Shown here: positions 1 through 64,000 of the stretch, piece after piece
How the letters are laid out: the number at the start of each line of letters is the position of its first letter
Numbering within the stretch: position 1 is the stretch's first letter
Assembly (NCBI GenBank): GCA_964386385.1
Contig: CAYLRN010000007.1
Coordinates: 54,374 to 118,373 of the forward strand
Direction of reading: 5' to 3'
DNA from: an uncultured Lentisphaeraceae bacterium
GTDB taxonomy: Bacteria; Verrucomicrobiota; Kiritimatiellia; RFP12; UBA1067
Length of the DNA: 64,000 nt
Program-made: the position numbers and the translations under genes
The notes under the pieces: generated by a model
What the model was told of the DNA's origin: nothing
The model's database searches: none
What the model saw: the letters and a program-made list of their open reading frames with translations, nothing else

Positions 1-5
1 GCATC

Positions 6-1235
6 ATGTGCTTTCCGTCGTTTGAGGCGCTCGTCGGATGGGTTCGCGGGTCGCTTGCCACGGCGAACGGCTACAACCTCTGCATGACGGCGGACAAGTC
101 GTGGACGGAGCTTGCCCTTCCGTTCGCCGTTCTCATTTCCCTGCTGGCCGCAGTCGCCGTGCGGCGCGGATTCTCTTTGCGAGACCTCGTCTTGCCGTTT
201 CTCTTCTCGCCGTTCCTCTTCTGCGCGACGAAGTACGCGCTTGTCCGGCAGACGGTCCTTCCGCTCATGTACGGCTCGACCGCGCTCCTGGCCCTGGCGA
301 CGGCGCGGCGGCGGGCGTTGGCGCGGCGGGTGGCCGTCCTTTCCTGCATCTTCATCGTCGCCGGATTCGGCCTCACCGTCCCGTGGATGGCATCGGGGCT
401 GTGGGACGGCGATTTCGCGTTCGGACTGAATCCGCGCGGCGTCGTGAGGTCCGCCATGCTTGGGCGCTGCGTCGAACGGGCCGCCGGCGAGACGGACCGG
501 GCGGTGCGCGAAAGGGCGGACGTCCCGCCGGCGTGGCGCGAGACGGTCGGGAAGGGGAGCGTTCTGTTCGTTCCCTACGAGATGGGCCCCGCCATGGCGT
601 CGGACACGAAGTTCAAGACCGTCTGGCTGCCGTCCGTGCAGCTCTATTCCGCCTGCCATCCATATCTCGACGGACTCAACGCCGCCCTTCTGAAAGGCTG
701 CCGGTCGCCGGAGTGGATTGTGTGCGGACTTGACGCGGCGTGGAGCGGACACCTTCTCGACTATCCGCAGTTCTGGGGCGAGGTTCTTCGGAGATACGAA
801 TTCGCCGATGCAGATTCGAAGTTCGCGCTGCTGCGCAGACGCGAGACGCCGCTTCCGCCCGCGCGCCGCGCCCCCGCCGCAAGGACGCTTCGCGTCAAGG
901 CGGGGGAGTGGCTTGACTGCTCCTCTCTCGCCGGGGCGGACGTCGCCATTGGCTGGCCGCGAACGTCCCTTGGCCGCTTCTGCGCGACGTTTCTGCGCAC
1001 GGCCTCGGCGTACGTCGTCGTGCGGTACGACGACGGCGTCGAGGCGCGCATCCGCCTTCTGCCGGAGAACGCCGCCGCCGCGGCGTTTCCGCTTGACATG
1101 GTCGTCTCCGACGCCGCCGACCTTCTGGCGGCGCTGAAGGGAACGCAGCGGCATCGTCCTTCCGCCCTGCGCTTCGAGGCGTCCTCTCCATCGCATTTCG
1201 CGCCGGAGGCGATTGTGCGGCTGATGGGCGAGTGA
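6..1235 (+). CDS. hypothetical membrane protein, probably the C-terminal part of a gene that begins upstream of the window
   Basis: Only ORF in the region with a non-degenerate amino-acid composition (W/Y/F/K/D present). The N-terminal third has several hydrophobic helices. The other frames are Arg/Ala/Pro-rich high-GC artefacts. No start-codon context at position 6. Confidence 0.35.
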   Translation: MCFPSFEALVGWVRGSLATANGYNLCMTADKSWTELALPFAVLISLLAAVAVRRGFSLRDLVLPFLFSPFLFCATKYALVRQTVLPLMYGSTALLALATARRRALARRVAVLSCIFIVAGFGLTVPWMASGLWDGDFAFGLNPRGVVRSAMLGRCVERAAGETDRAVRERADVPPAWRETVGKGSVLFVPYEMGPAMASDTKFKTVWLPSVQLYSACHPYLDGLNAALLKGCRSPEWIVCGLDAAWSGHLLDYPQFWGEVLRRYEFADADSKFALLRRRETPLPPARRAPAARTLRVKAGEWLDCSSLAGADVAIGWPRTSLGRFCATFLRTASAYVVVRYDDGVEARIRLLPENAAAAAFPLDMVVSDAADLLAALKGTQRHRPSALRFEASSPSHFAPEAIVRLMGE

Positions 1236-1278
1236 CCATGCGTCTTTCGGGATGATGCGTGTCATCACGCGCCGCCGC

Positions 1279-1693
1279 GGGCGAACGGCGCGACGGGACG
1301 TCGTGCCCTACCGGGGACGGCCGTTCAATTGCCCTTTCAATCGCGACGGCGCGTGGGGACACGCGCCCTCCCCGTGAAAAGGCATGACGGTAGGGCGCGA
1401 CGTCTCGTCGCGCCGCCGTGGGCGGTTGCTTTCGCTTCGTGGAGTTTTGGAGGCTTGGAGTTCTTCGTCTCCCGATTTCCGAAACTCCCAGTGGCGAAAG
1501 CAACGAGACGAGGGGATTTTTGTCTCACGCGGTGCCGCTGGCGGGACGTCGCGCCCTACCGAATTGGCCCTTCAACCGCCTTTTCCCCCGCAGCGGCGGA
1601 CGAGGACGTCCGCCCTCCCGATGAAAAGGCATGACGGTAGGGCGGGGCTTCCGCCCCGCCGCGTTGGCGGACGCGCAGGAGCGCGTCCCTCCC
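1279..1693. repeat. tandem block (~237-bp period, about 1.7 copies) of composite REP-like units built from three modules: X = GGCGCGACGGGACGTCGCGCCCTACC, Y = GGTAGGGCGCGACGTCTCGTCGCGCC, Z = an 80-nt long hairpin
   Basis: Modules X and Y recur with a 237-bp offset (X near 1290 and 1527; Y near 1375 and 1612). The same Z-X-Y unit recurs at 3089-3346. The palindromes GGCGCGACG-TCT-CGTCGCGCC, GGCGGGGC-TTCC-GCCCCGCC and GGACGCGC-AGGA-GCGCGTCC are read directly from the sequence. Confidence 0.6.
1435..1536 (+). other. long imperfect hairpin (module Z: GTTGCTTTCGC...GCGAAAGCAAC, 11-bp closing stem with a nested GGAGTTT/AAACTCC stem) followed by a short hairpin GAGACGAGGGGATTTTTGTCTC; a structured element or small RNA candidate
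   Basis: Inverted repeats seen directly. A second copy at 3089-3190 keeps the pairing and has compensating changes (GATT to AAAC inside the loop region). Confidence 0.4.
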
Positions 1694-1784
1694 ACAGGGG
1701 AATGATTTTTCGTGTCCGCGCAGATGGTGTTCGCGTCCTTTTGTGCTTACCCCATAGAGCCTCTCCAACCGTCCGCATCCTTCT

Positions 1785-2045
1785 TCGTCCGCACCGTAAT
1801 CTCATTCGTTCGTCCTCTGCGGGAAGTGTTGCGCAATCGTTCGCTACCGCACCGTCGTCCAATCCAATCATTTGATTGCATGCCTACTAGATGCCATTTT
1901 GGGAAGTTCAATGGCAGACTGCAATGATGGAGGCAGGATTCCACCACCCACGGATTTTTATAAGTCCGTGGGTGGTTTTAGTGCGGAGAATGGAGAATGA
2001 GGTCTTCCCTTCGTAAGATTATGATGCGGACGAAATTGCTGGCGT
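1785..2045. mobile_element. MITE-like low-GC element with degenerate terminal inverted repeats (TCGTCCGCACCGTAATCTCAT ... TAAGATTATGATGCGGACGAA)
   Basis: The left arm matches the perfect inverted-repeat element at 2120-2194, and the right arm is a diverged copy. GC content drops sharply inside. No transposase ORF. Confidence 0.35.
1944..1979 (+). terminator. rho-independent terminator-like hairpin CCACCCACGGA-(loop)-TCCGTGGGTGG followed by TTTTA
   Basis: 11-bp perfect stem followed by a T-run, located inside the MITE-like element. No nearby upstream gene, so its function is uncertain. Confidence 0.3.
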
Positions 2046-2119
2046 TGAGGTCGGAGGCTGTTTCTGTTTCATGGTGAAATCGGAGACGCGGAGAAAAGAA
2101 CTCGTTTCGCAGATTGATT

Positions 2120-2194
2120 TCGTCCGCACCGTAATCTCATGAATGCCGCTTCGCCGTCCTCCCTTCTTGTGTCATGAGATTACGGTGCGGACGA
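2120..2194. mobile_element. 75-bp element with perfect 23-bp terminal inverted repeats (TCGTCCGCACCGTAATCTCATGA / TCATGAGATTACGGTGCGGACGA)
   Basis: Perfect inverted repeat read directly; same arm sequence as the element at 1785-2045. Typical miniature inverted-repeat architecture. Confidence 0.4.
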
Positions 2195-2376
2195 ATTGCT
2201 AAACTCTTCAAAATGCCGCCTTGACAGGGCAAAAGAGAAAATGCTACACTAGCCGCGTTTCATGTTCGGAAAGGCTCTGTTCGGGGATGGGGAGCGATTG
2301 CCCGAAAGGGACGTTTTCGCCGTCTGGGGCGGGACTTTTGGGCAAGGCGATTTCAAGATTCAAGGGAAAGAGCAAA

Positions 2377-3078
2377 ATGGGCATTTGGGAAGTCTTTATG
2401 TCCTTGATTTCAAGATGCAGAAAGTCGTTGCAGGCGACTGCTGCCGAGATTGACGGACGGACGTGGTCGTACTCCGTCAGCTCGAGTACGGCGTCCATAA
2501 CTCGCGTCTTGCCGGGCGATGGGGAGGTCAATATACCATCAGAAGTAAATGGATACAAGGTGACGAGAATCGAATCGTCTGCGTTCCGTGGCTGTGGCGG
2601 TCTCAAGTCGGTGACTATCCCTTCGAGCGTGACGAGCATCGACAAGAAGGCGTTTCAAGCCTGTAGCGGCATAAAGTCGTTTTCAGTCGCGCACGACAAT
2701 CCGATATATTCCTCCGCCAACGGGTTGCTTTTGACAAAAGACGGTACGGAGTTGATCGCCGGCGTGAACGGTGACGTGCAAATCCCCTCGGGCGTGACGA
2801 GCATCGGCGAGCGTGCGTTCTACGACTGCATCAGCCTGACGAGCGTGACGATCCCTTCGGACGTGGCGAGCATCGGCGAGTATGCGTTCTACGGCTGCAT
2901 CAGCCTGACGAGCGTGACGATCCTGGGGAATGCGCCGGACATCGCAGACAGCATCCTGATTCCGTCGGACGCCGTGGTGTACGTCATGCGTGGGGCGACA
3001 GGGTGGGATGTGCAGATTCCAGGTACATGGAAGGGATGTCGTATCGAGCATATCTCCCGAGCGGACGCCCTGGGCTGA
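2377..3078 (+). CDS. BspA-type leucine-rich-repeat (LRR_5) protein, short and possibly a truncated fragment
   Basis: Repeated ~23-aa units IPSSVTSIGEYAFYGCISLTSVTIP are typical of BspA-like LRR surface proteins. No signal peptide and only 234 aa (BspA proteins are usually long and secreted). Low GC (about 50%). The ORF starts at 2221, but ATG 2377 has an AAGGGAAAG ribosome-binding site. Confidence 0.5.
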   Translation: MGIWEVFMSLISRCRKSLQATAAEIDGRTWSYSVSSSTASITRVLPGDGEVNIPSEVNGYKVTRIESSAFRGCGGLKSVTIPSSVTSIDKKAFQACSGIKSFSVAHDNPIYSSANGLLLTKDGTELIAGVNGDVQIPSGVTSIGERAFYDCISLTSVTIPSDVASIGEYAFYGCISLTSVTILGNAPDIADSILIPSDAVVYVMRGATGWDVQIPGTWKGCRIEHISRADALG

Positions 3079-3088
3079 CAATGAGTAC

Positions 3089-3346
3089 TGCTTTCGCTGT
3101 GTGGAGTTTTGGAGGCTTGGATCTCTTCGTCTCCCAAACTCCGAAACTCCCGGTGGCGAAAGCAACGGGGCGAGGGGATTTTTGTCTCACGCGCCGCTGC
3201 GGGCGAACGGCGCGACGGGACGTCGCGCCCTACCGAATTGGCCCTTCAACCGCCTTTTCCCCCGCAGCGGCGGACGAGGACGTCCGCCCTCCCGATGAAA
3301 AGGCACGATGGCAGGGCGCGACGTCTCGTCGCGCCGCCGTGGGCGA
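3089..3346. repeat. single composite REP-like unit (Z hairpin, X, Y); a direct repeat of the block at 1279-1693
   Basis: About 90% identity to 1435-1650 over roughly 230 bp, with the module order conserved. Confidence 0.6.
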
Positions 3347-3523
3347 TCATGTGGTTGATGGCGAATGGCCATGCGCCTCCCGATGAGACTGGCATCAGAC
3401 GTTTAACCGCCTTATCTCCCAAAGCATGAGGGCGGACGATGCCGTCCGCCCTCATGGAACTCAATCACTTGACTGCTTAACCGCCTAACAGTTTTTCCAG
3501 ACGTTCGCGCCTGGAAAAACTGT

Positions 3524-4804
3524 CTATTCTGCGCGCTTCGTGACGCGCGACCCGATCAGCGCGTAGAAGAGCACGTAGGCGAAGAGTCCGATCGTGAGCC
3601 AGTAGCTGTTGAGGAAGCCGACCTTGTCCGCAATCATGCCTTGAACGGGAAGCATCAGTCCGCCGACGACCATCGTCATGAAGATGCCGGAGCCCATCGG
3701 CACGTACTTGCCAAGGCCTTCGGCCGCCATGTTGAAGATTCCGCCCCACATCACGGACGTGCAGAGGCCGCCCAGCACCATGGCGCACATCGCAAGCGGG
3801 AACTCCTTGCCGAACACCGACACCATCTTGACCGGCATGTACATCGTCGCAAGCATGAGGCCGATGCCGAGGATTGAGCAGACGGTGATCATCACGCGGG
3901 AGGAGATCTTCGCGCCGAGGGCGCTGCCGGCAAGGCGGCCCAGCATCATGCAGAACCAGTAGGCTCCGCACACGCTGCCGGCCACGACCGGGCCGACGTA
4001 CGCCGGGTTCGCAACGTCGCCGATCTTCTCCGCGTTCATGTAGAGCATGGCCATGTTCGGGATGCCGCTCTCGATCGTGATGTACATGAAAATCGCAAGG
4101 GCTCCGAGCGAGAAGTGGCGGAAGGAAAGCGTCTTGGCGATGTCGCCGAAGACCGACGTGCGGTTCGCGCGCTCCTCGGCCGTCTCAAGGTGCGGTTCGG
4201 GAATTGCCGAGAAGGCGATCACGACGAACGCAATCGCGAAGATCGCCATCGCGATGGCAAGCGCCGGGACGGCGTCGGCCACTTTCGCCTTGGCGACTTC
4301 GCCGCCGACAAGGTAGCCGAGAATCATCGGGGAGAGCGTGGCGCCGATCGAGTTGAGCGAGCAGCCGCACTGGACGAGCTGGTTGCCCTTGTTGCCGCCG
4401 CCGCCGAGCGTGTTCAGAAGCGGGTTCACGACGAGGTTCAGAAGGCACATCGAGAGGCCCGCCACGAACGCGCCCGTGACGTAGACGTTGAACGCGCTGC
4501 CCTTGTTGCAGTAGGCCGAGACCAGCTGGATGCCGACGCCCGCGAAGCCGACGGCCGCCGCGAGGAGCGACGTGAACTTGTAGCCCTTGCGCTTCAGGAT
4601 GAGGCCGCCGGGGATGCCCATGAAGAAGTAGGCGAAGAAGTTCGCGGCGGAGCCCAGCTGCGAGGCGGTGTTCGACGCGCCGAACTGGCTCTTGAGGATC
4701 GGGCCCATCGCGCCGGCGAAGTTCGTCACGAACGCGATCATGAAGAATAGGGCGAAGCACACGCCGATGGCGAGTGCGCTGCCCTTGGATTTGCTGTCAG
4801 ACAT
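3524..4804 (-). CDS. MFS sugar transporter of the FucP/GluP (glucose/galactose or fucose permease) family
   Basis: 426 aa with 12 predicted TM helices and a composition and length typical of FucP-family permeases. Lies directly downstream of galK on the same strand (76-bp gap). ATG has an AAGAAAGG ribosome-binding site. Confidence 0.8.
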   Translation of the reverse strand: MSDSKSKGSALAIGVCFALFFMIAFVTNFAGAMGPILKSQFGASNTASQLGSAANFFAYFFMGIPGGLILKRKGYKFTSLLAAAVGFAGVGIQLVSAYCNKGSAFNVYVTGAFVAGLSMCLLNLVVNPLLNTLGGGGNKGNQLVQCGCSLNSIGATLSPMILGYLVGGEVAKAKVADAVPALAIAMAIFAIAFVVIAFSAIPEPHLETAEERANRTSVFGDIAKTLSFRHFSLGALAIFMYITIESGIPNMAMLYMNAEKIGDVANPAYVGPVVAGSVCGAYWFCMMLGRLAGSALGAKISSRVMITVCSILGIGLMLATMYMPVKMVSVFGKEFPLAMCAMVLGGLCTSVMWGGIFNMAAEGLGKYVPMGSGIFMTMVVGGLMLPVQGMIADKVGFLNSYWLTIGLFAYVLFYALIGSRVTKRAE

Positions 4805-4879
4805 TGAATTGGCCTTTCTTGTCGTTTGAGGATGATGTCGTGTCTTGTCGTCTTGTCAAAATGGTGATGCCGCTCGGCC

Positions 4880-6052
4880 TCACACGAGGTGCGCGCCCGC
4901 GCTGGGCTTGATCAGCGCACAGATGGGCTCGTCGCCGTAGACGGTCTTGTAGGCCGCCTTGATCTGCGCGGAGATCTTGTCCGCCGCCTCCGGCTTGACG
5001 AGCAGGCAGCAGCTGCCGCCGAAGCCGCCGCCGGAGAGGCGGGCGCCGAGCACTTCGGGAATCGCCTTGGCGGCGTCGACGATCGTGTCGAGCTCCGCGC
5101 AGGAGTTCTCGAACCAGCTGCGGCTCGACTCGTGCGAATCGAACATGAGCGAGCCGAATGCGGCCAGGTCGCCCTTCGCCAGGAGTTCCGCGCCCATGAG
5201 GACGCGCTCGTCCTCGCCGATCGGGTGGATGGCTCGCTTGGCGGTCGTCTCCGGAAGTCCGCCGCGGTAGAGAATCCACTCAGCGCACGTGACGTCGCGA
5301 AGGTGGGTGACCGGGTGCTTCAAGACGCCGGCGAAGTACTTGGCAGCGTCCTCGCAGGCCTGACGGCGGCTTGCGTAGGCTCCGTCCACGAGCGCGTGTT
5401 TCGCGTTGGACTTGACCATCATGAACGCGACGGACGGGCCGAGGTCCACGTTCTCGAACTGGCAGTGGCGGAAGTCGCTCTTGACGAGCGCTCCCTCCTT
5501 GCCGTAGAGGGACGAGGCCTGGTCGAGGAGGCCGCACGGGCAGCCGGCGAACGTGTGCTCGGACTTCTGGCCGATCTTGGCGAGCGTCGTCCTGTCCTTC
5601 TCGATTCCGTAGACCTTGCAGAGCGCCAGGGCGGTACACATTTCAAGCGCGGCGGACGACGAGAGCCCGGCGCCGAGGGGGATGTTCCCCAGGAACATTC
5701 CCTTCCATCCGTGCTTCGCGGCGGCGGGATTGCCGTCGAAGAGCCAGTTGAACGTGCCGGTGGCATAGTTCTGCCACGTCATCTCCTTGGCCGGCTTCAC
5801 GTCGGCGATGTCGAATTCGACCGTCTCCATCAGGTCGCCGGCCGTCAGCGAACACGAGGCGTCCGCCGTCGGGGCGATGGCGAAGAACGTCCCCTTGTCG
5901 ATGGCCGCCGAGAAGACGTAGCCCTCGTTGTAGTCGGTGTGGTTGCCCAAGACCTCGATGCGGCCGGGTGCGTAGGCGACAGCCGCCGGCTTCATCCCGT
6001 ACTTCTTCTCGAACTTTGCGACCAACTCGTCGTAGACTTCCTGGTTCTGCAT
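4880..6052 (-). CDS. galK: galactokinase
   Basis: GHMP-kinase motifs PGRIEVLGNHTDYNEG and GAGLSSSAALE; C-terminal GGGFGGSCCLL. Start placed at MQNQEVY, which has an AAAGGAG ribosome-binding site (the ORF extends 28 codons further upstream). Confidence 0.9.
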   Translation of the reverse strand: MQNQEVYDELVAKFEKKYGMKPAAVAYAPGRIEVLGNHTDYNEGYVFSAAIDKGTFFAIAPTADASCSLTAGDLMETVEFDIADVKPAKEMTWQNYATGTFNWLFDGNPAAAKHGWKGMFLGNIPLGAGLSSSAALEMCTALALCKVYGIEKDRTTLAKIGQKSEHTFAGCPCGLLDQASSLYGKEGALVKSDFRHCQFENVDLGPSVAFMMVKSNAKHALVDGAYASRRQACEDAAKYFAGVLKHPVTHLRDVTCAEWILYRGGLPETTAKRAIHPIGEDERVLMGAELLAKGDLAAFGSLMFDSHESSRSWFENSCAELDTIVDAAKAIPEVLGARLSGGGFGGSCCLLVKPEAADKISAQIKAAYKTVYGDEPICALIKPSAGAHLV

Positions 6053-6171
6053 GGAAACTCCTTTTACGAACTTGACGCCTTGATTATCCATTATATCGCC
6101 ACGAAAGTCAAGAGGGCAAAATCGGAGTCGGCGCAAATACAGGACATCCCGGACGTGCTATAATTTCGCGC

Positions 6172-7719
6172 ATGAAAATTCCAGGCAATCCGCTTTTCAC
6201 GCGCAGGGGCCGCCGTCTCGGAACGGCGGCCGGCTGCGTGGCGCTGGCGTGCTGCTGCGCCGCGACGGCGCAGGGCTCGCAGTCCGTCGAAACGAACGCC
6301 CTCGTGGAGGCCGACGGCGGCGGCCTTTCCTTCGACGCCGGCGCGGACTTCCGCCTCCGGCAGGAGATGATGGACAACATTCCCGGCAACCCCGGCAACC
6401 CCTACGCCGTCAGCACGGCAAGGCGCGGAAAGAACACCAACCAGTTCCGCATCCGCCCCCGCGTCTGGTTCGAGGTCGAGGGCGGCCCCTTCCGCCTCTA
6501 CACCCGCGTTGGCGACGAGTTCCGCGAATACGCCGTCAAGAACGGAAAGAAGCGCAAGGACCGCAGCTACACGTTCCCCGACGAGGTCTATCTCGACAAC
6601 CTCTACCTTGAGGGGAAGGGCCTCACGGCGGAATGGCTGGAGTCGATCGGCGTGGAGTCGTTCGACTTCCGCGCCGGGCGGCAGGACATGATGGAGGTCG
6701 TCGACGGCGGCCTTCACGGGCTCTACGGCCTTGACAGGCTTCTCGGCGACGGCACTCCGCTGGACGGCTCGCGCACGATCTTCACCGACATGGTCCGCGC
6801 CCGCCTCAACTTCAGCGAAGTCCGCCGGCTGGACGCCTTCTTCCTCTACGACAACGGCCGCAACAACCTCCGCTGGGGCAACCGCCAGAGCCGAGGCCGC
6901 GCGATGAACCCGGTAAACATGGCCGACGACAACCAGATGGACGAATGGGGCGGCGGCCTCGTCTATTCCGACGCCGCGTTCGACAAGCACATGCCGTTCG
7001 AGGTCTACACCATCTTCAAGCGCAACGAGGAATACCACGCCACCGTCCTCGGCCGCGACATGCCCGCCAAGGAGCTCACCACCGTCGGCGCGATGGTCAA
7101 GCCCCGCTTCGACGACCACTGGGGCATGACGCTTGAGGGCGCCAAGCAGTTCGGGCGCATCCTCGACGGCAACAAGCAGGCCGGCGGACACATGGGCTAC
7201 CTGGAGGTCGACTACCGCGCCGACTTCCTCAGGGAGTACAAGCCCGTCATCTCCTGGTGCAACACGTACTACTCCGGCGACAGGCATCACGATTCCGACG
7301 GGCACGACAACGACACCGCCTGGGACCCCCTCTGGGCGCGCCACTGCCGCGAAAGCGAAATGCTCGTCTACGGCAACCTCTACGGCAACTGCTACTGGTC
7401 CAACATGCTCTACACGTATCCGAAGTTCACCATGACCTTCGGCCGCCACCACGGACTCTACGCATACTCCGGCCCAATGTTCGCCGTCGTCCAGGACCGC
7501 ATGGGACACGACGACGGCGCCGGGCGCTCCATGTACAAGGGCTGGCTCTCCGCCGCGCGCTACGACTTCCCGATAAAACTCGCCCCGAAGAACGCCGCCG
7601 GATGCGACAGGATCGAGCTCTTCGGACACGTAGTCGCCGAGGTGTTCAACCCCGGCGACTACTTCTCAAGCTCCAAGCCGGCCTATTTCGCCCGCTGGCA
7701 GCTCGACTTCAAGTTCTGA
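6172..7719 (+). CDS. putative outer-membrane beta-barrel (porin/alginate-export-like) protein
   Basis: N-terminal signal peptide, Tyr/Asn/Asp/Gly-rich composition, and a C-terminal aromatic residue (…QLDFKF) typical of outer-membrane beta-barrels. Divergent from galK. Confidence 0.45.
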   Translation: MKIPGNPLFTRRGRRLGTAAGCVALACCCAATAQGSQSVETNALVEADGGGLSFDAGADFRLRQEMMDNIPGNPGNPYAVSTARRGKNTNQFRIRPRVWFEVEGGPFRLYTRVGDEFREYAVKNGKKRKDRSYTFPDEVYLDNLYLEGKGLTAEWLESIGVESFDFRAGRQDMMEVVDGGLHGLYGLDRLLGDGTPLDGSRTIFTDMVRARLNFSEVRRLDAFFLYDNGRNNLRWGNRQSRGRAMNPVNMADDNQMDEWGGGLVYSDAAFDKHMPFEVYTIFKRNEEYHATVLGRDMPAKELTTVGAMVKPRFDDHWGMTLEGAKQFGRILDGNKQAGGHMGYLEVDYRADFLREYKPVISWCNTYYSGDRHHDSDGHDNDTAWDPLWARHCRESEMLVYGNLYGNCYWSNMLYTYPKFTMTFGRHHGLYAYSGPMFAVVQDRMGHDDGAGRSMYKGWLSAARYDFPIKLAPKNAAGCDRIELFGHVVAEVFNPGDYFSSSKPAYFARWQLDFKF

Positions 7720-7720
7720 A

Positions 7721-9520
7721 CTACTTTGATACGCCGCGGTAGTTCATGAACTCCCAGATCCGGTCAAGCCACGTGTAGCTCCCCGTCCCCGGCGAGGCCT
7801 CGCGCTGGAAGCAGTGCGGCCTCTTCACGAGCGTGTGGAGCTCGCCCTGGATTCCCATCCGGCGAAGCTGCTCCCACGTCTTGACCGAGTTCATCGCCGC
7901 CCAGCCGTCCGCGTCGCCGTGGACGAAGAGGATCGGACAGGTGTCCAGGTCGAACGAGAACTCCGGCACGAGCCTCGCGTCGTCCTCGTTCCCGCCCTTC
8001 ACGTTCGGTCGCTCGCCGCCGTCCGTCAGCGCGTACGCGGGATAGATTGCGACCGCCCACTGCACCTTGCACGACTGCCTGTCGATGTCGTCGATTGGCC
8101 AGTAGGAGCGGTGGCGGGAGGACGTGGCGCCCATCAGCGTGAGGTGTCCGCCGGCGGACGAGCCCATGATGCCGATGCGGTCGGGGTCCAGCCCCTTCGC
8201 GGCGGCCTTGGACCTGACGATGCGGATTGCGCGCTGCAGGTCCTGCCATGCGGTCGTGTGCTTGGCAAGCCCCTTCGGGCGCGGAGTGCGGTAGCGCATC
8301 GTGACGACGGTCATGCCCTTCGCGTTCAGGTAGCGGCGCGCCGGCGCCACCTCGAAGCCGTCGGGGCCGTTGCCCATGTACGAGCCGCCGGAGTAGATGA
8401 TCTGGATGGCCGTCGTCCTGCGCTCCTTCGGGAAGTGCCATTCGATGTACGGCTGCACCTGCTCGGCCTGCGCGTCCGGCATCCTGCCCTTCGGCCAGAC
8501 GTCCTCCTTTTCATAGGCGGAGCGCGCCGAATTGTCGGGGAAGCGCATCATCAGGTCTTCCTCCGGGCCGAGGCGTCCGTCGTAGTCCATCTGCCGGATG
8601 AACTCCGCAACGCGGTTGAACCAGTGGTCGCAGCCGACCGCGTCGTCGCCCTTGTTCATGTCGCCGTGGAATCCGTGCGGACGGCCGGGGTAGACGTGGA
8701 CCTCGGCCGGGATCTTCATGCGGCGGAGCTGGCGGTAGATCTGCGTGGAGCCGTTGGGGGAGATGACGTCAAGGCCGCCCTGGACGAAGCACATGGGACA
8801 CGTCTTCGCGTCGAACTTGAGCTCCGGCACGATCTTCACGTCCGGCGCGTCGCCGTCGCGCGAATTCGCGTCCGTCGCCCCGTCCGTCAGCACGTAGGCC
8901 GGCGCCTGCGGGACGGCGAAGAGAAGGCTGCAGGGAAGTTTGTCGATTTCGTCCACCGGCGCATAGGCGGGTGTCTGCGAACTCGTGGCGAGAAGGAGAA
9001 GCGTCTTCGCGCCTGCGGAGATGCCGGTGCCGCCGATCTTGTCCGGGGAGAACCCGCGCTTCGCCGCCTGCGAGCGGACGACGCGGACCGCGCGCTGCGC
9101 GTCCTCCCAGGCGGACTGGTGGATGGGCAGCCCATTCGGCCGCGGCGTCCGGTAGGTGAGGTTGGCGACCGTCGCGCCCATCTCCACGAACCGGTCGATG
9201 GCCGGCTGCAGGCGCTCCTCGTCGCAGCACGACATGAACCCGCCGCCGGAGATCACGAGGACGCAGAGGTCTGTCTTCTTCGCCGGATTCGGCGTGTACC
9301 ACTCGATGTATGGTCGGCGGAAGTCGTCCGCCTTGAACCCCGGCGCCTTGGCCTCCCGCGTCTTCGCGGCGATCTGGTGCGCCTGGACGTTCGGCATCCT
9401 GCCCTCCGGCCAGATGTATTCGCGTTCGCAGGGCTTTGCCGACGGATTGAGCGGACCGAACGACGCCTCCGCGGCGACGGCGGCGAACGCAACGGCGAAA
9501 AGGAAGATCTTTCCGATCAT
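7721..9520 (-). CDS. secreted tandem alpha/beta-hydrolase (two esterase/lipase domains fused)
   Basis: Signal peptide, then two homologous ~280-aa halves. Each half has a nucleophile elbow (GISAGAK and GSSAGGHL) and a conserved HGF/HCF motif. Confidence 0.7.
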   Translation of the reverse strand: MIGKIFLFAVAFAAVAAEASFGPLNPSAKPCEREYIWPEGRMPNVQAHQIAAKTREAKAPGFKADDFRRPYIEWYTPNPAKKTDLCVLVISGGGFMSCCDEERLQPAIDRFVEMGATVANLTYRTPRPNGLPIHQSAWEDAQRAVRVVRSQAAKRGFSPDKIGGTGISAGAKTLLLLATSSQTPAYAPVDEIDKLPCSLLFAVPQAPAYVLTDGATDANSRDGDAPDVKIVPELKFDAKTCPMCFVQGGLDVISPNGSTQIYRQLRRMKIPAEVHVYPGRPHGFHGDMNKGDDAVGCDHWFNRVAEFIRQMDYDGRLGPEEDLMMRFPDNSARSAYEKEDVWPKGRMPDAQAEQVQPYIEWHFPKERRTTAIQIIYSGGSYMGNGPDGFEVAPARRYLNAKGMTVVTMRYRTPRPKGLAKHTTAWQDLQRAIRIVRSKAAAKGLDPDRIGIMGSSAGGHLTLMGATSSRHRSYWPIDDIDRQSCKVQWAVAIYPAYALTDGGERPNVKGGNEDDARLVPEFSFDLDTCPILFVHGDADGWAAMNSVKTWEQLRRMGIQGELHTLVKRPHCFQREASPGTGSYTWLDRIWEFMNYRGVSK

Positions 9521-9541
9521 GTGATGTCTCCGTTTTTCTGT

Positions 9542-10069
9542 TCAGACCTCAAGGAAACGCCCCGCCTTGCGCGGCGGCGGCGGGGGAAGGGGCGCGACGG
9601 CGTAGCCCAGGGCGAGATGCCCCACGCCGACGTACTTTCCGGGAAGGGAGAGGCGCTTCACGACCTCCGCGACGACGCCGTCCGGATTCTCGCTCTCCTC
9701 CCTGGCGCGGTGGATCCAGCACGAGCCAAGCCCAAGCGAGTGGGCGGCGAGCATCATGTTTCCGAGGACGAGCGAGCCGTCGCAGACCGCGGTGTTCACG
9801 CCGGCCTCGACGAGGACGAGCAGGATCTCCGGCGCGCCGTAGAACGGGTCCATGTCGCGTCCGAGAATCGCGGCGTTCTCCGCGGAGATGCGCGCGCGGA
9901 GGGCGGCGTCCTTCAGGCGGACGACAATGGGGCTTTGCAGCCCGCGCCCGGACGCCGCCCAGACGCCAGCCTCCACCACCTTTGCCACAAGTTCGTCCGC
10001 AATCGGGTCCGGGCGGTAGTTCTTGCAGGAGCGACGCTCCCGCACCAGTTTTATCAGTTCGTCGTACAT
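9542..10069 (-). CDS. nitroreductase-family protein
   Basis: 175 aa with the nitroreductase-fold N-terminus (RRSCKNYRPDPI) and an overall match to NfnB-like proteins. AGGAGG ribosome-binding site before the ATG. Confidence 0.8.
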   Translation of the reverse strand: MYDELIKLVRERRSCKNYRPDPIADELVAKVVEAGVWAASGRGLQSPIVVRLKDAALRARISAENAAILGRDMDPFYGAPEILLVLVEAGVNTAVCDGSLVLGNMMLAAHSLGLGSCWIHRAREESENPDGVVAEVVKRLSLPGKYVGVGHLALGYAVAPLPPPPPRKAGRFLEV

Positions 10070-10087
10070 TCAGCCTCCTGGTAGAAT

Positions 10088-10200
10088 GGTTAAGTGGTTA
10101 AGCGGTTAAGTTCGCTGTGGGGCGGGCGAAGATCAGGCGGTCAAGTCGGTAGGGCGCGACGTCTCGTCGCGCCGCCCTGCCGGAACTTGACCGCTTGATT
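10088..10200. repeat. REP-like cluster: tandem TTAAGTGG/TTAAGCGG repeats plus GGTAGGGCGCGACGTCTCGTCGCGCC-GCCCTGCC
   Basis: Seen directly. Same unit family as at 1391, 35196 and 42195. Confidence 0.6.
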
Positions 10201-10204
10201 CCCG

Positions 10205-12100
10205 TCAGCGCGCGATGACGGCCTTCATGAACCGGGCGCCCTTGGTCGTCACCTTGATGACGGCCTGGTTGTCCTCGTTGAAGGAGAGGTTGGCGGCGTC
10301 ATACGTCTGCGCCGTCCATTCGCCGTCAAGCGTCGTCGCCGTCTTCACCGTGAATCTGCCGTTCACCGTGTCCGCCGCGAGGGCGACGGCCTGTTCGCCA
10401 TCCGCCACCTTCGCCGTTGCCTTGACGGTCACAGTCCAATATTCGCCGTCTTTCCCAATCGCAACTATCTCAAGCGTTGGGATCTCCGTCGGAACGGACG
10501 TCATGCCGAGCAGGTAGGCGGCCGCGCCGCGGTCGCTGTTGACGTCGCCGAACGCCAGCCCGTTCGCCGTCGCCCAGTCTTCGATCTGCGCCAGTTCATC
10601 CTCCGTCGGCGGCACGTCGCCCCAGACGGCCGACATCTCCGGCGTACCCCAGTCGACGGAGTACTTCAGGCTGTACGTCACGAGCGAACCGGCCGTCTCT
10701 TTGACCACCTCGTATCCGTCCGCGCCCGACTCCACCTCGCCGTTGTAGGCGGCGATGGACGTGTCAAGGCAAAGCGTCTCCGTTGCGGACGACAGCGTGA
10801 GCGGAACTGCGTTCGCCGCCATGACGCGGTAGGTCGTGTCGGCGCCGGCTGCGAGCACGGCGTCGTCCGCCACGAACGCCGCATTGCCGTCCTCTACCGT
10901 CGCGAAGTAAAGCCCCGAGGCTTTCGCGCTCACCGCGCCGGTGGAGACCATGTTCGCCGGCGCCGTCCCGCCCGTCACCGCCGTCGAACCCGTGTACACC
11001 CAGCCGACGAACGAGCCGACCTTTGCGCCTGAGACCGCGTTCGCGACGTCTAACGACCCCGTCACCTTGCAGTCGGCGATTTCAGCCGGACAGGACGCAT
11101 AGGCGATGATTCCGCCCACGCCGTCCCGGCCGCCCTTGCCCATCGTGTTGCCGACGACGAGTGCGCCCCTGTGCTCGCAGCGCGTGAAGACCGCCTTGTG
11201 CGAGCCGTTCTGGGAGAGAATCGAGATGCCGCCCACCTTCGTGTAGTCGCCGTAGACCGTGGCGGCGTTCACGCAGTCCGTGACCTTGACGTCCGCCGTA
11301 GCGGGCGTCAGGCGCACGACGACGCCGGCCATGTTGTGGCGGCCGGGCTTGTCGGCGGACGCGAACGTCCCCGACGCCGTGAGGTTCTCCAGCACGGAGC
11401 CGTTGGCCGCGTGGCCGACGATCGCGCCGCCGAACTCGTCCGCCGCGCCGGTGAACGACACGTTCTCGACCGTCAGGTTTTTGATCGTGCCGCCCTCGAC
11501 CTGGTTGAAGATCCCTGCGTAGTTGCGGTCAGTGAACGTGACGTCGGATATCTTGAACCCGCCGCCGTCGTAGACGCCCTTGAACGCCTTGCCCGCGCCG
11601 GGAGTCGCCGCGTACGTGCCAATGCCCTCCCACGCGCTGGACGGCATGCTGATGTCCTTCGTCTGCCGGAAGCATATGCCCTCCGTCGGCACGCCCATCA
11701 CCACGCCATAGCCGATCTTCTTCAGTTCGTTGACGTTCTGGATCTTCCACGGATTCCCCTCCGTGCCCGCTCCGTTGGAGAAGTACCATGTCCAGTCAAG
11801 CGTGTCGAGGGCAAGTTCGCCGCCCGCCACCACTGACGTGGATTTTGAAGAGGACGCGCCGTCCGAGAGCGTTCCGCGAAGGGCAATGTACTCTCCAGCG
11901 GGCAGCTGCATCACCGCCATTCCGTCCGACACCGTGAGGTCGGTGTAGGCATCGGCGTAGCCCACCTTGTACTGGACGGACGACAGCGTCGTCATCCACC
12001 TCAACGTGAATTCCACAAGTTCCTCTGCATATGCGGACGCCGCGCACAACGCCGCGCAAAGCAGCGCGCCCATTCTCTTTCTCATTGCTCTCTGCATCAT
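10205..12100 (-). CDS. secreted repeat protein (GLUG/beta-helix-like surface protein), function unknown
   Basis: Signal peptide (MMQRAMRKRMGALLCAALCAASAYA). Gly-rich repeats such as GGTIKNLTVENVSFTGAADEFGGAIVGHAANG resemble GLUG or beta-helix motifs. Start placed at the second in-frame Met (the ORF extends to 12142). Confidence 0.45.
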   Translation of the reverse strand: MMQRAMRKRMGALLCAALCAASAYAEELVEFTLRWMTTLSSVQYKVGYADAYTDLTVSDGMAVMQLPAGEYIALRGTLSDGASSSKSTSVVAGGELALDTLDWTWYFSNGAGTEGNPWKIQNVNELKKIGYGVVMGVPTEGICFRQTKDISMPSSAWEGIGTYAATPGAGKAFKGVYDGGGFKISDVTFTDRNYAGIFNQVEGGTIKNLTVENVSFTGAADEFGGAIVGHAANGSVLENLTASGTFASADKPGRHNMAGVVVRLTPATADVKVTDCVNAATVYGDYTKVGGISILSQNGSHKAVFTRCEHRGALVVGNTMGKGGRDGVGGIIAYASCPAEIADCKVTGSLDVANAVSGAKVGSFVGWVYTGSTAVTGGTAPANMVSTGAVSAKASGLYFATVEDGNAAFVADDAVLAAGADTTYRVMAANAVPLTLSSATETLCLDTSIAAYNGEVESGADGYEVVKETAGSLVTYSLKYSVDWGTPEMSAVWGDVPPTEDELAQIEDWATANGLAFGDVNSDRGAAAYLLGMTSVPTEIPTLEIVAIGKDGEYWTVTVKATAKVADGEQAVALAADTVNGRFTVKTATTLDGEWTAQTYDAANLSFNEDNQAVIKVTTKGARFMKAVIAR

Positions 12101-12365
12101 GACACTCGCTTTCGTGAAAACCGGCCTCCGCCGCAGACGCAAGGAGGGTCTCTTCGCCTGTCATGCGCCTGCCGCGGACCGATGGAGGGAGATTCTACCC
12201 TTTCCCGCCGGCGGTGGCAAGCGGGATGTTCGAAGTCGCAGCCACGCCCTTCGGAACAGGCGGACGCCACTGCTCCGGGCGCATTCACTTTGCAGGAATC
12301 CCCCTCTCGCATTTTCCTCAAATACCCCCTTGCGCCGGGGGAGGGGTTTTGATAAACTGTGCCGC

Positions 12366-12464
12366 ATGGGACAGCAACTTAGAACACGTGCCAAGAAAGC
12401 CCGTCGGAAAGCGTACAGCAAGCGCGTTCACGAGCGGCTTCTCGCGGCGAAGAAAGCCAAGTGA
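12366..12464 (+). CDS. small Lys/Arg-rich ORF (32 aa, MGQQLRTRAKKARRKAYSKRVHERLLAAKKAK), possibly a ribosome-associated small protein
   Basis: Lys-rich (AAG/AAA codons) in a roughly 68% GC genome, where random ORFs are Arg/Ala-rich. Sits 50 bp upstream of tRNA-Cys. No clear Shine-Dalgarno sequence. Confidence 0.25.
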   Translation: MGQQLRTRAKKARRKAYSKRVHERLLAAKKAK

Positions 12465-12517
12465 TTGGCTAGTCGGCGCTACGGCTTCGGCCGTGGTTGC
12501 GGCGTAACCTTTTTAAA

Positions 12518-12591
12518 GGTGGGATGGCCGAGCGGTTAGGTCGCGGACTGCAAATCCGCTTACAGCGGTTCAACTCCGCTTCCCACCTCCA
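12518..12591 (+). tRNA. tRNA-Cys (anticodon GCA)
   Basis: Acceptor stem GGTGGGA/TCCCACC, anticodon stem-loop GCGGA-CTGCAAA-TCCGC, T-arm AGCGG-TTCAACT-CCGCT, 3' CCA encoded. Confidence 0.85.
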
Positions 12592-12608
12592 TTCTTGAAC
12601 GAGCGAAA

Positions 12609-12638
12609 GCCACGGGCGACCGTGGCCTTTCGTGTTTT
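12609..12638 (+). terminator. rho-independent terminator after tRNA-Cys
   Basis: GCCACGG-GCGA-CCGTGGC hairpin followed by CTTTCGTGTTTT. Confidence 0.55.
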
Positions 12639-12686
12639 CAAGGGGGGCGTGGAGACGGAGTGGGGGTTGGCGAAGTTTTTTGCTCC

Positions 12687-12715
12687 TGCGGAGGCCGGGC
12701 CGGTTTTGGTATAAT
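12687..12715 (+). promoter_or_regulatory. sigma-70-type extended -10 promoter (TGgTATAAT) for pbuX-xpt
   Basis: TATAAT at 12710-12715 preceded by TGG; weak -35 element. The leader to the ATG at 12768 is about 50 nt, too short for a purine riboswitch. Confidence 0.4.
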
Positions 12716-12767
12716 CTACGGCATTCCAGTCTATCGACTGGCTGGCTATCACTGAAAGGCGCGCGAA

Positions 12768-14186
12768 ATGACATCTGAAGGACACGGCGAAGAAACGACC
12801 GGAAAAGACTTGGCGGCGAAAGGCACGGGGCTCGTCTATGGAATCGAGGACAGGCCGCCGTTCATGGCCGCGCTTCTCGCGGCTCTTCAGCACCTTCTCG
12901 CCATCTTCGTCGCGATCATCACGCCGCCGCTCCTCATTGCGGGCGGACTTCATATAGAAGACGCGAAGATAAAGGGCTTCCTCGTCTCGATGGCGCTTTT
13001 CGCTTCCGGCGTATGCACGTTCATCCAGTGCCGCCGCTTCGGCCCCGTCGGCTCGCAGCTTCTCTGCGTGCAGGGGACGAGTTTCCAGTTCATCGGGCCG
13101 CTGATCGGCGTAGGCATGGTGGCGCAGACAGCCGCAGTCGCGGCGGGCGACACGGCGGCGTCCGTCACCTACGGGCTTCCTCTCGTCTTCGGCTGCTGCA
13201 TCTGCGCGGCGCCGGCCGAGATGATGGCCGCGTTCCTCTTCAGGCGACTGCGCAAGGTCATCACGCCGCTCGTCTCCGGCGTCGTCGTCGCGCTTATCGG
13301 CCTCGGCCTCATCAAGGTCGGCGTGATCGCCTGCGGCGGCGGGTTCGGATCGATGGCGCCGGACGCGAAGTTCCCGTTCGCGGGATGGCAGAACCTCACC
13401 GTATCCGGCGCCGTGCTTCTCACGATCGTCGCGTTCAACTGCTCGTCGAACCGCTTCCTGCGCATGGGCTCCGTGATCTTCGGCATCGTCGTAGGCTACC
13501 TGATCGCGTTCTTCGGCTTCCACATGGTGACGTTCGAGACGGGATCGCTCCTCTCGTTCAACGTCCCGGTGCCGTTCAAGTGGGGCGTGGCGTTCGACCC
13601 CGCGTCCATCTTCGGCCTGGCGGTCGTCTATCTCGTCACGTCCATCGAGGCGTCGGGCGACATAACGGCGAACTCGATGATTTCCGGACTCTCGATCACG
13701 GACGAAAGCTACCACAGGCGCATCCGCGGCGGCGTCCTCGCGGACGGCGTCAACTCGGCGGTGGCGGGCGTCTTCAACTCCTTCCCGAACTCGATCTTCG
13801 CGCAGAACAACGGCCTCATCCAGCTCACCGGCGTCGCCTCGCGGTACGTCGGCTACTTCATCGCGGCAATGCTCGTCCTGCTCGGTCTCTTCCCGATTGT
13901 CGGAATGCTCTTCTCGACAATGCCCGACCCCGTGCTTGGCGGCGCGACGCTCCTCATGTTCGGCATGGTGGCGGCGGCGGGCGTCCGCATCATCGCGACT
14001 CAGCGGATCGGACGCAAGGAGACGCTTGTCCTCGCGATGGCGTTCGGCGCCGGGCTTGGCGTGGAGCTGTGTCCCGACATCCTCAAGCACGCGCCCGCGG
14101 CGGTGAAGGGCATCTTCTCGTCAGGTCTTGTCACGGGCGGCCTCGTGGCGATCGTCGCGAACGCAGTTATCCGCATAAAGGAGTGA
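12768..14186 (+). CDS. pbuX: xanthine/uracil permease (NCS2 family)
   Basis: 472 aa with about 12 TM helices and NCS2-like composition. Immediately upstream of xpt, giving the classic pbuX-xpt pairing. Confidence 0.85.
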
Positions 14187-14193
14187 GAACGCC

Positions 14194-14766
14194 ATGGAAC
14201 TTCTCAAGCAGCGCATCCTCAAGGACGGCAAGTCGCTTCCGGGCGGCATCCTCAAGGTGGACAGTTTCATCAACCACCAGATGGACTCGACGCTCATGTA
14301 CCAATGCGCCGAGGAGTTCGTGCGGCTATTCGCCGGACGGAAGTTCACCAAGATTCTGACGGTCGAGGCGAGCGGCATAGCCCCGGCGGTCCTCGCGGGC
14401 TACCTCGCGAAGACTCCCGTCGTCTTCGCGAAGAAGGCGACTCCGAAGACGATGGACAGGCACTACGTCACGAAAGTGCACTCGTTCACGAAGGCCCGCG
14501 ACTACGACATCCTCGTCTCGAAGGAATACCTGAGCGCCGAAGACCGGATACTCTTCATCGACGACTTCCTCGCGTGCGGCAATGCGGCTCTCGGCATGGC
14601 CGACCTCTGCGCACAGGCGGGCGCGACGCTCGTCGGCATGGGCTTCCTCGTAGAGAAGGCGTTCCAGGGCGGACGCGGCAAGATCGCGGAGAGCCTTCCC
14701 GGCGTCCCCGTCGAATCGCTCGCGATTGTCACCGCGCTCGGGGACGGGACGATCGAACTTGCGTGA
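14194..14766 (+). CDS. xpt: xanthine phosphoribosyltransferase
   Basis: 190 aa, near-collinear with B. subtilis Xpt (…[12 protein letters not shown]…[11 protein letters not shown]…[11 protein letters not shown]…). Confidence 0.9.
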
Positions 14767-14873
14767 GAGAAGGGAACGAATGGCGCCGCATTCGGCGGCA
14801 CGTCCGTTTCGTCTTTTTGATACAATACGCCTCGGCCAACGCATTGGCGTACTTCAAGCAAAGTGGAGACAAA

Positions 14874-16019
14874 ATGAATCGCATAATCTTGAACGAGACA
14901 TCGTATCACGGCGCCGGAGCCGTAGCGGAAATCGTCGGCGAACTCGCCCGGCGCGGACTTAAGAGGCCAATCGTCTTCTCCGACCCCGACCTGGTGAAGT
15001 TCGGCGTCACGAAGAAGGTGACGGACGTCCTCGACGGCGCGAACGTCCCGCACGTCCTCTACAGCGACATCAAGCCGAACCCGACGATCGAGAACGTCAG
15101 GAACGGCGTCAAGGCGTTCAAGAAGGCGAAGGCCGACTGCATCGTCGCCATCGGCGGCGGCTCGTCCATGGACACCGCCAAGGCCGTCGGCATAATCGCC
15201 GCGAACCCGGAGTTCGCCGACGTCCGCTCCCTTGAGGGCGTCGCCCCCACGAAGAAGCCCGCAAAGCCCATTCTCGCCGTGCCGACTACTGCCGGCACCG
15301 CCGCCGAGGTCACGATCAACTACGTGATCACCGACGTCGAGAAGCACCGCAAGTTCGTGTGCGTCGACCCGCACGACATTCCCGTCGTCGCGTTCGTCGA
15401 CCCGGACATGATGTCCACGATGCCCAAGGGCCTCACCGCGTTCACCGGCATGGACGCGCTGACCCACGCGATCGAGGGCCTCATCACGAAGGGCGCCTGC
15501 GAGCTCACCGACATGTTCCATCTCAAGGCGATCGAGATCATCTCCCGCTCCCTGCGCGACGCGGTGGCCAACAAGCCGTCCGGGCGCGAGGGCATGGCGC
15601 TGGGGCAGTACATCGCCGGCATGGGCTTCTCCAACGTCGGCCTCGGCATCGACCATTCGATGGCGCACGGCCTCTCCGCCCTCTACGACGTCCCGCACGG
15701 CAAGGCCTGCGCGATTCTCCTGCCGACTGCGATGAAGTACAACGCCTCGAAGACCGGCACGAAGTACCGCGAGATCGCCCGTGCGATGGGCGTGAAGGGC
15801 GTTGACGGGATGAAGCCCGCCGAATACCGCCAGGCCGCGATTGCCGCCGTCGAGAAGCTCTCGGCCGACGTCGGAATCCCGGCGGACCTCAAGGGAATCC
15901 TGAAGGAGGAGGACGTCCAGTTCCTGGCCGAGTCCGCCTACGCCGACGCCTGCCGCCCCGGCAACCCCCGCGAGACGTCCGTGAAGGACATCGCCAGGCT
16001 CTACAAGTCGCTCATGTAG
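14874..16019 (+). CDS. iron-containing alcohol dehydrogenase (lactaldehyde reductase/FucO-like)
   Basis: Fe-ADH signatures are present (GGGSSMDTAKA, the two His pairs such as …HSMAHGL…). The ORF track merges it with an upstream frame, but MNRIIL at 14874 has an AAGTGGAGAC ribosome-binding site. Confidence 0.8.
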   Translation: MNRIILNETSYHGAGAVAEIVGELARRGLKRPIVFSDPDLVKFGVTKKVTDVLDGANVPHVLYSDIKPNPTIENVRNGVKAFKKAKADCIVAIGGGSSMDTAKAVGIIAANPEFADVRSLEGVAPTKKPAKPILAVPTTAGTAAEVTINYVITDVEKHRKFVCVDPHDIPVVAFVDPDMMSTMPKGLTAFTGMDALTHAIEGLITKGACELTDMFHLKAIEIISRSLRDAVANKPSGREGMALGQYIAGMGFSNVGLGIDHSMAHGLSALYDVPHGKACAILLPTAMKYNASKTGTKYREIARAMGVKGVDGMKPAEYRQAAIAAVEKLSADVGIPADLKGILKEEDVQFLAESAYADACRPGNPRETSVKDIARLYKSLM

Positions 16020-16109
16020 GGCTTGCGGCATTCCCCGCAATGCAAGGCCGTCGCCGCGGCGCTTTTTCTGCGGCGGCGGCGTCTGCGGGAAACGCGAAGA
16101 GAGGAATCA

Positions 16110-17804
16110 GTGCGCGTTGAGGAACTTGAAAATCTGCTGGCGGAACTGATAGACGGCTGGGAGAACGAGGTCGTCGAGTTCAAGATCGGCAACAGGAACA
16201 CTTCGTCCGACGAGGTGGGAAGGTATTTTTCGGCGCTTTCGAACGAGGCCAATCTGCGGGGGATGGAGCGGGCGTGGCTTGTGTTTGGCGTGGACAACAA
16301 GACGAAGTCCGCGCCTGGCTGCGAGTATCCCTGCGACGCCGCTTCGCTGAACAAGTCCGGAGGCCTCAAGCAGCAGATTGTCCAAGGTACAAATCTTGGA
16401 CTGGGCTTTACCGAGGTGCATCTGATTCCAAGGGGAAGCGCAAACGTGATTCTCTTTGAAATACCGCCGGCTCCGCAATCCATGCCCATTGCGTGGAAAG
16501 GACATTTCTACGCAAGGGCGGGTGAAAGCCTGACCGCGCTTGACGTAGGAAGGCTTGATGTCATGCGAAGTCAAGGTGCGGCGCTTGATTGGACGGCTGG
16601 GACGCTGGAAAATGCGACCATGGAGATGCTTGACGAGGAGGCTCTTGCGCTGGCGCGCAGGCAGTTCGCCGAAAAGCACGCCAACGTGGATTCCGGTGAA
16701 GTCAACGAATGGCCTGCGGGGGTCTTTCTGGACAGGCTTAGGCTGATGCGCGGCGGAAAGCTGACACGCGCGGCTCTATTGCTCCTGGGCAGGGCGGAGG
16801 CGGCAGCGGAACTCCTTTCGCCGTATCTGCCGCAAATCGTATGGAAACTGGTCGGGGAGGAAACTGCCAACGACATATTCCATCCGCCGTTTCTGCTGGC
16901 GACAACCCGGCTCTATTCGCGGATTCGCAACGTGCAGGTCCGAGTGCTCCCGGAGAACCGCCTGTTTGCGACCGAAGTCCCAAAGTACAGCCAGAAAAGC
17001 GTATTGGAGGCCTTGAACAACTGCATTGCGCATCAGGACTACTCAAGGGGCGAAAGGATTGTCGTAACGGAATACGTGGACCGTCTTGTGTTTTTGAACG
17101 GCGGAAGGTTCTTCGAGGGGCGGCCGGACGACTATGTCGCCGGAGACCGCACTCCGCGACGCTACAGGAATCCTCTGCTTTCTTCGGCCATGCGCGAACT
17201 CAACATGATTGACACGATGGGCTATGGCATCCATGCCATCTACGTCGGGGAGGCAAGAAGGTATTTTCCGTTGCCCGACTACGAGACAGATGAGACGTCC
17301 GTCAAGATGACAATGTACGGTCATGTCGTCGACGTCGCCTATTCAACGCTTCTCATTGAAAGAGGCGGCGAATTGCGCCTGGACGACGTTCTGCTGCTTG
17401 ACCGAGTGCAGAAAGGACTGCAAATTTCCAAGGACGCGATGCGCCATCTGCGAATGGAAGGCCTGATCGAGGGACGGGCGCCGCATCTTCGCGTTTCGGC
17501 AAAGGTGGCGGCATTGACCGGACGCAAAACGGAATACATGAAGAAAAGAGAGCGGGCAAGCGAGCATTACCACGGTCTGATTCTTGAGTTCATCGGCAAA
17601 TGGCCAAGGTCGTCCCGCGCCGAAATCAATGAGTATCTGATGGATGAAATCGTCGGGGAATTTTCCAAAGAGGAAAAAATGTCCAAAATAACAAACTGGC
17701 TCTCGTATCTGCGAAAGAGTGGACGAATCAGAAATGTCGGGACTGATGCGAATTCCCGGTGGATTCTTGTGGATTCCAATGAGGCTTCAATGTGCCTCCA
17801 ATGA
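16110..17804 (+). CDS. AlbA_2 (Schlafen-like) DNA-binding domain plus HATPase_c_4 ATP-binding protein ('putative transcriptional regulator / RecG-like')
   Basis: N-terminal E-x-x-E-L…VEFK motif and overall architecture of AlbA_2/HATPase_c_4 family proteins. Noticeably lower GC (about 55%) than its flanks. GTG start at 16110 has a GAGAGGAA ribosome-binding site (the ORF extends to 16023, overlapping the upstream gene). Confidence 0.65.
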   Translation: MRVEELENLLAELIDGWENEVVEFKIGNRNTSSDEVGRYFSALSNEANLRGMERAWLVFGVDNKTKSAPGCEYPCDAASLNKSGGLKQQIVQGTNLGLGFTEVHLIPRGSANVILFEIPPAPQSMPIAWKGHFYARAGESLTALDVGRLDVMRSQGAALDWTAGTLENATMEMLDEEALALARRQFAEKHANVDSGEVNEWPAGVFLDRLRLMRGGKLTRAALLLLGRAEAAAELLSPYLPQIVWKLVGEETANDIFHPPFLLATTRLYSRIRNVQVRVLPENRLFATEVPKYSQKSVLEALNNCIAHQDYSRGERIVVTEYVDRLVFLNGGRFFEGRPDDYVAGDRTPRRYRNPLLSSAMRELNMIDTMGYGIHAIYVGEARRYFPLPDYETDETSVKMTMYGHVVDVAYSTLLIERGGELRLDDVLLLDRVQKGLQISKDAMRHLRMEGLIEGRAPHLRVSAKVAALTGRKTEYMKKRERASEHYHGLILEFIGKWPRSSRAEINEYLMDEIVGEFSKEEKMSKITNWLSYLRKSGRIRNVGTDANSRWILVDSNEASMCLQ

Positions 17805-17875
17805 GCCTCTGTCTTTAAATAAGCGAAAATGAGCGAATTGACCAGAATGTCGCTCTTGTGGCGAGGATTTGAAAC

Positions 17876-18424
17876 ATGAATTCCAATGAGATTCCAATGA
17901 GCGGCCCTGATGGTGGCACGACGTCCGTTCCCACCGCTTCGGTCGTGGTGAGGCGGGCGGCGGCGGGGGACGTCCCCGCCATCGGACGCCTTCTCCTCCA
18001 GGTCTGCGCGGTCCATGCCGCCGGCCGGCCGGACCTCTTCCGCGCCGGCGGGCGCAAGTACTCCGACGCGGAGCTTGAAGGAATCCTGGCCGACGACGCC
18101 ACGCCGGTCTTCGTCGCCTGCGGCGCGGACGGCGAGGTCTGCGGCCACGCATTCTGCGTCGTGGAGGAGCGCGCGGGCGGCGGCGCGATGCGCCCGTGCC
18201 GGACGCTGTACGTGGACGATATATGCGTGGACGAGGGCGCGCGCGGCCGCGGCGTCGGGACGGCGCTCTACAACCACGTCGTCGCGTGGGCGGCCGGACG
18301 CGGCTTCTACAACGTCACCCTCAACGTCTGGTCGTGCAACCCCGGCGCCCTTCGCTTCTACGAGGCGATGGGCATGAAGCCGTACAAGGTCGGCATGGAG
18401 CGCGTGCTTCGTCCGTCAACGTGA
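17876..18424 (+). CDS. GNAT-family N-acetyltransferase
   Basis: Acetyl-CoA-binding motif (…VDEGARGRGVGTALYNHV…) and a length of about 180 aa. Confidence 0.75.
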   Translation: MNSNEIPMSGPDGGTTSVPTASVVVRRAAAGDVPAIGRLLLQVCAVHAAGRPDLFRAGGRKYSDAELEGILADDATPVFVACGADGEVCGHAFCVVEERAGGGAMRPCRTLYVDDICVDEGARGRGVGTALYNHVVAWAAGRGFYNVTLNVWSCNPGALRFYEAMGMKPYKVGMERVLRPST

Positions 18425-18436
18425 AAGGAGCGGCCG

Positions 18437-18913
18437 ATGTCCGTTTCCATTGCGGAAAAGCTCGTGGAGCTGATGAAGGCGCGCGGCGTCACGTGCGCCG
18501 TTGCGGAATCGTGCACCGGCGGCGGGGTGGGGCGGGCGCTGACGGCCGTCCCGGGCGCGAGCGAGGTCTTCCTCGGCGGCGTAGTGAGCTACGCGAACTC
18601 CGTGAAGGAGGATGTGCTTGGGGTGCCGCCGGACGTGCTGAAGACGGTCGGCGCGGTGAGCGCGGAGTGCGCGGAGGCGATGGCCGCCGGCGCGCGCCGT
18701 CTGCTGAAGGCCGACGTCGCCGTGTCCGTGACGGGGATCGCAGGGCCGGGCGGCGGCAGCGCGGAAAAGCCGGTGGGGCTTGTGTGGTTCGGAATCGCAA
18801 CCGTTCGGGGCGTCCGCTCGGAGAGGGCGATATTCTGCGGCGACCGCGAGGCGGTCCGCGCGAAGGCCGTCGTCCACGCGCTCGGAATGCTCACCGCCGC
18901 GGCGGGGGGCTGA
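18437..18913 (+). CDS. CinA C-terminal-domain protein (NMN deamidase PncC-like)
   Basis: 158 aa matching the CinA_C domain (…CAVAESCTGGGVG…VSVTGIAGPGGG…). Confidence 0.85.
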   Translation: MSVSIAEKLVELMKARGVTCAVAESCTGGGVGRALTAVPGASEVFLGGVVSYANSVKEDVLGVPPDVLKTVGAVSAECAEAMAAGARRLLKADVAVSVTGIAGPGGGSAEKPVGLVWFGIATVRGVRSERAIFCGDREAVRAKAVVHALGMLTAAAGG

Positions 18914-19068
18914 ATGGCCTGCGTGGCGGGGCGGGACGCCCCGCCCTGCCGGATTTGCATGTGAACGGCGGAGGTGAAGCGACGGACGGGAGTCGGCAGG
19001 GGGCGGCGTTCCCGTCGCGCCGAACGGCGGCCTGGCGGCGGGTTTTGCATTGCGCGACGGCCTCATCG

Positions 19069-19097
19069 CGCCCATTTGGCGGATATTTTGATATAAT
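19069..19097 (+). promoter_or_regulatory. extended -10 promoter (TGaTATAAT) upstream of glpT
   Basis: TATAAT at 19092-19097 preceded by TGA. 38 nt upstream of the glpT ATG. Confidence 0.35.
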
Positions 19098-19135
19098 CAG
19101 ACGCATTGGAATCTCACCACGAAGAAGGAACGGAC

Positions 19136-20410
19136 ATGGAGCAATCTAGAAACACGGGCGGGCTCTTCCGCCGGGCGCAGTGGAGGTTCATCGTCTGCAG
19201 CGCCGTCGCGTACATGTTTTTCTACCTGACGCGCAAGAACCTCTCGATGGCGCAGCCGGCCATGCTGGAGGAGGGCGTCATCTCGACGTACGCGCTCGGC
19301 ACTATCATGACGGTGCACGGCGTCCTCTACGGGGTGAGCCGCTTCGTCAACGGCTTCTGGGCGGACCGTCTCAACGGCCGCGTCTTCATGGCCCTGGGGC
19401 TTCTCCTCTCCGCGCTCACGAACTTCCTCTTCGGCTGCACTTCGGTTTCCGTTCTCTTCGGCGTCTTCTGGATCGTGAACGGCTGGACGCAGGGCATGGG
19501 CTTCCCGCCGTGCGCGAAGATGCTCACGCACTGGATCCACCCGAAGGAGCTGGCGACGAAGATGTCCATCTGGAACACTTCGCACAGCTTCGGCGCGGTG
19601 ATGGCCCTGGGGCTCTGCTCGCTCCTCTTCGCCTACGGGTTCGGCTGGCGGTGGTGCTTCTGGGTGCCGGCCGCGCTGGCGGGCCTCGCCGCCGTCTTCA
19701 CGTTCCTCTGCGTGAAGGAGTCGCCTGCTGAGGACGGACTTCCGCCGCTTGAGCTGGACACCGGCGTCTCGAAGGCGGAGCACGAGGTCACGACTGCGGA
19801 CCGCCGCCGGCTCGTCTTCGGCAACAAGGTGATCTGGCTCGTGGCGATCGCCAACTTCTTCGTGTACATCGTCCGCTTCGGCTTCCTCGACTGGGGACCT
19901 ACGTTCCTGAAGCAGTACAAGGACATTCCCGTCACGAAGGGCGGACTGATGATCATCGCCTTCGAACTGGCCGCCGTCGTCGGCACGATCTTCGCCGGCT
20001 GGGTGACGGACCGCGTGTTCAGGGGTCGCGGCGTCCGGACATGCGTCTTCTGCATGCTCTTCGCCGCGCTCTTCTCGCTTGGGTTCTGGTATCTTCCGGC
20101 GGGCGCCCCGATCTGGCAGGCGACCCTCCTTCTCATGGGCGCGGGCTTCTTCATCTACGGCCCCCAGGCGCTGATCGGCATCGTCGCCGCGAACCAGGCC
20201 ACGAAGGAGGCCGCCGCGATGGCGAACGGGTTCACCGGCATCATGGGCTATGCGTCCACCGTCGTCTCCGGCATCGGCATCGCGTTCATCAAGGAGCATT
20301 TCGGATGGGGCGTCACGCTCTGCTCCATTTCGGGCTTCGCGATCGTCGGCATGGTGATGTTCCTCTTCGCCTGGTCGGCGCGCGCGACGTCCTACAGGAA
20401 CGTGTCGTGA
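19136..20410 (+). CDS. glpT: glycerol-3-phosphate transporter (MFS, organophosphate:phosphate antiporter family)
   Basis: GlpT/UhpT-like sequence throughout. Followed by the G3P dehydrogenase gene. Start placed at MEQSRNTGG, which has a GAAGGAACGG ribosome-binding site. Confidence 0.85.
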   Translation: MEQSRNTGGLFRRAQWRFIVCSAVAYMFFYLTRKNLSMAQPAMLEEGVISTYALGTIMTVHGVLYGVSRFVNGFWADRLNGRVFMALGLLLSALTNFLFGCTSVSVLFGVFWIVNGWTQGMGFPPCAKMLTHWIHPKELATKMSIWNTSHSFGAVMALGLCSLLFAYGFGWRWCFWVPAALAGLAAVFTFLCVKESPAEDGLPPLELDTGVSKAEHEVTTADRRRLVFGNKVIWLVAIANFFVYIVRFGFLDWGPTFLKQYKDIPVTKGGLMIIAFELAAVVGTIFAGWVTDRVFRGRGVRTCVFCMLFAALFSLGFWYLPAGAPIWQATLLLMGAGFFIYGPQALIGIVAANQATKEAAAMANGFTGIMGYASTVVSGIGIAFIKEHFGWGVTLCSISGFAIVGMVMFLFAWSARATSYRNVS

Positions 20411-20456
20411 GGGCGCGCGGACGGCTTTTCGATTCAAAAAACACAGGCAGAGAGAA

Positions 20457-23258
20457 ATGGACTACTGGCAGGACGAGGAAATAGACGACGCGATCGTCGT
20501 CGGCGCGGGCGTGGTGGGCTGCGCGATAGCCTATTCGCTTGCGCGGAACTATGACGTGCGCGGCACGGTGCGGGTGCTTGAGGCGGGGAGCGACGTCGCG
20601 GAGGGCGCCACGAAGGCGAACAGCGCCATCGTGCACGCCGGCTTCGACGCGAAGCCGGGGTCGCACAAGGCCTACTTCAACGTGCGCGGCAACGGGATGT
20701 TCGAGGAGGTGTGCAGGGAGCTCAAGGTCCCGTTCGTCAGGAACGGCTCGCTCGTCCTCGCATTCTCGGAGGACGACCGCCGGGAGCTGGAGACGCTGCT
20801 TGCGCGCGGACGCCGGAACGGCGTGGAGGGGCTTGAGATTTTGGACCGCGACGCCCTGCGCGCCCGCGAGCCGAACGTCAGCCCCGACGCGGTGGCGGCG
20901 CTCTGGGCGCCGACCGGCGGCATCTGCTGCCCGTACGAGCTGGCGTTCCACATGGCGGAGAACGCGGCCGCGAACGGCGTAAGGTTCGAGTTCGACCGGC
21001 GCGTCGTCGAGGTCGCAGCGGCGCCGGGCGGCAACGGCTGGGACGTCAGGACCGCTGACGGAAGCAGGTACAGGACGCGGGCGCTCGTCAACGCGGCGGG
21101 CGTCCACGCGGACGAGATCAACAACATGGTCAACCCCGTCAAGTACCACATCCGACCGCGCCGCGGCGAGTACGTCATGCTCGACCGCAGCGAAAGCGGG
21201 GCGTTCAAGTCCACCATCTTCCAGGTGCCGGGTCCAATGGGCAAGGGCGTCCTCGTCTCGCCCACCGTCGACGGCACGGTGATCGTCGGCCCCACCAGCG
21301 AAGACGTGGACGACAAGTCCGACACGGCCACGACCGCCGAGGGCATGGAGAAGGTGGCGCGTCTCGCGCGCCGCTCCTTCCCCGCCCTGCCCCTGCGCAA
21401 GGCCATCGCCAGCTTCAGCGGACTCCGCGCGCACGAGACGACCGTCGGCGACTTCGTGGTCGGCGGCGTCGAGAACCGCTTCGGATTCATCAACGCCCTC
21501 GGCGTCGAGTCGCCCGGCCTCACCTCCGCGCCGGCGATCGGAGAGGCTCTCGCCCGCGAAATCGCCGTCGTCCTCCGCATCGTCGACAGGAAGAGGGAGA
21601 ACCCCGGCCGGGACGTCCCCGACTGGCCGAAGATGCGCTCTCTCTCCGACGACGGCCGTGCGCGGGAGATCGCGCGCGACCCTGCGTACGGACGCATCGT
21701 CTGCCGCTGCGAATCCGTTACCGAGGGCGAAATCCGCGCCGCGATCCGCGCGCGCGTCGGCGCCCGGACCCTTGACGGCGTCAAGCGGCGCACGCGCTGC
21801 GGCATGGGACGCTGCCAGGGCGGCTTCTGCACGTCGCGCATACTGGAGATCCTCTCCGAGGAGCTCTGCCGCCGCGACCCCGCCAATCCCGAGGTGGAGC
21901 TTCCCATTCCGATGGAGGAGTTCCTCGCGTCCCGTTCGAAGGCGCCGGAGGGGGCAGCGCTCCGCCGCCGGCCGTTGAAGGCGGACGCGGCGTCGCGCGC
22001 GGACGGCGTTCCGGAGGAGAACGTCGACGTCCTCGTCGTCGGCGCGGGCCCGGCCGGCCTTGCCGCCGCCATCGCCGCGCGCGAGGCGGGCTGCGCCGGC
22101 GTCCTCGTCCTCGAGCGCGACGACGCGCCCGGCGGCATTCTCCAGCAGTGCATCCACAACGGCTTCGGGCTCCACCGCTTCAAGGAGGAGCTGACGGGCC
22201 CCGAATACGCGCAGCGCTTCATCGACCGCGTCTGCGAGCTGGCCATTCCCGTCCGCCGCCGCGCGATGGCGCTGGACGTCTCGCCCGATCGCGTCGTGAC
22301 CACGATTTCGCCCGACGGCGGACTTCGCAGGATCCGCGCGAAGTCGGTCGTCCTCGCCATGGGCTGCCGCGAACGCCCCCGCGGGGCGCTCCTCATCCCC
22401 GGCACACGCCCGGCCGGCGTCTACACCGCCGGCACGGCCCAGCGCCTCGTCAACATGGAAGGCGTCATGCCCGGCCGCCGCGTCGTCATACTCGGCTCCG
22501 GCGACATCGGCCTCATCATGGCGCGGCGCATGACGTTCCAGGGCGCGAAGGTGCTGGCCTGCGTGGAGCTCATGCCGTTCTCGAGCGGACTCAAGCGCAA
22601 CATCGTGCAGTGCCTGGACGACTTCGGCATCCCGCTTCTCCTGAGCCACACCGTCGTGGACGTCCAGGGACGGGACCACGTCACCGGCGTCACCGTGGCG
22701 CAGGTGGGCTCGGACAGAAAGCCGATTCCCGGCACGGAGCGCCATTTCGACTGCGACACGCTCCTTCTCTCCGTCGGGCTTCTCCCGGAGAACGAGCTCT
22801 CCAAGACGGCGGGCGTCGCGCTATCCGACGTCACCGGCGGGCCGGTGGTGGACGACGCGATGCAGACGTCCGTGCCGGGCGTCTTCGCCTGCGGCAACGT
22901 CCTGCACGTCCACGACCTCGTGGACTACGTGAGCCGGGAAGCGGAGGAGGCCGGCCGCGCCGCCGCCGCGTTCGCGGCGGGGACGCCGGCCGGGGAGGCG
23001 GACGTCGCGGTGAAGGACGGCTTCGGCGTCCGCGGCGTCGTGCCGCAGAGGGTCTGCGCGGAGGGCGGCGGGAAGGTCGCGCTCTCGTTCAGGCCGGGCT
23101 CCGTCTTCAAAAACGCGACTTGGCGCGTCCGGGCGGGCGAGGACGTCCTGCTCTCGCGCAAGGCGCGCATTCTCACGCCGGGCGAATCGCAGCGGGTCGA
23201 GGTCGACCGGTCGCTGTTCAGGGGTCATGGGGAGGTTGTCGTGGAGGTCGTGCAATGA
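20457..23258 (+). CDS. glpA: fused anaerobic-type glycerol-3-phosphate dehydrogenase: a GlpA-like FAD oxidoreductase with BFD-like [2Fe-2S] domain (N-terminal half) plus a GlpB-like FAD/NAD(P)-binding oxidoreductase (C-terminal half)
   Basis: N-terminal GAGVVGCAIA dinucleotide-binding motif and the CRCESVTEGEI…CGMGRCQGGFC BFD-type cysteine cluster. A second Rossmann motif (VVGAGPAGLAAA) begins the C-terminal half. In Firmicutes these are two separate genes followed by a DUF1667 gene. Confidence 0.8.
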   Translation: MDYWQDEEIDDAIVVGAGVVGCAIAYSLARNYDVRGTVRVLEAGSDVAEGATKANSAIVHAGFDAKPGSHKAYFNVRGNGMFEEVCRELKVPFVRNGSLVLAFSEDDRRELETLLARGRRNGVEGLEILDRDALRAREPNVSPDAVAALWAPTGGICCPYELAFHMAENAAANGVRFEFDRRVVEVAAAPGGNGWDVRTADGSRYRTRALVNAAGVHADEINNMVNPVKYHIRPRRGEYVMLDRSESGAFKSTIFQVPGPMGKGVLVSPTVDGTVIVGPTSEDVDDKSDTATTAEGMEKVARLARRSFPALPLRKAIASFSGLRAHETTVGDFVVGGVENRFGFINALGVESPGLTSAPAIGEALAREIAVVLRIVDRKRENPGRDVPDWPKMRSLSDDGRAREIARDPAYGRIVCRCESVTEGEIRAAIRARVGARTLDGVKRRTRCGMGRCQGGFCTSRILEILSEELCRRDPANPEVELPIPMEEFLASRSKAPEGAALRRRPLKADAASRADGVPEENVDVLVVGAGPAGLAAAIAAREAGCAGVLVLERDDAPGGILQQCIHNGFGLHRFKEELTGPEYAQRFIDRVCELAIPVRRRAMALDVSPDRVVTTISPDGGLRRIRAKSVVLAMGCRERPRGALLIPGTRPAGVYTAGTAQRLVNMEGVMPGRRVVILGSGDIGLIMARRMTFQGAKVLACVELMPFSSGLKRNIVQCLDDFGIPLLLSHTVVDVQGRDHVTGVTVAQVGSDRKPIPGTERHFDCDTLLLSVGLLPENELSKTAGVALSDVTGGPVVDDAMQTSVPGVFACGNVLHVHDLVDYVSREAEEAGRAAAAFAAGTPAGEADVAVKDGFGVRGVVPQRVCAEGGGKVALSFRPGSVFKNATWRVRAGEDVLLSRKARILTPGESQRVEVDRSLFRGHGEVVVEVVQ

Positions 23259-23596
23259 CGTGCATAAATTGTCCGATGGGCTGCGCGCTTGAAGTGGCGC
23301 GCGAGGCGGACGGCTCTTTCAGGGTGACGGGGAATCTCTGCCCCCGCGGCGCCGCGTACGCGCAGAAGGAGATGACGGCTCCGGAGCGCATGGTCACGGG
23401 GCTTGTGCGCGTGAAGGGCGCGCGGCGTCCGCTGAGCGTCAAGACGAAGACGCCGGTTCCGAAGGGCAGGATCGCCGACGTCCTGGCGGTTCTCGCCGCT
23501 ACGGAGGTGGCGCCGCTGGTCCGGATCGGCGAGGCGGTCGTCCCGGACGTCTGCGGCACGGGCGTCCCCGTCGTCGCCACGTCCCCGCTCGCCTGA
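23255..23596 (+). CDS. DUF1667-domain protein (third subunit of the GlpA-type G3P dehydrogenase operons)
   Basis: MTCINCPMGCALEV… with the Cys-rich N-terminus typical of DUF1667. ATGA start/stop overlap with the upstream gene. The 482-aa ORF in the track is a frame artefact apart from these last 113 codons. Confidence 0.7.
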   Translation: MTCINCPMGCALEVAREADGSFRVTGNLCPRGAAYAQKEMTAPERMVTGLVRVKGARRPLSVKTKTPVPKGRIADVLAVLAATEVAPLVRIGEAVVPDVCGTGVPVVATSPLA

Positions 23597-23638
23597 ACGT
23601 AAAGCGGAGGTCAAATCGCCCCCGCGCGCATTTCCCTC

Positions 23639-23667
23639 TTGCCCGCACAATCCTCTTTGTGTATAAT
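23639..23667 (+). promoter_or_regulatory. sigma-70-like promoter TTGCCC-N17-TATAAT (conserved CTCTTGC…TTTGTGTATAAT architecture) for the gspF operon
   Basis: -35 at 23639-23644 and -10 at 23662-23667 with a 17-bp spacer. The same motif occurs at 33648, 45757 and 63854. Confidence 0.45.
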
Positions 23668-23726
23668 CCGTTCACGTACGATAGTCTAGAACGAAACAGT
23701 CAGGTCCTTTTAGTCGAGACTTCACC

Positions 23727-25052
23727 ATGGCAACATTCCAGTACATTGCAAAAGACGGCCAGGGCAACGAGCGCCGCGGCACGGTCGATGCCGGGGACAG
23801 GCAGGGCGCGATCGCCGCGGTCCGCGCGCAGGGGCTCATGCCCACGGCGCTGGGCGAAGTGAAGGGCGCCGCGCCCGCGCCCGCGCCTGCGGCCTCCAAG
23901 GCGGCCGCCAAGGCGAAGAAGGCCGCGCGTCCCGCCGCGAAGGGCGGCGCGATGAACAAGCAGATCAACATAAAGCTGCCGAAGTTCATGATGGGGCGCG
24001 TCAAGGCGAAGGACCTGACCGCCTTCACGCGCCAGCTGGCCACGCTCGTGAACGCCGGACTTCCCCTCATGCGCTGCATCGAGGTGATGAAGAAGCAGAA
24101 GATGGCGCCGGCGATGAGGGACTGCCTTGACGGCATTTCCGAGGGCATCGCCGGCGGCGCCACGTTCTCCGAGTCGCTCACGGCGTATCCGAAGGTCTTC
24201 GACAACCTGTACGTCAACATGGTGAAGGCCGGCGAGGCCGGCGGCGTCCTGGAAGTCGTCCTGAACCGCCTTGCCGAGTTCGCCGAAAAGGCGCAGAAGA
24301 TCAAGAACAAGGTGAAGGGCGCGATGATCTACCCGGCGGTCGTCCTCACCGCCGCGATCGGCATCACGGCGTTCCTGCTCGTGACGGTGATTCCGAAATT
24401 CCAGCAGGTGTTCAACGACATTCTCGGCGGCCAGCAGCTGCCGGCGATCACCGAGTTCGTCATGTCGATGTCCGACTACGTGCAGCACAACGGCCTCCAG
24501 GTGCTGGGCGCGGTCGTGGCGCTCTTCGTGATCTACAAGGTGCTGGGCAAGACGAAGCAGGGCGCGTATCTCCTGGACAAGATGCGCCTTTCCGTGCCGG
24601 TCACCGGCACTCTCGTCCGCCGAACGGCGATCGCGCAGTTCTCGCGCACGCTCGGCACGCTTCTCTCCTCCGGCGTCCCGATCCTCCAGGCGCTCGTGAT
24701 CGTCCGCGACACGACGGCGAACCTCGTCGTCCAGCGCGCGATCCAGACCGTCCACGACGCGGTGAAGGAGGGCGAGTCGATGACCGACCCGCTCGCGTCC
24801 TCCGGAGTCTTCCCGCCCATGGTAGTCTCCATGGTGCAGGTCGGCGAGGAGACGGGCGCGCTCTCCGACATGCTCACCCGCGTCGCGAACACGTACGACG
24901 ACGAGGTGGACAACGCCGTCGCCGGCATGACCGCCGCCATCGAGCCGGTGCTGATCATCTTCCTCGCCGTCGTCGTCGGCACGATCGTCATCGCCATGTT
25001 CCTCCCGATGATCAAGATCATCTCCTCCGTTTCCGGCGGCGGCGCCACCTGA
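23727..25052 (+). CDS. gspF: type II secretion system protein F / PilC-family inner-membrane platform protein
   Basis: 441 aa with duplicated T2SSF domains (…LATLVNAGLPLMRCIEVM… and …LGTLLSSGVPILQALVIV…) and three TM segments. Confidence 0.85.
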   Translation: MATFQYIAKDGQGNERRGTVDAGDRQGAIAAVRAQGLMPTALGEVKGAAPAPAPAASKAAAKAKKAARPAAKGGAMNKQINIKLPKFMMGRVKAKDLTAFTRQLATLVNAGLPLMRCIEVMKKQKMAPAMRDCLDGISEGIAGGATFSESLTAYPKVFDNLYVNMVKAGEAGGVLEVVLNRLAEFAEKAQKIKNKVKGAMIYPAVVLTAAIGITAFLLVTVIPKFQQVFNDILGGQQLPAITEFVMSMSDYVQHNGLQVLGAVVALFVIYKVLGKTKQGAYLLDKMRLSVPVTGTLVRRTAIAQFSRTLGTLLSSGVPILQALVIVRDTTANLVVQRAIQTVHDAVKEGESMTDPLASSGVFPPMVVSMVQVGEETGALSDMLTRVANTYDDEVDNAVAGMTAAIEPVLIIFLAVVVGTIVIAMFLPMIKIISSVSGGGAT

Positions 25053-25078
25053 TGCGGACGGCGGATAAGGAGTCCACC

Positions 25079-26248
25079 ATGAAGAGAAAAGAGGGCTTTA
25101 CCCTGATCGAGCTCCTGATCGTGACGGTCGTCATCGTCACGCTCATGGGCATCGTCTTCAGGCTTGCCGGCATCGGCTCCGGGGTGCGCGCGAAGAACGC
25201 CACCATCTCCCGCATCCAGAGGCTGGAGAACGCCCTTTCCGGCTACTACGCGGCGTTCGGGTCCTATCCCCCCGTGCCCCTGCACGGGCTGCAGGACATG
25301 AAGCTGAAGTGCGACGACATGGGGCTCCTCATCCCCAACTCCTCCGGAAGCGGCAGCTGGACGGCGAGCGGAAAGGCCGAGATGCAGCGCCAGGTTCGCG
25401 CCGTCTGCCGCGCCCAGCCCGTCGCCGCGTGCTATCCGTACGATGACACCGCCGAGAACAGGGACTACATCAATTCCCTTTCGTCCGACATCAAGGACAT
25501 GTGCGGCGACAGCGCCAACTACCCGGCGTGGGCCGCGCGTTCCGCCGCGTTCTCGAGCGGCTTCAGCGGGCTCACGCGCAACATATTCGGCAGCAAGCTC
25601 CAGGACGCGGCGGACTGGCAGGACGTCCGCATCTTCAAGTTCGGACTTCTCTCCTTCCTCCTGCCGCGCTATCTCTTCATGCTTGACGGCAAGGAAGAGT
25701 TCTACGACGACTGCAGGCAGTGGGAGGCCAACAACCGGAAGATCACGAACTTCGTGGACGGTAGGCAGATCGGCACGTGGCGGGAGGTCAAGAGGGCGCT
25801 CGGCGCCGGGGACGGCTCGGGCTCCGGCAACGACCCCGCCCTGGCGGCCATGATCACGAACCTTCCCTCGCAGGCCGTCTGCGCCCGCTGGATGCCGAAC
25901 TTCGCGAAGACGATTTGCGGCGGAAAGACGTTCTACGGCGTCGACACCGGCACCGGCAAGGCGTACAACAGCATTAACGACCCCACCGACTTCATGATCT
26001 ACTCGCCGTATTCCAACGGCTCCTCCGGCAACGCCTACATCCTCGACGGCATGACGATTCTCGACGGCTGGGAACACGACCTCTTCTACCATTCCGCCCC
26101 GCCGTACCAGAGCTACGTCGTCTGGTCCGCCGGACCCGACGGAAACACTTTCCCGCCGTGGATCGATCTCGACTCCCTCGAGAGCGAGGAGGCGCGCAAG
26201 ATCGCCGCGGACTGGATGAAGGACGACATCATCCACTTGTCCAACTAG
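25079..26248 (+). CDS. large prepilin-type (pseudopilin) protein, GspG-like with a ~250-aa insertion
   Basis: N-terminal MKRKEGFTLIELLIV prepilin cleavage/methylation motif. C-terminal LDGWEHDLFYHS…VWSAGPDG resembles the GspG DPWG-x-PY-x-Y…GADG motif. AAGGAG ribosome-binding site. Confidence 0.75.
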   Translation: MKRKEGFTLIELLIVTVVIVTLMGIVFRLAGIGSGVRAKNATISRIQRLENALSGYYAAFGSYPPVPLHGLQDMKLKCDDMGLLIPNSSGSGSWTASGKAEMQRQVRAVCRAQPVAACYPYDDTAENRDYINSLSSDIKDMCGDSANYPAWAARSAAFSSGFSGLTRNIFGSKLQDAADWQDVRIFKFGLLSFLLPRYLFMLDGKEEFYDDCRQWEANNRKITNFVDGRQIGTWREVKRALGAGDGSGSGNDPALAAMITNLPSQAVCARWMPNFAKTICGGKTFYGVDTGTGKAYNSINDPTDFMIYSPYSNGSSGNAYILDGMTILDGWEHDLFYHSAPPYQSYVVWSAGPDGNTFPPWIDLDSLESEEARKIAADWMKDDIIHLSN

Positions 26249-26290
26249 CGTCCGCGGTTCTGCGGTTTTTCAGAGAAGGCAGGTCAAGAC

Positions 26291-26914
26291 ATGAACAGAA
26301 AAGGCTTCACCCTCATTGAAATGCTGGTGGTGATGGGCATCATCGCCGTGCTGATGGGTTCGCTCGTCATGGGATTCAGCCGCATCACGAAGAGCGCCCA
26401 GCGGGCGAAGGCGCAGGAGACCGTCTCCAACACCGCCACCGCGCTTGCCGCCATCCTCACGAACGAGGGGCGCTGGCCCAAGGTCGTGCTCTCGAACACG
26501 AGGGTGAACGAGCAGGTCGCCAGGGTCTTCGCCAAGCGCGGATTCATGAGCATCACCTACGACCCGAACGCCAAGAACGCCGACGGCTCGCAGAACTACA
26601 CGCCGGTGGGCACGGACAAGTTCGGCGTCGTCACCCCGTGGGCGAGCGCGGTCCTCAAGCGCAACCCGAACGGCGGCGCCGGGCAGTCCGTCCCATCCGG
26701 CGGCACGGTCTCGGACCACGTGCTCTACTACGCCGTCGACAAGGACGGCGACGGAATCGTCACCACGGGCGAGGGCGCCCCGGTGAACGTCCGCGCCACC
26801 GCCGTCGTCTGGTGCTGCGGCGCCGACGGCAAGGTCGGCACGTACGGAACGCGGGAGAAGGACGCCGCGGACGACGTCTACAGCTGGCAGCGCGCCCAGG
26901 AGGAGAAGAAGTAG
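26291..26914 (+). CDS. pseudopilin (prepilin-type N-terminal methylation domain)
   Basis: MNRKGFTLIEMLVVMGIIAVLMG N-terminus. Confidence 0.75.
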   Translation: MNRKGFTLIEMLVVMGIIAVLMGSLVMGFSRITKSAQRAKAQETVSNTATALAAILTNEGRWPKVVLSNTRVNEQVARVFAKRGFMSITYDPNAKNADGSQNYTPVGTDKFGVVTPWASAVLKRNPNGGAGQSVPSGGTVSDHVLYYAVDKDGDGIVTTGEGAPVNVRATAVVWCCGADGKVGTYGTREKDAADDVYSWQRAQEEKK

Positions 26915-26915
26915 C

Positions 26916-27503
26916 ATGAAGAGGAAACACGGTTTCACGATCGTCGAAATGCTCATGGTGATCGCCGTGCTCGCGGTCCTCGTGGGCATCGTCACCACCG
27001 CCGCGTCCTCGGCCATACGCCAGGCGCGCACCCGCCGCACGGACGCCATGAAGCAGGTCATCCAGAACGGCATCTCCGTCTACTACCAGCAGAAGGGCGA
27101 ATGGCCCGGCTCCCTCAAGAACCTCTCCGAGAACGGCAGGGGCGAGGAGCGCGTGTTCCTGCTTACCTCCGACCAGGCGCAGTCCGCGATCCGCGAGGTC
27201 GTCAAGGAGAGCGCGGGGTCCGTCGCCACGCCGATGATGGACGTCTCCGGCCTCTTCGTCGCCAAGAACGGCACGTCCGAGGAGCGCGGCTACGGGCGCG
27301 ACCTCAAGGACGCGATGCACGATTCCAGGAAGCAGAAGGCCATTCCCCTTTCGAGCATGGTCTTCGGCTATCCCGACTCCGAGACCGGCCACTTCAGGAA
27401 GTTCTGGATCGAATACAACCTCGACGCGGATTCCATCACAGTTCTGACGAGAAGCGAGAAGGAAGCAAATGTCAACAACAAGAAATACAAGGACCAGAAC
27501 TAG
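26916..27503 (+). CDS. pseudopilin (prepilin-type N-terminal methylation domain)
   Basis: MKRKHGFTIVEMLMVIAVLAVLVG N-terminus. Confidence 0.75.
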   Translation: MKRKHGFTIVEMLMVIAVLAVLVGIVTTAASSAIRQARTRRTDAMKQVIQNGISVYYQQKGEWPGSLKNLSENGRGEERVFLLTSDQAQSAIREVVKESAGSVATPMMDVSGLFVAKNGTSEERGYGRDLKDAMHDSRKQKAIPLSSMVFGYPDSETGHFRKFWIEYNLDADSITVLTRSEKEANVNNKKYKDQN

Positions 27504-28323
27504 GCGTCCGGCCGGCTTCACGCTCGTCGAGCTCCTGGTGTCCATCGGCCTGATGGCCCTTCTCGCCACGCTCGCCTCCACCGGCTACTACGCCGCCGCG
27601 CGCGGCATGGCGGACCGCGGCGTCGAGACGGACGTCAAGTCCATGATCCGCCAGACGATGCAGCGCGCCCTCATCGACCAGGTGCCCACCGCACTGATCT
27701 TCTACAACCAGCGCCTGAAGGAGGACGTCGGCGACGACGGCGAGGAGGTCGTCGTCGGAACCGCCGTCGCCATCCGCATGGCGGGCCGCATCTCGCAGGT
27801 CTCCGGCGACTACCTGATCGACGAGTTCGCGGACCTGAACTACACGTATCCCACGAACAACCGCTCCGGCTCCACGGGAATGCCGCTCTACCGCATGAAC
27901 GGCGCGCGCAACGGCCTCTCCAGCTGCCGCACGATCGTCGACAGCAACGTGCAGCCCGCGTTCGGGACATCGGGCGCGGCCGACTACATGATCGCCACCG
28001 GCTATTCCACGAACGTCGTCCTCTGGGCATTCAGGAAGACCGGAGGCGCCGGCGGCTGGAAGGCCGGCGACGCCTACGCGACGGAGATCTCCAGCTTCCG
28101 CCTACCCCACGGCTACTACTTCGGGTCCAGCGCCCCCACGCAGTACAAGCCCGTAGACCCTTCCGGGACGAAGGGAATCGTGTTCGACCCGCTGGAGTCG
28201 TCCATGGACGGCAATCTGAACAGATACGAATTCAACCTTCCCGGGAACGTCGTCGTCTCCTCCGTCGGCGCCGACGGCAAGCAGCGGACGGTTGTCTCGA
28301 TCAGCGACGTGGACGACAAATGA
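27469..28323 (+). CDS. pseudopilin-like protein with a long leader
   Basis: …RRPAGFTLVELLVSIGLMALLA motif after a 15-aa basic leader. Overlaps the preceding gene by 35 nt. Confidence 0.65.
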   Translation: MSTTRNTRTRTRRPAGFTLVELLVSIGLMALLATLASTGYYAAARGMADRGVETDVKSMIRQTMQRALIDQVPTALIFYNQRLKEDVGDDGEEVVVGTAVAIRMAGRISQVSGDYLIDEFADLNYTYPTNNRSGSTGMPLYRMNGARNGLSSCRTIVDSNVQPAFGTSGAADYMIATGYSTNVVLWAFRKTGGAGGWKAGDAYATEISSFRLPHGYYFGSSAPTQYKPVDPSGTKGIVFDPLESSMDGNLNRYEFNLPGNVVVSSVGADGKQRTVVSISDVDDK

Positions 28324-28931
28324 GGGCTTGCGCCATGCTAAGGAAACTCGGATTTACTCTGATGGAAGTGAACCTCGCGGTCTTCATCATGGCCGTGGGC
28401 GTCCTGGCGATGGTCGGCCTCTACCCGCTCGGCTTCCGCGAAAGCCAGCAGTCCGAAGACGACGTGGCGAGCGCGGTTCTCGCCGACGCCGTGCTCAACC
28501 CGCTCGTCCAGGCCCTTTCGTCCCCGTACATGAAGTGGAGCGACTGGAACAACATCTGCGGCGGACACGGCAAGAGCGTCCCCGCCAACGGCTGGAGGGC
28601 GTTCTGCGACGACAAGTACCGCCCCACCGGGAGCCTCAACGGCACCGAGGTCATAAACAAGATTCGCGCCGCGTACAACTCCGCCAAAGGCAACAGCTCG
28701 AAGGGCACTACGCAGTCCGGCAACGCCTTCAAGGAGAACGGACAGTTCCCGAGCCTCCCCTCTTCCGGCTCGTCAGACGCGAACGGTCTCCACTACGCCC
28801 TCGTGGCCACGCAGACCGGCATCGGCACGATTCAGCTGAGTTTCCGCGCCACCAGGCGCAAGAGCCAGCTCTTCTCCCAGCCGTTCTACTTCACCGAAGT
28901 CCACTTCCAGGGCTCGAAGTACCAGCAATAG
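28320..28931 (+). CDS. minor pseudopilin-like protein
   Basis: LGFTLMEVNLAVFIMAVGVLAM motif. ATGA overlap with the upstream gene. Confidence 0.65.
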   Translation: MRACAMLRKLGFTLMEVNLAVFIMAVGVLAMVGLYPLGFRESQQSEDDVASAVLADAVLNPLVQALSSPYMKWSDWNNICGGHGKSVPANGWRAFCDDKYRPTGSLNGTEVINKIRAAYNSAKGNSSKGTTQSGNAFKENGQFPSLPSSGSSDANGLHYALVATQTGIGTIQLSFRATRRKSQLFSQPFYFTEVHFQGSKYQQ

Positions 28932-28940
28932 GGGACTGCG

Positions 28941-37700: not shown

Positions 37701-37955
37701 GGGAGGGACGCGCTCCCGCGCGTCCGCCGCAAAGACGGCATTCTACGGGAGGGCGCGTGTCCCCAGGCGCCGCCCGGCTTCGGTCGCGCAGGAGCGCGAC
37801 CCTCCCGGCTTGACCACTTGATTTTTCGTGTCCCGCAGGGCTTTGGCGTGTTCAGTGGCAAATCCTGCCCTCGGCGGCGCGACGAGACGTCGCGCCCTGC
37901 CGGTGAAGGCCCGTCAAGTGCAACTTGACCACTTAACGCTTAACCACTTAATCAC
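37701..37955. repeat. REP-like cluster (GGGAGGGACGCGCTCCCGCGCGTCC; GGTCGCGCAGGAGCGCGACCCTCCC; GGCGCGACGAGACGTCGCGCCCTGCC; ACTTAACGCTTAACCACTTAAT repeats)
   Basis: Seen directly; same families as elsewhere in the window. Confidence 0.6.
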
Positions 37956-37994
37956 TATATGGTATATTCTTCCGCAAACGAAATCAACGACTGA

Positions 37995-38993
37995 ATGAAA
38001 ATGCATTTCAAGACGACATTTGCCGCGGCGCTGCTCGCGCCCGGACTTCTCGCGGGGCCGGAGAGGCTGCGCCATTCGCCGCTGCAGCCGCTTCCAAAGG
38101 CGGCCGCCGACCTCCGCGTCTTCAAGTCCGCCGGCGCCCCGCATCCCGGCTACGTCCTCGCCGCGCAGATATGCCTCGACCGTCGGGGGCTTTCCTGCAA
38201 CACGCTTGACGGCTCGTGCGGACGCAAGACGCAGGTCGCGCTTGCGACGTGGTGCGCCCTCAAGGGGCTTGAGCACAGGCCGGGCGAGGAGGAGTTCGCC
38301 TGGGAGCGGCTTTTCCCCGGCGAGACGAACCTCTTCACGACAATCGTCGTCACGGCGGCGGACCGCGCCGCGCTCGTGAAGATCCCCTCCACCCCCGCCG
38401 CGAAGTCCGCGATGAAGAGCATGGGCTACGAGACGCTTCAGGAAGCGTACGCGGAGCGAGGGCGCCTCTCGCAGTCGATGCTGCGCAAGCTCAACCCGCG
38501 TCTCGCCTGGCCTGATCCGCCCGTCGGCTCGATGGTGACTGTCCCATATTTCCCGGAGACGTCGTGGAAGAGGGAGGCCTCGTCGCGCCGCATGGCGAGC
38601 GTCCTGCGCATTTCCCTTTCGCGCTTCGAGATAACCGCGTTCGACGCGGCGGGCGGGCTGATCGCCCTCTTTCCGTGTTCCATTGCGGCGGACAAGAGGA
38701 AGCTGCCGGCGGAAGGGGAGTTGCGCATCAAGACGATCGTGCCGCGTCCGAACTACACGTACACCCCGGAGGGCGGACGCGGCCAGAAGAGGATATTTCC
38801 GCCCGGTCCGAACAACCCCGTCGGCTCCGCCTGGATCGGGCTTGACCTGCCTGGATACGGAATGCACGGAACGCCGAACCCCGAACGCGTCGGATGCGCC
38901 GAATCGCACGGATGCTTCCGCCTTGCGAACTGGAACGCCGTGCGGCTCCGGAAGATGTGCGACGTCGGCGTGAGCGTTGTCGTCGAAAAGTAG
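37995..38993 (+). CDS. L,D-transpeptidase (YkuD-domain) family protein
   Basis: C-terminal catalytic motif HGTPNPERVGCAESHGCFRLANWNAVRL (the His and Cys of the YkuD active site). Signal peptide. Confidence 0.8.
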   Translation: MKMHFKTTFAAALLAPGLLAGPERLRHSPLQPLPKAAADLRVFKSAGAPHPGYVLAAQICLDRRGLSCNTLDGSCGRKTQVALATWCALKGLEHRPGEEEFAWERLFPGETNLFTTIVVTAADRAALVKIPSTPAAKSAMKSMGYETLQEAYAERGRLSQSMLRKLNPRLAWPDPPVGSMVTVPYFPETSWKREASSRRMASVLRISLSRFEITAFDAAGGLIALFPCSIAADKRKLPAEGELRIKTIVPRPNYTYTPEGGRGQKRIFPPGPNNPVGSAWIGLDLPGYGMHGTPNPERVGCAESHGCFRLANWNAVRLRKMCDVGVSVVVEK

Positions 38994-39084
38994 CCCCCTT
39001 GCGCCGCCATGCGCGCGACTCCGCGGACGGAGTCGCGCCGGTTGATTGTCCGCCCGAAACGTGGTACAATTGCGTTTCCTTTTA

Positions 39085-39161
<77 letters not shown>

Positions 39162-39180
39162 TTTCGGCGGGCGGCGCCGC

Positions 39181-41859
39181 TCAGCGGATGAGGACGAGGA
39201 ATCCGGAGGGGTTCTTGCCGACGACCTTGCCGACGCGCGCGAAGGGGGTCTTGTCGTTCAGGAAGAAGGGCTTCGCGCCGACCTTGTCCCAGAGCGCGGG
39301 CATTCCGTTTTCTCCGCCCAGGCGCACGGGGACGAAATTGCGCACGAGGACTCCGTCCTGCCAGACCTTCATCCCGTAGATCCGCGCGCGCGAGGTCTGC
39401 TTTGCCTCGCCCTTCACGTTCTCGCCGAAGAGGTACATGGAAAGGCCGGTGTCAACTTCGAAGTCGCCCGCGCGGTCCAGCACGGTCTCGCCGTCCACGG
39501 CGATCTGGATGCGGTCCGCCGCGAAGTCCGTCCGCACATGATATTTGCGGGCGGGGTCGACGTAGACGCCCTTTGCGGCCTCGTTCCATCCCATCTCCGC
39601 AGACGGGTCGCCCTTCTTGACGTAGAAGAAGCTCCCGCATCCGTAGCTGAACACGCTGCGCGCGTTGTGCCAGGGGTAGAAACGCATGGGGCCGTTGGCG
39701 GCGTTGTCCCCCTCGCCATCCACGCGTTCCCGGCCAGAGCCGAAGAAGCCGACGTCGCCGCCGACGTCTAGCCACGCCATGTCGAACTCCGCCACCATGC
39801 CGCTGCGGCCGACGATTTCCATGTCCAGCCAATGTCTGCCGTCCGTCTCGAGGAATTCGACGAGATGCGTGGGGCGGAGGGCGGCGACGTCCTTCGCCGG
39901 GCCGATGCAGTGGTCCGGCAGGGGGAGGACGGTGAAGTAGACCTTGTCGCCCACGGCGTCGTAGAGGCCGGCGCGTCCGTTCTTCATGCAGGGGCTGAAG
40001 TCGCGCACGAGTTCGCCGTCCTGCCAGATCTTGAGTTCGTAGACGCGGGAGCGTCCGGCGTAGCGCAGACTCTTGTTTCCGACGTTCGCGCCGAAGAGGT
40101 AGAGGCTGCATCCCGCGTCGACCGGATCAGCCACCTGTTCGGAGACGTACTGCACTCCGTCCAGGGCGAGCGTCTGCGCGTCGGCCATGTACGACGCCTC
40201 GTATTCGTAGTCCCGGTCGACCGACAGCCCGATTCCGTCCGTGGTCTCCGCCGATGCCGTGGGATAGATTTTCGTCATGCCGTATCCGAACCAGAGCGCC
40301 CCGGCGGGCGAATGGATCAGGTACATGCGGTTGTTCGAGTCCGACGCGCAGGCGCCGAGGAAGGTGGTTTCGTTCAGCGAATCGACGTGCGAGAAGAAGT
40401 TGCCGCGAGTGCCGAGTGCGTTCCAGCGCATCTTCGCCGCGGCGGCGGTGCCGGTGCGCGCGCGGACGCCCGTGTCGAGGTACGTGCAGCCGGGCGATTC
40501 AACGTACTCAAGGTAGTAGTCTGGTCTGCCGGAGGCCGTAATCGGCGCGGTGACGAGTTCGCCGCCCTGCGGATAGAAGATGCGCCTGTCGACGGCGTCG
40601 TAGAGCGCGACGCGGCCGTACTTGACGCATGGGAGGAAGTCGCGCACGAGCGCGCCGTCCTGCCAGATCTTGAGAGACCAGAGACGCGCCTTGCTCTTGT
40701 TCAGGGCCTCTTCGCCGACGTGGTTGGCGAAGAGGTAGAGGCTGCGGCCTGTGTCGTAGGACGCGGAGGAGGTGGCGGAGTAGACGCGTCGGCCGTCGAC
40801 GTCCATCGTCTGGCTGCCGGCGTCAAGGGAGGTTTCGACGAGATAGCGCGTTCCCGCGGTGAAGAGTGTGTCGTCCGTCGCGCGGATGAACGTGCCGTAG
40901 CCGATTGCGGGCTTGTTGTCCCAGGCGGAATGCAGCAGGAAGACTCGGTCGTTCACGTCCAGGGACGAGCGGGCGTTGAGGAATGCGTAGTCGCCGTTGA
41001 GGTTGAGCCAGGCCATGTCCGCCCTGCACGACGTGCCGGAGCGTCCGGGCACCTCGACGTCCACGTACGCGCTGCCTGTCGAATCCGCGTACTCGACGAA
41101 ATAGTCCGGCTCGTTGTACGCGGCGTCGTACGCCAGGTCGTCCGTGCCGTCGATGGCGTAGAGGATGGCGTCGGAGACGGCGTCGTGGAGGCCGGCGCGG
41201 CCGTCCTTGAGGCAGGGCCTCAGGTCGCGGACGAGTTCGCCGTCCTGCCAGACCTTGAGGGAGTAGACGCGCGCCCACGCCCTGTTGGTGACGACGCCGT
41301 CCACGTTGTCCGCGAAGAGGTGGAGGTTGAGGCCTGTGTCCGAAAGACCGTCTGCCACGACCGGGCACGGCGCGTTGGTGACGTCCGAGTAGTAGGCGGG
41401 ATAGTAGATGCGGTCTCCCCATTCGGGACGCAGGAGCGCGAACGTCATCGCCGTCTGCGTCTCGTTCGTAGTGAAGAACTCGACGGTCGCGGTGAAGTCG
41501 CGGTCCTTCTCCCACTGGTAGTTCGTCCATTGATTGGGGCGCAGCAGGGTGGCCTCCGAGCCGAAGCCGAAGACCGCATTGCCATTGGCGGTGCTCGAAT
41601 GGATGAACTCCGCGCGGGAGGCGTCGTCGCCGGTCTTCGCGGCGCCGAGAAGGCACATTTCGCCGTTGCGCTCGGCCGTCCACCGGAACTTGACCTGGAC
41701 CTTCGTGTCCGCGCGCCCGACGACGCCGACGTCGACGGCGGAACGTCCATGCGCCTCGACGTACTCAAGCCATGCGTCGGGCGTCTCCGCCCGCGTCATC
41801 CCGGCGCCAAGCAGCGCAAGCCCGCACGCCGCGCAGGCCATCATGTGTCCGTTCGCCAT
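39181..41859 (-). CDS. secreted protein composed of four tandem ~215-aa repeats of unknown function
   Basis: Signal peptide. Each repeat ends with a conserved block, for example RVYSLKVWQDGELVRDLRPCLKDGRAGLHDAV, ARLWSLKIWQDGALVRDFLPCVKYGRVALYDAV, SRVYELKIWQDGELVRDFSPCMKNGRAGLYDAV and ARIYGMKVWQDGVLVRNFVPV. Confidence 0.6.
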   Translation of the reverse strand: MANGHMMACAACGLALLGAGMTRAETPDAWLEYVEAHGRSAVDVGVVGRADTKVQVKFRWTAERNGEMCLLGAAKTGDDASRAEFIHSSTANGNAVFGFGSEATLLRPNQWTNYQWEKDRDFTATVEFFTTNETQTAMTFALLRPEWGDRIYYPAYYSDVTNAPCPVVADGLSDTGLNLHLFADNVDGVVTNRAWARVYSLKVWQDGELVRDLRPCLKDGRAGLHDAVSDAILYAIDGTDDLAYDAAYNEPDYFVEYADSTGSAYVDVEVPGRSGTSCRADMAWLNLNGDYAFLNARSSLDVNDRVFLLHSAWDNKPAIGYGTFIRATDDTLFTAGTRYLVETSLDAGSQTMDVDGRRVYSATSSASYDTGRSLYLFANHVGEEALNKSKARLWSLKIWQDGALVRDFLPCVKYGRVALYDAVDRRIFYPQGGELVTAPITASGRPDYYLEYVESPGCTYLDTGVRARTGTAAAAKMRWNALGTRGNFFSHVDSLNETTFLGACASDSNNRMYLIHSPAGALWFGYGMTKIYPTASAETTDGIGLSVDRDYEYEASYMADAQTLALDGVQYVSEQVADPVDAGCSLYLFGANVGNKSLRYAGRSRVYELKIWQDGELVRDFSPCMKNGRAGLYDAVGDKVYFTVLPLPDHCIGPAKDVAALRPTHLVEFLETDGRHWLDMEIVGRSGMVAEFDMAWLDVGGDVGFFGSGRERVDGEGDNAANGPMRFYPWHNARSVFSYGCGSFFYVKKGDPSAEMGWNEAAKGVYVDPARKYHVRTDFAADRIQIAVDGETVLDRAGDFEVDTGLSMYLFGENVKGEAKQTSRARIYGMKVWQDGVLVRNFVPVRLGGENGMPALWDKVGAKPFFLNDKTPFARVGKVVGKNPSGFLVLIR

Positions 41860-41967
41860 GCCCGTCTCCTTTGACTGTTAGGAAGTCCGTCTGCCAAAAA
41901 TGCAATCCGACATTCACGAGACAATTATATCTGTTTTTTTTTCCCTGTCAATCGGCGGGGCCAAGGA

Positions 41968-42515
41968 GATTAAGTGATTAAGTGGTTAAGTGGTCAAGCG
42001 AGTGGATGACCGGGTGGTCAAGCGGTTAAGTGGATAGATGATCGGATGGTCAAGCGAGTGGGCGGCGGACGCGCGGGAGCGCGTCCCTCCCACGGGGACG
42101 GCCATCCGGTAGGGCGGGGCGTCCCGCCCCGCCGCCGCGGACGAAACGGCGCGACGTCGCAATTCCGTCGCGGAAAAAGGCGGAACAGACGTATTTTCGG
42201 TAGGGCGCGACGTCTCGTCGCGCCGTTTCGCCGATGGCGGCGCGTGAGGACACGCGCCCGCCCGATGCGCAGACGGATGCGGCGGGGCGGGACGCCCCGC
42301 CCTACCAGATTGGCAGTTCAACCGCATTCTGTGGTATAATGGCGCAAGGCATGAAAGACATGACCGCCGGATGCCGGCGGCCATGTGGTTAAGTAGTTAA
42401 GTGATTAAGCAGTTGAGTAGGCAAGGGTTGAGTAGACAAGTGGTCAAGCAGTTAAGCGGGAAGCCTCTGCCCGCGCACTGACGCACTTGACCACTTGACT
42501 GCTTAACCTCTTGAT
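41968..42515. repeat. large REP-like cluster in a divergent intergenic region (TTAAGTGG-type repeats x2 blocks; GGACGCGCGGGAGCGCGTCCCTCCC; GGTAGGGCGGGGCGTCCCGCCCCGCC; GGTAGGGCGCGACGTCTCGTCGCGCC; GCGGGGCGGGACGCCCCGCCCTACC)
   Basis: Seen directly. It also contains a candidate extended -10 promoter (below). Confidence 0.6.
42310..42340 (+). promoter_or_regulatory. candidate promoter TTGGCA-N19-TGgTATAAT upstream of the FGE-domain gene; the transcript would carry TTAAGTRG repeats in its 5' UTR
   Basis: TATAAT at 42335-42340 with an upstream TG. The spacer is long (19 bp), so confidence is low. Confidence 0.3.
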
Positions 42516-42536
42516 CTTGCTGGCGGAGAATGCACG

Positions 42537-45500
42537 ATGAAGAGACTTCTGGTGATGGCGGCTGTGGCCGCGGCGGTTCTCGCCTGCCGGGCGGAGAGCC
42601 GCAAGGACAGGGCGATCAGGCGCCTTCAGGCAGTCAAGGCGGAGAGCGTGCGCATGGCGTGGGCCGACATGGCGAAGCGCTGGCCGGACAGGTTCGAGGC
42701 GAACCCCGCCTGGCTGCGCGACTTCGAGAAGACGCAGAAGCGTCTGCTTGACTCGATGATGGGCGACTGGGGGCCCTACTACGGCGAACTCGAGCCGGTC
42801 GCCGGCGCGGAGAAGTTCCTCGCCGACCTGCGCGCGCGCCTCCTCTCCAACCCTCTCCTCGACTGCGACAGGCTGCTCGTCGTCCGCCGCCGCCCCGACC
42901 GGCTCGGCCTCCACCAGAACTGGCAGCAGCCGCGCGACGTCGCAAGCTGTCAGAACGAACTCGGCATCCTCTCCAACCTGCGCGCCGCCCCGTCGTTCGC
43001 CGCCGCAGACGAGACGAAGAGCGGCTACATCGGCGAGCTCTGCCTCCACTGGGACGGACGGCGCGTGATGTACACGAGAAGGACGGACCGCACGGACAGG
43101 CCGCCGAAGTCGCGCGGCTCGCGTCCCGTGGAGACGATCGACCGCGTCTTCGAGCTCGACCTCTCCCGGCCCGGCGCGAAGCCGCGCGAACTGCCGCTCA
43201 TCCCCGACGCCGACGTCAACTGCTACGCCGGCTGCTACCTCCCCGACGGCGCCGTCATCTTCATCTCCGACGCCTCCATGGTCGGCGTCCCCTGCGTTGT
43301 CGGACACAGCTGGGTGGGAAGCCTCTACCGCAGGGAGCCCGACGGCGCGATCCGCCGCCTGACGTTCGACCAGGACAACAACTGGTGCCCCAACGTCATG
43401 CCCGACGGGCGAGTCATGTTTCTCCACTGGGAGTACGCCGACATCACCCACTACTGCTCGCGCATCCTCTTCACGATGAACCCGGACGGCACCACGCAGC
43501 GCGCCTGCTACGGCAGCGATTCCTACTGGCCGAACGCGCTCTTCAACGCCCGCCCATGCCCCGACAACCCCGACATGTTCACGGCCATTGTCACAGGACA
43601 TCACGGCCAGCCCCGCTACGGCGAGCTGACGCTCTTCGACGTGAACAGGGGGCGCAAGCGCGCGGACGGCGTCGTCCAGCGCTTCACCGAGCGCGGAAAG
43701 AAGGTGGAGCCGATCGTGCGCGACCGCCTGGCGGACTACTCCTGGCCGAAGTTCTGCCACCCCTGGCCGCTGTCCTCGTCGTACGTCGTCGTCGCCGCGC
43801 GTCCGACGGAGAAGGACGGCTGGGGACTCTACCTCGCGGACGAGTTCGACAACCTGACGCCCATCGTCGAGGACGCCGCCAACGTCTACATGGAGCCGAT
43901 TCCCCTGCAGCCGGCGAAGACGCCGCCCGTGATCGCGTCCCGCGTCGACCCCGCCTCCACCACCGGCCTCATGAAGGTCACGGACGTCTACGACGGTCTC
44001 GGCCTCCGCGGCGTCCCGCGCGGGACGGTCAAGTCCCTGCGCCTCTACACCTATTCGTTCGCCTACCGCTGGATGGGCGGCGAGACCGACCACCACGGTC
44101 TCGACGGTCCATGGGACATAAAGCGAATCATCGGCACCGTCCCGGTCGAGGCCGACGGCTCCGCCTACTTCACCGTGCCCGCGAACCTTCCCGTCTCCAT
44201 CCAGCCGCTCGACGCCAAGGGCCGCGCCGTGCAGCTCATGCGCAGCTGGACGCAGTCGATGCCGGGTGAAATGGCCTCGTGCAGCGGCTGCCACGAGGAG
44301 AACCAGGCCAGCGCCGGGCCGAACCACCGCCTTTTGGCAATGGAGCGCAAGGCCTCCGCGATAAAGCCCTGGCACGGGCCCGAGCGCGGCTTCGACTTCC
44401 GCCGAGAAGTGCAGCCCGTCCTGGACCGCTACTGCGTCTCGTGCCACGACGGAAAGTCGAAGCTCGACCTGACGGACCGCCCGGAGATCTGCATCAAGAC
44501 GAAGGAGACGTACTACATGAACGACGGCTTCTTCCCGCCGTCGTACGTTGCCCTCTGCTCGTACGTACGCAACCACACGCAGGAGGGGGACAACGACGTC
44601 CTCTCGCCCTGCGACGTCGCGGCGGACACCACCGCGCTCGTGCAACTGCTCGAAAACGGACACCACGGCGTGCGGCTGGACGACGAGGCGTGGGACCGCA
44701 TCGACACCTGGATTGACCTCAACCGCATGGGACACGGCACGTGGCACGAAACCGTCGGCACCAACCGCGTCGCCCATTTCGCCGCCCGCCGCGCCGACCT
44801 CCAGAAACGCTATGCGAACGTCGTCGAGGACCACGAGAGGACGTACGGCATGGCCGTTCTGAAGACGCCCGCGCTTTCGCGCCTCCCCGCGCCGCCGAAG
44901 CCCGCCCCCGCGAAGATCCTTTCCGTCGGAACGCGCTCCGAACCGCTGCGCAGGACTCTCGACCTCGGCGGCGGAGTGTCCGTGGAGCTCGCGCGCATCC
45001 CCGCCGGACGCTACGTGGACGCCTCGGGCGCGGAGGTGGAGATCGCGCGTCCGTACTGGATGGGCGTGGACGAGATAACGAACGAGCAGTACCGCCGCCT
45101 TGTGCCGTCGCACGACAGCGGACTTGAGCGCGGCGAGTTCATGCAGTTCACAGAGCAGGAGCGCGGATACCCGCTGAACGAGCCGGACCAGCCCGTCGTG
45201 CGCGTCTCCCGCGACGAGGCCGCCGCCTACTGCGCCGCGCTTGCGAAGAAGACGGGCGCGAAGGTGCGCCTGCCATCTGGCGGCGAATGGGAATGGGCCG
45301 CGCGCGCCGGCGCCGCGACGCCGCTCTGGTGGGGCGACCGCGACGTGGACTTCTCGAAGAAGGGCAACCTGGCGGACAGGACGTTCCGCCGGCAGGACCG
45401 CTTCCGGGCGAACGTCCCCGGCATGGCCGTCCCGCCGTGGCGTCCGGCCGACGAGCGTTTTGACGACGGCTACCGCGTGAGCGCGCCCGTGGCGGCGTTC

Positions 45501-45731
45501 GAGCCGAATGCGTGGGGACTGCGCAACGCGCACGGGAACGTCTGGGAGTGGACGGCGGACGTCGTCTCCAACCGCCCCTTCGCCCGCCAGCCCGACGATG
45601 CGCCGCGCGCAGTCGCCCGCGGCGGCTCGTGCTGGAGCCGTCCGAAGGACGCCGGCTTCGCCGCTCGCGTCTCCTACCGCACCTGGCAGAAGGTCCACGA
45701 CGTCGGCTTCCGCGTCCTCGTCGAGGAATGA
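42537..45731 (+). CDS. large secreted multidomain protein with a C-terminal formylglycine-generating-enzyme (FGE/SUMF1) domain
   Basis: Signal peptide. C-terminal NAWGLRNAHGNVWEWTAD…RGGSCW motifs of FGE-sulfatase. Internal CSGCHEENQ and CVSCHDGKS (CxxCH) motifs suggest a cytochrome-c-like module. Confidence 0.7.
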   Translation: MKRLLVMAAVAAAVLACRAESRKDRAIRRLQAVKAESVRMAWADMAKRWPDRFEANPAWLRDFEKTQKRLLDSMMGDWGPYYGELEPVAGAEKFLADLRARLLSNPLLDCDRLLVVRRRPDRLGLHQNWQQPRDVASCQNELGILSNLRAAPSFAAADETKSGYIGELCLHWDGRRVMYTRRTDRTDRPPKSRGSRPVETIDRVFELDLSRPGAKPRELPLIPDADVNCYAGCYLPDGAVIFISDASMVGVPCVVGHSWVGSLYRREPDGAIRRLTFDQDNNWCPNVMPDGRVMFLHWEYADITHYCSRILFTMNPDGTTQRACYGSDSYWPNALFNARPCPDNPDMFTAIVTGHHGQPRYGELTLFDVNRGRKRADGVVQRFTERGKKVEPIVRDRLADYSWPKFCHPWPLSSSYVVVAARPTEKDGWGLYLADEFDNLTPIVEDAANVYMEPIPLQPAKTPPVIASRVDPASTTGLMKVTDVYDGLGLRGVPRGTVKSLRLYTYSFAYRWMGGETDHHGLDGPWDIKRIIGTVPVEADGSAYFTVPANLPVSIQPLDAKGRAVQLMRSWTQSMPGEMASCSGCHEENQASAGPNHRLLAMERKASAIKPWHGPERGFDFRREVQPVLDRYCVSCHDGKSKLDLTDRPEICIKTKETYYMNDGFFPPSYVALCSYVRNHTQEGDNDVLSPCDVAADTTALVQLLENGHHGVRLDDEAWDRIDTWIDLNRMGHGTWHETVGTNRVAHFAARRADLQKRYANVVEDHERTYGMAVLKTPALSRLPAPPKPAPAKILSVGTRSEPLRRTLDLGGGVSVELARIPAGRYVDASGAEVEIARPYWMGVDEITNEQYRRLVPSHDSGLERGEFMQFTEQERGYPLNEPDQPVVRVSRDEAAAYCAALAKKTGAKVRLPSGGEWEWAARAGAATPLWWGDRDVDFSKKGNLADRTFRRQDRFRANVPGMAVPPWRPADERFDDGYRVSAPVAAFEPNAWGLRNAHGNVWEWTADVVSNRPFARQPDDAPRAVARGGSCWSRPKDAGFAARVSYRTWQKVHDVGFRVLVEE

Positions 45732-45756
45732 GCGGCGACGTCCCCGATTCGCGTTC

Positions 45757-45785
45757 TTGCGTTTCATGCCTTGAAAGTGTATAAT
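45757..45785 (+). promoter_or_regulatory. promoter TTGCGT-N17-TATAAT for fba
   Basis: -35 at 45757-45762 and -10 at 45780-45785. Same motif family as the promoters at 23639, 33648 and 63854. Confidence 0.45.
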
Positions 45786-45817
45786 GGCAGCCATTCTTTT
45801 TCACGAAAGGAAGAACA

Positions 45818-46822
45818 ATGAAGGAAGTCAGCTACAAGGAACTTGGCCTCGTCAACACGAAGGAGATGTTTGCGAAGGCCGTTAAGGGCGGATATGCGAT
45901 TCCGGCCTTCAACTTCAACACGATGGAGCAGATGCAGGCCATCGTCCAGGCCGCCGTCGAGACGAAGTCGCCCGTCATCATGCAGGTCTCCAAGGGCGCG
46001 CGCAAGTACGCCAACCCCACGATCCTCCGCTACATGGCGCAGGGCGCGGTCGAATACGCCAAGGAACTGGGCTGCGCCAATCCGCAGATCGTCCTTCACC
46101 TCGACCACGGCGACAGCTTCGAGACGTGCAAGAGCTGCATCGACATGGGCTTCTCCAGCGTCATGATCGACGGCTCGTCCCTTCCCTTCGAGAAGAACAT
46201 CGAAGTCACGAAGCAGGTCGTCGACTACGCGCACGCGCACGACGTCACGGTTGAGGCCGAGCTCGGCGTCCTGGCCGGCGTCGAGGACGAAGTCGCCGCC
46301 GAGGAGAGCCACTACACTAAGCCGGAGGAAGTGATCGAGTTCGCCACGAAGACGGGCTGCGACTCCCTCGCCATCTCGATTGGCACGTCCCACGGCGCCT
46401 ACAAGTTCAAGCCGGAGCAGTGCACGCGCGACCCCAAGACGGGCAAGCTCGTCCCGCCGCCGCTGGCGTTCGACGTCCTCGCCGAAATCGAGAAGAAGCT
46501 CCCCGGCTTCCCGATTGTCCTCCACGGCTCGTCCTCCGTCCCGCAGGACGAGGTCGACACGATCAACAAGTTCGGCGGCAAGCTCCCCGACGCGGTGGGC
46601 ATCCCCGAAGAGCAGCTTCGCCAGGCAGCGAAGAGCGCCGTGTGCAAGATCAACATCGACTCCGACTCCCGCCTCGCGATGACGGCCGCCATCCGCCAGC
46701 ACTTCGCGGAGCATCCGGACCACTTCGACCCGCGCCAGTACCTCACCCCCGCGCGCGACAACATGAAGAAGATGTACGTCCACAAGATCGTCAACGTGCT
46801 TGGCTCCAACGACAAGCTGTAA
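45818..46822 (+). CDS. fba: class II fructose-bisphosphate aldolase
   Basis: Near-collinear with class II FBA (…HLDHGDSF…, …LHGSSSVPQDE…). Confidence 0.9.
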   Translation: MKEVSYKELGLVNTKEMFAKAVKGGYAIPAFNFNTMEQMQAIVQAAVETKSPVIMQVSKGARKYANPTILRYMAQGAVEYAKELGCANPQIVLHLDHGDSFETCKSCIDMGFSSVMIDGSSLPFEKNIEVTKQVVDYAHAHDVTVEAELGVLAGVEDEVAAEESHYTKPEEVIEFATKTGCDSLAISIGTSHGAYKFKPEQCTRDPKTGKLVPPPLAFDVLAEIEKKLPGFPIVLHGSSSVPQDEVDTINKFGGKLPDAVGIPEEQLRQAAKSAVCKINIDSDSRLAMTAAIRQHFAEHPDHFDPRQYLTPARDNMKKMYVHKIVNVLGSNDKL

Positions 46823-46993
46823 GGTCTTGAATCCGGTTCCCGAACGACGGGAAGCAGGACAGGGGCGTCGTCCGGTCACGGTCGGCGTCCCTGGCTTTCG
46901 TTGAAGGAATGGCGCTGCGTGCTGGAATGCCGCCTGTTCGGCGGCGAATGATGAAGGGCGGAATGCATGGAAGACATGGAATGCACGGAATAC

Positions 46994-48190
46994 ATGGACA
47001 CGATCACATTGGCATTCGACCGCGACTATCCGACGCGGCGTCGCCATCCGTGGGTGTTCTCCGGCGCTGTCTATCTTCGCGAGGGATGCCCGGTGCGTGG
47101 GGGGACGGTGCGGGTCTGCAACGCGAAGGGCGAGACGCTGGGATACGGCAGCTATTCCTCCAGAAGCCAGATTCGCGTAAGGATGCTTTCCTTCAACGCG
47201 GCGAAATGCCCTGACGACGAATTTGTCGCGGGACTCGTCTCCGCCGCCGTCGCGCGCCGGGCCGCCTTCCGCGCCACTGGGACGACGAACGCGATGCGGC
47301 TCGTCAACGCGGAGAGCGACGGACTCCCCGGCGTCGTCGCCGACGAATACGACGGCTGGGTCGTCGTCCAGCTGGCGAGCGCGGGCGCGGAGTTCTGGAA
47401 GAAGGCGATCGTCTCCGCCCTCATGGACTCCGTGCCCGGCTGCAAGGGCGTCTACAACCGCAGCGACGTCGCGTCGCGGAGGCACGAGGGGCTTAAGGAG
47501 GAGACGGGACTTCTCGCCGGCGACGAGCCGCCCGAGCTCATTGAAGTGCACGAGGGCGCCATCCGATATCTCGTGGACGTCAGGCATGGACACAAGACCG
47601 GCTTCTACCTCGACCAGCGCGAAGCCCGCGCGCAGGTCGCCGCCTACGCCGCCGGCGCGGACGTCCTCAACTGCTTCTCCTACACCGGCGGGTTCGGGCT
47701 TTCCGCGCTCGCCGGCGGCGCCGCGCATGTCACGCACCTCGACGTCTCCGCTTCGGCGCTTGAACTTGCGCGGCGCAACACGGAACTCTGCGGCGAACGT
47801 TTCATGGGACGCAGCGAGTTCGTGGAGGCCGACGTCTTCAAGCAGCTCCGCCTCTATCGCGACATGAGGCGCAGTTTCGACCTTATCGTGCTCGATCCGC
47901 CGAAGTTCGCGGACACGAAGAAGGGTCTGATGCGCGCCGCGCGCGGCTACAAGGACATCAACCTCCTGGCGATGAAGCTCCTGCGCCCAGGCGGCGTCCT
48001 CGCCACGTTCTCCTGCTCCGGCGCGGTGACGCCCGAGCTCTTCGGCAAGATCTGCGCCGAGGCCGCTTTCGACGCCCGACGCGACTTCCAGGTCATTGCG
48101 CAGACGCGCCAGGCCGCCGACCACCCCGTCTCGCTTTCCTTCCCCGAAGGCCTCTACCTGAAGGGGCTTCTCCTCCGCTCGTCGTCGTGA
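46994..48190 (+). CDS. rlmI: SAM-dependent 23S rRNA m5C methyltransferase (RlmI-like)
   Basis: N-terminal …RRHPWVFSGAV… (PUA-like) and a Rossmann SAM-binding core (…NCFSYTGGFG…VLDPPKF…). Start placed at MDTITLA by analogy with RlmI. Confidence 0.7.
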   Translation: MDTITLAFDRDYPTRRRHPWVFSGAVYLREGCPVRGGTVRVCNAKGETLGYGSYSSRSQIRVRMLSFNAAKCPDDEFVAGLVSAAVARRAAFRATGTTNAMRLVNAESDGLPGVVADEYDGWVVVQLASAGAEFWKKAIVSALMDSVPGCKGVYNRSDVASRRHEGLKEETGLLAGDEPPELIEVHEGAIRYLVDVRHGHKTGFYLDQREARAQVAAYAAGADVLNCFSYTGGFGLSALAGGAAHVTHLDVSASALELARRNTELCGERFMGRSEFVEADVFKQLRLYRDMRRSFDLIVLDPPKFADTKKGLMRAARGYKDINLLAMKLLRPGGVLATFSCSGAVTPELFGKICAEAAFDARRDFQVIAQTRQAADHPVSLSFPEGLYLKGLLLRSSS

Positions 48191-48230
48191 CGGCGGCTAT
48201 GTCCGTCAACTTGCAACTTGGAGAGACCTG

Positions 48231-48872
48231 ATGTTCGAGCCACAGCCATTTGAACGGTCAAAGCACGTCTACCAATGCGACGCTTTCAGCGAACTGCTGA
48301 AGGATGCTGTTCGTTTTTTCCACGGAACGCCGGTCTGCGCATTTCCGCCCGGGGAAAGGTTCGTTGGCGCGGGCGTCTATGCGCTGTACTACATTGGCAA
48401 AACGGGCTTGTATGGAAAGTTTGGGCAGGAAATAAATCGAGAGGAGTATCGTCTGCCCATCTATGTCGGCAAGGCCGAACCGTCTGGCTGGCGGCAGAGC
48501 AGAGTCGCGGTCTCGGAGAAGTCCGGCGGCAAGTTGTTTGAGCGCCTGTCCCAGCACGCGCGGAACGTGAACTGCGCAAGGAATCTTGACTTGGGCGATT
48601 TCGTGTGCCGGCTGATGATTCTTGAGGGCGCTGTCGCGGCCATGATCGCCTCCATAGAGGCGGCGTTGATCGCCATGCATCGTCCGCTATGGAACAGCGT
48701 GATAGACGGCTTCGGCAATCACAATCCCGGCAGGGAGAGGCTTACCGGCAAGATCACGCAGTGGGACGCCTTGCATCCGGGGCGGCCGTGGGTGAAGGAG
48801 ATGTCGGGCGAGGCGCCCGATCCGAAAACGCTGAACAGGCGTGTAAAAGACTATTTGGCCGGAATGCGATGA
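48231..48872 (+). CDS. Eco29kI-family GIY-YIG type II restriction endonuclease
   Basis: 213 aa (R.Eco29kI is 214 aa). GIY-YIG core GVYALYYIGKTGLYGKF…PIYVGKA. Overlaps the downstream MTase by ATGA, as in the Eco29kI system. Low GC (about 52%). Confidence 0.65.
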   Translation: MFEPQPFERSKHVYQCDAFSELLKDAVRFFHGTPVCAFPPGERFVGAGVYALYYIGKTGLYGKFGQEINREEYRLPIYVGKAEPSGWRQSRVAVSEKSGGKLFERLSQHARNVNCARNLDLGDFVCRLMILEGAVAAMIASIEAALIAMHRPLWNSVIDGFGNHNPGRERLTGKITQWDALHPGRPWVKEMSGEAPDPKTLNRRVKDYLAGMR

Positions 48873-49879
48873 GAAGCCTTGAACTGTTCAGCGGTTGCGG
48901 CGGACTGGCGAAAGGCCTTGAGCAGGCGGGTTTTGAGCATTGCGCCTTCGTTGAGTTCAACAGATGGGCGTGCGAGAGCCTGCGCGCGAACTTCGATCCG
49001 TCACTTGTCCATGAAGTCGATGTTCGGGCGTTCGACTTCAAGACCGTGGGAAATGTCGATTTGATTGCGGGAGGGCCGCCTTGTCAGCCATTTTCCCTGG
49101 GCGGACTGTCACGCGCCCACGAGGATGAGCGGGACATGTTTCCGCAGGCCATCAGAGCCGTTAACGAGCTTGCGCCAAAGGGCTTTGTCTTCGAGAACGT
49201 CAAGGGGCTGCTTCGAAAGAGCTTCTCCGATTATTTCGAGTACGTTGTCCTGCGTCTGACGTATCCGCGACAGGCGTCCTCCGCCGGCATGGTCTGGAAG
49301 GAGCATCTGTCCGAATTGCGCAAAATCGATTTCGCGGCGTATGGCGGATTGAAGTACGACATGCAGTATCGGCTGCTCAACGCAGTCGACTATGGGGTGC
49401 CCCAGCGCAGGGAGCGCGTGTTCATCGTCGGAATTCGACAGGACCTTGGACTGAAGTGGGAGTGGCCTGCCAAGGAGTCGAGAATGGCGACGATCGCGGA
49501 CGCCATAGGAAGACTGCCCGATCCGCGGAGCGACCACGGCCTTGACGACCATGTTTTCGTCGATGGCGCTCGCGAATATCCAGGGCATACCGGCAGCGAC
49601 TACAACAAGCCCAGCAAGACGATAAAGGCAGGCGCCCATGGTGTTCCCGGAGGGGAGAACATGATTCGGTTTCCCAATGGACTGCTGCGCTACATGACCG
49701 TCCACGAGGCAAAGGTCATCCAGTCGTTTCCCGACGACTATCGCATTTGCGGTTCGTGGGGCGAGGCATTGCGGCAGATCGGGAATGCCGTCCCCGTCCG
49801 CCTTGCGCGGCTGGTCGGGGAGCGGATGATGCAGACGCTTGGCGGTTTCTCCCACGCCCCCCGCTGCGCGTTTCCGTAA
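48869..49879 (+). CDS. DNA (cytosine-5)-methyltransferase
   Basis: Motif I LFSGCGG, motif IV GGPPCQPFS, motif VI ENV, motif VIII QRRERVFIVG, motif X GNAVPV. Confidence 0.85.
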   Translation: MRSLELFSGCGGLAKGLEQAGFEHCAFVEFNRWACESLRANFDPSLVHEVDVRAFDFKTVGNVDLIAGGPPCQPFSLGGLSRAHEDERDMFPQAIRAVNELAPKGFVFENVKGLLRKSFSDYFEYVVLRLTYPRQASSAGMVWKEHLSELRKIDFAAYGGLKYDMQYRLLNAVDYGVPQRRERVFIVGIRQDLGLKWEWPAKESRMATIADAIGRLPDPRSDHGLDDHVFVDGAREYPGHTGSDYNKPSKTIKAGAHGVPGGENMIRFPNGLLRYMTVHEAKVIQSFPDDYRICGSWGEALRQIGNAVPVRLARLVGERMMQTLGGFSHAPRCAFP

Positions 49880-49935
49880 AACCCCTTTGAAGTCTCTTGC
49901 ATTCCATCGGGGGCATGTGCTTTAATATTGGCCTC

Positions 49936-51117
49936 ATGACGCAAGTAGAAGAGAAGAAGAGATTCAAGGCCGCAGAGGAGCTGCTGGCGAAGTCGAAGCG
50001 CATCCTGATTTCCGGACACCTCAGCCCGGACGGCGATTCGCTCGGATGCATGATCGCGATGTCGCGGATGCTCCGCGCCGCAGGGCACGAGGCGTTCGCC
50101 GCGGCGGACCGCCACACCCTCGGCAAGCTGGGCTTCCTGGAGGGCGTGGACGACCTTCTGCCGCTTCGCTCCCTGCGGCGGAAGAAGTTCGACCTGTTCA
50201 TATACGTCGACGCCGCGGCGCCGAACCGCCTCCCGCCGGAAGTGCGCCCGTTCGCGGAAAAACTGCCGACGATCACGTTCGACCACCACGCGACGAGCGT
50301 GGAGGCCGGGAACGTGTCGGTCATCCAGCCGGGCGTGTCGTCCGCCGCCGAGGTCGTCTGGCGCTTCGCGAAGTGGATGGAATGGCCTCTCGACCGCGCG
50401 ATCGCCGAGGCCCTCTGGGTGGCGATGGTTACGGACACCGGGCGCTTCGCCTACGAGTCCACGACCCCCGCCACTCTCCGCGCCGCGTGCGACCTTCTCA
50501 AGCACGGCGTCCGCACGGCGTGGATAAACGACGTCATCTACTGCTCCTTCCCGTGCAAGGCGATGGAGCTCAAGCGGCGCGCGTGGCGCTCGCTCCACAT
50601 CTGGAAGAACCGGAAGGTGGCCGAGGTCACGCTCTCCCGCGACGACTTCCGCGAAGTGCGCGGCACGAAGGCGGAGGCGGAGGACGTGATAGAGATTCCC
50701 CGTCAGGTGGCCCGCAACGGAATCGCGCTCTTCTTCTACCAGATCCCCGACCGGACGAAGGAGACGCGCGTCTCGATCAGGACGCGCCCGCCGTGGGACG
50801 CGACCGCCCTTGCCGCGCAGTTCGGCGGCGGCGGACACGTCCGCGCCGCGGGCTGCACCATCACCGGCAGCATCGGCGTCGCCAAGCGGCAGATGCGCAA
50901 GGCCGTGCGCGACATGCTTTCCAACAAGAAGAAGCCTGCAGACGCGGCGGCGCAGCCCGCCCCCGCGCCGGCTACGCACAGACCACCGCAGGACGCCGAC
51001 GCCGCAAAGGCCAAAAGGGACGACGCAAGGCCTGCGAAGGACGACGCCAGACCGAAGGAAGCCGCAAAGCCTGCGAAGGAGTCGCCAAAGGACGCTCCAA
51101 AGGATTCGGTAAAATGA
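49936..51117 (+). CDS. nrnA: DHH-family phosphoesterase (NrnA-like oligoribonuclease/pAp phosphatase) with a Lys/Ala/Pro-rich C-terminal tail
   Basis: KRILISGHLSPDGDSLGC DHH motif. DHHA1-like C-terminal region (GGGGHVRAAG). Confidence 0.75.
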   Translation: MTQVEEKKRFKAAEELLAKSKRILISGHLSPDGDSLGCMIAMSRMLRAAGHEAFAAADRHTLGKLGFLEGVDDLLPLRSLRRKKFDLFIYVDAAAPNRLPPEVRPFAEKLPTITFDHHATSVEAGNVSVIQPGVSSAAEVVWRFAKWMEWPLDRAIAEALWVAMVTDTGRFAYESTTPATLRAACDLLKHGVRTAWINDVIYCSFPCKAMELKRRAWRSLHIWKNRKVAEVTLSRDDFREVRGTKAEAEDVIEIPRQVARNGIALFFYQIPDRTKETRVSIRTRPPWDATALAAQFGGGGHVRAAGCTITGSIGVAKRQMRKAVRDMLSNKKKPADAAAQPAPAPATHRPPQDADAAKAKRDDARPAKDDARPKEAAKPAKESPKDAPKDSVK

Positions 51118-52058
51118 AGAAGGTCCTCATCCTCACGGACGGCAAGGCCGGACACGAGAACCAGTCGCGCGCGTTCGCCCGCGCCCTCGGCCGCGACTTC
51201 GACGTCCTCCCGGTCGCGTTCAAGTCCCTCCTCGCGAAGATGGCGTCGTACACTCTGGACCGCATCGGCGTCCGGACGCTCTCGCTCTTCAAGGCCATCC
51301 CCCGCGACGCGCTCGGCGGCGGATATTCCGCCGTGATCGGCACGGGGTCCGGCACGTTCTACGCCGCCAAGACGATTGCGAAGAGGCTTGGCGTCAGGTG
51401 CGGCGTCGTCCTCTACCCCCGCGGCTACGACCTCGCGTCGTTCGACTGCATCCTCGCGCCGGAGTTCGACCGCCCCGCCGCAATGCCGAACGTCGTGCCG
51501 ATTCCCGCGAACCTCGTCGCCGCCGACGCGGCGTTCTACGAAAACGGCGTGAAGGAGTTCCTGAAGCGCCATCCCTCAGACGGCGGCGGCCGCGCCGTGG
51601 CGGTGATCGTGGGCGGACCGAACAAGTGCTCCACGATGTCCGCCGACTGGATGAAGGCGCAGCTGGACGAAATCTTCGGCATCGACGCTGGCGCGGAGTT
51701 CTGGGTCACGACGTCGCGCCGCACACCCGCCGACGTCGAGTCCGTCGTCGATTCATATCCATTCGACTACAAGCTGATCTACTCCCGCGACAGGTTCAAT
51801 CCCATCCCCGCGTTCGTCTCGCTCGCCCGGACGCTCTACGTCACGGGCGAATCCACCGGCATGATCTCCGAGGCCTGCACGTTCGGCAGGGCGGAGGTGC
51901 GCGTGCTGGACAACCTTCTCCCCGGCGAGCACAAGTTCCGCCGGTTCGTGGAGGACATGGAGGCGAACGGCTACGTGAACGGCGCGAGGAAGATCGACCT
52001 CTCGCGCCGGTTCGCCGACGCCGCCCGCCTCCTGGACCTCACTTCGCCGGCGGCCTGA
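51114..52058 (+). CDS. ELM1/DUF1022-family (glycosyltransferase-like) protein
   Basis: MKKVLILTDGKAGHENQSRAFA N-terminus and length match the ELM1 family. ATGA overlap with nrnA. Confidence 0.55.
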   Translation: MKKVLILTDGKAGHENQSRAFARALGRDFDVLPVAFKSLLAKMASYTLDRIGVRTLSLFKAIPRDALGGGYSAVIGTGSGTFYAAKTIAKRLGVRCGVVLYPRGYDLASFDCILAPEFDRPAAMPNVVPIPANLVAADAAFYENGVKEFLKRHPSDGGGRAVAVIVGGPNKCSTMSADWMKAQLDEIFGIDAGAEFWVTTSRRTPADVESVVDSYPFDYKLIYSRDRFNPIPAFVSLARTLYVTGESTGMISEACTFGRAEVRVLDNLLPGEHKFRRFVEDMEANGYVNGARKIDLSRRFADAARLLDLTSPAA

Positions 52059-54858
52059 CCGTCCGCATCACGACCGGGCCGAGGAGGCCGGACGGCAGCG
52101 GCGCGTCCTCCTTCGTCCAGTGCTTCCATGTGGCGAACGTGAATCTGCCGCTTGGGCTGGGCCTGCCGTCGAGGATGAACTGCGGCCAGCCGTTGAGATG
52201 GCGCTCCATGATCGGTTTGCCGGGCTCGAACGTGCTGTCCTCCGGCTTGAAGTCGTCGCCGATCATCCTGTTCGGCCAGAGGTTCGTCACGCGCACTTCA
52301 AGCGAGTTCTCCCCGTCGCGAAGGGCGTCCGTGACGTCGACGCGGAAGGGCGGCTTCCAGAGCGTTTTGAACTGCCGGCCGTTGACGGAGACGTCTGCGA
52401 AGTCCTTCACCTCGCCGAGGTCGAGAATCGCGCGACAGCCGGGCTGCGGCTTCTTCAGGTCGGCCTTCTTCACGTAGCGCGCCGTGCCGGAGAAGTACTT
52501 CATGTCGGGGTCAGAGAGCGCCGTCCAGTCGACGGGCGGAGTGGAGATCTCCCTGACGGTCTTTCCGCCGACGTACCAGTCCACCGGGAACGAGAGCTTC
52601 CATTCGCCCTGGACGGGCGCTGCGGCGACCTGTTCGCCGGGGAGGTCGAGAAGGGCGGCGTCGCCGGAGACGGCCGGCGCGGGCGGCAGGGCGGCGGGCG
52701 GCGTTCCCGTCTCCGCGCAGCGGAAGACTACGAACCAGGAGCCGCACGGGCCGAAGGTTATCCTCGCCGTAGTCGTGCCGTCCTTCACGGCGTATTCGCG
52801 GACGGGGAGGATTTCGCCGGTTTCGGGATTCCACAGTTCGGGGCGGCGTCCTGCCGCACGGAACGCGACGTCGAGGCGGCGCGGCGCCTGGTCTGGCGAG
52901 GCGACGAAATACCAGTCCGCGCTTCCGTCGCGGCGGTGGATCCAGTTGACCTTCGCCTTCGGGTCGTTCCACGCGACGTCGGGGGTGCGGACGGAAAAGG
53001 CGGCGCGCGCGTCCTCGAACGCGACGACGTTCGCCCCGTCGGCGCGGAGGCGGGCGACGTGCTTCGCCCCGTCGGCGGGGAGATCGAAGAACTTCTCCGG
53101 GAGGATCAGCGTGGAGTAGCGCTGGCCGGAGGGCAGGACGAGGCGTCCGTCCTCGACCTTCATGTCCGCGAGCGACGTGTCGGAGATGAAGTCGTACGTG
53201 AAGCCCTGCGGGACGGGTGTTGGCATGGAGTGGGGATTCGCGCCCCAGTTTATGTAGAGGTAGCCGGCAGGGCAGTACCAGGCGGCGTCGCAGACGAACG
53301 AGCCGATCTGGAGCATGTGCTGGCAGCGGCGCTGGTATTCAAGCCACGGCCTCGCCTGGTTCCACCAGGTCTGCGTCCGGTCGAAGTGGACGCCGAATGG
53401 CCCCATCGTCATTCCGGGGAGGCGCGGCGGATTCGTCCAGGGCTGGTGCGCGAAGCGGTGGTAGATGATGCGGTTGAGGCCTTCGGAGTAGACCCAGTCG
53501 CATTTCGCCTTCATGCTCCACGGCGTGTTCTGCCAGCGTCCTTCGCGCGCGTTCGTCGTGAAGGATTCGGCGGCGACGATGCGGCGGCCCTTCGCGTGGG
53601 CGATGGATGCGGCCTGGCGGACCCAGTGGGGGCTGTCCAGCTTCGCCCAGAACTCGGCGGTGGGGATGTCGGCGTGCTCGCCGTAGAGGAGGTCGTCGGA
53701 CGGGATCTCGCCGTACGGCTCTATCGCCAGCTGAAGCCCGTCCTCGTGCGCGAGGCGGCGCATTTCGCCGGCGTAGTTCTCCGCAAACATCTTCGTGACG
53801 ACGAGGCGGAAGTCGCGGTAGAAGCGTTCGGTGGCCTCGACGGAATCGACGACGCGCCCGGCGAGGGCGGGCAGCCATGGGACGATGTCGTAGCCGGTGC
53901 GGACGTGGAATTCGCGCTCGAAGCCGTGGGTCCAGTTCTGCGTCCCCACTTCGTAGCTGTCGTTGAGCACGGTTTTAAGCGAGCCCTTCGGGCCGGCGAG
54001 CTCGGGGCCGAGCGCCTTGACGGTCTTGCGCACGTATCCGTTCCAGTGCGCGCGCAGGGCCTCCTTCGAGAGCTTGTCGCACTCAAGGCCCTTGCCCATG
54101 CGGGTGCCGGTGCCGTTCATGCGGCGCAGGGCGCGGTAGCCGACGCGCAGTACGGTCCAGCGGCCCTCCGGCGCGTCCCACGCGAGAGTGCCGTCGCGGG
54201 ACATTCGCGCGGTGAGGTCCTCCACCGCCGCTCTTGCGACGATCGCGCCCTCGGGCGCCTTGCGTCCGTCGCGCGCGTCGTAGCGGCGGCCGGGGTTCGA
54301 GAAGCACTTGAACTGCCAGTCCCTGACCTCGAACTTTTCGGAGGGCGTCGGGAATGCGACGACGGCGACGTCGGAGTAGAACCCGACGTCGTCCGCCGGC
54401 CGCGGAAGGGCGGCCTTCACCGCCTTGCCGCCCTCGATCGCGGTCTCCGTCCAGCACACCGTCTTCATCGCGTTCGCGGGCGTGTTCCACGGCCCGCCGG
54501 AATTCGCCCAGCCGCTGCAGTTGGCCATGCCAAGCTCGAGGCCGAGGCGCTTCGCCTCCGCCGCGGCGAACTTCACCATGGCGTACCATTCGGGCGTGTT
54601 GAACGCGAGCGGACCCTCCGGGACGCCCCATCGCGTTCCAAGGCCCGCGTCGAACATTATCGCGCCGCCGATCCCGGCGTCGGCCATCGCCTCCAGGTCG
54701 GCGGTTATGCCGGACTTCGTGACGTTGCCGGCCATCCAGTGCCACCAGACGTGCGGCTTCGCCTCCGGCGGCGGATTGGCGAATTCGGCTGCCATGTCGC
54801 CCGCGGCGCGCGCCGCGCAGGCGAAAAAGGAAAGTAGAAGAAACGCTGCTGATTTCAT
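52039..54858 (-). CDS. secreted glycoside hydrolase, GH106 (alpha-L-rhamnosidase)-like
   Basis: Signal peptide, then the …PPPEAKPHVWWHWMAGNVTKSGITADLEAMADAGIGG… signature of this family. Its 3' end overlaps the convergent gene 51114-52058 by 20 bp. Confidence 0.6.
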   Translation of the reverse strand: MKSAAFLLLSFFACAARAAGDMAAEFANPPPEAKPHVWWHWMAGNVTKSGITADLEAMADAGIGGAIMFDAGLGTRWGVPEGPLAFNTPEWYAMVKFAAAEAKRLGLELGMANCSGWANSGGPWNTPANAMKTVCWTETAIEGGKAVKAALPRPADDVGFYSDVAVVAFPTPSEKFEVRDWQFKCFSNPGRRYDARDGRKAPEGAIVARAAVEDLTARMSRDGTLAWDAPEGRWTVLRVGYRALRRMNGTGTRMGKGLECDKLSKEALRAHWNGYVRKTVKALGPELAGPKGSLKTVLNDSYEVGTQNWTHGFEREFHVRTGYDIVPWLPALAGRVVDSVEATERFYRDFRLVVTKMFAENYAGEMRRLAHEDGLQLAIEPYGEIPSDDLLYGEHADIPTAEFWAKLDSPHWVRQAASIAHAKGRRIVAAESFTTNAREGRWQNTPWSMKAKCDWVYSEGLNRIIYHRFAHQPWTNPPRLPGMTMGPFGVHFDRTQTWWNQARPWLEYQRRCQHMLQIGSFVCDAAWYCPAGYLYINWGANPHSMPTPVPQGFTYDFISDTSLADMKVEDGRLVLPSGQRYSTLILPEKFFDLPADGAKHVARLRADGANVVAFEDARAAFSVRTPDVAWNDPKAKVNWIHRRDGSADWYFVASPDQAPRRLDVAFRAAGRRPELWNPETGEILPVREYAVKDGTTTARITFGPCGSWFVVFRCAETGTPPAALPPAPAVSGDAALLDLPGEQVAAAPVQGEWKLSFPVDWYVGGKTVREISTPPVDWTALSDPDMKYFSGTARYVKKADLKKPQPGCRAILDLGEVKDFADVSVNGRQFKTLWKPPFRVDVTDALRDGENSLEVRVTNLWPNRMIGDDFKPEDSTFEPGKPIMERHLNGWPQFILDGRPSPSGRFTFATWKHWTKEDAPLPSGLLGPVVMRTVRPPAK

Positions 54859-54999
54859 GCGTGGAAGTATAGCACGTTCTGCGAAGTGGCAGTTGATGAA
54901 AGAACGCCTCTTTGATAGAATATCCGAAAAATCCATGCTTTCCTATGGCTGTGGGATCCGCCCCGGCCATGCAGGACGGCAGGCCACAAGAGACAGCGT

Positions 55000-55230
55000 A
55001 TGGCGAAGAAAGAAGAAGACAGTGCGATTGAAGTGACGGGGACGGTCGTGAAGGTCCTCCCCGCGACCATGTACAACGTCCGCCTTGAGAACGGACACGA
55101 AGTGCTGGCCCACGTTTCGGGCAAGATGCGCAAGTTCTCCATCAAGATCGCGATCGGGGACAAGGTGACGGTGGAGATTTCCCCGTACGACCTGAGCAAG
55201 GGGCGCATCACCTACCGCCACAAGGTCTGA
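55000..55230 (+). CDS. infA: translation initiation factor IF-1
   Basis: 76 aa, S1-like, …[27 protein letters not shown]…. Confidence 0.9.
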
Positions 55231-55234
55231 CGCC

Positions 55235-56995
55235 TTGGCGCGCCACCTCCTATCGCTGCACGGCGTCTCCCTCGCGTTCGGGGGCGACGCCGTCCTTGAC
55301 GGCGTTTCGCTCAACGTGGAAAGCGGAATGCGCGCCTGCGTGACGGGCCGCAACGGGGAGGGCAAGTCCACGCTTCTGAAGGTCATCGCCGGGCGGATCG
55401 AGCCGGACGCGGGCGAAATCGTCCGCGCCCCCGGCCTCAAGGTCGCCTTCCTCGAACAGGAGGTCCCCGGCGACAGGCCCGGCACGACGCTCGACGTCGC
55501 CCGCTCCGAGCGGTACGTCTCCCAGCTCGGCCTCGACCCCGCCAAGCCGTTCAACGCCCTTTCTGGCGGCCTTCGCCGTCGCGCGCTGCTTGCGCGGGCC
55601 CTTGCGGACGAGCCGGACCTGGTGCTTCTGGACGAGCCGACGAACCACCTCGACGTCGCGTCCATAGAATGGCTCGAATCCTTCATCCGCCGCCAGCGCG
55701 ACGTCGCCTTCCTCTTCGTCACGCACGACCGCGCCTTCCTCCGGGAAGTCGCCACGTACGTCTACGACCTGGATAGGGGCCGTCTCGCCGGCTGGAACTG
55801 CGATTTCGGCGAATTCCTCCGCCGCAAGGCGGAACTTGAGGCGGACGAGGCCGCCGCATGGGAGCGCAAGGCCAAGAAACTCGCGCAGGAGGAGGCGTGG
55901 ATACGCCAGGGCGTCAAGGCCCGGCGCCGGCGCAACCAGGGGCGCGTGGAGGCCCTTCGCCAGCTTCGCCTGGAGTTCGCCGGGCGACGGACCGCCGCCG
56001 GCACGGCTACGCTGAAGCTGGATACTGCCGCCGCCTCCGGCGACCGCGTAATCAAGGTCGAGAACCTCTCCTTTTCCTACGGCGACGCGAAAATCGTCGA
56101 CCGCTTCACCGCCGACGTCCTGCGCGGCGAGCGCATCGGCGTCGTTGGCGACAACGGCGCCGGCAAGACCACCCTCCTCAAGCTGCTCACCGGAGCCCTC
56201 TCCCCCTCATCCGGCTCCGTCAAGGCCGGCACGAACGTGGAGATGGCCTTCTTCGACCAGCTCCACGCGCAGCTCGCCCCCGAGATCTCCGTTAAGGACT
56301 CGATCGCCGCAGACCGCGACTGCGTCGTCGTCGGCGGCGTATCCAGGCACGTGTACGCCTACCTCGCCGACTTCCTCTTCACCCCGGAGCGGTGTCGCAC
56401 TCCCGTGAAGGCGCTCTCCGGCGGGGAGAAGGCGCGCCTTCTCCTGGCGCGGCTCTTCCTGCGTCCGTCCAACCTCCTCGTCATGGACGAGCCGACGAAC
56501 GACCTGGACGTGGAGACCCTTGAACTTCTGGAGGAGCAGCTTCTGGACTACAAGGGCACGCTGCTCGTCGTCTCGCACGACCGCGAGTTCCTCGACAACG
56601 TCGTCACCTCCACGTACGTACTCGCCGGCGACGGCGAGGTGCGCGTCTGCGCCGGCGGATACGCCGAGGCGGCGCGCCTCCTCCGGCGCGTCCGCCAGGA
56701 GAGGAAGGACGCCGATGCCCGCGAGGCGGCGGCGAACGCCCCCGCGCGCAGGGCGGAGCCAGAGCCGCGCCGCCGCCGGCTCACGTACAAGGAGAAGATG
56801 GAGCTCGAAGCCCTGCCGAAGCGGATCGAGTCCCTTGAGGCGGAGATTGCCGCGATAGAGGAAGAACTTGCGGACCCGGACCTCTACCGCCGGGACCGCG
56901 AGCGCGCCGCCGCGCGGACGTCCCGCCTCTCGCAGGCGCGCGACGAGCTCGACGCGGCGGAGACGACATGGCTTGAACTGTCTGAACTGGCATGA
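55235..56995 (+). CDS. ABC-F family ATPase (two ABC domains, no TM region; Uup/EttA-like)
   Basis: Two Walker A motifs (GRNGEGKST and GDNGAGKTT), two LSGG signatures, and an inter-domain linker. TTG start 4 nt after infA. Confidence 0.85.
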   Translation: MARHLLSLHGVSLAFGGDAVLDGVSLNVESGMRACVTGRNGEGKSTLLKVIAGRIEPDAGEIVRAPGLKVAFLEQEVPGDRPGTTLDVARSERYVSQLGLDPAKPFNALSGGLRRRALLARALADEPDLVLLDEPTNHLDVASIEWLESFIRRQRDVAFLFVTHDRAFLREVATYVYDLDRGRLAGWNCDFGEFLRRKAELEADEAAAWERKAKKLAQEEAWIRQGVKARRRRNQGRVEALRQLRLEFAGRRTAAGTATLKLDTAAASGDRVIKVENLSFSYGDAKIVDRFTADVLRGERIGVVGDNGAGKTTLLKLLTGALSPSSGSVKAGTNVEMAFFDQLHAQLAPEISVKDSIAADRDCVVVGGVSRHVYAYLADFLFTPERCRTPVKALSGGEKARLLLARLFLRPSNLLVMDEPTNDLDVETLELLEEQLLDYKGTLLVVSHDREFLDNVVTSTYVLAGDGEVRVCAGGYAEAARLLRRVRQERKDADAREAAANAPARRAEPEPRRRRLTYKEKMELEALPKRIESLEAEIAAIEEELADPDLYRRDRERAAARTSRLSQARDELDAAETTWLELSELA

Positions 56996-57021
56996 CGGCG
57001 ACTTCATCGGAGGCAAGTGCA

Positions 57022-57513
57022 ATGGAAGAGAACAGGAAAGACCCGCGTCCCGGCTGGGACGAGTACTTCATGGAGATCGCCCACGTCGTCGCGAAGCGCT
57101 CCAACTGCTCGCGCCGCCGCGTGGCGGCCGTGATCGTGAAGGACAACCATCTTCTCTCGACCGGATACAACGGCACGCCGCGCGGCGTGAAGAACTGCTT
57201 CGACGGCGGCTGCCCGCGCTGCTCCGGACACGCCCCGTCGGGGACCGGCCTCGACGAATGCCTCTGCGTCCACGCGGAGCAGAACGCAATCTGCCAGGCC
57301 GCCCGCTACGGCATCGACGTCTCCGGCGCGACGATCTACGTCACGCTCTCGCCATGCCTCACCTGCGCGAAGCTGATAATCAACGCCGGCATCGCGACGG
57401 TGGTCTACGACGGCGACTACACCGCGTTCCTCGACACCGTGAAGGCGATGTTCGCGGAGGCCGGCGTCGTCTGCCGCAGTTTTTCGCCCTCCCCCAAAAC
57501 CGCCCGCAGCTGA
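57022..57513 (+). CDS. dCMP deaminase (ComEB-like)
   Basis: HAEQNAI and PCLTCAKLI zinc-binding motifs. Start placed at the second Met, which has a GGAGG ribosome-binding site (the ORF starts at 56992). Confidence 0.8.
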   Translation: MEENRKDPRPGWDEYFMEIAHVVAKRSNCSRRRVAAVIVKDNHLLSTGYNGTPRGVKNCFDGGCPRCSGHAPSGTGLDECLCVHAEQNAICQAARYGIDVSGATIYVTLSPCLTCAKLIINAGIATVVYDGDYTAFLDTVKAMFAEAGVVCRSFSPSPKTARS

Positions 57514-57715
57514 CCCCTCGCTCGCTGAACGGCCAATGCCGGGAGGGGTGCGCTCCTGCGCGCCCGCCCATCCGCCCGCCCGTTCTTCCGCACGCGCACT
57601 TGCCGCCTGCTTTCTCGCTCTTTTGCCCTTCCTTCCGTCCGCCTGTCTGCCCATGGCGTCCGCATAGGCCATTGCTTTCGCCTATGGAATGTCTTGGCCG
57701 TCAGAGTTTTGCACC

Positions 57716-58498
57716 TCACAGCGTCGCGTCCGCGCCGGCGCGGTATGCGCGCGGGGTGATGCCGCAGTATCGCGTGAACTGCGCCGAGAAATGCTGCTGC
57801 GAGATGTAGCCCAGCTTGAACGCCACGCCGCCGAGCGTCGCGTGCGGCGCGCGCAGAAGCCTCATCGCCGCCTTCAGGCGCTCCCTCACCATGAACGCGT
57901 GCGGCGGATAGCCCGTCAGCCGGCAGAATTCCGCCGTGAGAAGCGACTCGCTCACGTTCGCCCTGCGGGCGAGTTCGGAGACGGACCGCCGGGCGATGGG
58001 ATTGCGGCGGATTTCCTCGACGAAGCCGCGGATCGTCTGCGACGCCGCAGCCGGCCGCCCCTTCGCCGTTCGGGCGGATTCGACGACGGACAGCACAAGG
58101 ACGTTGAAGAACGTCGCAAGCGCGACGGCCTTCAGCGCGTCGTCCGGCCACGAGCGGTGGATTTCTATCATCTTGAGAAGGGCGCGGCGCGTGTCCGCCC
58201 GCTGCGGCATGGGGTCGCGCGGCAGCTGCGCGAGGCTTCGCCGCAGGTTCGCGTCCACCGCCCCGTCGCGGAAGCAGAGTCCGCAGCTGGACACGCCCTT
58301 GCGCGTCGTGTAGAGCCGGTGCCGCGTCTCCTCTGGAATGACGATCAGTTCGTTTGGGCGCATTTCGCGGCACGCGTCCTCCGTCTCGAACGTCAGGCAT
58401 CCGCGAAGGCAGAGCGCCAGTTCCGTGCAGCCGGGATGGACGTGGAGCGGCGTCGGCGTGCGCGTGGCGGCGTATCCGCTCCGGTAGAGGAGCGGCAC
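57716..58498 (-). CDS. AraC-family transcriptional regulator (cupin N-terminal domain plus HTH_AraC)
   Basis: C-terminal HTH_AraC (…LAFKLGYISQQHFSAQFTRYCGITP…). The ORF extends to a TTG at 58579 inside the nanA 3' end, so a GTG at 58498 was chosen. The start is uncertain. Confidence 0.7.
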   Translation of the reverse strand: MPLLYRSGYAATRTPTPLHVHPGCTELALCLRGCLTFETEDACREMRPNELIVIPEETRHRLYTTRKGVSSCGLCFRDGAVDANLRRSLAQLPRDPMPQRADTRRALLKMIEIHRSWPDDALKAVALATFFNVLVLSVVESARTAKGRPAAASQTIRGFVEEIRRNPIARRSVSELARRANVSESLLTAEFCRLTGYPPHAFMVRERLKAAMRLLRAPHATLGGVAFKLGYISQQHFSAQFTRYCGITPRAYRAGADATL

Positions 58499-58562
58499 CG
58501 CGGGGAAGCCGTCGTCCGAGAGGTCGGCCTTGAACGTCCCCTGCGGGTCGTCTCTGGCGCTG

Positions 58563-59495
58563 TCATGCGCGGCGCGCAAAGTCCTTCTCCACGATGCCGA
58601 GCGCGGCGATGCGCTCCAGCAGTTCGCGTTCGCGTTCCGGCGCCACGGGCGCGTACGGCGCGCGGTAGAAGCCGCAGTCGATTCCGACGTGGCGCATGAG
58701 GACCTTGATGTCGCTCCAGTTGTCCGGAAAGGCGTCGATCACCAGGTCTACGAGGCGGTTGGCCGCCGCCTGCCAGCGGCCCGCCTCGGCGAAGTCGTTG
58801 CGCGCGCAGCATTCGCAGATCTTCGCGAAGTGGCGCGGGATGAGGTTGTAGTTGAGGCCGATGCCGCCGGAGAACGTGTCGCCAAGCGCGAGCGCGGAGA
58901 CGAGCAGCTCGTCGCAGCCGGCGAACCAGATTGTCTCCTTGTCCAGCATCCGGCGCAGGCGCTGGCAGACGTAGAAGTCCTTGCCCGTGTACTTGATTCC
59001 CTTCACGTTCTTCAGGTCGAAGAGCCGCGCGTCGCGGTCCGGCACGAGCGCGGAGTTGAAGGCGTAGATGAGGAAGGGGAGGTCCGTCGCCTCGCTGATG
59101 GCCTTGTAGTGGCGAAGGGTGGACGGGAAGTTCTGCCCGAAGTAGATCGGCGCGACGGACGACACCCAGTCCACGCCCGCCCGCGCCGCCGCCTTCGCAA
59201 GGGCAACCGCGTCGTCTGTGCGGACGCATCCGACCTGCGCGATGAACTTGCACCGCCCGCGCCCGGCTCTCACCGCGCGCCGGTACACCGTCTCCCTCTC
59301 CTCCGGCGTCAGCAGCGCGCCCTCGCCAGTGGAGCCCGTCAGATAGAATCCCTTCAGGCCTTCGCGCACGCCGTATTCCACCAGCGCCTCGATCGCCTCC
59401 TCGTTTACTTTCCCGTCTGCCGTGAACGGCGTGAACATTGCGCTGAACGCGCCCGCCATTCCCTTGAATTCGTCACCTTTCAGGTCAGGTGTCAT
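58563..59495 (-). CDS. nanA: N-acetylneuraminate lyase (DapA/NanA family)
   Basis: …AMFTPFTADGKVNEEAIEALVEYGV…GFYLTGSTGEG… DapA/NanA-family N-terminus. ATGA overlap with the upstream transporter. The track shows it only as the tail of a 925-aa frame artefact. Confidence 0.8.
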   Translation of the reverse strand: MTPDLKGDEFKGMAGAFSAMFTPFTADGKVNEEAIEALVEYGVREGLKGFYLTGSTGEGALLTPEERETVYRRAVRAGRGRCKFIAQVGCVRTDDAVALAKAAARAGVDWVSSVAPIYFGQNFPSTLRHYKAISEATDLPFLIYAFNSALVPDRDARLFDLKNVKGIKYTGKDFYVCQRLRRMLDKETIWFAGCDELLVSALALGDTFSGGIGLNYNLIPRHFAKICECCARNDFAEAGRWQAAANRLVDLVIDAFPDNWSDIKVLMRHVGIDCGFYRAPYAPVAPERERELLERIAALGIVEKDFARRA

Positions 59496-62119
59496 TTGCT
59501 CGTGTCCTTTCGTTTGCTGAAATCCCCCGTCGCCGCGCTGACGGCCGGCGCCACCACGAGGCACGCCGCCATCCCCAGGGCCCCGTAGAGAAGAAGATGC
59601 GGCTTGCCCGCGCACGGCAGGACGTCCAGCCCCACCGCCACCACGTAGTTCGCCACAAGCCCCGCCGCCGCGCCGGCGCCGTTGACGTTCTTCATGAACC
59701 GCCCCATGAAGAAGAGGCATCCCAGCCCCGCCGTCAGCACTCCCAGGAAACGCTGGAACTGGTCGTAGATCGCGTAGACCTCCATGTTCGCGAGCATCAG
59801 AGCCACCGCGCCGCCGAGGACTCCCGTCGCCACCGTCGCCGCGCGCCCGACCGCCAGCCGTTCGCGGTCCGTCGCCCCGCTGCGGATGCGCGCCCAGAAG
59901 TCCACCGTGAACGCCGTAGCGGCGGAGTTGAGGTTTGCCGAGACCGTGGACATCGTCGCCGCCGCAACCGCCGAGAGGATCAGCCCGGACACGTAGTCCG
60001 GCATCCCCGTCGCGATGAAGACGGGCAGGATGGAATCCGTCTTCGGCACGGAGACGTCCAGCATCGCCGGGTTCGACCGGTAGAACGTCCATAGCAGCGT
60101 CCCCAGCGCGAAGAAGAACGCCGAGTTGACGAACGACAGCGCGCCGTTGAAGAGAATCGACTTCCTCGCCCCCGCCTCGTCCGTCGTCGTCATGTACCTC
60201 TGCACGACGCACTGGTCCGACGTGTACGAGGCGAGGTTCGCGACAAGCCCGCCCGCGAACACCACCCAGAACGTCGGCCGCGACCAGTCCAGCGCCCAGT
60301 CGAACGCACGGAACTTCCCCGCCGCGCGCCCCGTCTCCACGAACCCCGCGAACCCGCCGTCCGTCCCGCATATGAGAATGCCGACGATCGTGCCGATGCT
60401 CGCGAAGAGAATGAGCGACTGCACGAAGTCGCTCCACACCACCGCCTCCACGCCGCCCAGTACGCAGTAGACCACCGTCACCGCGCTCACCGCCACGATG
60501 GCCGCGTTGATGTCGACGTCCAGCACCGCGCACAGCGCCACCGCCGGCAGATAGGTCACTACCGCCGTCCGCGCCACCATGAAGAGGATGAACGCCGCAG
60601 ACGCGAACAGCCGGCACGTCGCGTTGAACCGCACCTCCAGGTACTCGTACGCGCTCGTCAGGTTCATCTTCCTGAAGAAGGGCAGATAGTAGCGCGTCAC
60701 GACCGGCGCAAGGAGCGGAATGCCGAACGTTATCGGCCAGTACGACCAGTCGCCGGCGTAGGCGAGAGCCGGAATGGAGAGGAACGTGATCGACGAGAAC
60801 ATCGTCGCGTAGATCGAAAGCGACGCCACCCACCACGGCACCCGCCCGCCCCCGCGGAAATAGTCGTCCGTCGTCCTGTTGCGGCGCATGAACCACACGC
60901 CCATCAGCGCCATGCCGATGAGATAGACCGCCACGACGGCCAGGTTCACCGCGCTGTACGGCTTCGCCCGGACGATCCGCCCGATCGCCCCCGCGTCCGT
61001 GCGCACTCCGCCGGCGATCTCTCCGCCAGACAGAAGAACGCGGTTCCCCGGCAGCGGCGCCACCGCCGCGCCGCACCGTCCGAGAAACGGCGTCTCGTCC
61101 AGCTCGAACCACTTCCCCGTCACCGTGTGTAGGACGCGCGGCCTCCGCGCGAACCGGTAGTCCTCCGGCGCCATCCTGCGGAAGAGCGCCAGCCTGTCCG
61201 GCGCCGCCGCGATTTTTTTGACGACCTCCCTGTCCCCTCCGCCGAAGACGATCACGTGCTGGTTTCCCGACGCCATCGCCACCGCGCCAGTGAACGCGCG
61301 CGCCGCGCATTCGCCCTCCGGCCCGCCGATCCGCTCCCACTCCGTCGCCATCTCAGGAGCGATGACGAGCCGCCAGCAGCTCCCTGCCGCGTTTGCCTCG
61401 CCTGCCGGCGTCTCGTCCGCGAACGCATAGAGCGCCCGCTTTCCGCCCTCCGCCATCTGCACCGCCGCGACCGGCTGGGCCGATTCCACCGGCAGGCGCG
61501 GCAGCGCCTTCCACCGCGGCGCGTCTTCCGCAATGTCGATCTCCCAGACGTTCGATTCCGGCTTCGCTCCCGCGCCGTCCTCTGTCCGCCCCCCGCCGAC
61601 CACGAACACCCTCTCGCCCCACGCCGCCGCGGCCGGCATCGAGACCGGGAAGGGGAACGGCGGCAGCGGCGCCGTGCGCACCTCGCCCGTCGCCTCGTCC
61701 AGCGACAGCGTGAACGCCGCGCGCGACGCCTTCGCGCCCGCGCCGTCCGCGCCACCGACGCAGACGATTCCGCGCGCCGTCGTCGCGCATCCGCCCTCGC
61801 CCGCCGCGCGCGGCAGCTTTCCCACGAGCCGCCACTCCGGCTTCTCCTCGTCCGGGTCGAGCGCGTACACTTCGTCGTGGAAGACCTTTCTTCCGCCGTC
61901 CACGAGCGGCACGTCGCAGAAGTTCGCGCCGCCCGCCACGACCGCGCGCCCGTCGGTGAACCCGTGGAAGCTCCGCGCGACGCCGGGGTTCGGACGCCCT
62001 TCGCCCGCCCTGCGCGGCAGCGGCAGGTTCCCGCCCCAGTCGATCCTCTCGGCGGCGCGTCCGCCCGCCGCCAGCCCCAGCGCGAGGCACAGCATCGTCG
62101 TTGTAAGTCGCAGATTCAT
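59492..62119 (-). CDS. fusion of an N-terminal Kelch-repeat N-acetylneuraminate mutarotase (NanM-like) with a C-terminal sodium:solute symporter (SSS-family sialic-acid transporter)
   Basis: Signal peptide, then six Kelch-like blades (…VVAGGANF…, …VCVGGADG…, …VFVVGGGR…, …VIVFGGGD…, …VLLSGGEI…), followed by about 13 TM helices of SSS type (…GGRVPWWVASLSIYATMFSSITFLSIPA…). Confidence 0.75.
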   Translation of the reverse strand: MNLRLTTTMLCLALGLAAGGRAAERIDWGGNLPLPRRAGEGRPNPGVARSFHGFTDGRAVVAGGANFCDVPLVDGGRKVFHDEVYALDPDEEKPEWRLVGKLPRAAGEGGCATTARGIVCVGGADGAGAKASRAAFTLSLDEATGEVRTAPLPPFPFPVSMPAAAAWGERVFVVGGGRTEDGAGAKPESNVWEIDIAEDAPRWKALPRLPVESAQPVAAVQMAEGGKRALYAFADETPAGEANAAGSCWRLVIAPEMATEWERIGGPEGECAARAFTGAVAMASGNQHVIVFGGGDREVVKKIAAAPDRLALFRRMAPEDYRFARRPRVLHTVTGKWFELDETPFLGRCGAAVAPLPGNRVLLSGGEIAGGVRTDAGAIGRIVRAKPYSAVNLAVVAVYLIGMALMGVWFMRRNRTTDDYFRGGGRVPWWVASLSIYATMFSSITFLSIPALAYAGDWSYWPITFGIPLLAPVVTRYYLPFFRKMNLTSAYEYLEVRFNATCRLFASAAFILFMVARTAVVTYLPAVALCAVLDVDINAAIVAVSAVTVVYCVLGGVEAVVWSDFVQSLILFASIGTIVGILICGTDGGFAGFVETGRAAGKFRAFDWALDWSRPTFWVVFAGGLVANLASYTSDQCVVQRYMTTTDEAGARKSILFNGALSFVNSAFFFALGTLLWTFYRSNPAMLDVSVPKTDSILPVFIATGMPDYVSGLILSAVAAATMSTVSANLNSAATAFTVDFWARIRSGATDRERLAVGRAATVATGVLGGAVALMLANMEVYAIYDQFQRFLGVLTAGLGCLFFMGRFMKNVNGAGAAAGLVANYVVAVGLDVLPCAGKPHLLLYGALGMAACLVVAPAVSAATGDFSKRKDTSK

Positions 62120-62345
62120 TTGCACCCATTCTACCATAAGGAACGCCTGCGGATTTATGCGTTTGCCGAAATGCGCGTTTGGACAAATCCCGTCCCCCGC
62201 CACGTGGTATACTCTATTCTAGCATGATTGATTTCAGCATGATTATTGCACTGTCCAGAGACAATGGGCGCAACAGCGCTCTGCGTCTCTGCGCCTCTGC
62301 GTTGAAAAACACCTCTTCACACTAACCACCAACCACTGGACACTT

Positions 62346-63539
62346 ATGGAAAAGCAAATCTCCCTTGCCCTCACCCTTGCCCTCTGCCTTGCGTCGCCGA
62401 CGATGGCGGCGCAGCCTTCCGCCGCGCCCGCCAGGTCGCCGCGCGCGGAAGTCATATGGACGCGCGCGGTGTCGCCGAATCCGGAGCGGTACGTCGGCTG
62501 GCCTTCTGTGGTGCGCCTCGCCAACGGCGACGTCATGGCTGTCTTCTCGGGCGACCGCGACGCGCACATCTGCCCGTGGGGCAAGGTGCAGATGGTGCGT
62601 TCGTCGGACGACGGCGAGACCTGGACGCAGCCGGTCACCCTCGCCAACGGCCCGATCGACGACCGCGACGCCGGAATCGTCCAGCTCCCGGACGGCAAGA
62701 TCGTCGTCACCTACTTCACCTCCGTCGCCTATCGCGACGCCCTGCGCGGCAAGACGTTCCCGCGCTCCGATCCGCGCTACTGGTGGCAGCGCCACGACGA
62801 GAAGATCTCCCCCGAAACACGTCAGGCGGCCCTCGGCTTCTACCGCCTTGAATCCACCGACGACGGCAGGACCTGGTCGAAGCCGGAGAAGATGAAGGTC
62901 AGCCACGCGCCGCACGGTCCCGCCGTCCTCAACGACGGCTCGCTCCTCATGCTCGGCCGCTCCTTCGCCAACTCCCAGCTCGGCGCCGGCGAATCCGGCC
63001 GCACCATCATCAGCGCCTGGCGCTCCACCGACGCCGGCCGCACGTGGGCCTGCCTCTGTCCGGAACTCGCCGACGTCGACGGCGAGAACTCCCGCCCGCA
63101 CATGTTCCACGAACCACACGCCGCCCAGCTCCCCGACGGCACGATCGTCGGCCTCCTCCGCTACCACGGCGCCGACGGCTGCATGCGCCAGACCGTCTCC
63201 CGCGACGGCGGCCGCACGTGGACTCCCATGACGAAGACGCCCATGCTCGGACTTCCCCCGCACCTTCTCGTCCTCCCCGACGGCAAGCTCGTCAACGTCT
63301 ACGGCCGCCGCCTCCTCAAGCCCGGCGGCTACGGCGAATACGCCTGCATCTCCGACGACGGCGGCCGCACGTGGGACGTCGCCAACGAAATCTGCCTTTC
63401 GAAGTCCGAAGACAACGACCTCGGCTACCCCGCCTCCTGCCTCCTCGGCGACGGCTCGATCCTTACCGTCTACTACCAGCGCCCGAAGCCCGGCGCCCGC
63501 CAGACCCTCATGGCCACCAAATGGCGGGTCAGGGATTAA
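62346..63539 (+). CDS. exo-alpha-sialidase (GH33, BNR repeats)
   Basis: Signal peptide. Five Asp-box motifs S-x-D-x-G-x-T-W (SSDDGETW, STDDGRTW, STDAGRTW, SRDGGRTW, SDDGGRTW). Divergent from the NanM-SSS/nanA operon. Confidence 0.85.
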   Translation: MEKQISLALTLALCLASPTMAAQPSAAPARSPRAEVIWTRAVSPNPERYVGWPSVVRLANGDVMAVFSGDRDAHICPWGKVQMVRSSDDGETWTQPVTLANGPIDDRDAGIVQLPDGKIVVTYFTSVAYRDALRGKTFPRSDPRYWWQRHDEKISPETRQAALGFYRLESTDDGRTWSKPEKMKVSHAPHGPAVLNDGSLLMLGRSFANSQLGAGESGRTIISAWRSTDAGRTWACLCPELADVDGENSRPHMFHEPHAAQLPDGTIVGLLRYHGADGCMRQTVSRDGGRTWTPMTKTPMLGLPPHLLVLPDGKLVNVYGRRLLKPGGYGEYACISDDGGRTWDVANEICLSKSEDNDLGYPASCLLGDGSILTVYYQRPKPGARQTLMATKWRVRD

Positions 63540-63645
63540 GTGGTTAAGTGGTTAAGCAGTTAAGTGGTTAAGTGATTAAGTAGTCAAGTGGCTCTTCGCT
63601 CTTCCGCCCCGCTCGGGAGGGTCGCGCTCCTGCGCGACCGCCCCC
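63534..63645. repeat. REP-like cluster: 7 tandem TTAAGTGG-type 8-mers followed by GGGAGGGTCGCGCTCCTGCGCGACC
   Basis: Seen directly. Confidence 0.6.
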
Positions 63646-63664
63646 CTCACCCTGCTCCCCCATC

Positions 63665-63685
63665 GGGGGGGGGGGGGGGCGGGGG
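63665..63685. repeat. homopolymeric G tract (15 G, then C, then 5 G)
   Basis: Counted directly in the sequence. Confidence 0.9.
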
Positions 63686-63853
63686 CATCCCCCCACCCGT
63701 CCGTCGCATCCCCCCGCAAAAAAAAGGGATTTTCCCCGTCATCGCCTGTCATCCTCCCGTCGTTGGCGCATATAGTACATTGGTTGACTTGTTGCACAAC
63801 CGAGGCGCTTGCCCAGGGCGCTTCGGTTTTGTGTTTTTTTTTCGCCCACCCTC

Positions 63854-63882
63854 TTGCGTTCCCATTCTGCCTTTGGTATACT
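63854..63882 (+). promoter_or_regulatory. promoter TTGCGT-N17-TGgTATACT for a gene beyond the window end
   Basis: -35 at 63854-63859 and an extended -10 at 63874-63882. Same CTCTTGCGTTCCC motif as at 33648. Confidence 0.4.
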
Positions 63883-64000
63883 CCCATCGTTTTCTGACCG
63901 CGGAAGTGGATTCGGATGCGATGTCCGAGCCTGGGTTAACCTCGGGCATTGGAACGACGGTCCATGGAGGCGGGAGGAGGCAAACAAGTTAACCACCGAG

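Follow-up and report, generated by a model that had tools for sequence, protein, structure and literature searches.

A small LRR_5 gene between REPIN-like repeats and a dispersed 27-bp site in a gut Kiritimatiellae genome

Introduction

To our knowledge, work on repeats of the REP/REPIN type has centred almost exclusively on Proteobacteria and Cyanobacteria. The Correia elements of Neisseria exemplify MITEs whose terminal inverted repeats form hairpins. Members of the GTAG-tagged REP superfamily form inverted dimers and are sited downstream of genes (PMC3733652), and REPINs have been described as well (PMC3116915). BIMEs consist of alternating REPs (PMC2817692), and REPs are documented to serve as insertion targets of IS110-family elements (PMC12288879).

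Here we describe a locus on the chromosome of a gut Kiritimatiellae bacterium, the source being a metagenome-assembled genome (MAG). "The window" denotes the whole 64-kb stretch of DNA that was analysed. The locus carries a repeat array and a small gene for a protein with leucine-rich repeats (LRR_5). The array resembles the BIMEs of E. coli and the REPINs of Pseudomonas in that (i) its GC-rich palindromes of 20-30 bp carry an unpaired GTAG-like tag, (ii) these are extragenic, multi-copy and common to related genomes, and (iii) they form inverted doublets folding into long hairpins, and mosaic clusters of alternating orientation. It departs from the known examples in its phylum, Kiritimatiellota, for which a literature search turned up no report; in a second tag, GGGAG, which is as common here as GGTAG; in an unrelated 80-nt hairpin, Z, which alternates with the doublets; and in that neither a RAYT gene nor any other transposase was seen among the 26 ORFs of the 64-kb window scanned with Pfam.

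The repeat array

All of the elements first described in the locus were present, each above chance (Table 1). The accessory DNA spans positions 1236-3523 of the window and lies at a synteny breakpoint. The array reads XY-Z-XY, 1.36 kb of other sequence, Z-XY, with the insert placed precisely at the boundary of an XY unit and the Z that follows.

Table 1. Features of the locus, in window coordinates
Feature	Position	Strand	Description
Unit A, REPIN-like doublet	1265-1425	none	fold -94.6 kcal/mol, z = -8.45
Hairpin Z, 80 nt, imperfect	1425-1504	none	-43.7 kcal/mol, z = -7.31
Unit B, REPIN-like doublet plus extra palindrome	1519-1700	none	fold z = -4.34
Lower-GC segment between unit B and Z'	1731-3088	+	GC below that of the window
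Convergent site pair 1	1784-2034	none	exact 1784-1805 (+), degenerate 2013-2034 (-), 18/22
Terminator-like hairpin	1944-1979	+	11-bp stem (1944-1954 / 1965-1975), 10-nt loop, then TTTT
Convergent site pair 2	2119-2195	none	perfect 24-nt arms 2119-2142 / 2172-2195, 29-nt spacer
Sigma70-like promoter	2221-2250	+	TTGACA, 18 nt, TACACT, TG upstream; 10/12 positions
BspA-type LRR_5 gene, 233 aa	2377-3078	+	Pfam LRR_5, E = 1.1e-27
Hairpin Z' (second copy of Z)	3087-3168	none	-39.9 kcal/mol, z = -6.0; 88% identical to Z
Unit C, REPIN-like doublet	3187-3346	none	fold z = -8.37
Partial further unit	3402-3453	none	spacer-like TTTAACCGCC plus palindrome 3430-3451
16-nt inverted repeat	3488-3523	none	immediately past the MFS transporter stop codon
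MFS transporter gene	3524-4804	-	

The array is built from GC-rich palindromes tagged GGTAG or GGGAG, which combine into REPIN-like doublets of ~130 nt alternating with the 80-nt hairpin Z. Palindrome stems of 8-9 bp enclose loops of 3-4 nt (e.g., GGCGCGACG-TCT-CGTCGCGCC and GGACGCGC-AGGA-GCGCGTCC). In unit A, the arms (1286-1313 and 1388-1415) are two inverted GGTAG-tagged palindromes, 28 nt long and 93% complementary, around a central GGGAG-tagged hairpin (1348-1367); the arms of unit C (3208-3234 and 3310-3336) are likewise 93% complementary. Unit B consists of a central hairpin (1595-1614), a right palindrome (1641-1660) and an extra GGGAG-tagged palindrome (1669-1688). When the three units were aligned, unit C appeared as a mosaic with A-like ends and a B-like middle. 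The linker GAGACGAGGGGATTTTTGTCTCACGCG comes directly after hairpin Z, which has only two copies, Z and Z', in the 64-kb window. Compared with shuffled sequence, Z, Z' and the XY units gave folding z-scores of -4.3 to -8.5. The inverted repeat next to the MFS transporter gene is probably the terminator of that gene.

Copies of XY lie at 1295, 1542 and 3216, and their palindromes alternate in orientation (1296+, 1388-, 1544+, 1635-, 3218+, 3309-). The repeat units reported by the initial annotation at 1279-1693 and 3089-3346 are real; the 237-bp period given for the tandem copies is to be replaced by one of 247 nt. Without gaps, the identity of the first copy is no more than 65%. When 1427-1669 was aligned locally with 3089-3345, 222 of 258 columns matched (86%), with one 14-nt indel, a level of identity that neither requires nor excludes a common origin of the flanking copies.

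The array belongs to the REP/BIME-type family, a known kind. Its short GC-rich palindromes (20-40 bp) bear an unpaired GTAG-type tag and occur in many, mainly extragenic, copies within the window, with GGGAG deviating from the GTAG consensus. As in REPINs, two inverted REPs and their spacer fold as one hairpin, the arms of 27-28 nt being 74-75 nt apart; as in BIMEs, the REPs are regularly spaced, alternate in orientation and form a mosaic. Seven or more further intergenic regions of the window contain the same palindromes, as do related MAGs. Among 21 perfect 8-4-8 GC hairpins, 17 are intergenic (intergenic DNA amounts to ~10 kb, roughly 16% of the window), and all 17 have GGTAG or GGGAG immediately 5' on one strand. 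There are 16 tag hits in the 64-kb window, and further ones in six loci of related MAGs (L010, L012, L014, L045, L202 and L205), two of which (L012 and L205) contain exact matches of 26-27 nt to the REP-type palindromes. The palindrome of unit B at 1666-1699 recurs in the window at 35271, 37779 and 42064, and an independent short-read contig (L001) carries the REP-type palindrome at both of its ends. A search of Rfam returned nothing over threshold, with two matches at chance level (E ~0.55).

The bracketing repeats do not stand out as a pair; they belong to a REP/REPIN-like family spread across the intergenic DNA of the window. Dense scatter of the units had been named beforehand as an argument against the cassette reading, and the dispersed palindromes come close to it, whereas the long Z+XY composite occurs, within the 64 kb, at this locus only. 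By analogy with other REPs, the units would be non-autonomous, their spread probably owed to local recombination and to a transposase whose gene lies in another part of the genome, and, once transcribed, they may act as 3' hairpins.

The LRR gene and its surroundings

Between the repeats, GC drops as initially noted, to 0.511 in the non-coding part (1731-2376, 646 nt) and 0.571 in the ORF, against 0.65 in the window. Other promoter-type intergenic stretches of the window have a GC of 0.48-0.51, so the non-coding value is within range; a foreign origin is argued by the codon composition of the LRR gene only, and not by the low GC upstream of it. With a GC3 of 0.72, the gene falls below the median of 0.88 and ranks third from the bottom among 40 genes; the two beneath it encode a C5 DNA methylase and a Schlafen/AlbA-type ATPase. 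No DNA similar to the insert was found in the loci of relatives, in plasmids or in phages, positions 1700-3100 being unmatched in the plasmid and phage collections.

The hairpin at 1944-1979 looks like an intrinsic terminator on the + strand. We read it from the sequence, and it also appeared as a self-match (1943-1976); it was not called by the terminator scan because its loop is longer than 8 nt. The candidate sigma70 promoter, the sole promoter-like match in 1200-3600, is 127 nt upstream of the start codon of the LRR gene.

The LRR protein matches PF13306 with 96.9 bits (cut-off 27.7; E-value in Table 1). With BspA-type LRR_5 proteins, such as Tannerella BspA and the small LRR_5 proteins of the gut, it shares the LRR_5 repeats, an N-terminal 'TWxY' strand and a C-terminal cap; it is unlike them in being only 233 aa long, in lacking a signal peptide or anchoring domain and in having no close homologue. 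An alignment with full-length small homologues showed that the N-terminal strand, here 'TWSYSV', and the C-terminal cap are both present. As the N-terminal and C-terminal caps are complete, the gene is not a fragment, which it had been taken to be. The same alignment bears out the description of a BspA-like LRR ORF without a signal peptide, since the corresponding region is degenerate and the hydrophobic signal peptide of the homologues is replaced by MGIWEVFMSLISRCRKSLQAT here. Whether its signal peptide was lost or was never there, the present function of the protein is therefore doubtful. It is identical to P0121 (NCBI protein, 134-kb contig), and the next homologues are at most 56% identical (best 45-56%); an exact look-up of the protein in the contig index gave no record. 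A related LRR_5 gene in one of the MAG loci (L205) is likewise flanked by REP-type palindromes.

For a comparison with relatives, we fetched the surroundings of MFS transporter orthologues at 80 loci. Neither the upstream ORF nor the LRR gene was found in any of the 80. Downstream of the MFS gene, each lineage of relatives has different DNA, and synteny breaks here in all of them, so the search for an empty site, proposed beforehand, found none among these loci. An exact look-up of the MFS transporter retrieved only a 6.9-kb contig, which breaks in unit C.

The 27-bp site and the ~340-aa protein

Two inverted-repeat elements with a common arm lie upstream of the LRR gene, as had been reported, although the perfect arms of one measure 24 nt and not 23 bp. 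The 22-nt arm has three exact copies in the window (~1784/1785+, 2120+ and 2174-), with none expected by chance. Site pair 1 encloses 207 nt of unique sequence. Site pair 2 folds at -44.5 kcal/mol (z = -10.45), and pairs of the same build were found at three other loci (L109, L148 and L172).

Both pairs present terminal inverted repeats around a short non-coding interior. As in Correia-type MITEs, inverted arms (22-26 bp) surround 30-200 bp next to genes, some of them abutting promoters, and the pairs would give long RNA hairpins if transcribed. Unlike those elements, the pairs have no target-site duplication, neither at pair 1 (...CATCCTTC before it and ATTGCTGG after it) nor at pair 2 (...GATTGAT and TTGCTAAA, respectively), and their interiors are unrelated among copies, with no match among about 200 loci, where only the 22-27-nt arm recurs. 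Also unlike Correia-type MITEs, the sites in metagenomes are mostly solitary 27-bp sequences, some in frame inside genes. We therefore rejected the MITE label for lack of a target-site duplication and of an interior common to the copies.

Other identities were rejected as well. An inverton does not fit, as the promoter-like site is outside both pairs, one pair is only 29 nt apart, the scanned ORFs include no recombinase domain and the orthologous pairs at the three loci above are all in one orientation. A shufflon-like or signal-peptide-swapping role is at odds with a stop codon between the window sites and the LRR ORF. The 27-nt core, as read from the sequence, has no dyad symmetry, which does not fit an integron attC site or a Xer-dif module; at ~4 per 64 kb the sites are too rare for a DNA uptake sequence; and the arm fits neither a tRNA-derived att site nor a sigma54 or ECF promoter. 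A pseudogene fragment of carB was dismissed since the match to carB is confined to 22-30 nt.

The search for further arm copies, likewise proposed beforehand, uncovered a multi-copy family. Metagenome contigs contain over 120 exact copies of the 22-nt arm, which is widespread in rumen and gut Kiritimatiellae; no copy was found in viral contigs, and as a string, in either orientation, it appeared in no paper. In 46 contexts, the flanks are unrelated on either side of a 27-nt core, GAT-TTCGTCCGCACCGTAATCTCAT-TT. Most metagenome copies are solitary 27-bp sites, not pairs. The genes adjoining the site include those for LRR proteins, toxin-antitoxin, DUF262-like and RHS-like genes, and in-frame copies also lie inside carB and in the part of a porin-like gene that encodes the signal peptide. 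A mobile element delivering the LRR protein, as once suggested, found no backing in a link between arm and LRR gene, the arms being absent from the three closest LRR homologue loci fetched.

In addition, three copies of the arm lie within a dispersed unit of ~1.1-1.2 kb, which codes for a ~340-aa protein and was found in many genomic contexts. One site is at the 5' boundary of the unit and two inverted copies are near its 3' end; the latter are inside the ~340-aa ORF, giving RDYGADE in one frame and NEITVRTK in another, and the homology of the unit runs ~30 nt or more past them. Clustering at 50% identity divides the protein family into at least 575 clusters, all without annotation; searches of Pfam and PHROG gave nothing significant for the protein, and it had no fold match. 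A functional analogy may be drawn with REP-flanked RAYT genes, in that a gene for a ~340-aa protein is bracketed by inverted copies of a dispersed repeat, which occurs both as singlets and as hairpin-forming doublets. Unlike RAYT, the protein lacks a Y1/HUH domain; and unlike REPs, the 27-bp site is non-palindromic, the ORF contains two of the three sites and the unit occupies many contexts.

Discussion

On balance, we lean towards a horizontally acquired mini-cassette having landed in, or recombined into, a REP/BIME-type array that was already present. Such a cassette would have contained four 22-27-bp sites in two convergent pairs, the terminator-like hairpin, its own promoter and the small LRR_5 gene, the site pairs being local copies of the repeat dispersed in rumen and gut Kiritimatiellae. 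The flanking direct repeats would be two adjacent periods of the array that existed before the cassette, and the array prior to insertion would carry the uninterrupted junction ...CCCTCCCACAGGGGAATGATTTTTCGTGTCC / TGCTTTCGCTGTGTGGAG... A tandem array that was split accounts better for the order XY-Z-XY, insert, Z-XY than does the creation of repeats by insertion, and the simplest view of the direct repeats is that they are neighbouring periods of such a split array. The initial proposal of a cassette inserted or recombined between repeat copies is supported in so far as the segment is lineage-specific, atypical in composition, interrupts the array and bears an accessory LRR gene. Foreign DNA may have lodged in a REP cluster, as in insertions of IS110-family elements into REPs (e.g., ISPpu9), with the difference that no transposase gene is in or near the insert. 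Taken alone, the LRR insertion is an ordinary small accessory island.

It is also conceivable, albeit unlikely, that the four 22-27-bp sites are operators bound by the ~340-aa protein family and controlling the LRR promoter, a reading that is compatible with an inserted cassette. The gene of the ~340-aa family itself has a site upstream of its promoter, 8 nt before a -35-like hexamer, several unrelated genes have one 8-14 nt upstream of a sigma70-like promoter, and the window sites are 26-100 nt upstream of the sole promoter-like match. Among 57 non-redundant contexts, 9 have promoter-like sequence downstream on the strand of the site (controls: 1-3 of 57), which leaves 48 contexts without a promoter, and the bias in site orientation with respect to downstream genes is weak (7/37 vs 2/29). 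Moreover, a 22-nt stretch without dyad symmetry is conserved far beyond typical operators, and no DNA-binding domain or fold match could be recognised in the protein.

If the cassette instead arrived by Campbell-type integration, a circular DNA with one copy of Z+XY recombined into a resident copy and thereby created the direct repeats. The flanks are indeed direct repeats of ~245-257 bp with 86% identity, the Z+XY composite is nowhere else in the 64 kb, and the mosaic of A-like and B-like parts in unit C is as expected of a recombinant. We nevertheless regard this route as improbable, because 14% divergence, a 14-nt indel included, is more than one would expect of copies from a single event, the strict XY-Z-XY-Z-XY alternation can be explained without duplication, and the donor would need a lineage-specific repeat, yet the composition of its cargo looks foreign.

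Equally improbable in our view is that nothing was inserted, with the LRR gene resident and REP-type units built up and duplicated on both sides of it. Palindromes in many intergenic regions, the palindrome-flanked relative at L205 and a low upstream GC that is normal for promoter regions here would all suit such a history; it leaves unexplained a gene that is an outlier in GC3 and has its best homologues at 45-56% identity, a locus syntenic in no relative, and a Z hairpin found in the window at these two places only. Very unlikely is an assembly artefact in which the 1.36-kb piece, really from elsewhere in the genome or from a co-assembled strain, was joined via the repeats: the source is a MAG, an independent short-read assembly breaks inside unit C on a contig with the palindrome at both ends, and no contig in the collection has a gene for exactly this LRR product, but both junctions are at sensible unit boundaries, and even a misplaced piece must have the same lineage-specific repeats as flanks and so belongs to the lineage.

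Overall, the locus is largely ordinary, and its one novel lead is the 27-bp site with the ~340-aa protein family. We tentatively suggest, while holding it rather doubtful, that rumen and gut Kiritimatiellae have a hitherto undescribed system of repeat plus protein, made up of the 27-bp core and the ~340-aa ORF family. By analogy, such a system would follow a logic like that of REPIN-RAYT or MITE-IS pairs, but with an unrelated, all-helical protein. Its solitary and paired sites would have spread to dozens of intergenic contexts; the two hairpin pairs that precede the LRR gene would belong to it as non-autonomous members.

A well-formed REP-type family in uncultured gut Kiritimatiellae widens the known range of REP/REPIN repeats. 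It also accounts for the poor assembly of these genomes, whose contigs end in the REP-type palindromes. The 27-bp site is more consequential than the REP array, being conserved at the DNA level in non-coding DNA and in two frames of one ORF. If the ~340-aa protein moves or binds this site, it would represent a new class of repeat-associated protein, and site and protein together would also give a handle on the organisation of accessory genes in this phylum.

An interrupted array of REP-type repeats

Three copies of a doublet termed XY (units A, B and C), all of common architecture, and two copies of an 80-nt hairpin (Z and Z') were found in the order XY(A)-Z-XY(B), segment 1731-3088, Z'-XY(C) and then a partial unit. 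The XY copies of B and C are 95% identical. When 1427-1669 and 3089-3345 were aligned locally with gaps, 222 of 258 columns were identical (86%), with a 14-nt indel. Unit C is a mosaic, B-like in its middle and A-like at its ends. The central hairpin reads GGCGCGTG/CACGCGCC in unit A but GGCGGACG/CGTCCGCC in units B and C, with the pairing kept in both versions. All five elements fold much more stably than shuffled controls (Z, -43.7 kcal/mol, z = -7.3; Z', z = -6.0; A, -94.6 kcal/mol, z = -8.5; B, z = -4.3; C, z = -8.4). In every XY unit, a short GC-rich palindrome bearing an unpaired tag (CGGTAGG-GCGCGACG-TCT-CGTCGCGC, and the complement of this sequence) is present as two inverted copies, and the ~75 nt between the two contain another tagged palindrome. 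The composite repeats, lowered GC, inverted repeats and LRR ORF described in the initial annotation are all present.

Positions of the repeats, sites and genes (window coordinates unless a locus is named)
Feature	Position	Details
XY copies	1295-1404, 1542-1651, 3216-3325	repeat finding
Z-plus-linker copies	1427-1543, 3089-3205	88% identity (repeat finding)
First convergent site pair	1784-1805 (exact), 2013-2034 (18/22)	207 nt of unique sequence between
Hairpin, 11-bp stem, then TTTT	1944-1979	within interior of first pair
Second convergent site pair, perfect	2119-2142, 2172-2195	29-nt spacer
Sigma70-like promoter, TTGACA-18-TACACT with TG	2221-2250	only such match in the region
LRR gene	2377-3078	233 aa; LRR_5, E = 1e-27
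8-bp-unit tandem arrays	10081-10119, 35123-35169, 41961-42057, 42380-42457, 63527-63597	
Repeats within carB (REP-type palindrome and 21-nt repeat)	L013: 5905-5975, 6213-6290	
~30-nt tandem motif	L100: ~260-350; L125	directly 3' of the ~340-aa ORF

The XY palindromes recur, single or grouped, at ~10140, 18930, 35190-35300, 37700-37900, 42060-42310, 57540 and 63614. A scan of the window detected 21 perfect 8-4-8 GC hairpins, 17 of them within ~10 kb of intergenic DNA; GGTAG or GGGAG stands immediately 5' on one strand in every intergenic case (17/17) and in none of the four intragenic ones. The same tags occur in loci of related MAGs, and the palindrome family has exact matches of 26-27 nt in two of the compared loci (L012 and L205). 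The same genome segment, assembled independently from short reads (L001, Logan contig of SRR10277277), stops in the GGTAG palindrome at both termini, indicating that these repeats fragment assemblies of this lineage. Being tagged, GC-rich palindromes, the elements match the definition of GTAG-tagged REPs, which frequently occur in opposite-orientation pairs downstream of genes (PMC3733652). The XY doublets resemble REPINs (PMC3116915), and the alternating mosaic resembles BIMEs (PMC2817692). On these likenesses, we class the repeat as a new family of REP/REPIN/BIME type, a kind already known but here in a new phylum.

Other repeats were noticed in intergenic DNA of the window. Tandem arrays of 8-bp units (GTTAAGTG, ATTAAGTG or GTCAAGCG, 3-9 copies) mostly adjoin REP clusters. 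One (41961-42007, minus strand) lies directly upstream of a perfect TTGACA-17-TATAAT promoter of an 892-aa gene (39181-41859, minus strand), and another (10081-10119) directly 5' of the nitroreductase ribosome-binding site. The 892-aa product has no Pfam match and is made of internally repeated modules of ~195-220 aa (DNA period, 585-663 nt), with 68-84% identity across repeated stretches. At 37588-37662, 3' of two tRNA genes and adjoining REP palindromes, a 32-nt unit (AAGTGCAGTAGAAGACGGATTTTAACCATGCA) is repeated 2.3 times in tandem. Homopolymer runs at 63668-63690 (~15 G, then CGGGGG), 63720-63727 (A8) and 37510-37522 (T12) may be either tracts prone to slippage or noise from the assembly.

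An accessory island at a synteny breakpoint

The region is a regular alternating array broken once, precisely at a unit boundary. As the palindromes are common, a gene flanked by them is unsurprising, and L205 carries a related LRR_5 gene with the same kind of flanks; the dense scatter that would make such bracketing a matter of chance nevertheless applies to the palindromes alone, because the long Z+XY composite is confined to this locus within the 64 kb. The idea of an insert between repeat copies holds in that the array is interrupted, but the flanking copies are most simply read as neighbouring periods of an older array rather than duplications made by the insertion. No tblastn match to the LRR gene or the upstream ORF (6-1235) was found in 80 loci carrying the neighbouring MFS transporter gene, and the DNA downstream of MFS varies by lineage (L002/L003 encode a large secreted protein there, L004/L005 have a gene resembling aldose epimerase), indicating a synteny breakpoint. 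With synteny broken, comparison with these 80 loci yielded no empty site. At this breakpoint the insert forms a small accessory island, which would most likely have lodged in an already existing repeat array. Campbell-type integration via a single repeat copy is less likely and would require a donor bearing this lineage-specific repeat. Nothing was found to show that the arms, the inverted repeats upstream of the LRR gene, delivered it; the three closest LRR loci lack them.

Genes in the neighbourhood are of ordinary chromosomal kinds (galactokinase, esterase, nitroreductase, xanthine/uracil permease and pseudopilins), and no integrase, transposase or recombinase domain was detected among 26 window ORFs scanned. 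Proteins sharing 81-92% identity with the MFS transporter (3524-4804, minus strand) come from uncultured gut/rumen MAGs labelled Lentisphaeraceae, Kiritimatiellae or Kiritimatiellaeota. Window GC is ~65%; GC between the repeats, noted as about 50%, is 0.511 in 1731-2376 and 0.571 in the ORF. The non-coding value is unexceptional, since other short spacers of promoter type in the window have 0.48-0.51. GC3 of the LRR gene (0.72) is the third lowest among 40 genes (median, 0.88). The two lower values (0.66 and 0.68) belong to genes 16023-17804 and 48689-49879, one coding for a Schlafen/AlbA_2 plus HATPase_c_4 protein and the other for a C5 cytosine DNA methylase; both are of a typically accessory type and probably horizontally acquired, defence-type genes.

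An NCBI protein from a 134-kb contig has the same sequence as the LRR protein, and the next-best homologues share only 45-56% identity over part of their length. In alignment with short full-length homologues, it has the 'TWSYSV' strand at its N terminus and the 'GNAP...VYV...GATGW' cap at its C terminus, and MGIWEVFMSLISRCRKSLQAT stands at the place of their hydrophobic signal peptide. As judged from this alignment, the product is a complete small LRR_5 protein lacking an export signal; it is BspA-like and without signal peptide, as initially annotated, but it is one residue shorter than the 234 aa given and not a fragment.

A 27-nt site and its dispersed coding unit

The arm TCGTCCGCACCGTAATCTCAT has three exact copies in the window (none expected by chance) plus a degenerate fourth; the perfect pair reported earlier exists, with arms of 24 rather than 23 nt. 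Unexpectedly, the arm also occurs far beyond this locus: at least 120 metagenome contigs, chiefly from rumen and gut samples, carry the 22-mer. The matches listed comprise 46 non-redundant contexts with unrelated flanks on both sides, define a conserved core of 27 nt (GAT-TTCGTCCGCACCGTAATCTCAT-TT), and place 55 of 61 context classes outside long ORFs. No copy was found in viral contigs, and 1700-3100, spanning all four copies, had no match in plasmid or phage collections.

The site occurs immediately 5' of sigma70-like promoters of unrelated accessory genes, which, as read from their N-terminal sequences, appear to be DUF262-like, Phd-like antitoxin, nucleotidyltransferase-like, RHS-like and several membrane protein genes; a putative ATPase resembling the AAA_14 family also follows it. 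Among the matches listed, 9 of 57 contexts have a promoter-like sequence downstream of the site against 1-3 of 57 in controls, so that the association is real but partial. Direct site-gene-site-gene arrays (L089, L161, L185, L088, L142) and convergent pairs with a 49-nt spacer resembling the window's second pair (L109, L148, L172) were also seen. The first outside match, 22-30 nt, lay in carB of a related MAG (L013; peptide GENEITVRTKR), and L149 likewise has the site in frame within carB. Two repeats also lie in frame within the L013 gene (MAG UBA3624), apparently in linkers of the carbamoyl-phosphate synthase large subunit: a tagged palindrome of REP type (AGGGTCGCGCGTCCCGCGCGACC...CCCCTACC) and a tandem repeat of 21 nt whose translation is repeated SVPLVAS. 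The exact 22-mer further lies in the signal-peptide coding region of a ~300-aa porin-like protein, read as MNNNINRK-FVRTVIS- (C-terminal ...SVQYQF; L083 27-926, L188, L192, L097), where surrounding codons vary among orthologues.

The commonest context among the matches listed is a dispersed unit of ~1.1-1.2 kb, laid out as site, 8 nt, TTGCCT, 17 nt, TGgTATGAT, ~7 nt, ATG and an ORF of 315-390 aa, whose last third contains two more site copies in opposite orientation. Unit-to-unit homology starts ~5 nt 5' of the upstream site, and units at 85-94% identity occupy unrelated flanks. On their 3' side, units end near the stop codon, where a ...GGTGGCATAGGCGAAG motif recurs and terminal inverted repeats are absent. 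A ~30-nt motif (AAAAAGGTGGCATAGGCGAAGTCAAGTGC), present in one to three tandem copies, overlaps the stop codon. The distance between the internal copies is always 2 (mod 3) nt (185, 236, 245, 263, 266 or 272), and one DNA sequence is therefore read both as (K/R)DYGADE and as NEITxRTK. Both peptides are kept in some distant family members, and the first internal copy is a conservation island (0.87) in an otherwise hypervariable, indel-rich linker. Such frame-shifted, conserved copies argue for selection acting on the DNA or RNA of the site rather than on protein.

We tentatively suggest that repeat and protein may form a self-propagating system in which the site is the cis element; its logic would resemble that of a RAYT gene flanked by the REPs belonging to it. 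The main alternative, an operator at which the ~340-aa protein acts, is compatible with such a system. A tyrosine- or serine-recombinase core site is opposed by the lack of dyad symmetry, and the MITE-like label initially given to the arm pairs fails, in the classical sense, on target-site duplication and shared interior. The window has no copy of the ~340-aa ORF; its two site pairs, probably non-autonomous, are local copies of a lineage-wide element. The lead of interest from this locus is the arms, members of a 27-bp repeat that is widespread and undescribed and is tied to a protein family lacking annotation.

Follow-up and report, generated by a model that had tools for sequence, protein, structure and literature searches.

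Work on REP elements and RAYT transposases has so far dealt almost entirely with Proteobacteria, and the Kiritimatiellae, a phylum-level lineage, are known almost only from metagenome-assembled genomes (MAGs). The 64-kb stretch of DNA analysed here in full (the window) comes from a close relative of the Kiritimatiellae MAG267, with 85% nucleotide identity over window positions 3536–6055 (2.5 kb), and is rich in short, tagged palindromes. A preliminary description, made by eye, had read these as REP-like units mobilised by a RAYT. The question raised by this locus is whether that reading holds, and what the tandem octamers found among the units have to do with them.

Anatomy of the units

The units measure 23–26 nt in the scan, with stems of 8–9 bp and loops of 3–4 nt, and fall into two classes. 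Class T possesses a GG(T/C)AG tag, a 9-bp stem, and a TCY loop, the tag reading GTAG in ten units and GCAG in three. Class G possesses a GGGAG tag, an 8-bp stem, and a TCCY loop, with GGAG in 12 units and GGCG in one; in their architecture and their pairing with T units, G units otherwise resemble the T class. The tails of the units are rich in G(C/T)N. The hairpins predicted for the units as single-stranded DNA have folding energies of −12 to −16 kcal/mol (z-scores −2.3 to −4.2).

Among 21 distinct T-type sequences drawn from many contigs, neither the tag nor the outer GG/CC pair varies, while seven of the nine stem pairs are changed on both sides, albeit in sequences preselected as palindromes. 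The stem covariation score was reached by none of 500 shuffles, with the same preselection applying. A tag that is conserved while the stems vary freely does not fit a reading of the units as operators.

Census and positions in the window

The window was scanned for (G/C/T)AG tags that precede a stem-loop whose stem starts with GG, is 8–10 bp long, and has at most one mismatch, and whose loop is 3–5 nt long. This gave 27 matches, against a mean of 0.88 and a maximum of 3 in 50 second-order Markov simulations. Clean family members account for 24 matches, and two represent both readings of a symmetric palindrome at 3425–3456. The match at 5675 lies inside a gene and was rejected as a chance match. 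Direct reading added a truncated unit (1535–1558) and one with a degenerate tag (42239–42262), bringing the total to 26 units, split evenly between the two classes (13 T, 13 G). A unit is present at all 19 positions first listed by eye, and seven had been overlooked (1348, 1535, 1595, 3269, 37749, 42239, and 57543). The four stem variants initially recognised are likewise correct, but the variants number at least seven: GGCGCGACG, GGCGGGGCG, GGACGCGC, GGTCGCGC, GGCGCGTG, GGCGGACG, and GGGTGCGC. A count of heptamers, which is independent of any palindrome assumption, found that GGTAGGG/CCCTACC abuts a palindrome in ten of ten occurrences in the window (one palindrome being truncated), and GGGAGGG/CCCTCCC in 12 of 18.

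Each unit is given from the (T/G/C)AG of its tag through the final base of its stem, with + denoting a tag at the left; unless otherwise indicated, units were found both by direct reading and by the scan. The leftmost T unit, at 1287–1310 (−), has the tag GGTAG, the stem GGCACGACG/CGTCGCGCC with one mismatch, and the loop TCC. It is followed by a G unit at 1348–1370 (−; GGGAG, GGCGCGTG, TCCC) and a T unit at 1391–1414 (+; GGTAG, GGCGCGACG-TCT-CGTCGCGCC). The T unit at 1535–1558 (−; ggcgggacgtcgcgccctacc), recognised by direct reading and as part of repeat family D14, is truncated in its distal arm. Beyond it lie a G unit at 1595–1617 (−; GGGAG, GGCGGACG, TCCT), a variant T unit at 1638–1660 (+; GGTAG, GGCGGGGC-TTCC-GCCCCGCC), and a G unit at 1669–1691 (−; GGGAG, GGACGCGC, TCCT). 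Next come a T unit at 3209–3232 (−; GGTAG, GGCGCGACG, TCC), a G unit at 3269–3291 (−; GGGAG, GGCGGACG, TCCT), and a T unit at 3312–3335 (+; GGCAG, GGCGCGACG, TCT).

Two T units were found by the scan further along: one at 10150–10173 (+), inside an octamer-like inverted repeat of 16–17 bp (GATCAGGCGGTCAAGT / ACTTGACCGCTTGATT), and one at 18925–18948 (−; GGCAG, GGCGGGGCG, TCC), 12 nt past the stop codon of a cinA-like gene. A T unit at 35198–35221 (+; GGTAG, GGCGCGACG, TCT) precedes two G units that form the left and right halves of a REPIN-like doublet, 35238–35260 (+; GGACGCGC, TCCC) and 35274–35296 (−; GGTCGCGC, TCCT). Three G units, at 37703–37725 (+; GGACGCGC, TCCC), 37749–37771 (+; GGCGCGTG/CAGGCGCC, one mismatch), and 37782–37804 (−; GGTCGCGC, TCCT), are followed by a T unit at 37876–37899 (−; GGCAG, GGCGCGACG, TCT).

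The next units are a G unit at 42067–42089 (−; GGACGCGC, TCCC), T units at 42110–42133 (+; GGCGGGGCG, TCC) and 42201–42224 (+; GGCGCGACG, TCT), the G unit at 42239–42262 (−; stem GGCGCGTG, tag GGGCG rather than GGGAG; direct reading), and a T unit at 42281–42304 (−; GGCGGGGCG, TCC), also in family D14. The last of these has a conserved flank, ATTGGCAGTTCAACCGC, that runs into a match to the extended −10 element TGGTATAAT. The scan also found G units at 57543–57565 (+; GGGTGCGC/GCGCGCCC, one mismatch), with convergent genes on both sides, and at 63617–63639 (+; GGTCGCGC, TCCT).

The units point in both directions (12 + and 14 −) and, as first described, are always intergenic: all 26 lie in non-coding DNA, which makes up 13.6% of the window on a rough gene map. 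They occupy nine separate intergenic regions, and a gene 3′ end is present in eight of the nine. By gene arrangement, units are found in three of four convergent, four of 13 tandem, and one of five divergent regions. Clusters reach seven units per region, and one divergent promoter region holds five. In related loci, where a crude mask assigns 54% of the sequence to coding regions, 90 of 110 units fall outside the mask. Two open reading frames that cross REP clusters in the window, 1329–1634 and 1384–1875, are spurious. Rfam recognised only four tRNAs in the window at gathering score and nothing meaningful in 1200–3600 at E ≤ 1.

Dispersal and RAYT genes in related genomes

Exact T units occur on eight contigs of MAG267, in three other PVC-group MAGs, and on 45 metagenome contigs, so that the palindromes form a family dispersed across related genomes, as had been supposed; a search of viral contigs with the T1 unit gave no match. 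The region of MAG267 that matches window positions 3536–6055 carries one unit, placed between two closely spaced ORFs.

No RAYT gene was found in the 64-kb window. Pfam gave no match for either the E. coli RayT or the RAYT of related locus L023 and is therefore unusable for excluding a RAYT, whereas the NCBIfam model NF047646 (REP_Tyr_transpos) does detect such genes. Searches seeded with E. coli RayT yielded only enterobacterial proteins among the matches listed, and a phmmer match in L023 served as a useful seed. RAYT genes flanked by inverted GGTAG units, whose tags point towards the gene, were found in four independent related lineages (L023, L059–62, L063, and L064–65), each with lineage-specific stems; the stem at L023, GGCGGGGCG, is present in the window too. 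These genes sit amid ordinary chromosomal genes. Their proteins match NF047646 with E values of 1.7e-18 to 2e-24; the insertion-free P0210 scores 86.1 bits and members with insertions 67–74, against a cut-off of 80. In alignments with E. coli RayT, the residues H99 and H101 (HUH), Y157 (catalytic Tyr), and N161-P162-V163 are invariant.

The proposal of a REP/RAYT system is thus supported in part, by the GTAG REP anatomy, the dispersal, and the RAYT genes flanked by units in four related lineages, although the window itself has no RAYT. The suggestion that the GG[TG]AGGG head fits the RAYT model holds for the GGTAG units that flank RAYTs in relatives; of the GGGAG units of class G, none was seen beside a RAYT in the related loci.

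Interpretation of the units

The anatomy of the units, their excess over chance, their intergenic placement, their dispersal across related genomes, and the T-type units at the RAYTs of relatives all favour reading them as REPs. The best explanation, to which we assign a probability of about 0.8, is that they are REP elements of the GTAG-tagged super-family in a Kiritimatiellae chromosome and were spread by a RAYT. By this mechanism, units would fold as hairpins in single-stranded DNA, and a single-copy RAYT, an HUH/Y1 enzyme, would recognise tag and stem, cutting and re-joining units and so copying and homogenising them within intergenic DNA. Fixed copies that are transcribed would probably serve secondarily as RNA hairpins at gene 3′ ends. 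RAYT catalysis on the units, a RAYT in the source genome, and any RAYT partner for the G class are inferences.

It is unlikely that the hairpins are instead host regulatory structures—terminators lacking a U-tract, mRNA 3′-end stabilisers, or protein-binding sites—that multiplied through ordinary duplication and selection, without a transposase. Such roles would suit stable hairpins that share eight of their nine regions with a gene 3′ end, and REPs elsewhere have been credited with them (PMC3733652). However, both orientations occur within one region, and clusters of up to seven units, as well as five units in a divergent promoter region, are not what such structures would lead one to expect. 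In the scanned regions, no intrinsic terminator (GC hairpin plus T-tract) was called at a unit cluster or coincides with a unit, and the RAYT genes of relatives are flanked by like units. A host regulatory role can nonetheless be a secondary function of REPs.

A second repeat family: the octamer arrays

The octamers belong to the family TTAAGYGG (the repeat unit also being written TTAAGTGG), and TTAAGYGGTTAAGYGG with up to two mismatches has 22 matches in the window against 0.01 expected. On the + strand, GGTTAAGY is repeated three times at 10087–10113, where the array adjoins the Shine-Dalgarno sequence and ATG of a minus-strand nitroreductase gene, on the upstream side. At 35130–35187 (+), three copies of GATTAAGT, a loop, and ACTTAACCGCTTGATC form an octamer hairpin that starts 12 nt past the proC stop codon, and at 37921–37956 (−), 4.4 copies overlap the −35 element of a TG-extended promoter match for a YkuD-domain gene. 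The array at 41968–42060 (+) lies directly upstream of a perfect minus-strand match to TTGACA-16-TATAAT (41951–41924), and the inverted arrays at 42386–42514 (+) constitute a long imperfect hairpin before the ATG at 42537. The array at 63534–63597 (+) begins on the TAA stop codon of a BNR-repeat gene; its seven copies (7.0 at 63536–63591 by Tandem Repeats Finder) agree with the maximum first reported. A short, degenerate array occupies 3462–3490 (−). Three or more octamers put TAA in all three frames of both strands, because the period is eight and TTAA is palindromic.

One of these arrays had been taken for a transcribed REP cluster lying between a promoter and its gene (42386–42515). It is composed of octamers, not REP units. 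Its transcription would depend on the TGGTATAAT extended −10 match read from the sequence, which a promoter scan requiring both hexamers did not call.

The arrays had also been described as flanking the units. Arrays are present in six of the nine regions with units, and no unit-free region has an array, but three regions have units without arrays. An overlap of this extent has P ~0.02 under random placement among ~15 intergenic regions of more than 100 bp. The coincidence of all six array-bearing regions with units, together with the octamer-like inverted repeat at 10133–10200 that encloses a unit, could be taken to mean that units and arrays together make up a single composite mobile element. 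That is very unlikely, since 57 related loci with 1–14 units each contain no TTAAGYGG array, the TTTTAACC-type array occurs only in L059/L060 and far from any unit, and the spacing between units and arrays in the window is not fixed. Because related loci bear units without TTAAGYGG arrays, the octamers do not belong to the REP element; they are a second repeat family, separate from it. A literature search with the octamer strings found nothing, and our best guess is that the arrays are promoter-proximal protein-binding arrays or UTR hairpins.

Doublets, mosaics, and local duplication

Units also combine into larger structures. Inverted doublets occur at 35238/35274, 37749/37782, 1638/1669, and 42201/42239, and for the G+/G− doublet at 35236–35296 a single long hairpin is the predicted fold. 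A mosaic of ~110 nt with conserved linkers is present three times: the copy at 1295–1404 (repeat family D3) consists of T(−), a 34-nt linker, G(−), a 16-nt linker (GATGAAAAGGCATGAC), and T(+), and further copies lie at 1542–1651 and 3216–3325, with 65%–95% identity. The direct repeats 1427–1651 and 3089–3325 (D3, D13) are 88%–95% identical and carry three units each. For about seven units in 1236–3523, the number is due to this segmental duplication of ~235 nt and not to independent insertions.

Such duplicated units invite the thought that segmental duplication in this region produced the whole family as a local artefact, and that it is not dispersed. This is highly improbable: unrelated sequences surround the units of seven other intergenic regions, and the exact units in other MAGs and on 45 metagenome contigs already contradict it. 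A CRISPR array is ruled out by the mixed orientations and irregular spacing.

Comparison with known systems

GTAG REPs and RAYT loci have already been documented in the PVC group, in Opitutus terrae and Rhodopirellula baltica, according to the available text of Di Nocera et al. (2013, PMC3733652). As described there, the super-family shares with the present units a GTAG/GYAG tag on one side of a stem of 6–13 bp with a loop of 2–4 nt; sub-families whose stems differ by complementary changes, and several families per genome; inverted dimers, clusters, and placement between tandem and convergent genes; and, for the relatives, RAYTs flanked by units. Kiritimatiellae are not among the hosts named in that text. 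While GYAG is a published degeneracy of the tag, GGAG, carried by half of the window units, is absent from the degeneracies listed in the same text. On the text of that paper, the stems and the TCY and TCCY loops are group-specific here.

E. coli REPs and BIMEs (PDB 4ER8; PMC3479197) likewise combine two REP types in alternating orientation with conserved linkers (compare the Y and Z REPs), and the E. coli transposase gene, like the loci of the relatives, has REP/BIME clusters on both sides; HUH, Tyr, and NPV residues are common to the proteins. The E. coli REPs are ~35 nt long with imperfect stems, whereas the units here are shorter and form perfect hairpins, and the relatives' proteins are only ~22% identical to RayT (P0175 against 4ER8, E 0.01).

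The REPIN-RAYT system of Pseudomonas (Bertels & Rainey 2011, PMC3116915; PMC5581495) shares inverted doublets able to fold as one hairpin, as well as RAYT loci amid ordinary chromosomal genes. In contrast to REPINs, many doublets here are mixed (T plus G) with arms that are not mutually complementary, and singletons and larger mosaics are common. With the subterminal hairpins of IS200/IS605, the units have in common a hairpin with a short guide-like motif and an expected HUH/Y1 recognition on single-stranded DNA. However, they are not the ends of a transposase-bearing insertion sequence, and the relatives' proteins match the RAYT model, the IS200 model NF033573 reaching only E 0.009 for one protein.

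REP units within RAYT genes and implications

The RAYT genes of relatives, unlike E. coli rayT, carry REP units in frame, at two fixed sites and in variable copy number: forward after YFITICAxxxxPW and in reverse after the HUH strand PDHLHFIVH. In-frame units appear to match, in lineage-specific type, the units on either side of the gene. The number of REP-encoded repeats varies among the near-identical proteins P0121, P0122, and P0127 (88%–99% identity with the query), which indicates that units were gained or lost recently. A hybrid RAYT query with peptides encoded by the GGCGCGACG stem of the window retrieved none carrying them among 120 listed of 435 matches. The REP/RAYT literature searched, as far as its text was available, yielded no description of in-frame units. 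It is a tentative suggestion, and jointly a doubtful one, that a RAYT gene with in-frame units is a substrate or sensor of the REP population and that the octamers may be an undescribed promoter-proximal element. The former would imply autoregulation or self-templated homogenisation.

The repeat of the window is an ordinary REP-type element in a little-studied phylum, and its value lies in documenting, for the Kiritimatiellae, a BIME-like REP system with two tags. The RAYT-bearing contigs are mostly 1–5 kb long, which points to REP/RAYT repeats as a cause of assembly fragmentation in such genomes, and for annotation, spurious ORFs through REP clusters, such as the two named above, can be flagged. 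If confirmed, the in-frame units would matter more than the finding in the window itself, as RAYTs that carry them would offer a natural system for the mutual regulation of transposase and repeat.

Two classes of REP unit

A repeat family of short, GC-rich REP hairpins is confirmed in the window, which has a G+C content of 65%. With a unit defined as a (G/C/T)AG tag followed by a GG-started stem of 8–10 bp, at most one mismatch, and a loop of 3–5 nt, a scan yielded 27 matches, where 50 second-order Markov simulations averaged 0.88 and never exceeded 3. Clean family members account for 24 of these, and two are both readings of a single symmetric palindrome (3425–3456); the match at 5675, lying within a gene, was rejected as a chance match. 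Addition of a truncated unit (1535–1558) and a degenerate-tag unit (42239–42262) brings the total to 26; the preliminary description had counted at least 20, and a unit is present at all 19 positions that it named when the sequence is read there. In a test independent of palindromes, all ten GGTAGGG/CCCTACC heptamers in the window and 12 of the 18 GGGAGGG/CCCTCCC heptamers adjoin such a palindrome.

The units fall into two classes of 13. T-class units carry the tag GGTAG or GGCAG, a 9-bp stem (GGCGCGACG or GGCGGGGCG), and a TCT or TCC loop; G-class units carry the tag GGGAG, an 8-bp stem (GGACGCGC, GGTCGCGC, GGCGCGTG, GGCGGACG, or GGGTGCGC), and a TCCC or TCCT loop. Folded as single-stranded DNA, units reach −12 to −16 kcal/mol (z-scores −2.3 to −4.2), and the GG preceding the tag is predicted to be able to pair with the CC that follows the stem, leaving two tag bases bulged. 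The palindrome at 3425–3456 is a perfect one of 14 bp (CATGAGGGCGGACG-ATGC-CGTCCGCCCTCATG) that reuses the G-class stem GGCGGACG and bears a GAG tag on both sides.

Placement and arrangement in the window

Non-coding DNA makes up 13.6% of the window by a rough gene map, and it holds all 26 units, which bears out their description as always intergenic. They occupy nine separate intergenic regions, and on the same map units are held by three of four convergent, four of 13 tandem, and one of five divergent regions. The flanking genes are ordinary chromosomal ones: proC, cinA, and genes for MFS transporters, a nitroreductase, a class II aldolase, an FGE-sulfatase-domain protein, and a BNR-repeat protein. 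Segmental duplication accounts for the number of about seven of the units in 1236–3523: 1427–1651 and 3089–3325 are direct repeats of 88%–95% identity (families D3 and D13). Flanks in the remaining unit-bearing regions are unrelated.

Between these direct repeats of about 235 nt, each a hairpin repeat plus REP mosaic, lie a low-GC stretch and a gene for a BspA-type leucine-rich-repeat protein (2221–3078). The 1427–3325 segment is missing beside the orthologous MFS gene in the related Kiritimatiellae MAG267 (contig L004) and looks like a lineage-specific insertion. Its 117-nt hairpin repeat (1427–1543 and 3089–3205; 88% identity) folds into a long hairpin (TGCTTTCGC...GCGAAAGCA around GGAGTTTTGGAGG...CCGAAACTCC) and has no match in Rfam.

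Units are organised as inverted pairs and one type of mosaic. G+/G− doublets with tags outward lie at 35238/35274, where one long hairpin is predicted, and at 37749/37782; mixed T+/G− doublets lie at 1638/1669 and 42201/42239. In G−/T+ pairs the tags point inward across a conserved 16-nt linker, GATGAAAAGGCATGAC, present in three copies, and a T−/linker/G−/linker/T+ mosaic of about 110 nt (family D3) likewise occurs three times. This organisation shares the logic of E. coli BIMEs, whose two REP types take alternating orientations and are joined by fixed linkers.

A 32-nt tandem repeat of 2.3 copies (AAGTGCAGTAGAAGACGGATTTTAACCATGCA; 37588–37662) lies between a tRNA-Met terminator and a REP cluster. 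The minus-strand gene at 39181–41859, whose 892-aa product has no Pfam match, contains four internal repeats of about 585–665 nt (39328–41341; families D4, D6, D7, and D10). A tract of about 21 G with C-rich flanks (63665–63685; 90% G by Tandem Repeats Finder) lies in the final intergenic region and may mark a site of slippage or a weakness of the assembly.

Octamer arrays

Tandem TTAAGYGG octamers are real (22 matches in the window against 0.01 expected) and do reach seven copies, with 7.0 at 63536–63591. They usually form inverted arrays predicted to fold into long imperfect hairpins, as at 35130–35187 and 42386–42514 (199-nt fold, −85.7 kcal/mol, z = −5.75); the unit at 10150 is enclosed by a 16–17-bp inverted repeat. 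Read as ACTTAACC, arrays shortly precede the gene starts at 10069(−), 37995(+), 41859(−), and 42537(+); read as GGTTAAGT, they come after the stop codons at 35118 and 63539, two arrays starting at or just past the stop codon. Because of the period of eight and the palindromic TTAA core, three or more copies place a TAA stop in all three frames of both strands (e.g., 63536–63591).

In the promoter scan, a perfect match to the sigma-70 consensus, TTGACA-16-TATAAT (41924–41951, minus strand, before the 892-aa gene), with an A9 run within its spacer, has an array immediately upstream of it, and another array overlaps the −35 element of a TG-extended promoter match. The supposed REP cluster between a promoter and its gene at 42386–42515 is instead an octamer hairpin devoid of REP units, and the promoter invoked for its transcription was a TGGTATAAT match made by reading the sequence, where the promoter scan made no call.

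The reported co-occurrence of octamers with units holds within the window, where arrays are confined to unit-bearing regions, but not beyond it: no TTAAGYGG array was found in 57 related loci carrying units. The octamers are treated as a separate family. The sole array type in the 57 loci, tandem TTTTAACC-type octamers (L059, ~3165–3200; L060, ~1710–1745), lies distant from units between two same-strand genes, and suggests that arrays of TTAACC-containing 8-mers recur more widely among these genomes, the RAYT-bearing L059/L060 lineage included.

Dispersal in related genomes

The pattern GGYAGGGCGCGACGTCYCGTCGCGCC matches on eight contigs of MAG267, in two Lentisphaeraceae-labelled MAGs, and in one Verrucomicrobiota MAG, with zero matches in viral contigs. 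L004 shares 85%–86% nucleotide identity with window positions 3536–6055, so the source of the window is a close relative of MAG267; on L004 a lone unit occupies the short gap separating two ORFs. A wider T pattern matched 45 metagenome contigs. Over all these sequences T units keep an invariant tag and outer GG/CC pair, and their inner stem shows compensatory variation. Seven of nine stem pairs changed on both sides, and the covariation score was reached by none of 500 shuffles, which, as units were chosen as palindromes, demonstrates stem diversity under a constant tag rather than the existence of pairing. Other lineages, namely L059, L060, L065, and L015, carry G-type units as well.

RAYT genes flanked by units

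E. coli RayT has no Pfam match but matches the NCBIfam profile NF047646. Comparing every ORF of the fetched related loci with RayT by phmmer gave a single match, in L023 (4152–4649); this ORF itself matches NF047646 (E 1.7e-18, profile positions 4–145 of 146). Used as a seed, it recovered no fewer than 435 family proteins, one from an NCBI Kiritimatiellae MAG and two named 'REP element-mobilizing transposase RayT' by JGI. Five further members match the profile at E 4.5e-19 to 2e-24; the insertion-free P0210 alone exceeds its curated cut-off (86.1 bits vs 80). Alignment with E. coli RayT shows no variation in HUH, the catalytic Tyr, or NPV.

DNA of RAYT loci was examined from four lineages (L023, L059–62, L063, and L064–65). 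In all four, GGTAG-tagged hairpins with lineage-specific stems (GGCGGGGCG/GGCGCGGCC, GGTCACGCG/GGCGGTCGC, GGGGCGCAC) adjoin the RAYT gene, and the nearest unit on either side has its tag towards the gene; GGCGGGGCG is common to L023 and the window. The REP/RAYT interpretation, as initially proposed, is supported for the T class via relatives; for the window's own genome and for the G class it is a candidate reading. No RAYT gene was found in the 64-kb window itself. A query favouring RAYTs with peptides encoded by the window stem GGCGCGACG found none among the 120 matches listed, and no G-class unit was seen next to a RAYT in the relatives' loci.

Units inside RAYT reading frames

In all four lineages the RAYT frame also holds in-frame REP units at two fixed sites (L023, 4152–4649; L059, 10001–10672; L063, 10001–10576; L064, 9880–10560), with lineage-specific stems and variable copy number. 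Units are forward at site 1, after YFITICAxxxxPW, and reverse at site 2, after PDHLHFIVH. Among 146 proteins the spans holding the two sites range from 42 to 116 and 31 to 91 residues, against baselines of ~41–44 and 35–38 in E. coli RayT and P0210; all but one of the 146 have an FQRDF-to-NPVRK span of 25 residues. The inserted peptides are translated units of the same lineage, e.g., VGSRVPRDR and GHAGRVTLP from GGTCACGCG. Copy number is unequal among near-identical proteins (e.g., P0121, P0122, and P0127), and units have therefore been gained or lost recently. Frames with inserted units stay open, in a sample that somewhat favours intact frames because the protein database holds called ORFs only.

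Comparison with published REPs

GTAG-tagged REPs, as defined by Di Nocera et al. 2013 (PMC3733652), have 6–13-bp stems with short loops, a tag that may degenerate to GYAG and other forms, and complementary stem changes between sub-families; they form dimers and clusters, sit between tandem and convergent genes, and flank RAYT genes, with families already known in the PVC group (O. terrae and R. baltica). Against that account, the T class agrees in every feature testable here. The G class, which shares this architecture and forms pairs with T units, has a different tag, GGAG. A literature search found no paper tying RAYTs to Kiritimatiellae. Taken as a whole, the biology is ordinary and the host unusual; the one intriguing side finding is the presence of REP units inside RAYT genes.

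Follow-up and report, generated by a model that had tools for sequence, protein, structure and literature searches.

A foreign 1.9-kb insert with a stand-alone Schlafen-ATPase gene and 3' tandem repeats in a gut Kiritimatiellia-type genome

Described Schlafen-ATPase proteins

Proteins that combine a Schlafen domain with an ATPase account for over half of the bacterial Schlafen proteins. The commonest bacterial Schlafen class has been designated pSlfn HisKinase / HisKinase-HTH (Perez Taboada et al., Nat Microbiol 2026, PMC13056530). The same study gives Ex4(E/D)xK as the catalytic motif and describes tRNA cleavage and phage defence by bacterial Schlafens. Known defence genes lie within 10 kb of 69.6% of the pSlfn genes, and 30% have none so close. 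Two of seven tested systems protected against a phage panel; HisKinase-fused ones were not among them (PMC13056530). Proteins with Schlafen, ATPase, and DNA-binding parts are tightly linked to restriction-modification (R-M), BREX, and type I CRISPR (PMC13462974).

The 'Schlatpase' supradomain was named, and its structural mechanism solved, in SLFN-pAgo (bioRxiv 10.64898/2026.05.29.728809). The SLFN+PF13749 unit of RzAgo from Runella zeae binds ATP via E314/N318. ATP-driven tetramerisation then restores a bilobed Schlafen nuclease, whose cleavage of tRNA is abolished by D32A (bioRxiv 10.64898/2026.05.29.728809). TrlG, from the temperature restriction locus of Photorhabdus laumondii, has the same two Pfam domains and is the one member of this architecture that has been characterised genetically, as a growth-arrest factor. 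Without it, Photorhabdus can grow at 36-37 C, and loss-of-function mutations in both the AlbA_2 and the ATPase domains relieve growth arrest (PMC7554251). In view of these reports on pSlfn proteins, SLFN-pAgo, and TrlG, a preliminary description of the gene studied here, in which such proteins were called functionally undefined, is out of date. An uncharacterised structural genomics entry, PDB 3LMM (DIP2311 of Corynebacterium diphtheriae), has about 20% identity to the protein.

The insert and its borders

The gene is present in a gut Kiritimatiellia-type genome, of which a 64-kb stretch of DNA (the window) was analysed. It had been described as wedged between genes for an Fe-containing alcohol dehydrogenase (Fe-ADH) and a GNAT acetyltransferase, and this was borne out by Pfam, which places CinA next. 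A single + strand gene fills the interval.

14874..16019, + strand: host Fe-ADH gene, left flank; Pfam Fe-ADH and ADH_Fe_C; GC 65%
16028..17939: inserted segment; 1,912 bp, 55.6% GC; missing from the empty-site relatives L181, L182, and L184
16028..16109, + strand: insert leader; ~73% GC in its first 62 nt; conserved in L002
16110..17804, + strand: Schlafen-GHKL ATPase-2xwHTH gene ('Schlatpase-HTH'); 564 aa, GTG start
17876..18424, + strand: GNAT acetyltransferase ORF as called; 182 aa; Pfam Acetyltransf_1
18437..18913, + strand: host CinA-family gene, right flank; Pfam CinA 3.3e-56; syntenic in L002, L013, and L181-L184

The tract had been regarded as a low-GC islet, and this holds. The GC content of the Schlafen-ATPase gene is 55.7% (55.4% over 16020-17900), compared with 65.3% for Fe-ADH, 69.9% for GNAT, 72.1% for CinA, and 65.0% for the window. 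The gene has a GC3 of 0.66, whereas 41 window ORFs average 0.86; the neighbours have about 0.88, and Fe-ADH 0.93. The codon usage of the gene is likewise atypical.

The empty site was recognised through GNAT homologs. Synteny based on Fe-ADH in species-representative genomes was insufficient; L013 was the sole such genome with any synteny by Fe-ADH, and there Fe-ADH adjoins CinA without a GNAT gene. In L181-L184, the order is Fe-ADH, 23 or 24 nt, GNAT, and CinA, and these genomes are equally close relatives. The Fe-ADH gene is 95.2% identical in nucleotides to that of L181 as far as 16019. Similarity to L181, L182, and L184 stops at 16019-16027 and restarts at 17940-17942. A synteny comparison set beforehand looked for the gene in the same slot, with host-like GC, in all relatives. 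The gene was absent from the slot in L181-L184, in L013, and at 80 of 80 related Fe-ADH loci of species-representative genomes, and its low GC is kept in both lineages that carry it. Since the site is empty in equally close relatives, approximately 16028-17939 is an insertion. The empty sites of L181-L184 thus strongly support the earlier view of the islet as foreign DNA, about 1.9 kb in length, between Fe-ADH and GNAT.

L002 carries the gene in the identical slot, with a nucleotide identity of 90.5% (90-91% for the flanks) and a dS of 0.34 (0.13-0.43 for the flanks). The insertion would predate the split of the window genome and the L002 lineage, with vertical inheritance afterwards. Two marks of a genomic island, atypical composition and presence/absence polymorphism, are found here. 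The tRNA target of a classical island is not, the tRNA-Cys being 3.5 kb from the insert. No recombinase was found in the insert and no target-site duplication was seen relative to the empty site. The repeat core described below was not found at the left end of the insert or upstream in relatives, so there are no flanking direct repeats. A likeness seen by eye at 16030-16045 and upstream of the L180 copy was considered as a left-flanking repeat or upstream operator. It failed a test of 38 loci, in which the core was not enriched upstream of the gene (Wilcoxon p 0.71).

The leader contains a terminator-like hairpin at 16047-16061 followed by a T-run (terminator scan), and an RBS-like AGAGAGGAA at 16097-16105 lies ahead of GTG 16110. 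The exact 564-aa database entry (P0001) and 61 of 61 aligned homologs share this start. On these grounds the longest-ORF start, TTG 16023, was dropped. Because GTG 16110 is the true start, the left intergenic gap is 90 nt, and the "4-bp gap or overlap" reported before was an artefact of the longest ORF. A formal scan found no promoter-like site in the window, and a sigma-70 promoter spotted by eye upstream of the L180 copy was absent from the formal scan.

At the right end, the first ~21 codons of the GNAT ORF are insert-derived and the host-derived portion begins at 17940. GNAT homologs are typically 156-167 aa long and cover ~85% of the query. In the empty-site relatives, the native GNAT N-termini are MPGNGKTVEV and MALETPLVEV. 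Judged by this comparison, the insertion replaced the native GNAT start. The overrun of the insert into the annotated 5' end of GNAT was overlooked in the preliminary description.

The protein and its 3' tandem repeats

The 564-aa protein matches SLFN_AlbA_2 (7.4e-9, 36.6 bits, cutoff 25.3) and HATPase_c_4 (PF13749; 1.8e-11, 44.3 bits, cutoff 26) in Pfam. Both domains had been named before, but that call was incomplete, two C-terminal wHTH domains having been missed. The predicted structure, a monomer model, has fold matches to HK CA domains and winged helices.

16110..16559, + strand: Schlafen/AlbA_2 nuclease domain, ~aa 1-150
16980..17324, + strand: GHKL (PF13749) ATPase domain, ~aa 291-405
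17325..17768, + strand: two winged-helix domains, ~aa 406-470 and 484-553

The Ex4ExK motif is E18-NEVV-E23-F-K25 (16161-16184). The GHKL N box (E300/N304, 17007-17021) and G2 box (D368-T-x-G-Y-G-I) are both intact, and the spacing of E300/N304 equals that of E314/N318 in RzAgo. Ex4ExK, E46, E300, N304, and the G2 box are invariant in 62 aligned sequences. No counterpart of the third acidic residue of mammalian Schlafens could be assigned, and D62 varies across relatives as D, N, H, or E. The second winged helix is the fastest-evolving region of the protein. The ORF of 564 codons is intact in at least three lineages, and dN/dS relative to L002 is 0.124 over a dS of 0.34. The gene is therefore under purifying selection. 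No curated NCBIfam family exists for the protein, and viral contigs hold no close relative of it. A public label of RecG helicase was rejected, as there are no helicase matches in Pfam or by fold; such proteins carry this label because of the title of PF13749. Public annotations of relatives also include 'transcriptional regulator'.

By its domains and motifs, the window protein belongs to a class described in 2026, 'Schlatpase-HTH' (pSlfn HisKinase-HTH). It has a PF04326-type Slfn domain, the Ex4(E/D)xK motif, and a GHKL + HTH fusion, as pSlfn HisKinase-HTH proteins do, and SLFN_AlbA_2 followed by PF13749 in one polypeptide with E300 and N304, as in a Schlatpase. The domain order (SLFN_AlbA_2 – PF13749 – HTH) and the GHKL E-x3-N are those of the class, as are the patchy, horizontally transferred distribution and the relatives in R-M and defence operons. 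Unlike these, the window copy is alone among housekeeping genes. It has the SLFN+PF13749 supradomain in common with RzAgo but not the Argonaute core or guide-RNA sensing; two winged helices replace the pAgo sensor, and the protein has 564 aa versus ~1,100 aa. Compared by domain content, it resembles TrlG in having AlbA_2 and HATPase_c_4 in one protein. TrlG is also patchy within its genus and misannotated as RecG-like. It differs in being part of a trlR–trlF–trlG operon, and neither trlF (PHP 'histidinol phosphatase') nor trlR (79-aa regulator) flanks the gene in the window, L002, L180, or L187.

The 3' end of the gene contains tandem repeats.

17773..17805, + strand: three tandem 11-nt units, ATTCCAATGAG / GCTTCAATGTG / CCTCCAATGAG, encoding the C-terminal tail
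17806..17879, + strand: AT-rich spacer between the repeat sets; 40-47% GC; conserved in L002
17880..17901, + strand: two further 11-nt units, ATTCCAATGAG x2, which close the low-GC tract on the right and fall inside the annotated GNAT ORF

The TGA stop (17802-17804) is within the third unit. The same design at the stop codon is seen in L002 (three copies), L180 (four), and L187 (three). The two downstream units supply an in-frame ATG at 17897-17899. A repeat had been noticed at the right junction and it is real, with TCCAATGAG occurring four times in 64 kb, always within 17775-17901, against 0.29 expected. Across the family, two to four tandem units of 11-12 nt are found at the stop codon (p ~1e-20 versus control gene ends). 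Their period is about one helical turn and they lie directly upstream of the next gene. In the clade of the window gene, each unit holds ATGA, and a set of three closes every reading frame. The right-junction repeat is thus shared by the family. It is seemingly unreported in the Schlafen literature consulted, 3' tandem repeats being unmentioned in PMC13056530 and bioRxiv 10.64898/2026.05.29.728809.

The class of the last wHTH tracks the repeat class across the family. Some of this co-variation follows trivially from the C-terminal residues being encoded by the first repeat copy, and it was downgraded as proof of binding. A type III toxin-antitoxin (ToxIN-like) and a structured RNA at the repeat region were both rejected. 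The units are 11-12 nt long, in two to four copies at or after the stop and not in an upstream array of ~34-36-nt units, and shuffled sequence folds just as well as the region does (z 0.04). Three candidate roles can be named for the repeats. They may be cognate sites, arranged head to tail, of the last and fast-evolving winged helix, a switch set by a variable copy number, or a stop/start adaptor, in which the ATGA units could serve and the copies here give GNAT a new ATG. It is tentatively suggested that the gene and its 3' repeats of 11-12 nt form a self-contained mobile module, with the repeats as a functional cis-element for plugging into R-M operons or the 5' end of an unrelated gene.

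Genomic context and putative function

Almost every relative at 51-70% identity forms part of a type I or type III R-M operon. An R-M gene is the immediate same-strand neighbour in 35 of 44 well-flanked relatives, and in all five distinct contexts at 66-70% identity. The window copy stands by itself amid housekeeping genes, as does a 76% relative, which is intact at a second locus. The genes within 10 kb of the window copy encode a permease, an xpt-like protein, Fe-ADH, GNAT, CinA, an MFS protein, and an FAD oxidoreductase. No known defence gene, typical of pSlfn loci though not defining for them, is among them. There are no hsd matches in the 64-kb window, and the nearest R-M-type gene (Eco29kI-like REase) is ~30 kb away. 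The proposed link of the gene to defence is plausible, but PADLOC v2 models gave no significant match to the window copy. A weak pAgo match over the GHKL region arises because RzAgo has the same supradomain.

The position of relatives in type I operons (hsdM–hsdS–X–hsdR) is that of PrrC, and in most relatives the gene would be an accessory of type I/III R-M operons, as PrrC is in the prr locus; the window copy is not embedded in this way. PrrC and RloC also pair an NTPase with an RNase, and the solo window copy parallels RloC, which is rarely R-M-linked. The likeness is one of logic only, since an ABC ATPase and a HEPN-like ACNase are found there and GHKL, Schlafen, and wHTH domains here.

Judged by homology, the protein would most likely function as a tRNA/RNA nuclease that is gated by ATP, activated by oligomerisation, and able to arrest growth. 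Oligomerisation may join single-lobed Schlafen domains into an active nuclease, and this nuclease could cleave tRNA (or other RNA) and so halt translation and growth. The winged helices may provide the nucleic-acid cue or tether that gates it. The solitary copy is under purifying selection, which argues that the protein can act autonomously. With no R-M gene next to it, it would be a self-sufficient effector of growth arrest or abortive infection.

Other explanations can be considered. The protein could mainly be a sequence-specific DNA-binding regulator, with winged helices that bind its own 3' repeats of 11-12 nt and control the downstream gene (hsdR/res in relatives, GNAT here), the ATPase as a switch, and the Schlafen domain as a binding module. 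Two wHTH domains are present, and the tandem units at the stop codon recur about once per helical turn and directly precede the next gene. Divergence is fastest in the last wHTH, whose class tracks that of the repeats, and some relatives are annotated as 'transcriptional regulator'. However, a pure binder would hardly be expected to keep Ex4ExK and E46 invariant in 62 sequences, part of the co-variation is trivial, and the sequence upstream of the gene shows no enrichment of the repeat core. In TrlG, moreover, mutations in both the AlbA_2 and the ATPase domains relieve growth arrest, and a mainly regulatory role is considered improbable. To about the same degree, we doubt that the gene is a TrlG-like stress-responsive growth-arrest module, cued by temperature or DNA damage, with no role against phages or mobile elements. 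The domain pair is that of TrlG, whose loss permits growth of Photorhabdus at 36-37 C, the window copy lies among metabolic genes outside any defence island, and 30% of pSlfn genes are likewise away from defence genes (PMC13056530). Yet the trlF (PHP) and trlR partners are absent at the window locus, the closest relatives are in R-M operons and defence islands, and a patchy distribution with horizontal movement is what defence genes typically show.

A functionless relic, be it a remnant of an earlier R-M operon or a decaying hitch-hiker, was already disfavoured and is very unlikely. The gene is solitary, without an R-M partner or a detected promoter, and its codon usage is atypical. Against decay, the ORF is intact in at least three lineages with a dN/dS of 0.124 over a dS of 0.34, every catalytic and ATP-binding motif is retained, and the 76% relative is likewise intact at its second locus. 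On balance, we favour a foreign 1.9-kb insert, vertically inherited since its arrival, whose stand-alone Schlatpase-HTH gene probably encodes an ATP-gated autonomous growth-arrest/abortive-infection nuclease.

Taken alone, the gene adds a further case of horizontal acquisition to the Schlafen-ATPase class. Comparison of occupied and empty sites delimits the transferred DNA with an uncertainty of a few tens of bases, and it shows that the insertion reshaped the start of the neighbouring GNAT gene. The window copy is a clean natural case without the usual R-M partners and offers a simple single-gene construct for probing triggers. The family-wide 3' repeats are a testable lead on the regulation or movement of Schlafen-ATPase proteins.

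The low-GC insert and its empty site

A single gene, the Schlatpase-HTH gene, is present on the + strand between genes identified through Pfam as Fe-ADH and GNAT, with CinA beyond. Its GC content is 55.7%, compared with 65.3% and 69.9% in the two flanking genes, as expected from the preliminary description of a low-GC gene in this position. The GC profile (30-nt steps) drops at ~16085-16110 and returns upward at ~17910-17940. The longest ORF is 16023-17804. The true start is GTG 16110, since AGAGAGGAA lies immediately upstream, the public gene call (P0001) is exactly the 564-aa product from this GTG, and all 61 aligned homologs begin at this residue. This start leaves 90 nt after the Fe-ADH stop (16019), and not the 4 bp first described.

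Composition of the insert and its surroundings
~16028-17939, insert, 1,912 bp, 55.6% GC
16110-17804, + strand, Schlatpase-HTH gene, 55.7% GC, GC3 0.66
Fe-ADH gene, 65.3% GC
GNAT gene, 69.9% GC
CinA gene, 72.1% GC
Whole window, 65.0% GC, mean GC3 0.86 over 41 ORFs

An ortholog that is 92% identical (P0002, loci L002-L011) occupies the same slot, Fe-ADH/gene/GNAT/CinA, and is also low in GC (55.1%). The two genes are 90.5% identical in nucleotides (flanks 90-91%) with a dS of 0.34 (flanks 0.13-0.43). As the divergence of the gene matches that of its flanks and the low GC is kept, the gene is older than the split between the window and L002 and has been vertically inherited since. Equally close relatives (L181-L184), reached via the GNAT homologs P0122 and P0123, have an empty site. 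Their Fe-ADH genes are 95.2% and 90.5% identical in nucleotides to that of the window and end at window 16019/16027. A normal-length GNAT (165-167 aa) follows after 23-24 nt, then CinA, and homology to the window picks up again at 17940. The gene was absent from all 80 related Fe-ADH loci in species-representative genomes, and in L013 Fe-ADH directly adjoins CinA. The islet that was proposed from composition is borne out by this synteny comparison. The insertion is the derived state, because the segment is low in GC, the GNAT length in empty-site genomes is typical of the family, and the more divergent L184 is also empty.

The GNAT of empty-site genomes is typically 156-167 aa, and that of the window has a 25-aa N-terminal extension. 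Its native start was lost through the insertion, and the ORF opens at ATG 17876 (second in-frame ATG 17897), within the terminal repeats of the insert. The insertion site shows neither a recombinase nor a tRNA target or a target-site duplication. The labels of the closest Fe-ADH loci point to a gut Kiritimatiellia-type host. More widely, Fe-ADH proteins 74-93% identical to that of the window (L012-L091) occur between unrelated flanks in MAGs with the labels Kiritimatiellia, Clostridia, Lachnospiraceae, and others. The enzyme may be unusually conserved or passed between gut bacteria, or some of the bins may carry wrong labels.

The protein and its known counterparts

The AlbA_2 and HATPase_c_4 domains read from the sequence were recovered by Pfam, where SLFN_AlbA_2 and HATPase_c_4 both exceed gathering cutoffs. 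An AlphaFold2 model built from 62 sequences was confident (pLDDT 85.4, pTM 0.74), and its middle domain matches the GHKL folds of histidine-kinase CA domains and PDK, whereas its C-terminus matches the winged helices of MecI, PadR, MarR, and Zalpha. Invariant in the 62 sequences are W17, E18, E20, E23, F24, and K25, which correspond to the Ex4ExK motif defined as catalytic (PMC13056530), as well as E46, the GHKL N box (E300-x3-N304), and the G2 box (D368-T-x-G-Y-G-I). The N box has the spacing of the ATP/Mg ligands E314/N318 of RzAgo. The last winged helix (17559-17768, aa 484-553) is 39-50% identical in relatives with a Schlatpase core of 70-75% and a first winged helix of 75-82%. It is the fastest-evolving domain, a case of domain-specific rapid divergence.

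Proteins of this kind had been called functionally undefined. Their domain architecture is in fact known and named, and the gene belongs to its uncharacterised stand-alone class. A catalogue of 5,930 bacterial Schlafens (Perez Taboada et al., PMC13056530) lists HisKinase (34%) and HisKinase-HTH (19.2%) as the commonest fusion classes. Two of seven systems tested there, the DUF262 and Ig-like fusions, protected against phage, and the Ig-like fusion cut the anticodon arms of tRNA. A 2026 preprint (10.64898/2026.05.29.728809) named SLFN+PF13749 the "Schlatpase" supradomain and found it in 58.6% of 103,533 prokaryotic SLFN proteins, most of them small and stand-alone or with a C-terminal HTH. In RzAgo, a pAgo fusion from the same preprint, ATP binding leads to tetramerisation, which rebuilds the bilobed Schlafen nuclease, with tRNA cleavage and abortive infection as the outcome. 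The weak PADLOC pAgo match over the GHKL region is explained by the SLFN+PF13749 of RzAgo. PMC13462974 describes a tight link of Schlafen proteins with ATPase and DNA-binding domains to R-M, BREX, and type I CRISPR systems, and gives their activation mechanism as unknown.

Neighbourhoods of the relatives and of the window copy

The 66-70% relatives have five distinct contexts, each of them a type I R-M operon, hsdM-hsdS-X-hsdR-RadC, where X is the Schlatpase-HTH gene. The neighbours in 88 loci were clustered without supervision, and the cluster representatives were annotated with Pfam. For most 51-57% relatives the setting is either an SNF2 helicase-DUF4391-N6_N4 methylase-X-Res (ResIII+RE_endonuc) operon or a type I operon. 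An R-M gene is the immediate same-strand neighbour in 35 of the 44 loci with flanks of 2.5 kb or more on each side; in several of the remaining loci X adjoins 2,000-aa DEAD-MZB helicases. Annotated Roseobacteraceae plasmids have the same layout, with the gene labelled "RNA-binding domain-containing protein". X in hsdM-hsdS-X-hsdR has the position of prrC in the prr locus (PMC1484252, PMC3458546), an analogy in logic and not in fold. In the type I operons that contain the closest relatives (L092 15129-18927; L095, L096, and L100), a RadC (UPF0758) gene always comes after hsdR. Further downstream genes in L092 are CTD7, MC3, and LmuB_C, and a serine recombinase lies upstream, which makes L092 a composite defence island.

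The window copy is solitary. No hsd-like sequence was found in the 64-kb window, and no defence gene within 10 kb of the gene. The relative that comes next in identity (P0003/P0244, 76%) stands alone as well, after LepA-IF3-CDP-alcohol phosphatidyltransferase in another high-GC host, and is 48% GC in a 66% flank. This subclade thus moves into housekeeping regions one gene at a time. Each of the four contigs from the P0003/P0244 lineage (L187, L188, L189, and L190) stops exactly 270 nt past the gene, which points to a repeat, or something else that breaks assembly, directly after it.

Other regions of the window also stand out. An Eco29kI-family restriction endonuclease (48231-48872, +; PF09517, 1.6e-56) is a second low-GC3 ORF (0.72). 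Adjacent is an ORF without a Pfam match (49109-49855, -; GC3 0.635), and upstream is a PUA+SAM methyltransferase (46967-48190, +), which is RlmI-like and not an obvious DNA methylase. The region 46967-49855 could be a further R-M islet, small and also acquired. No confident gene was found in a 57-59% GC stretch at ~1240-3520, where the ORF 2244-2645 (-) has a GC3 of 0.64 and no Pfam match. A tRNA-Cys (12518-12591) lies ~100 nt from a synteny break, with L002 homology beginning at 12695. In L002 (1-4286), the region upstream of the permease is taken up instead by two DNA_methylase genes, an HNH_2 gene, and three small ORFs, and the contig has no tRNA. This site looks like a variable, defence-loaded spot.

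The 3' repeats and putative functions

The repeat first noticed at the right junction consists of 11-nt units.

Repeat units at the 3' end of the gene
17773-17805, three 11-nt units, encoding the C-terminal tail and containing the TGA stop
17880-17901, two further 11-nt units, closing the low-GC tract

Copies number 3+2 in the window and in L002. There are four perfect copies in L180 (3141-3184) and three in the near-identical L187 (~11545-11575). The tract accompanies the gene, in a varying number of copies. The third copy (CAATGA) holds the stop of the ORF in the window, in L180, and in L187; thus, extra copies lie 3' of the stop. At this position other clades have units of their own, TGCAGAA(A/T)nAA, AATGTCAGAGAG, AAATTCCAATGT, AAGTCTTTGTAA, and GTCAAGATAGAA, giving at least five distinct classes. 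The 200 nt around the stop codon were scored (period 9-15) in 71 dereplicated relatives, with 254 gene ends from the same loci as controls. Periods were mostly 11-12. The median tandem-repeat score was 9 for the relatives and 5 for the controls, and scores of at least 14 were found in 13% and 0%, respectively (Mann-Whitney p = 1.2e-20, which overstates independence as the sequences are phylogenetically related). The unit was not enriched upstream of the gene, and the repeat region had no unusual RNA fold. The sequence class of the last winged helix tracks the repeat class, a relation that is in part trivial, as the last residues of the protein are encoded by the first copy. The repeats are candidates for winged-helix binding sites, as their period is about one helical turn, for a copy-number switch, or for a stop/start adaptor that would serve insertion into operons.

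Homology to RzAgo, RorSlfn5, Cash, and TrlG suggests that the Schlafen RNase is switched on by ATP-gated oligomerisation and then cuts tRNA and causes growth arrest, with the winged helices as the gate. Less probably, the protein could be a regulator of the downstream gene. It could also be a non-immune stress switch. Both of its Pfam domains are present in TrlG of Photorhabdus, where loss-of-function mutations in either domain permit growth at 36-37 C, so that TrlG enforces growth arrest (PMC7554251). The least likely alternative is that the gene is a relic, as its dN/dS is 0.124 against the L002 ortholog, and it is intact and under purifying selection.

The 3' repeats, which are not mentioned in PMC13056530 or in the Schlatpase preprint (10.64898/2026.05.29.728809), are a second point of interest. 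The first is that the solitary, selected window copy is a test case for the uncharacterised majority class of Schlafen-ATPases.
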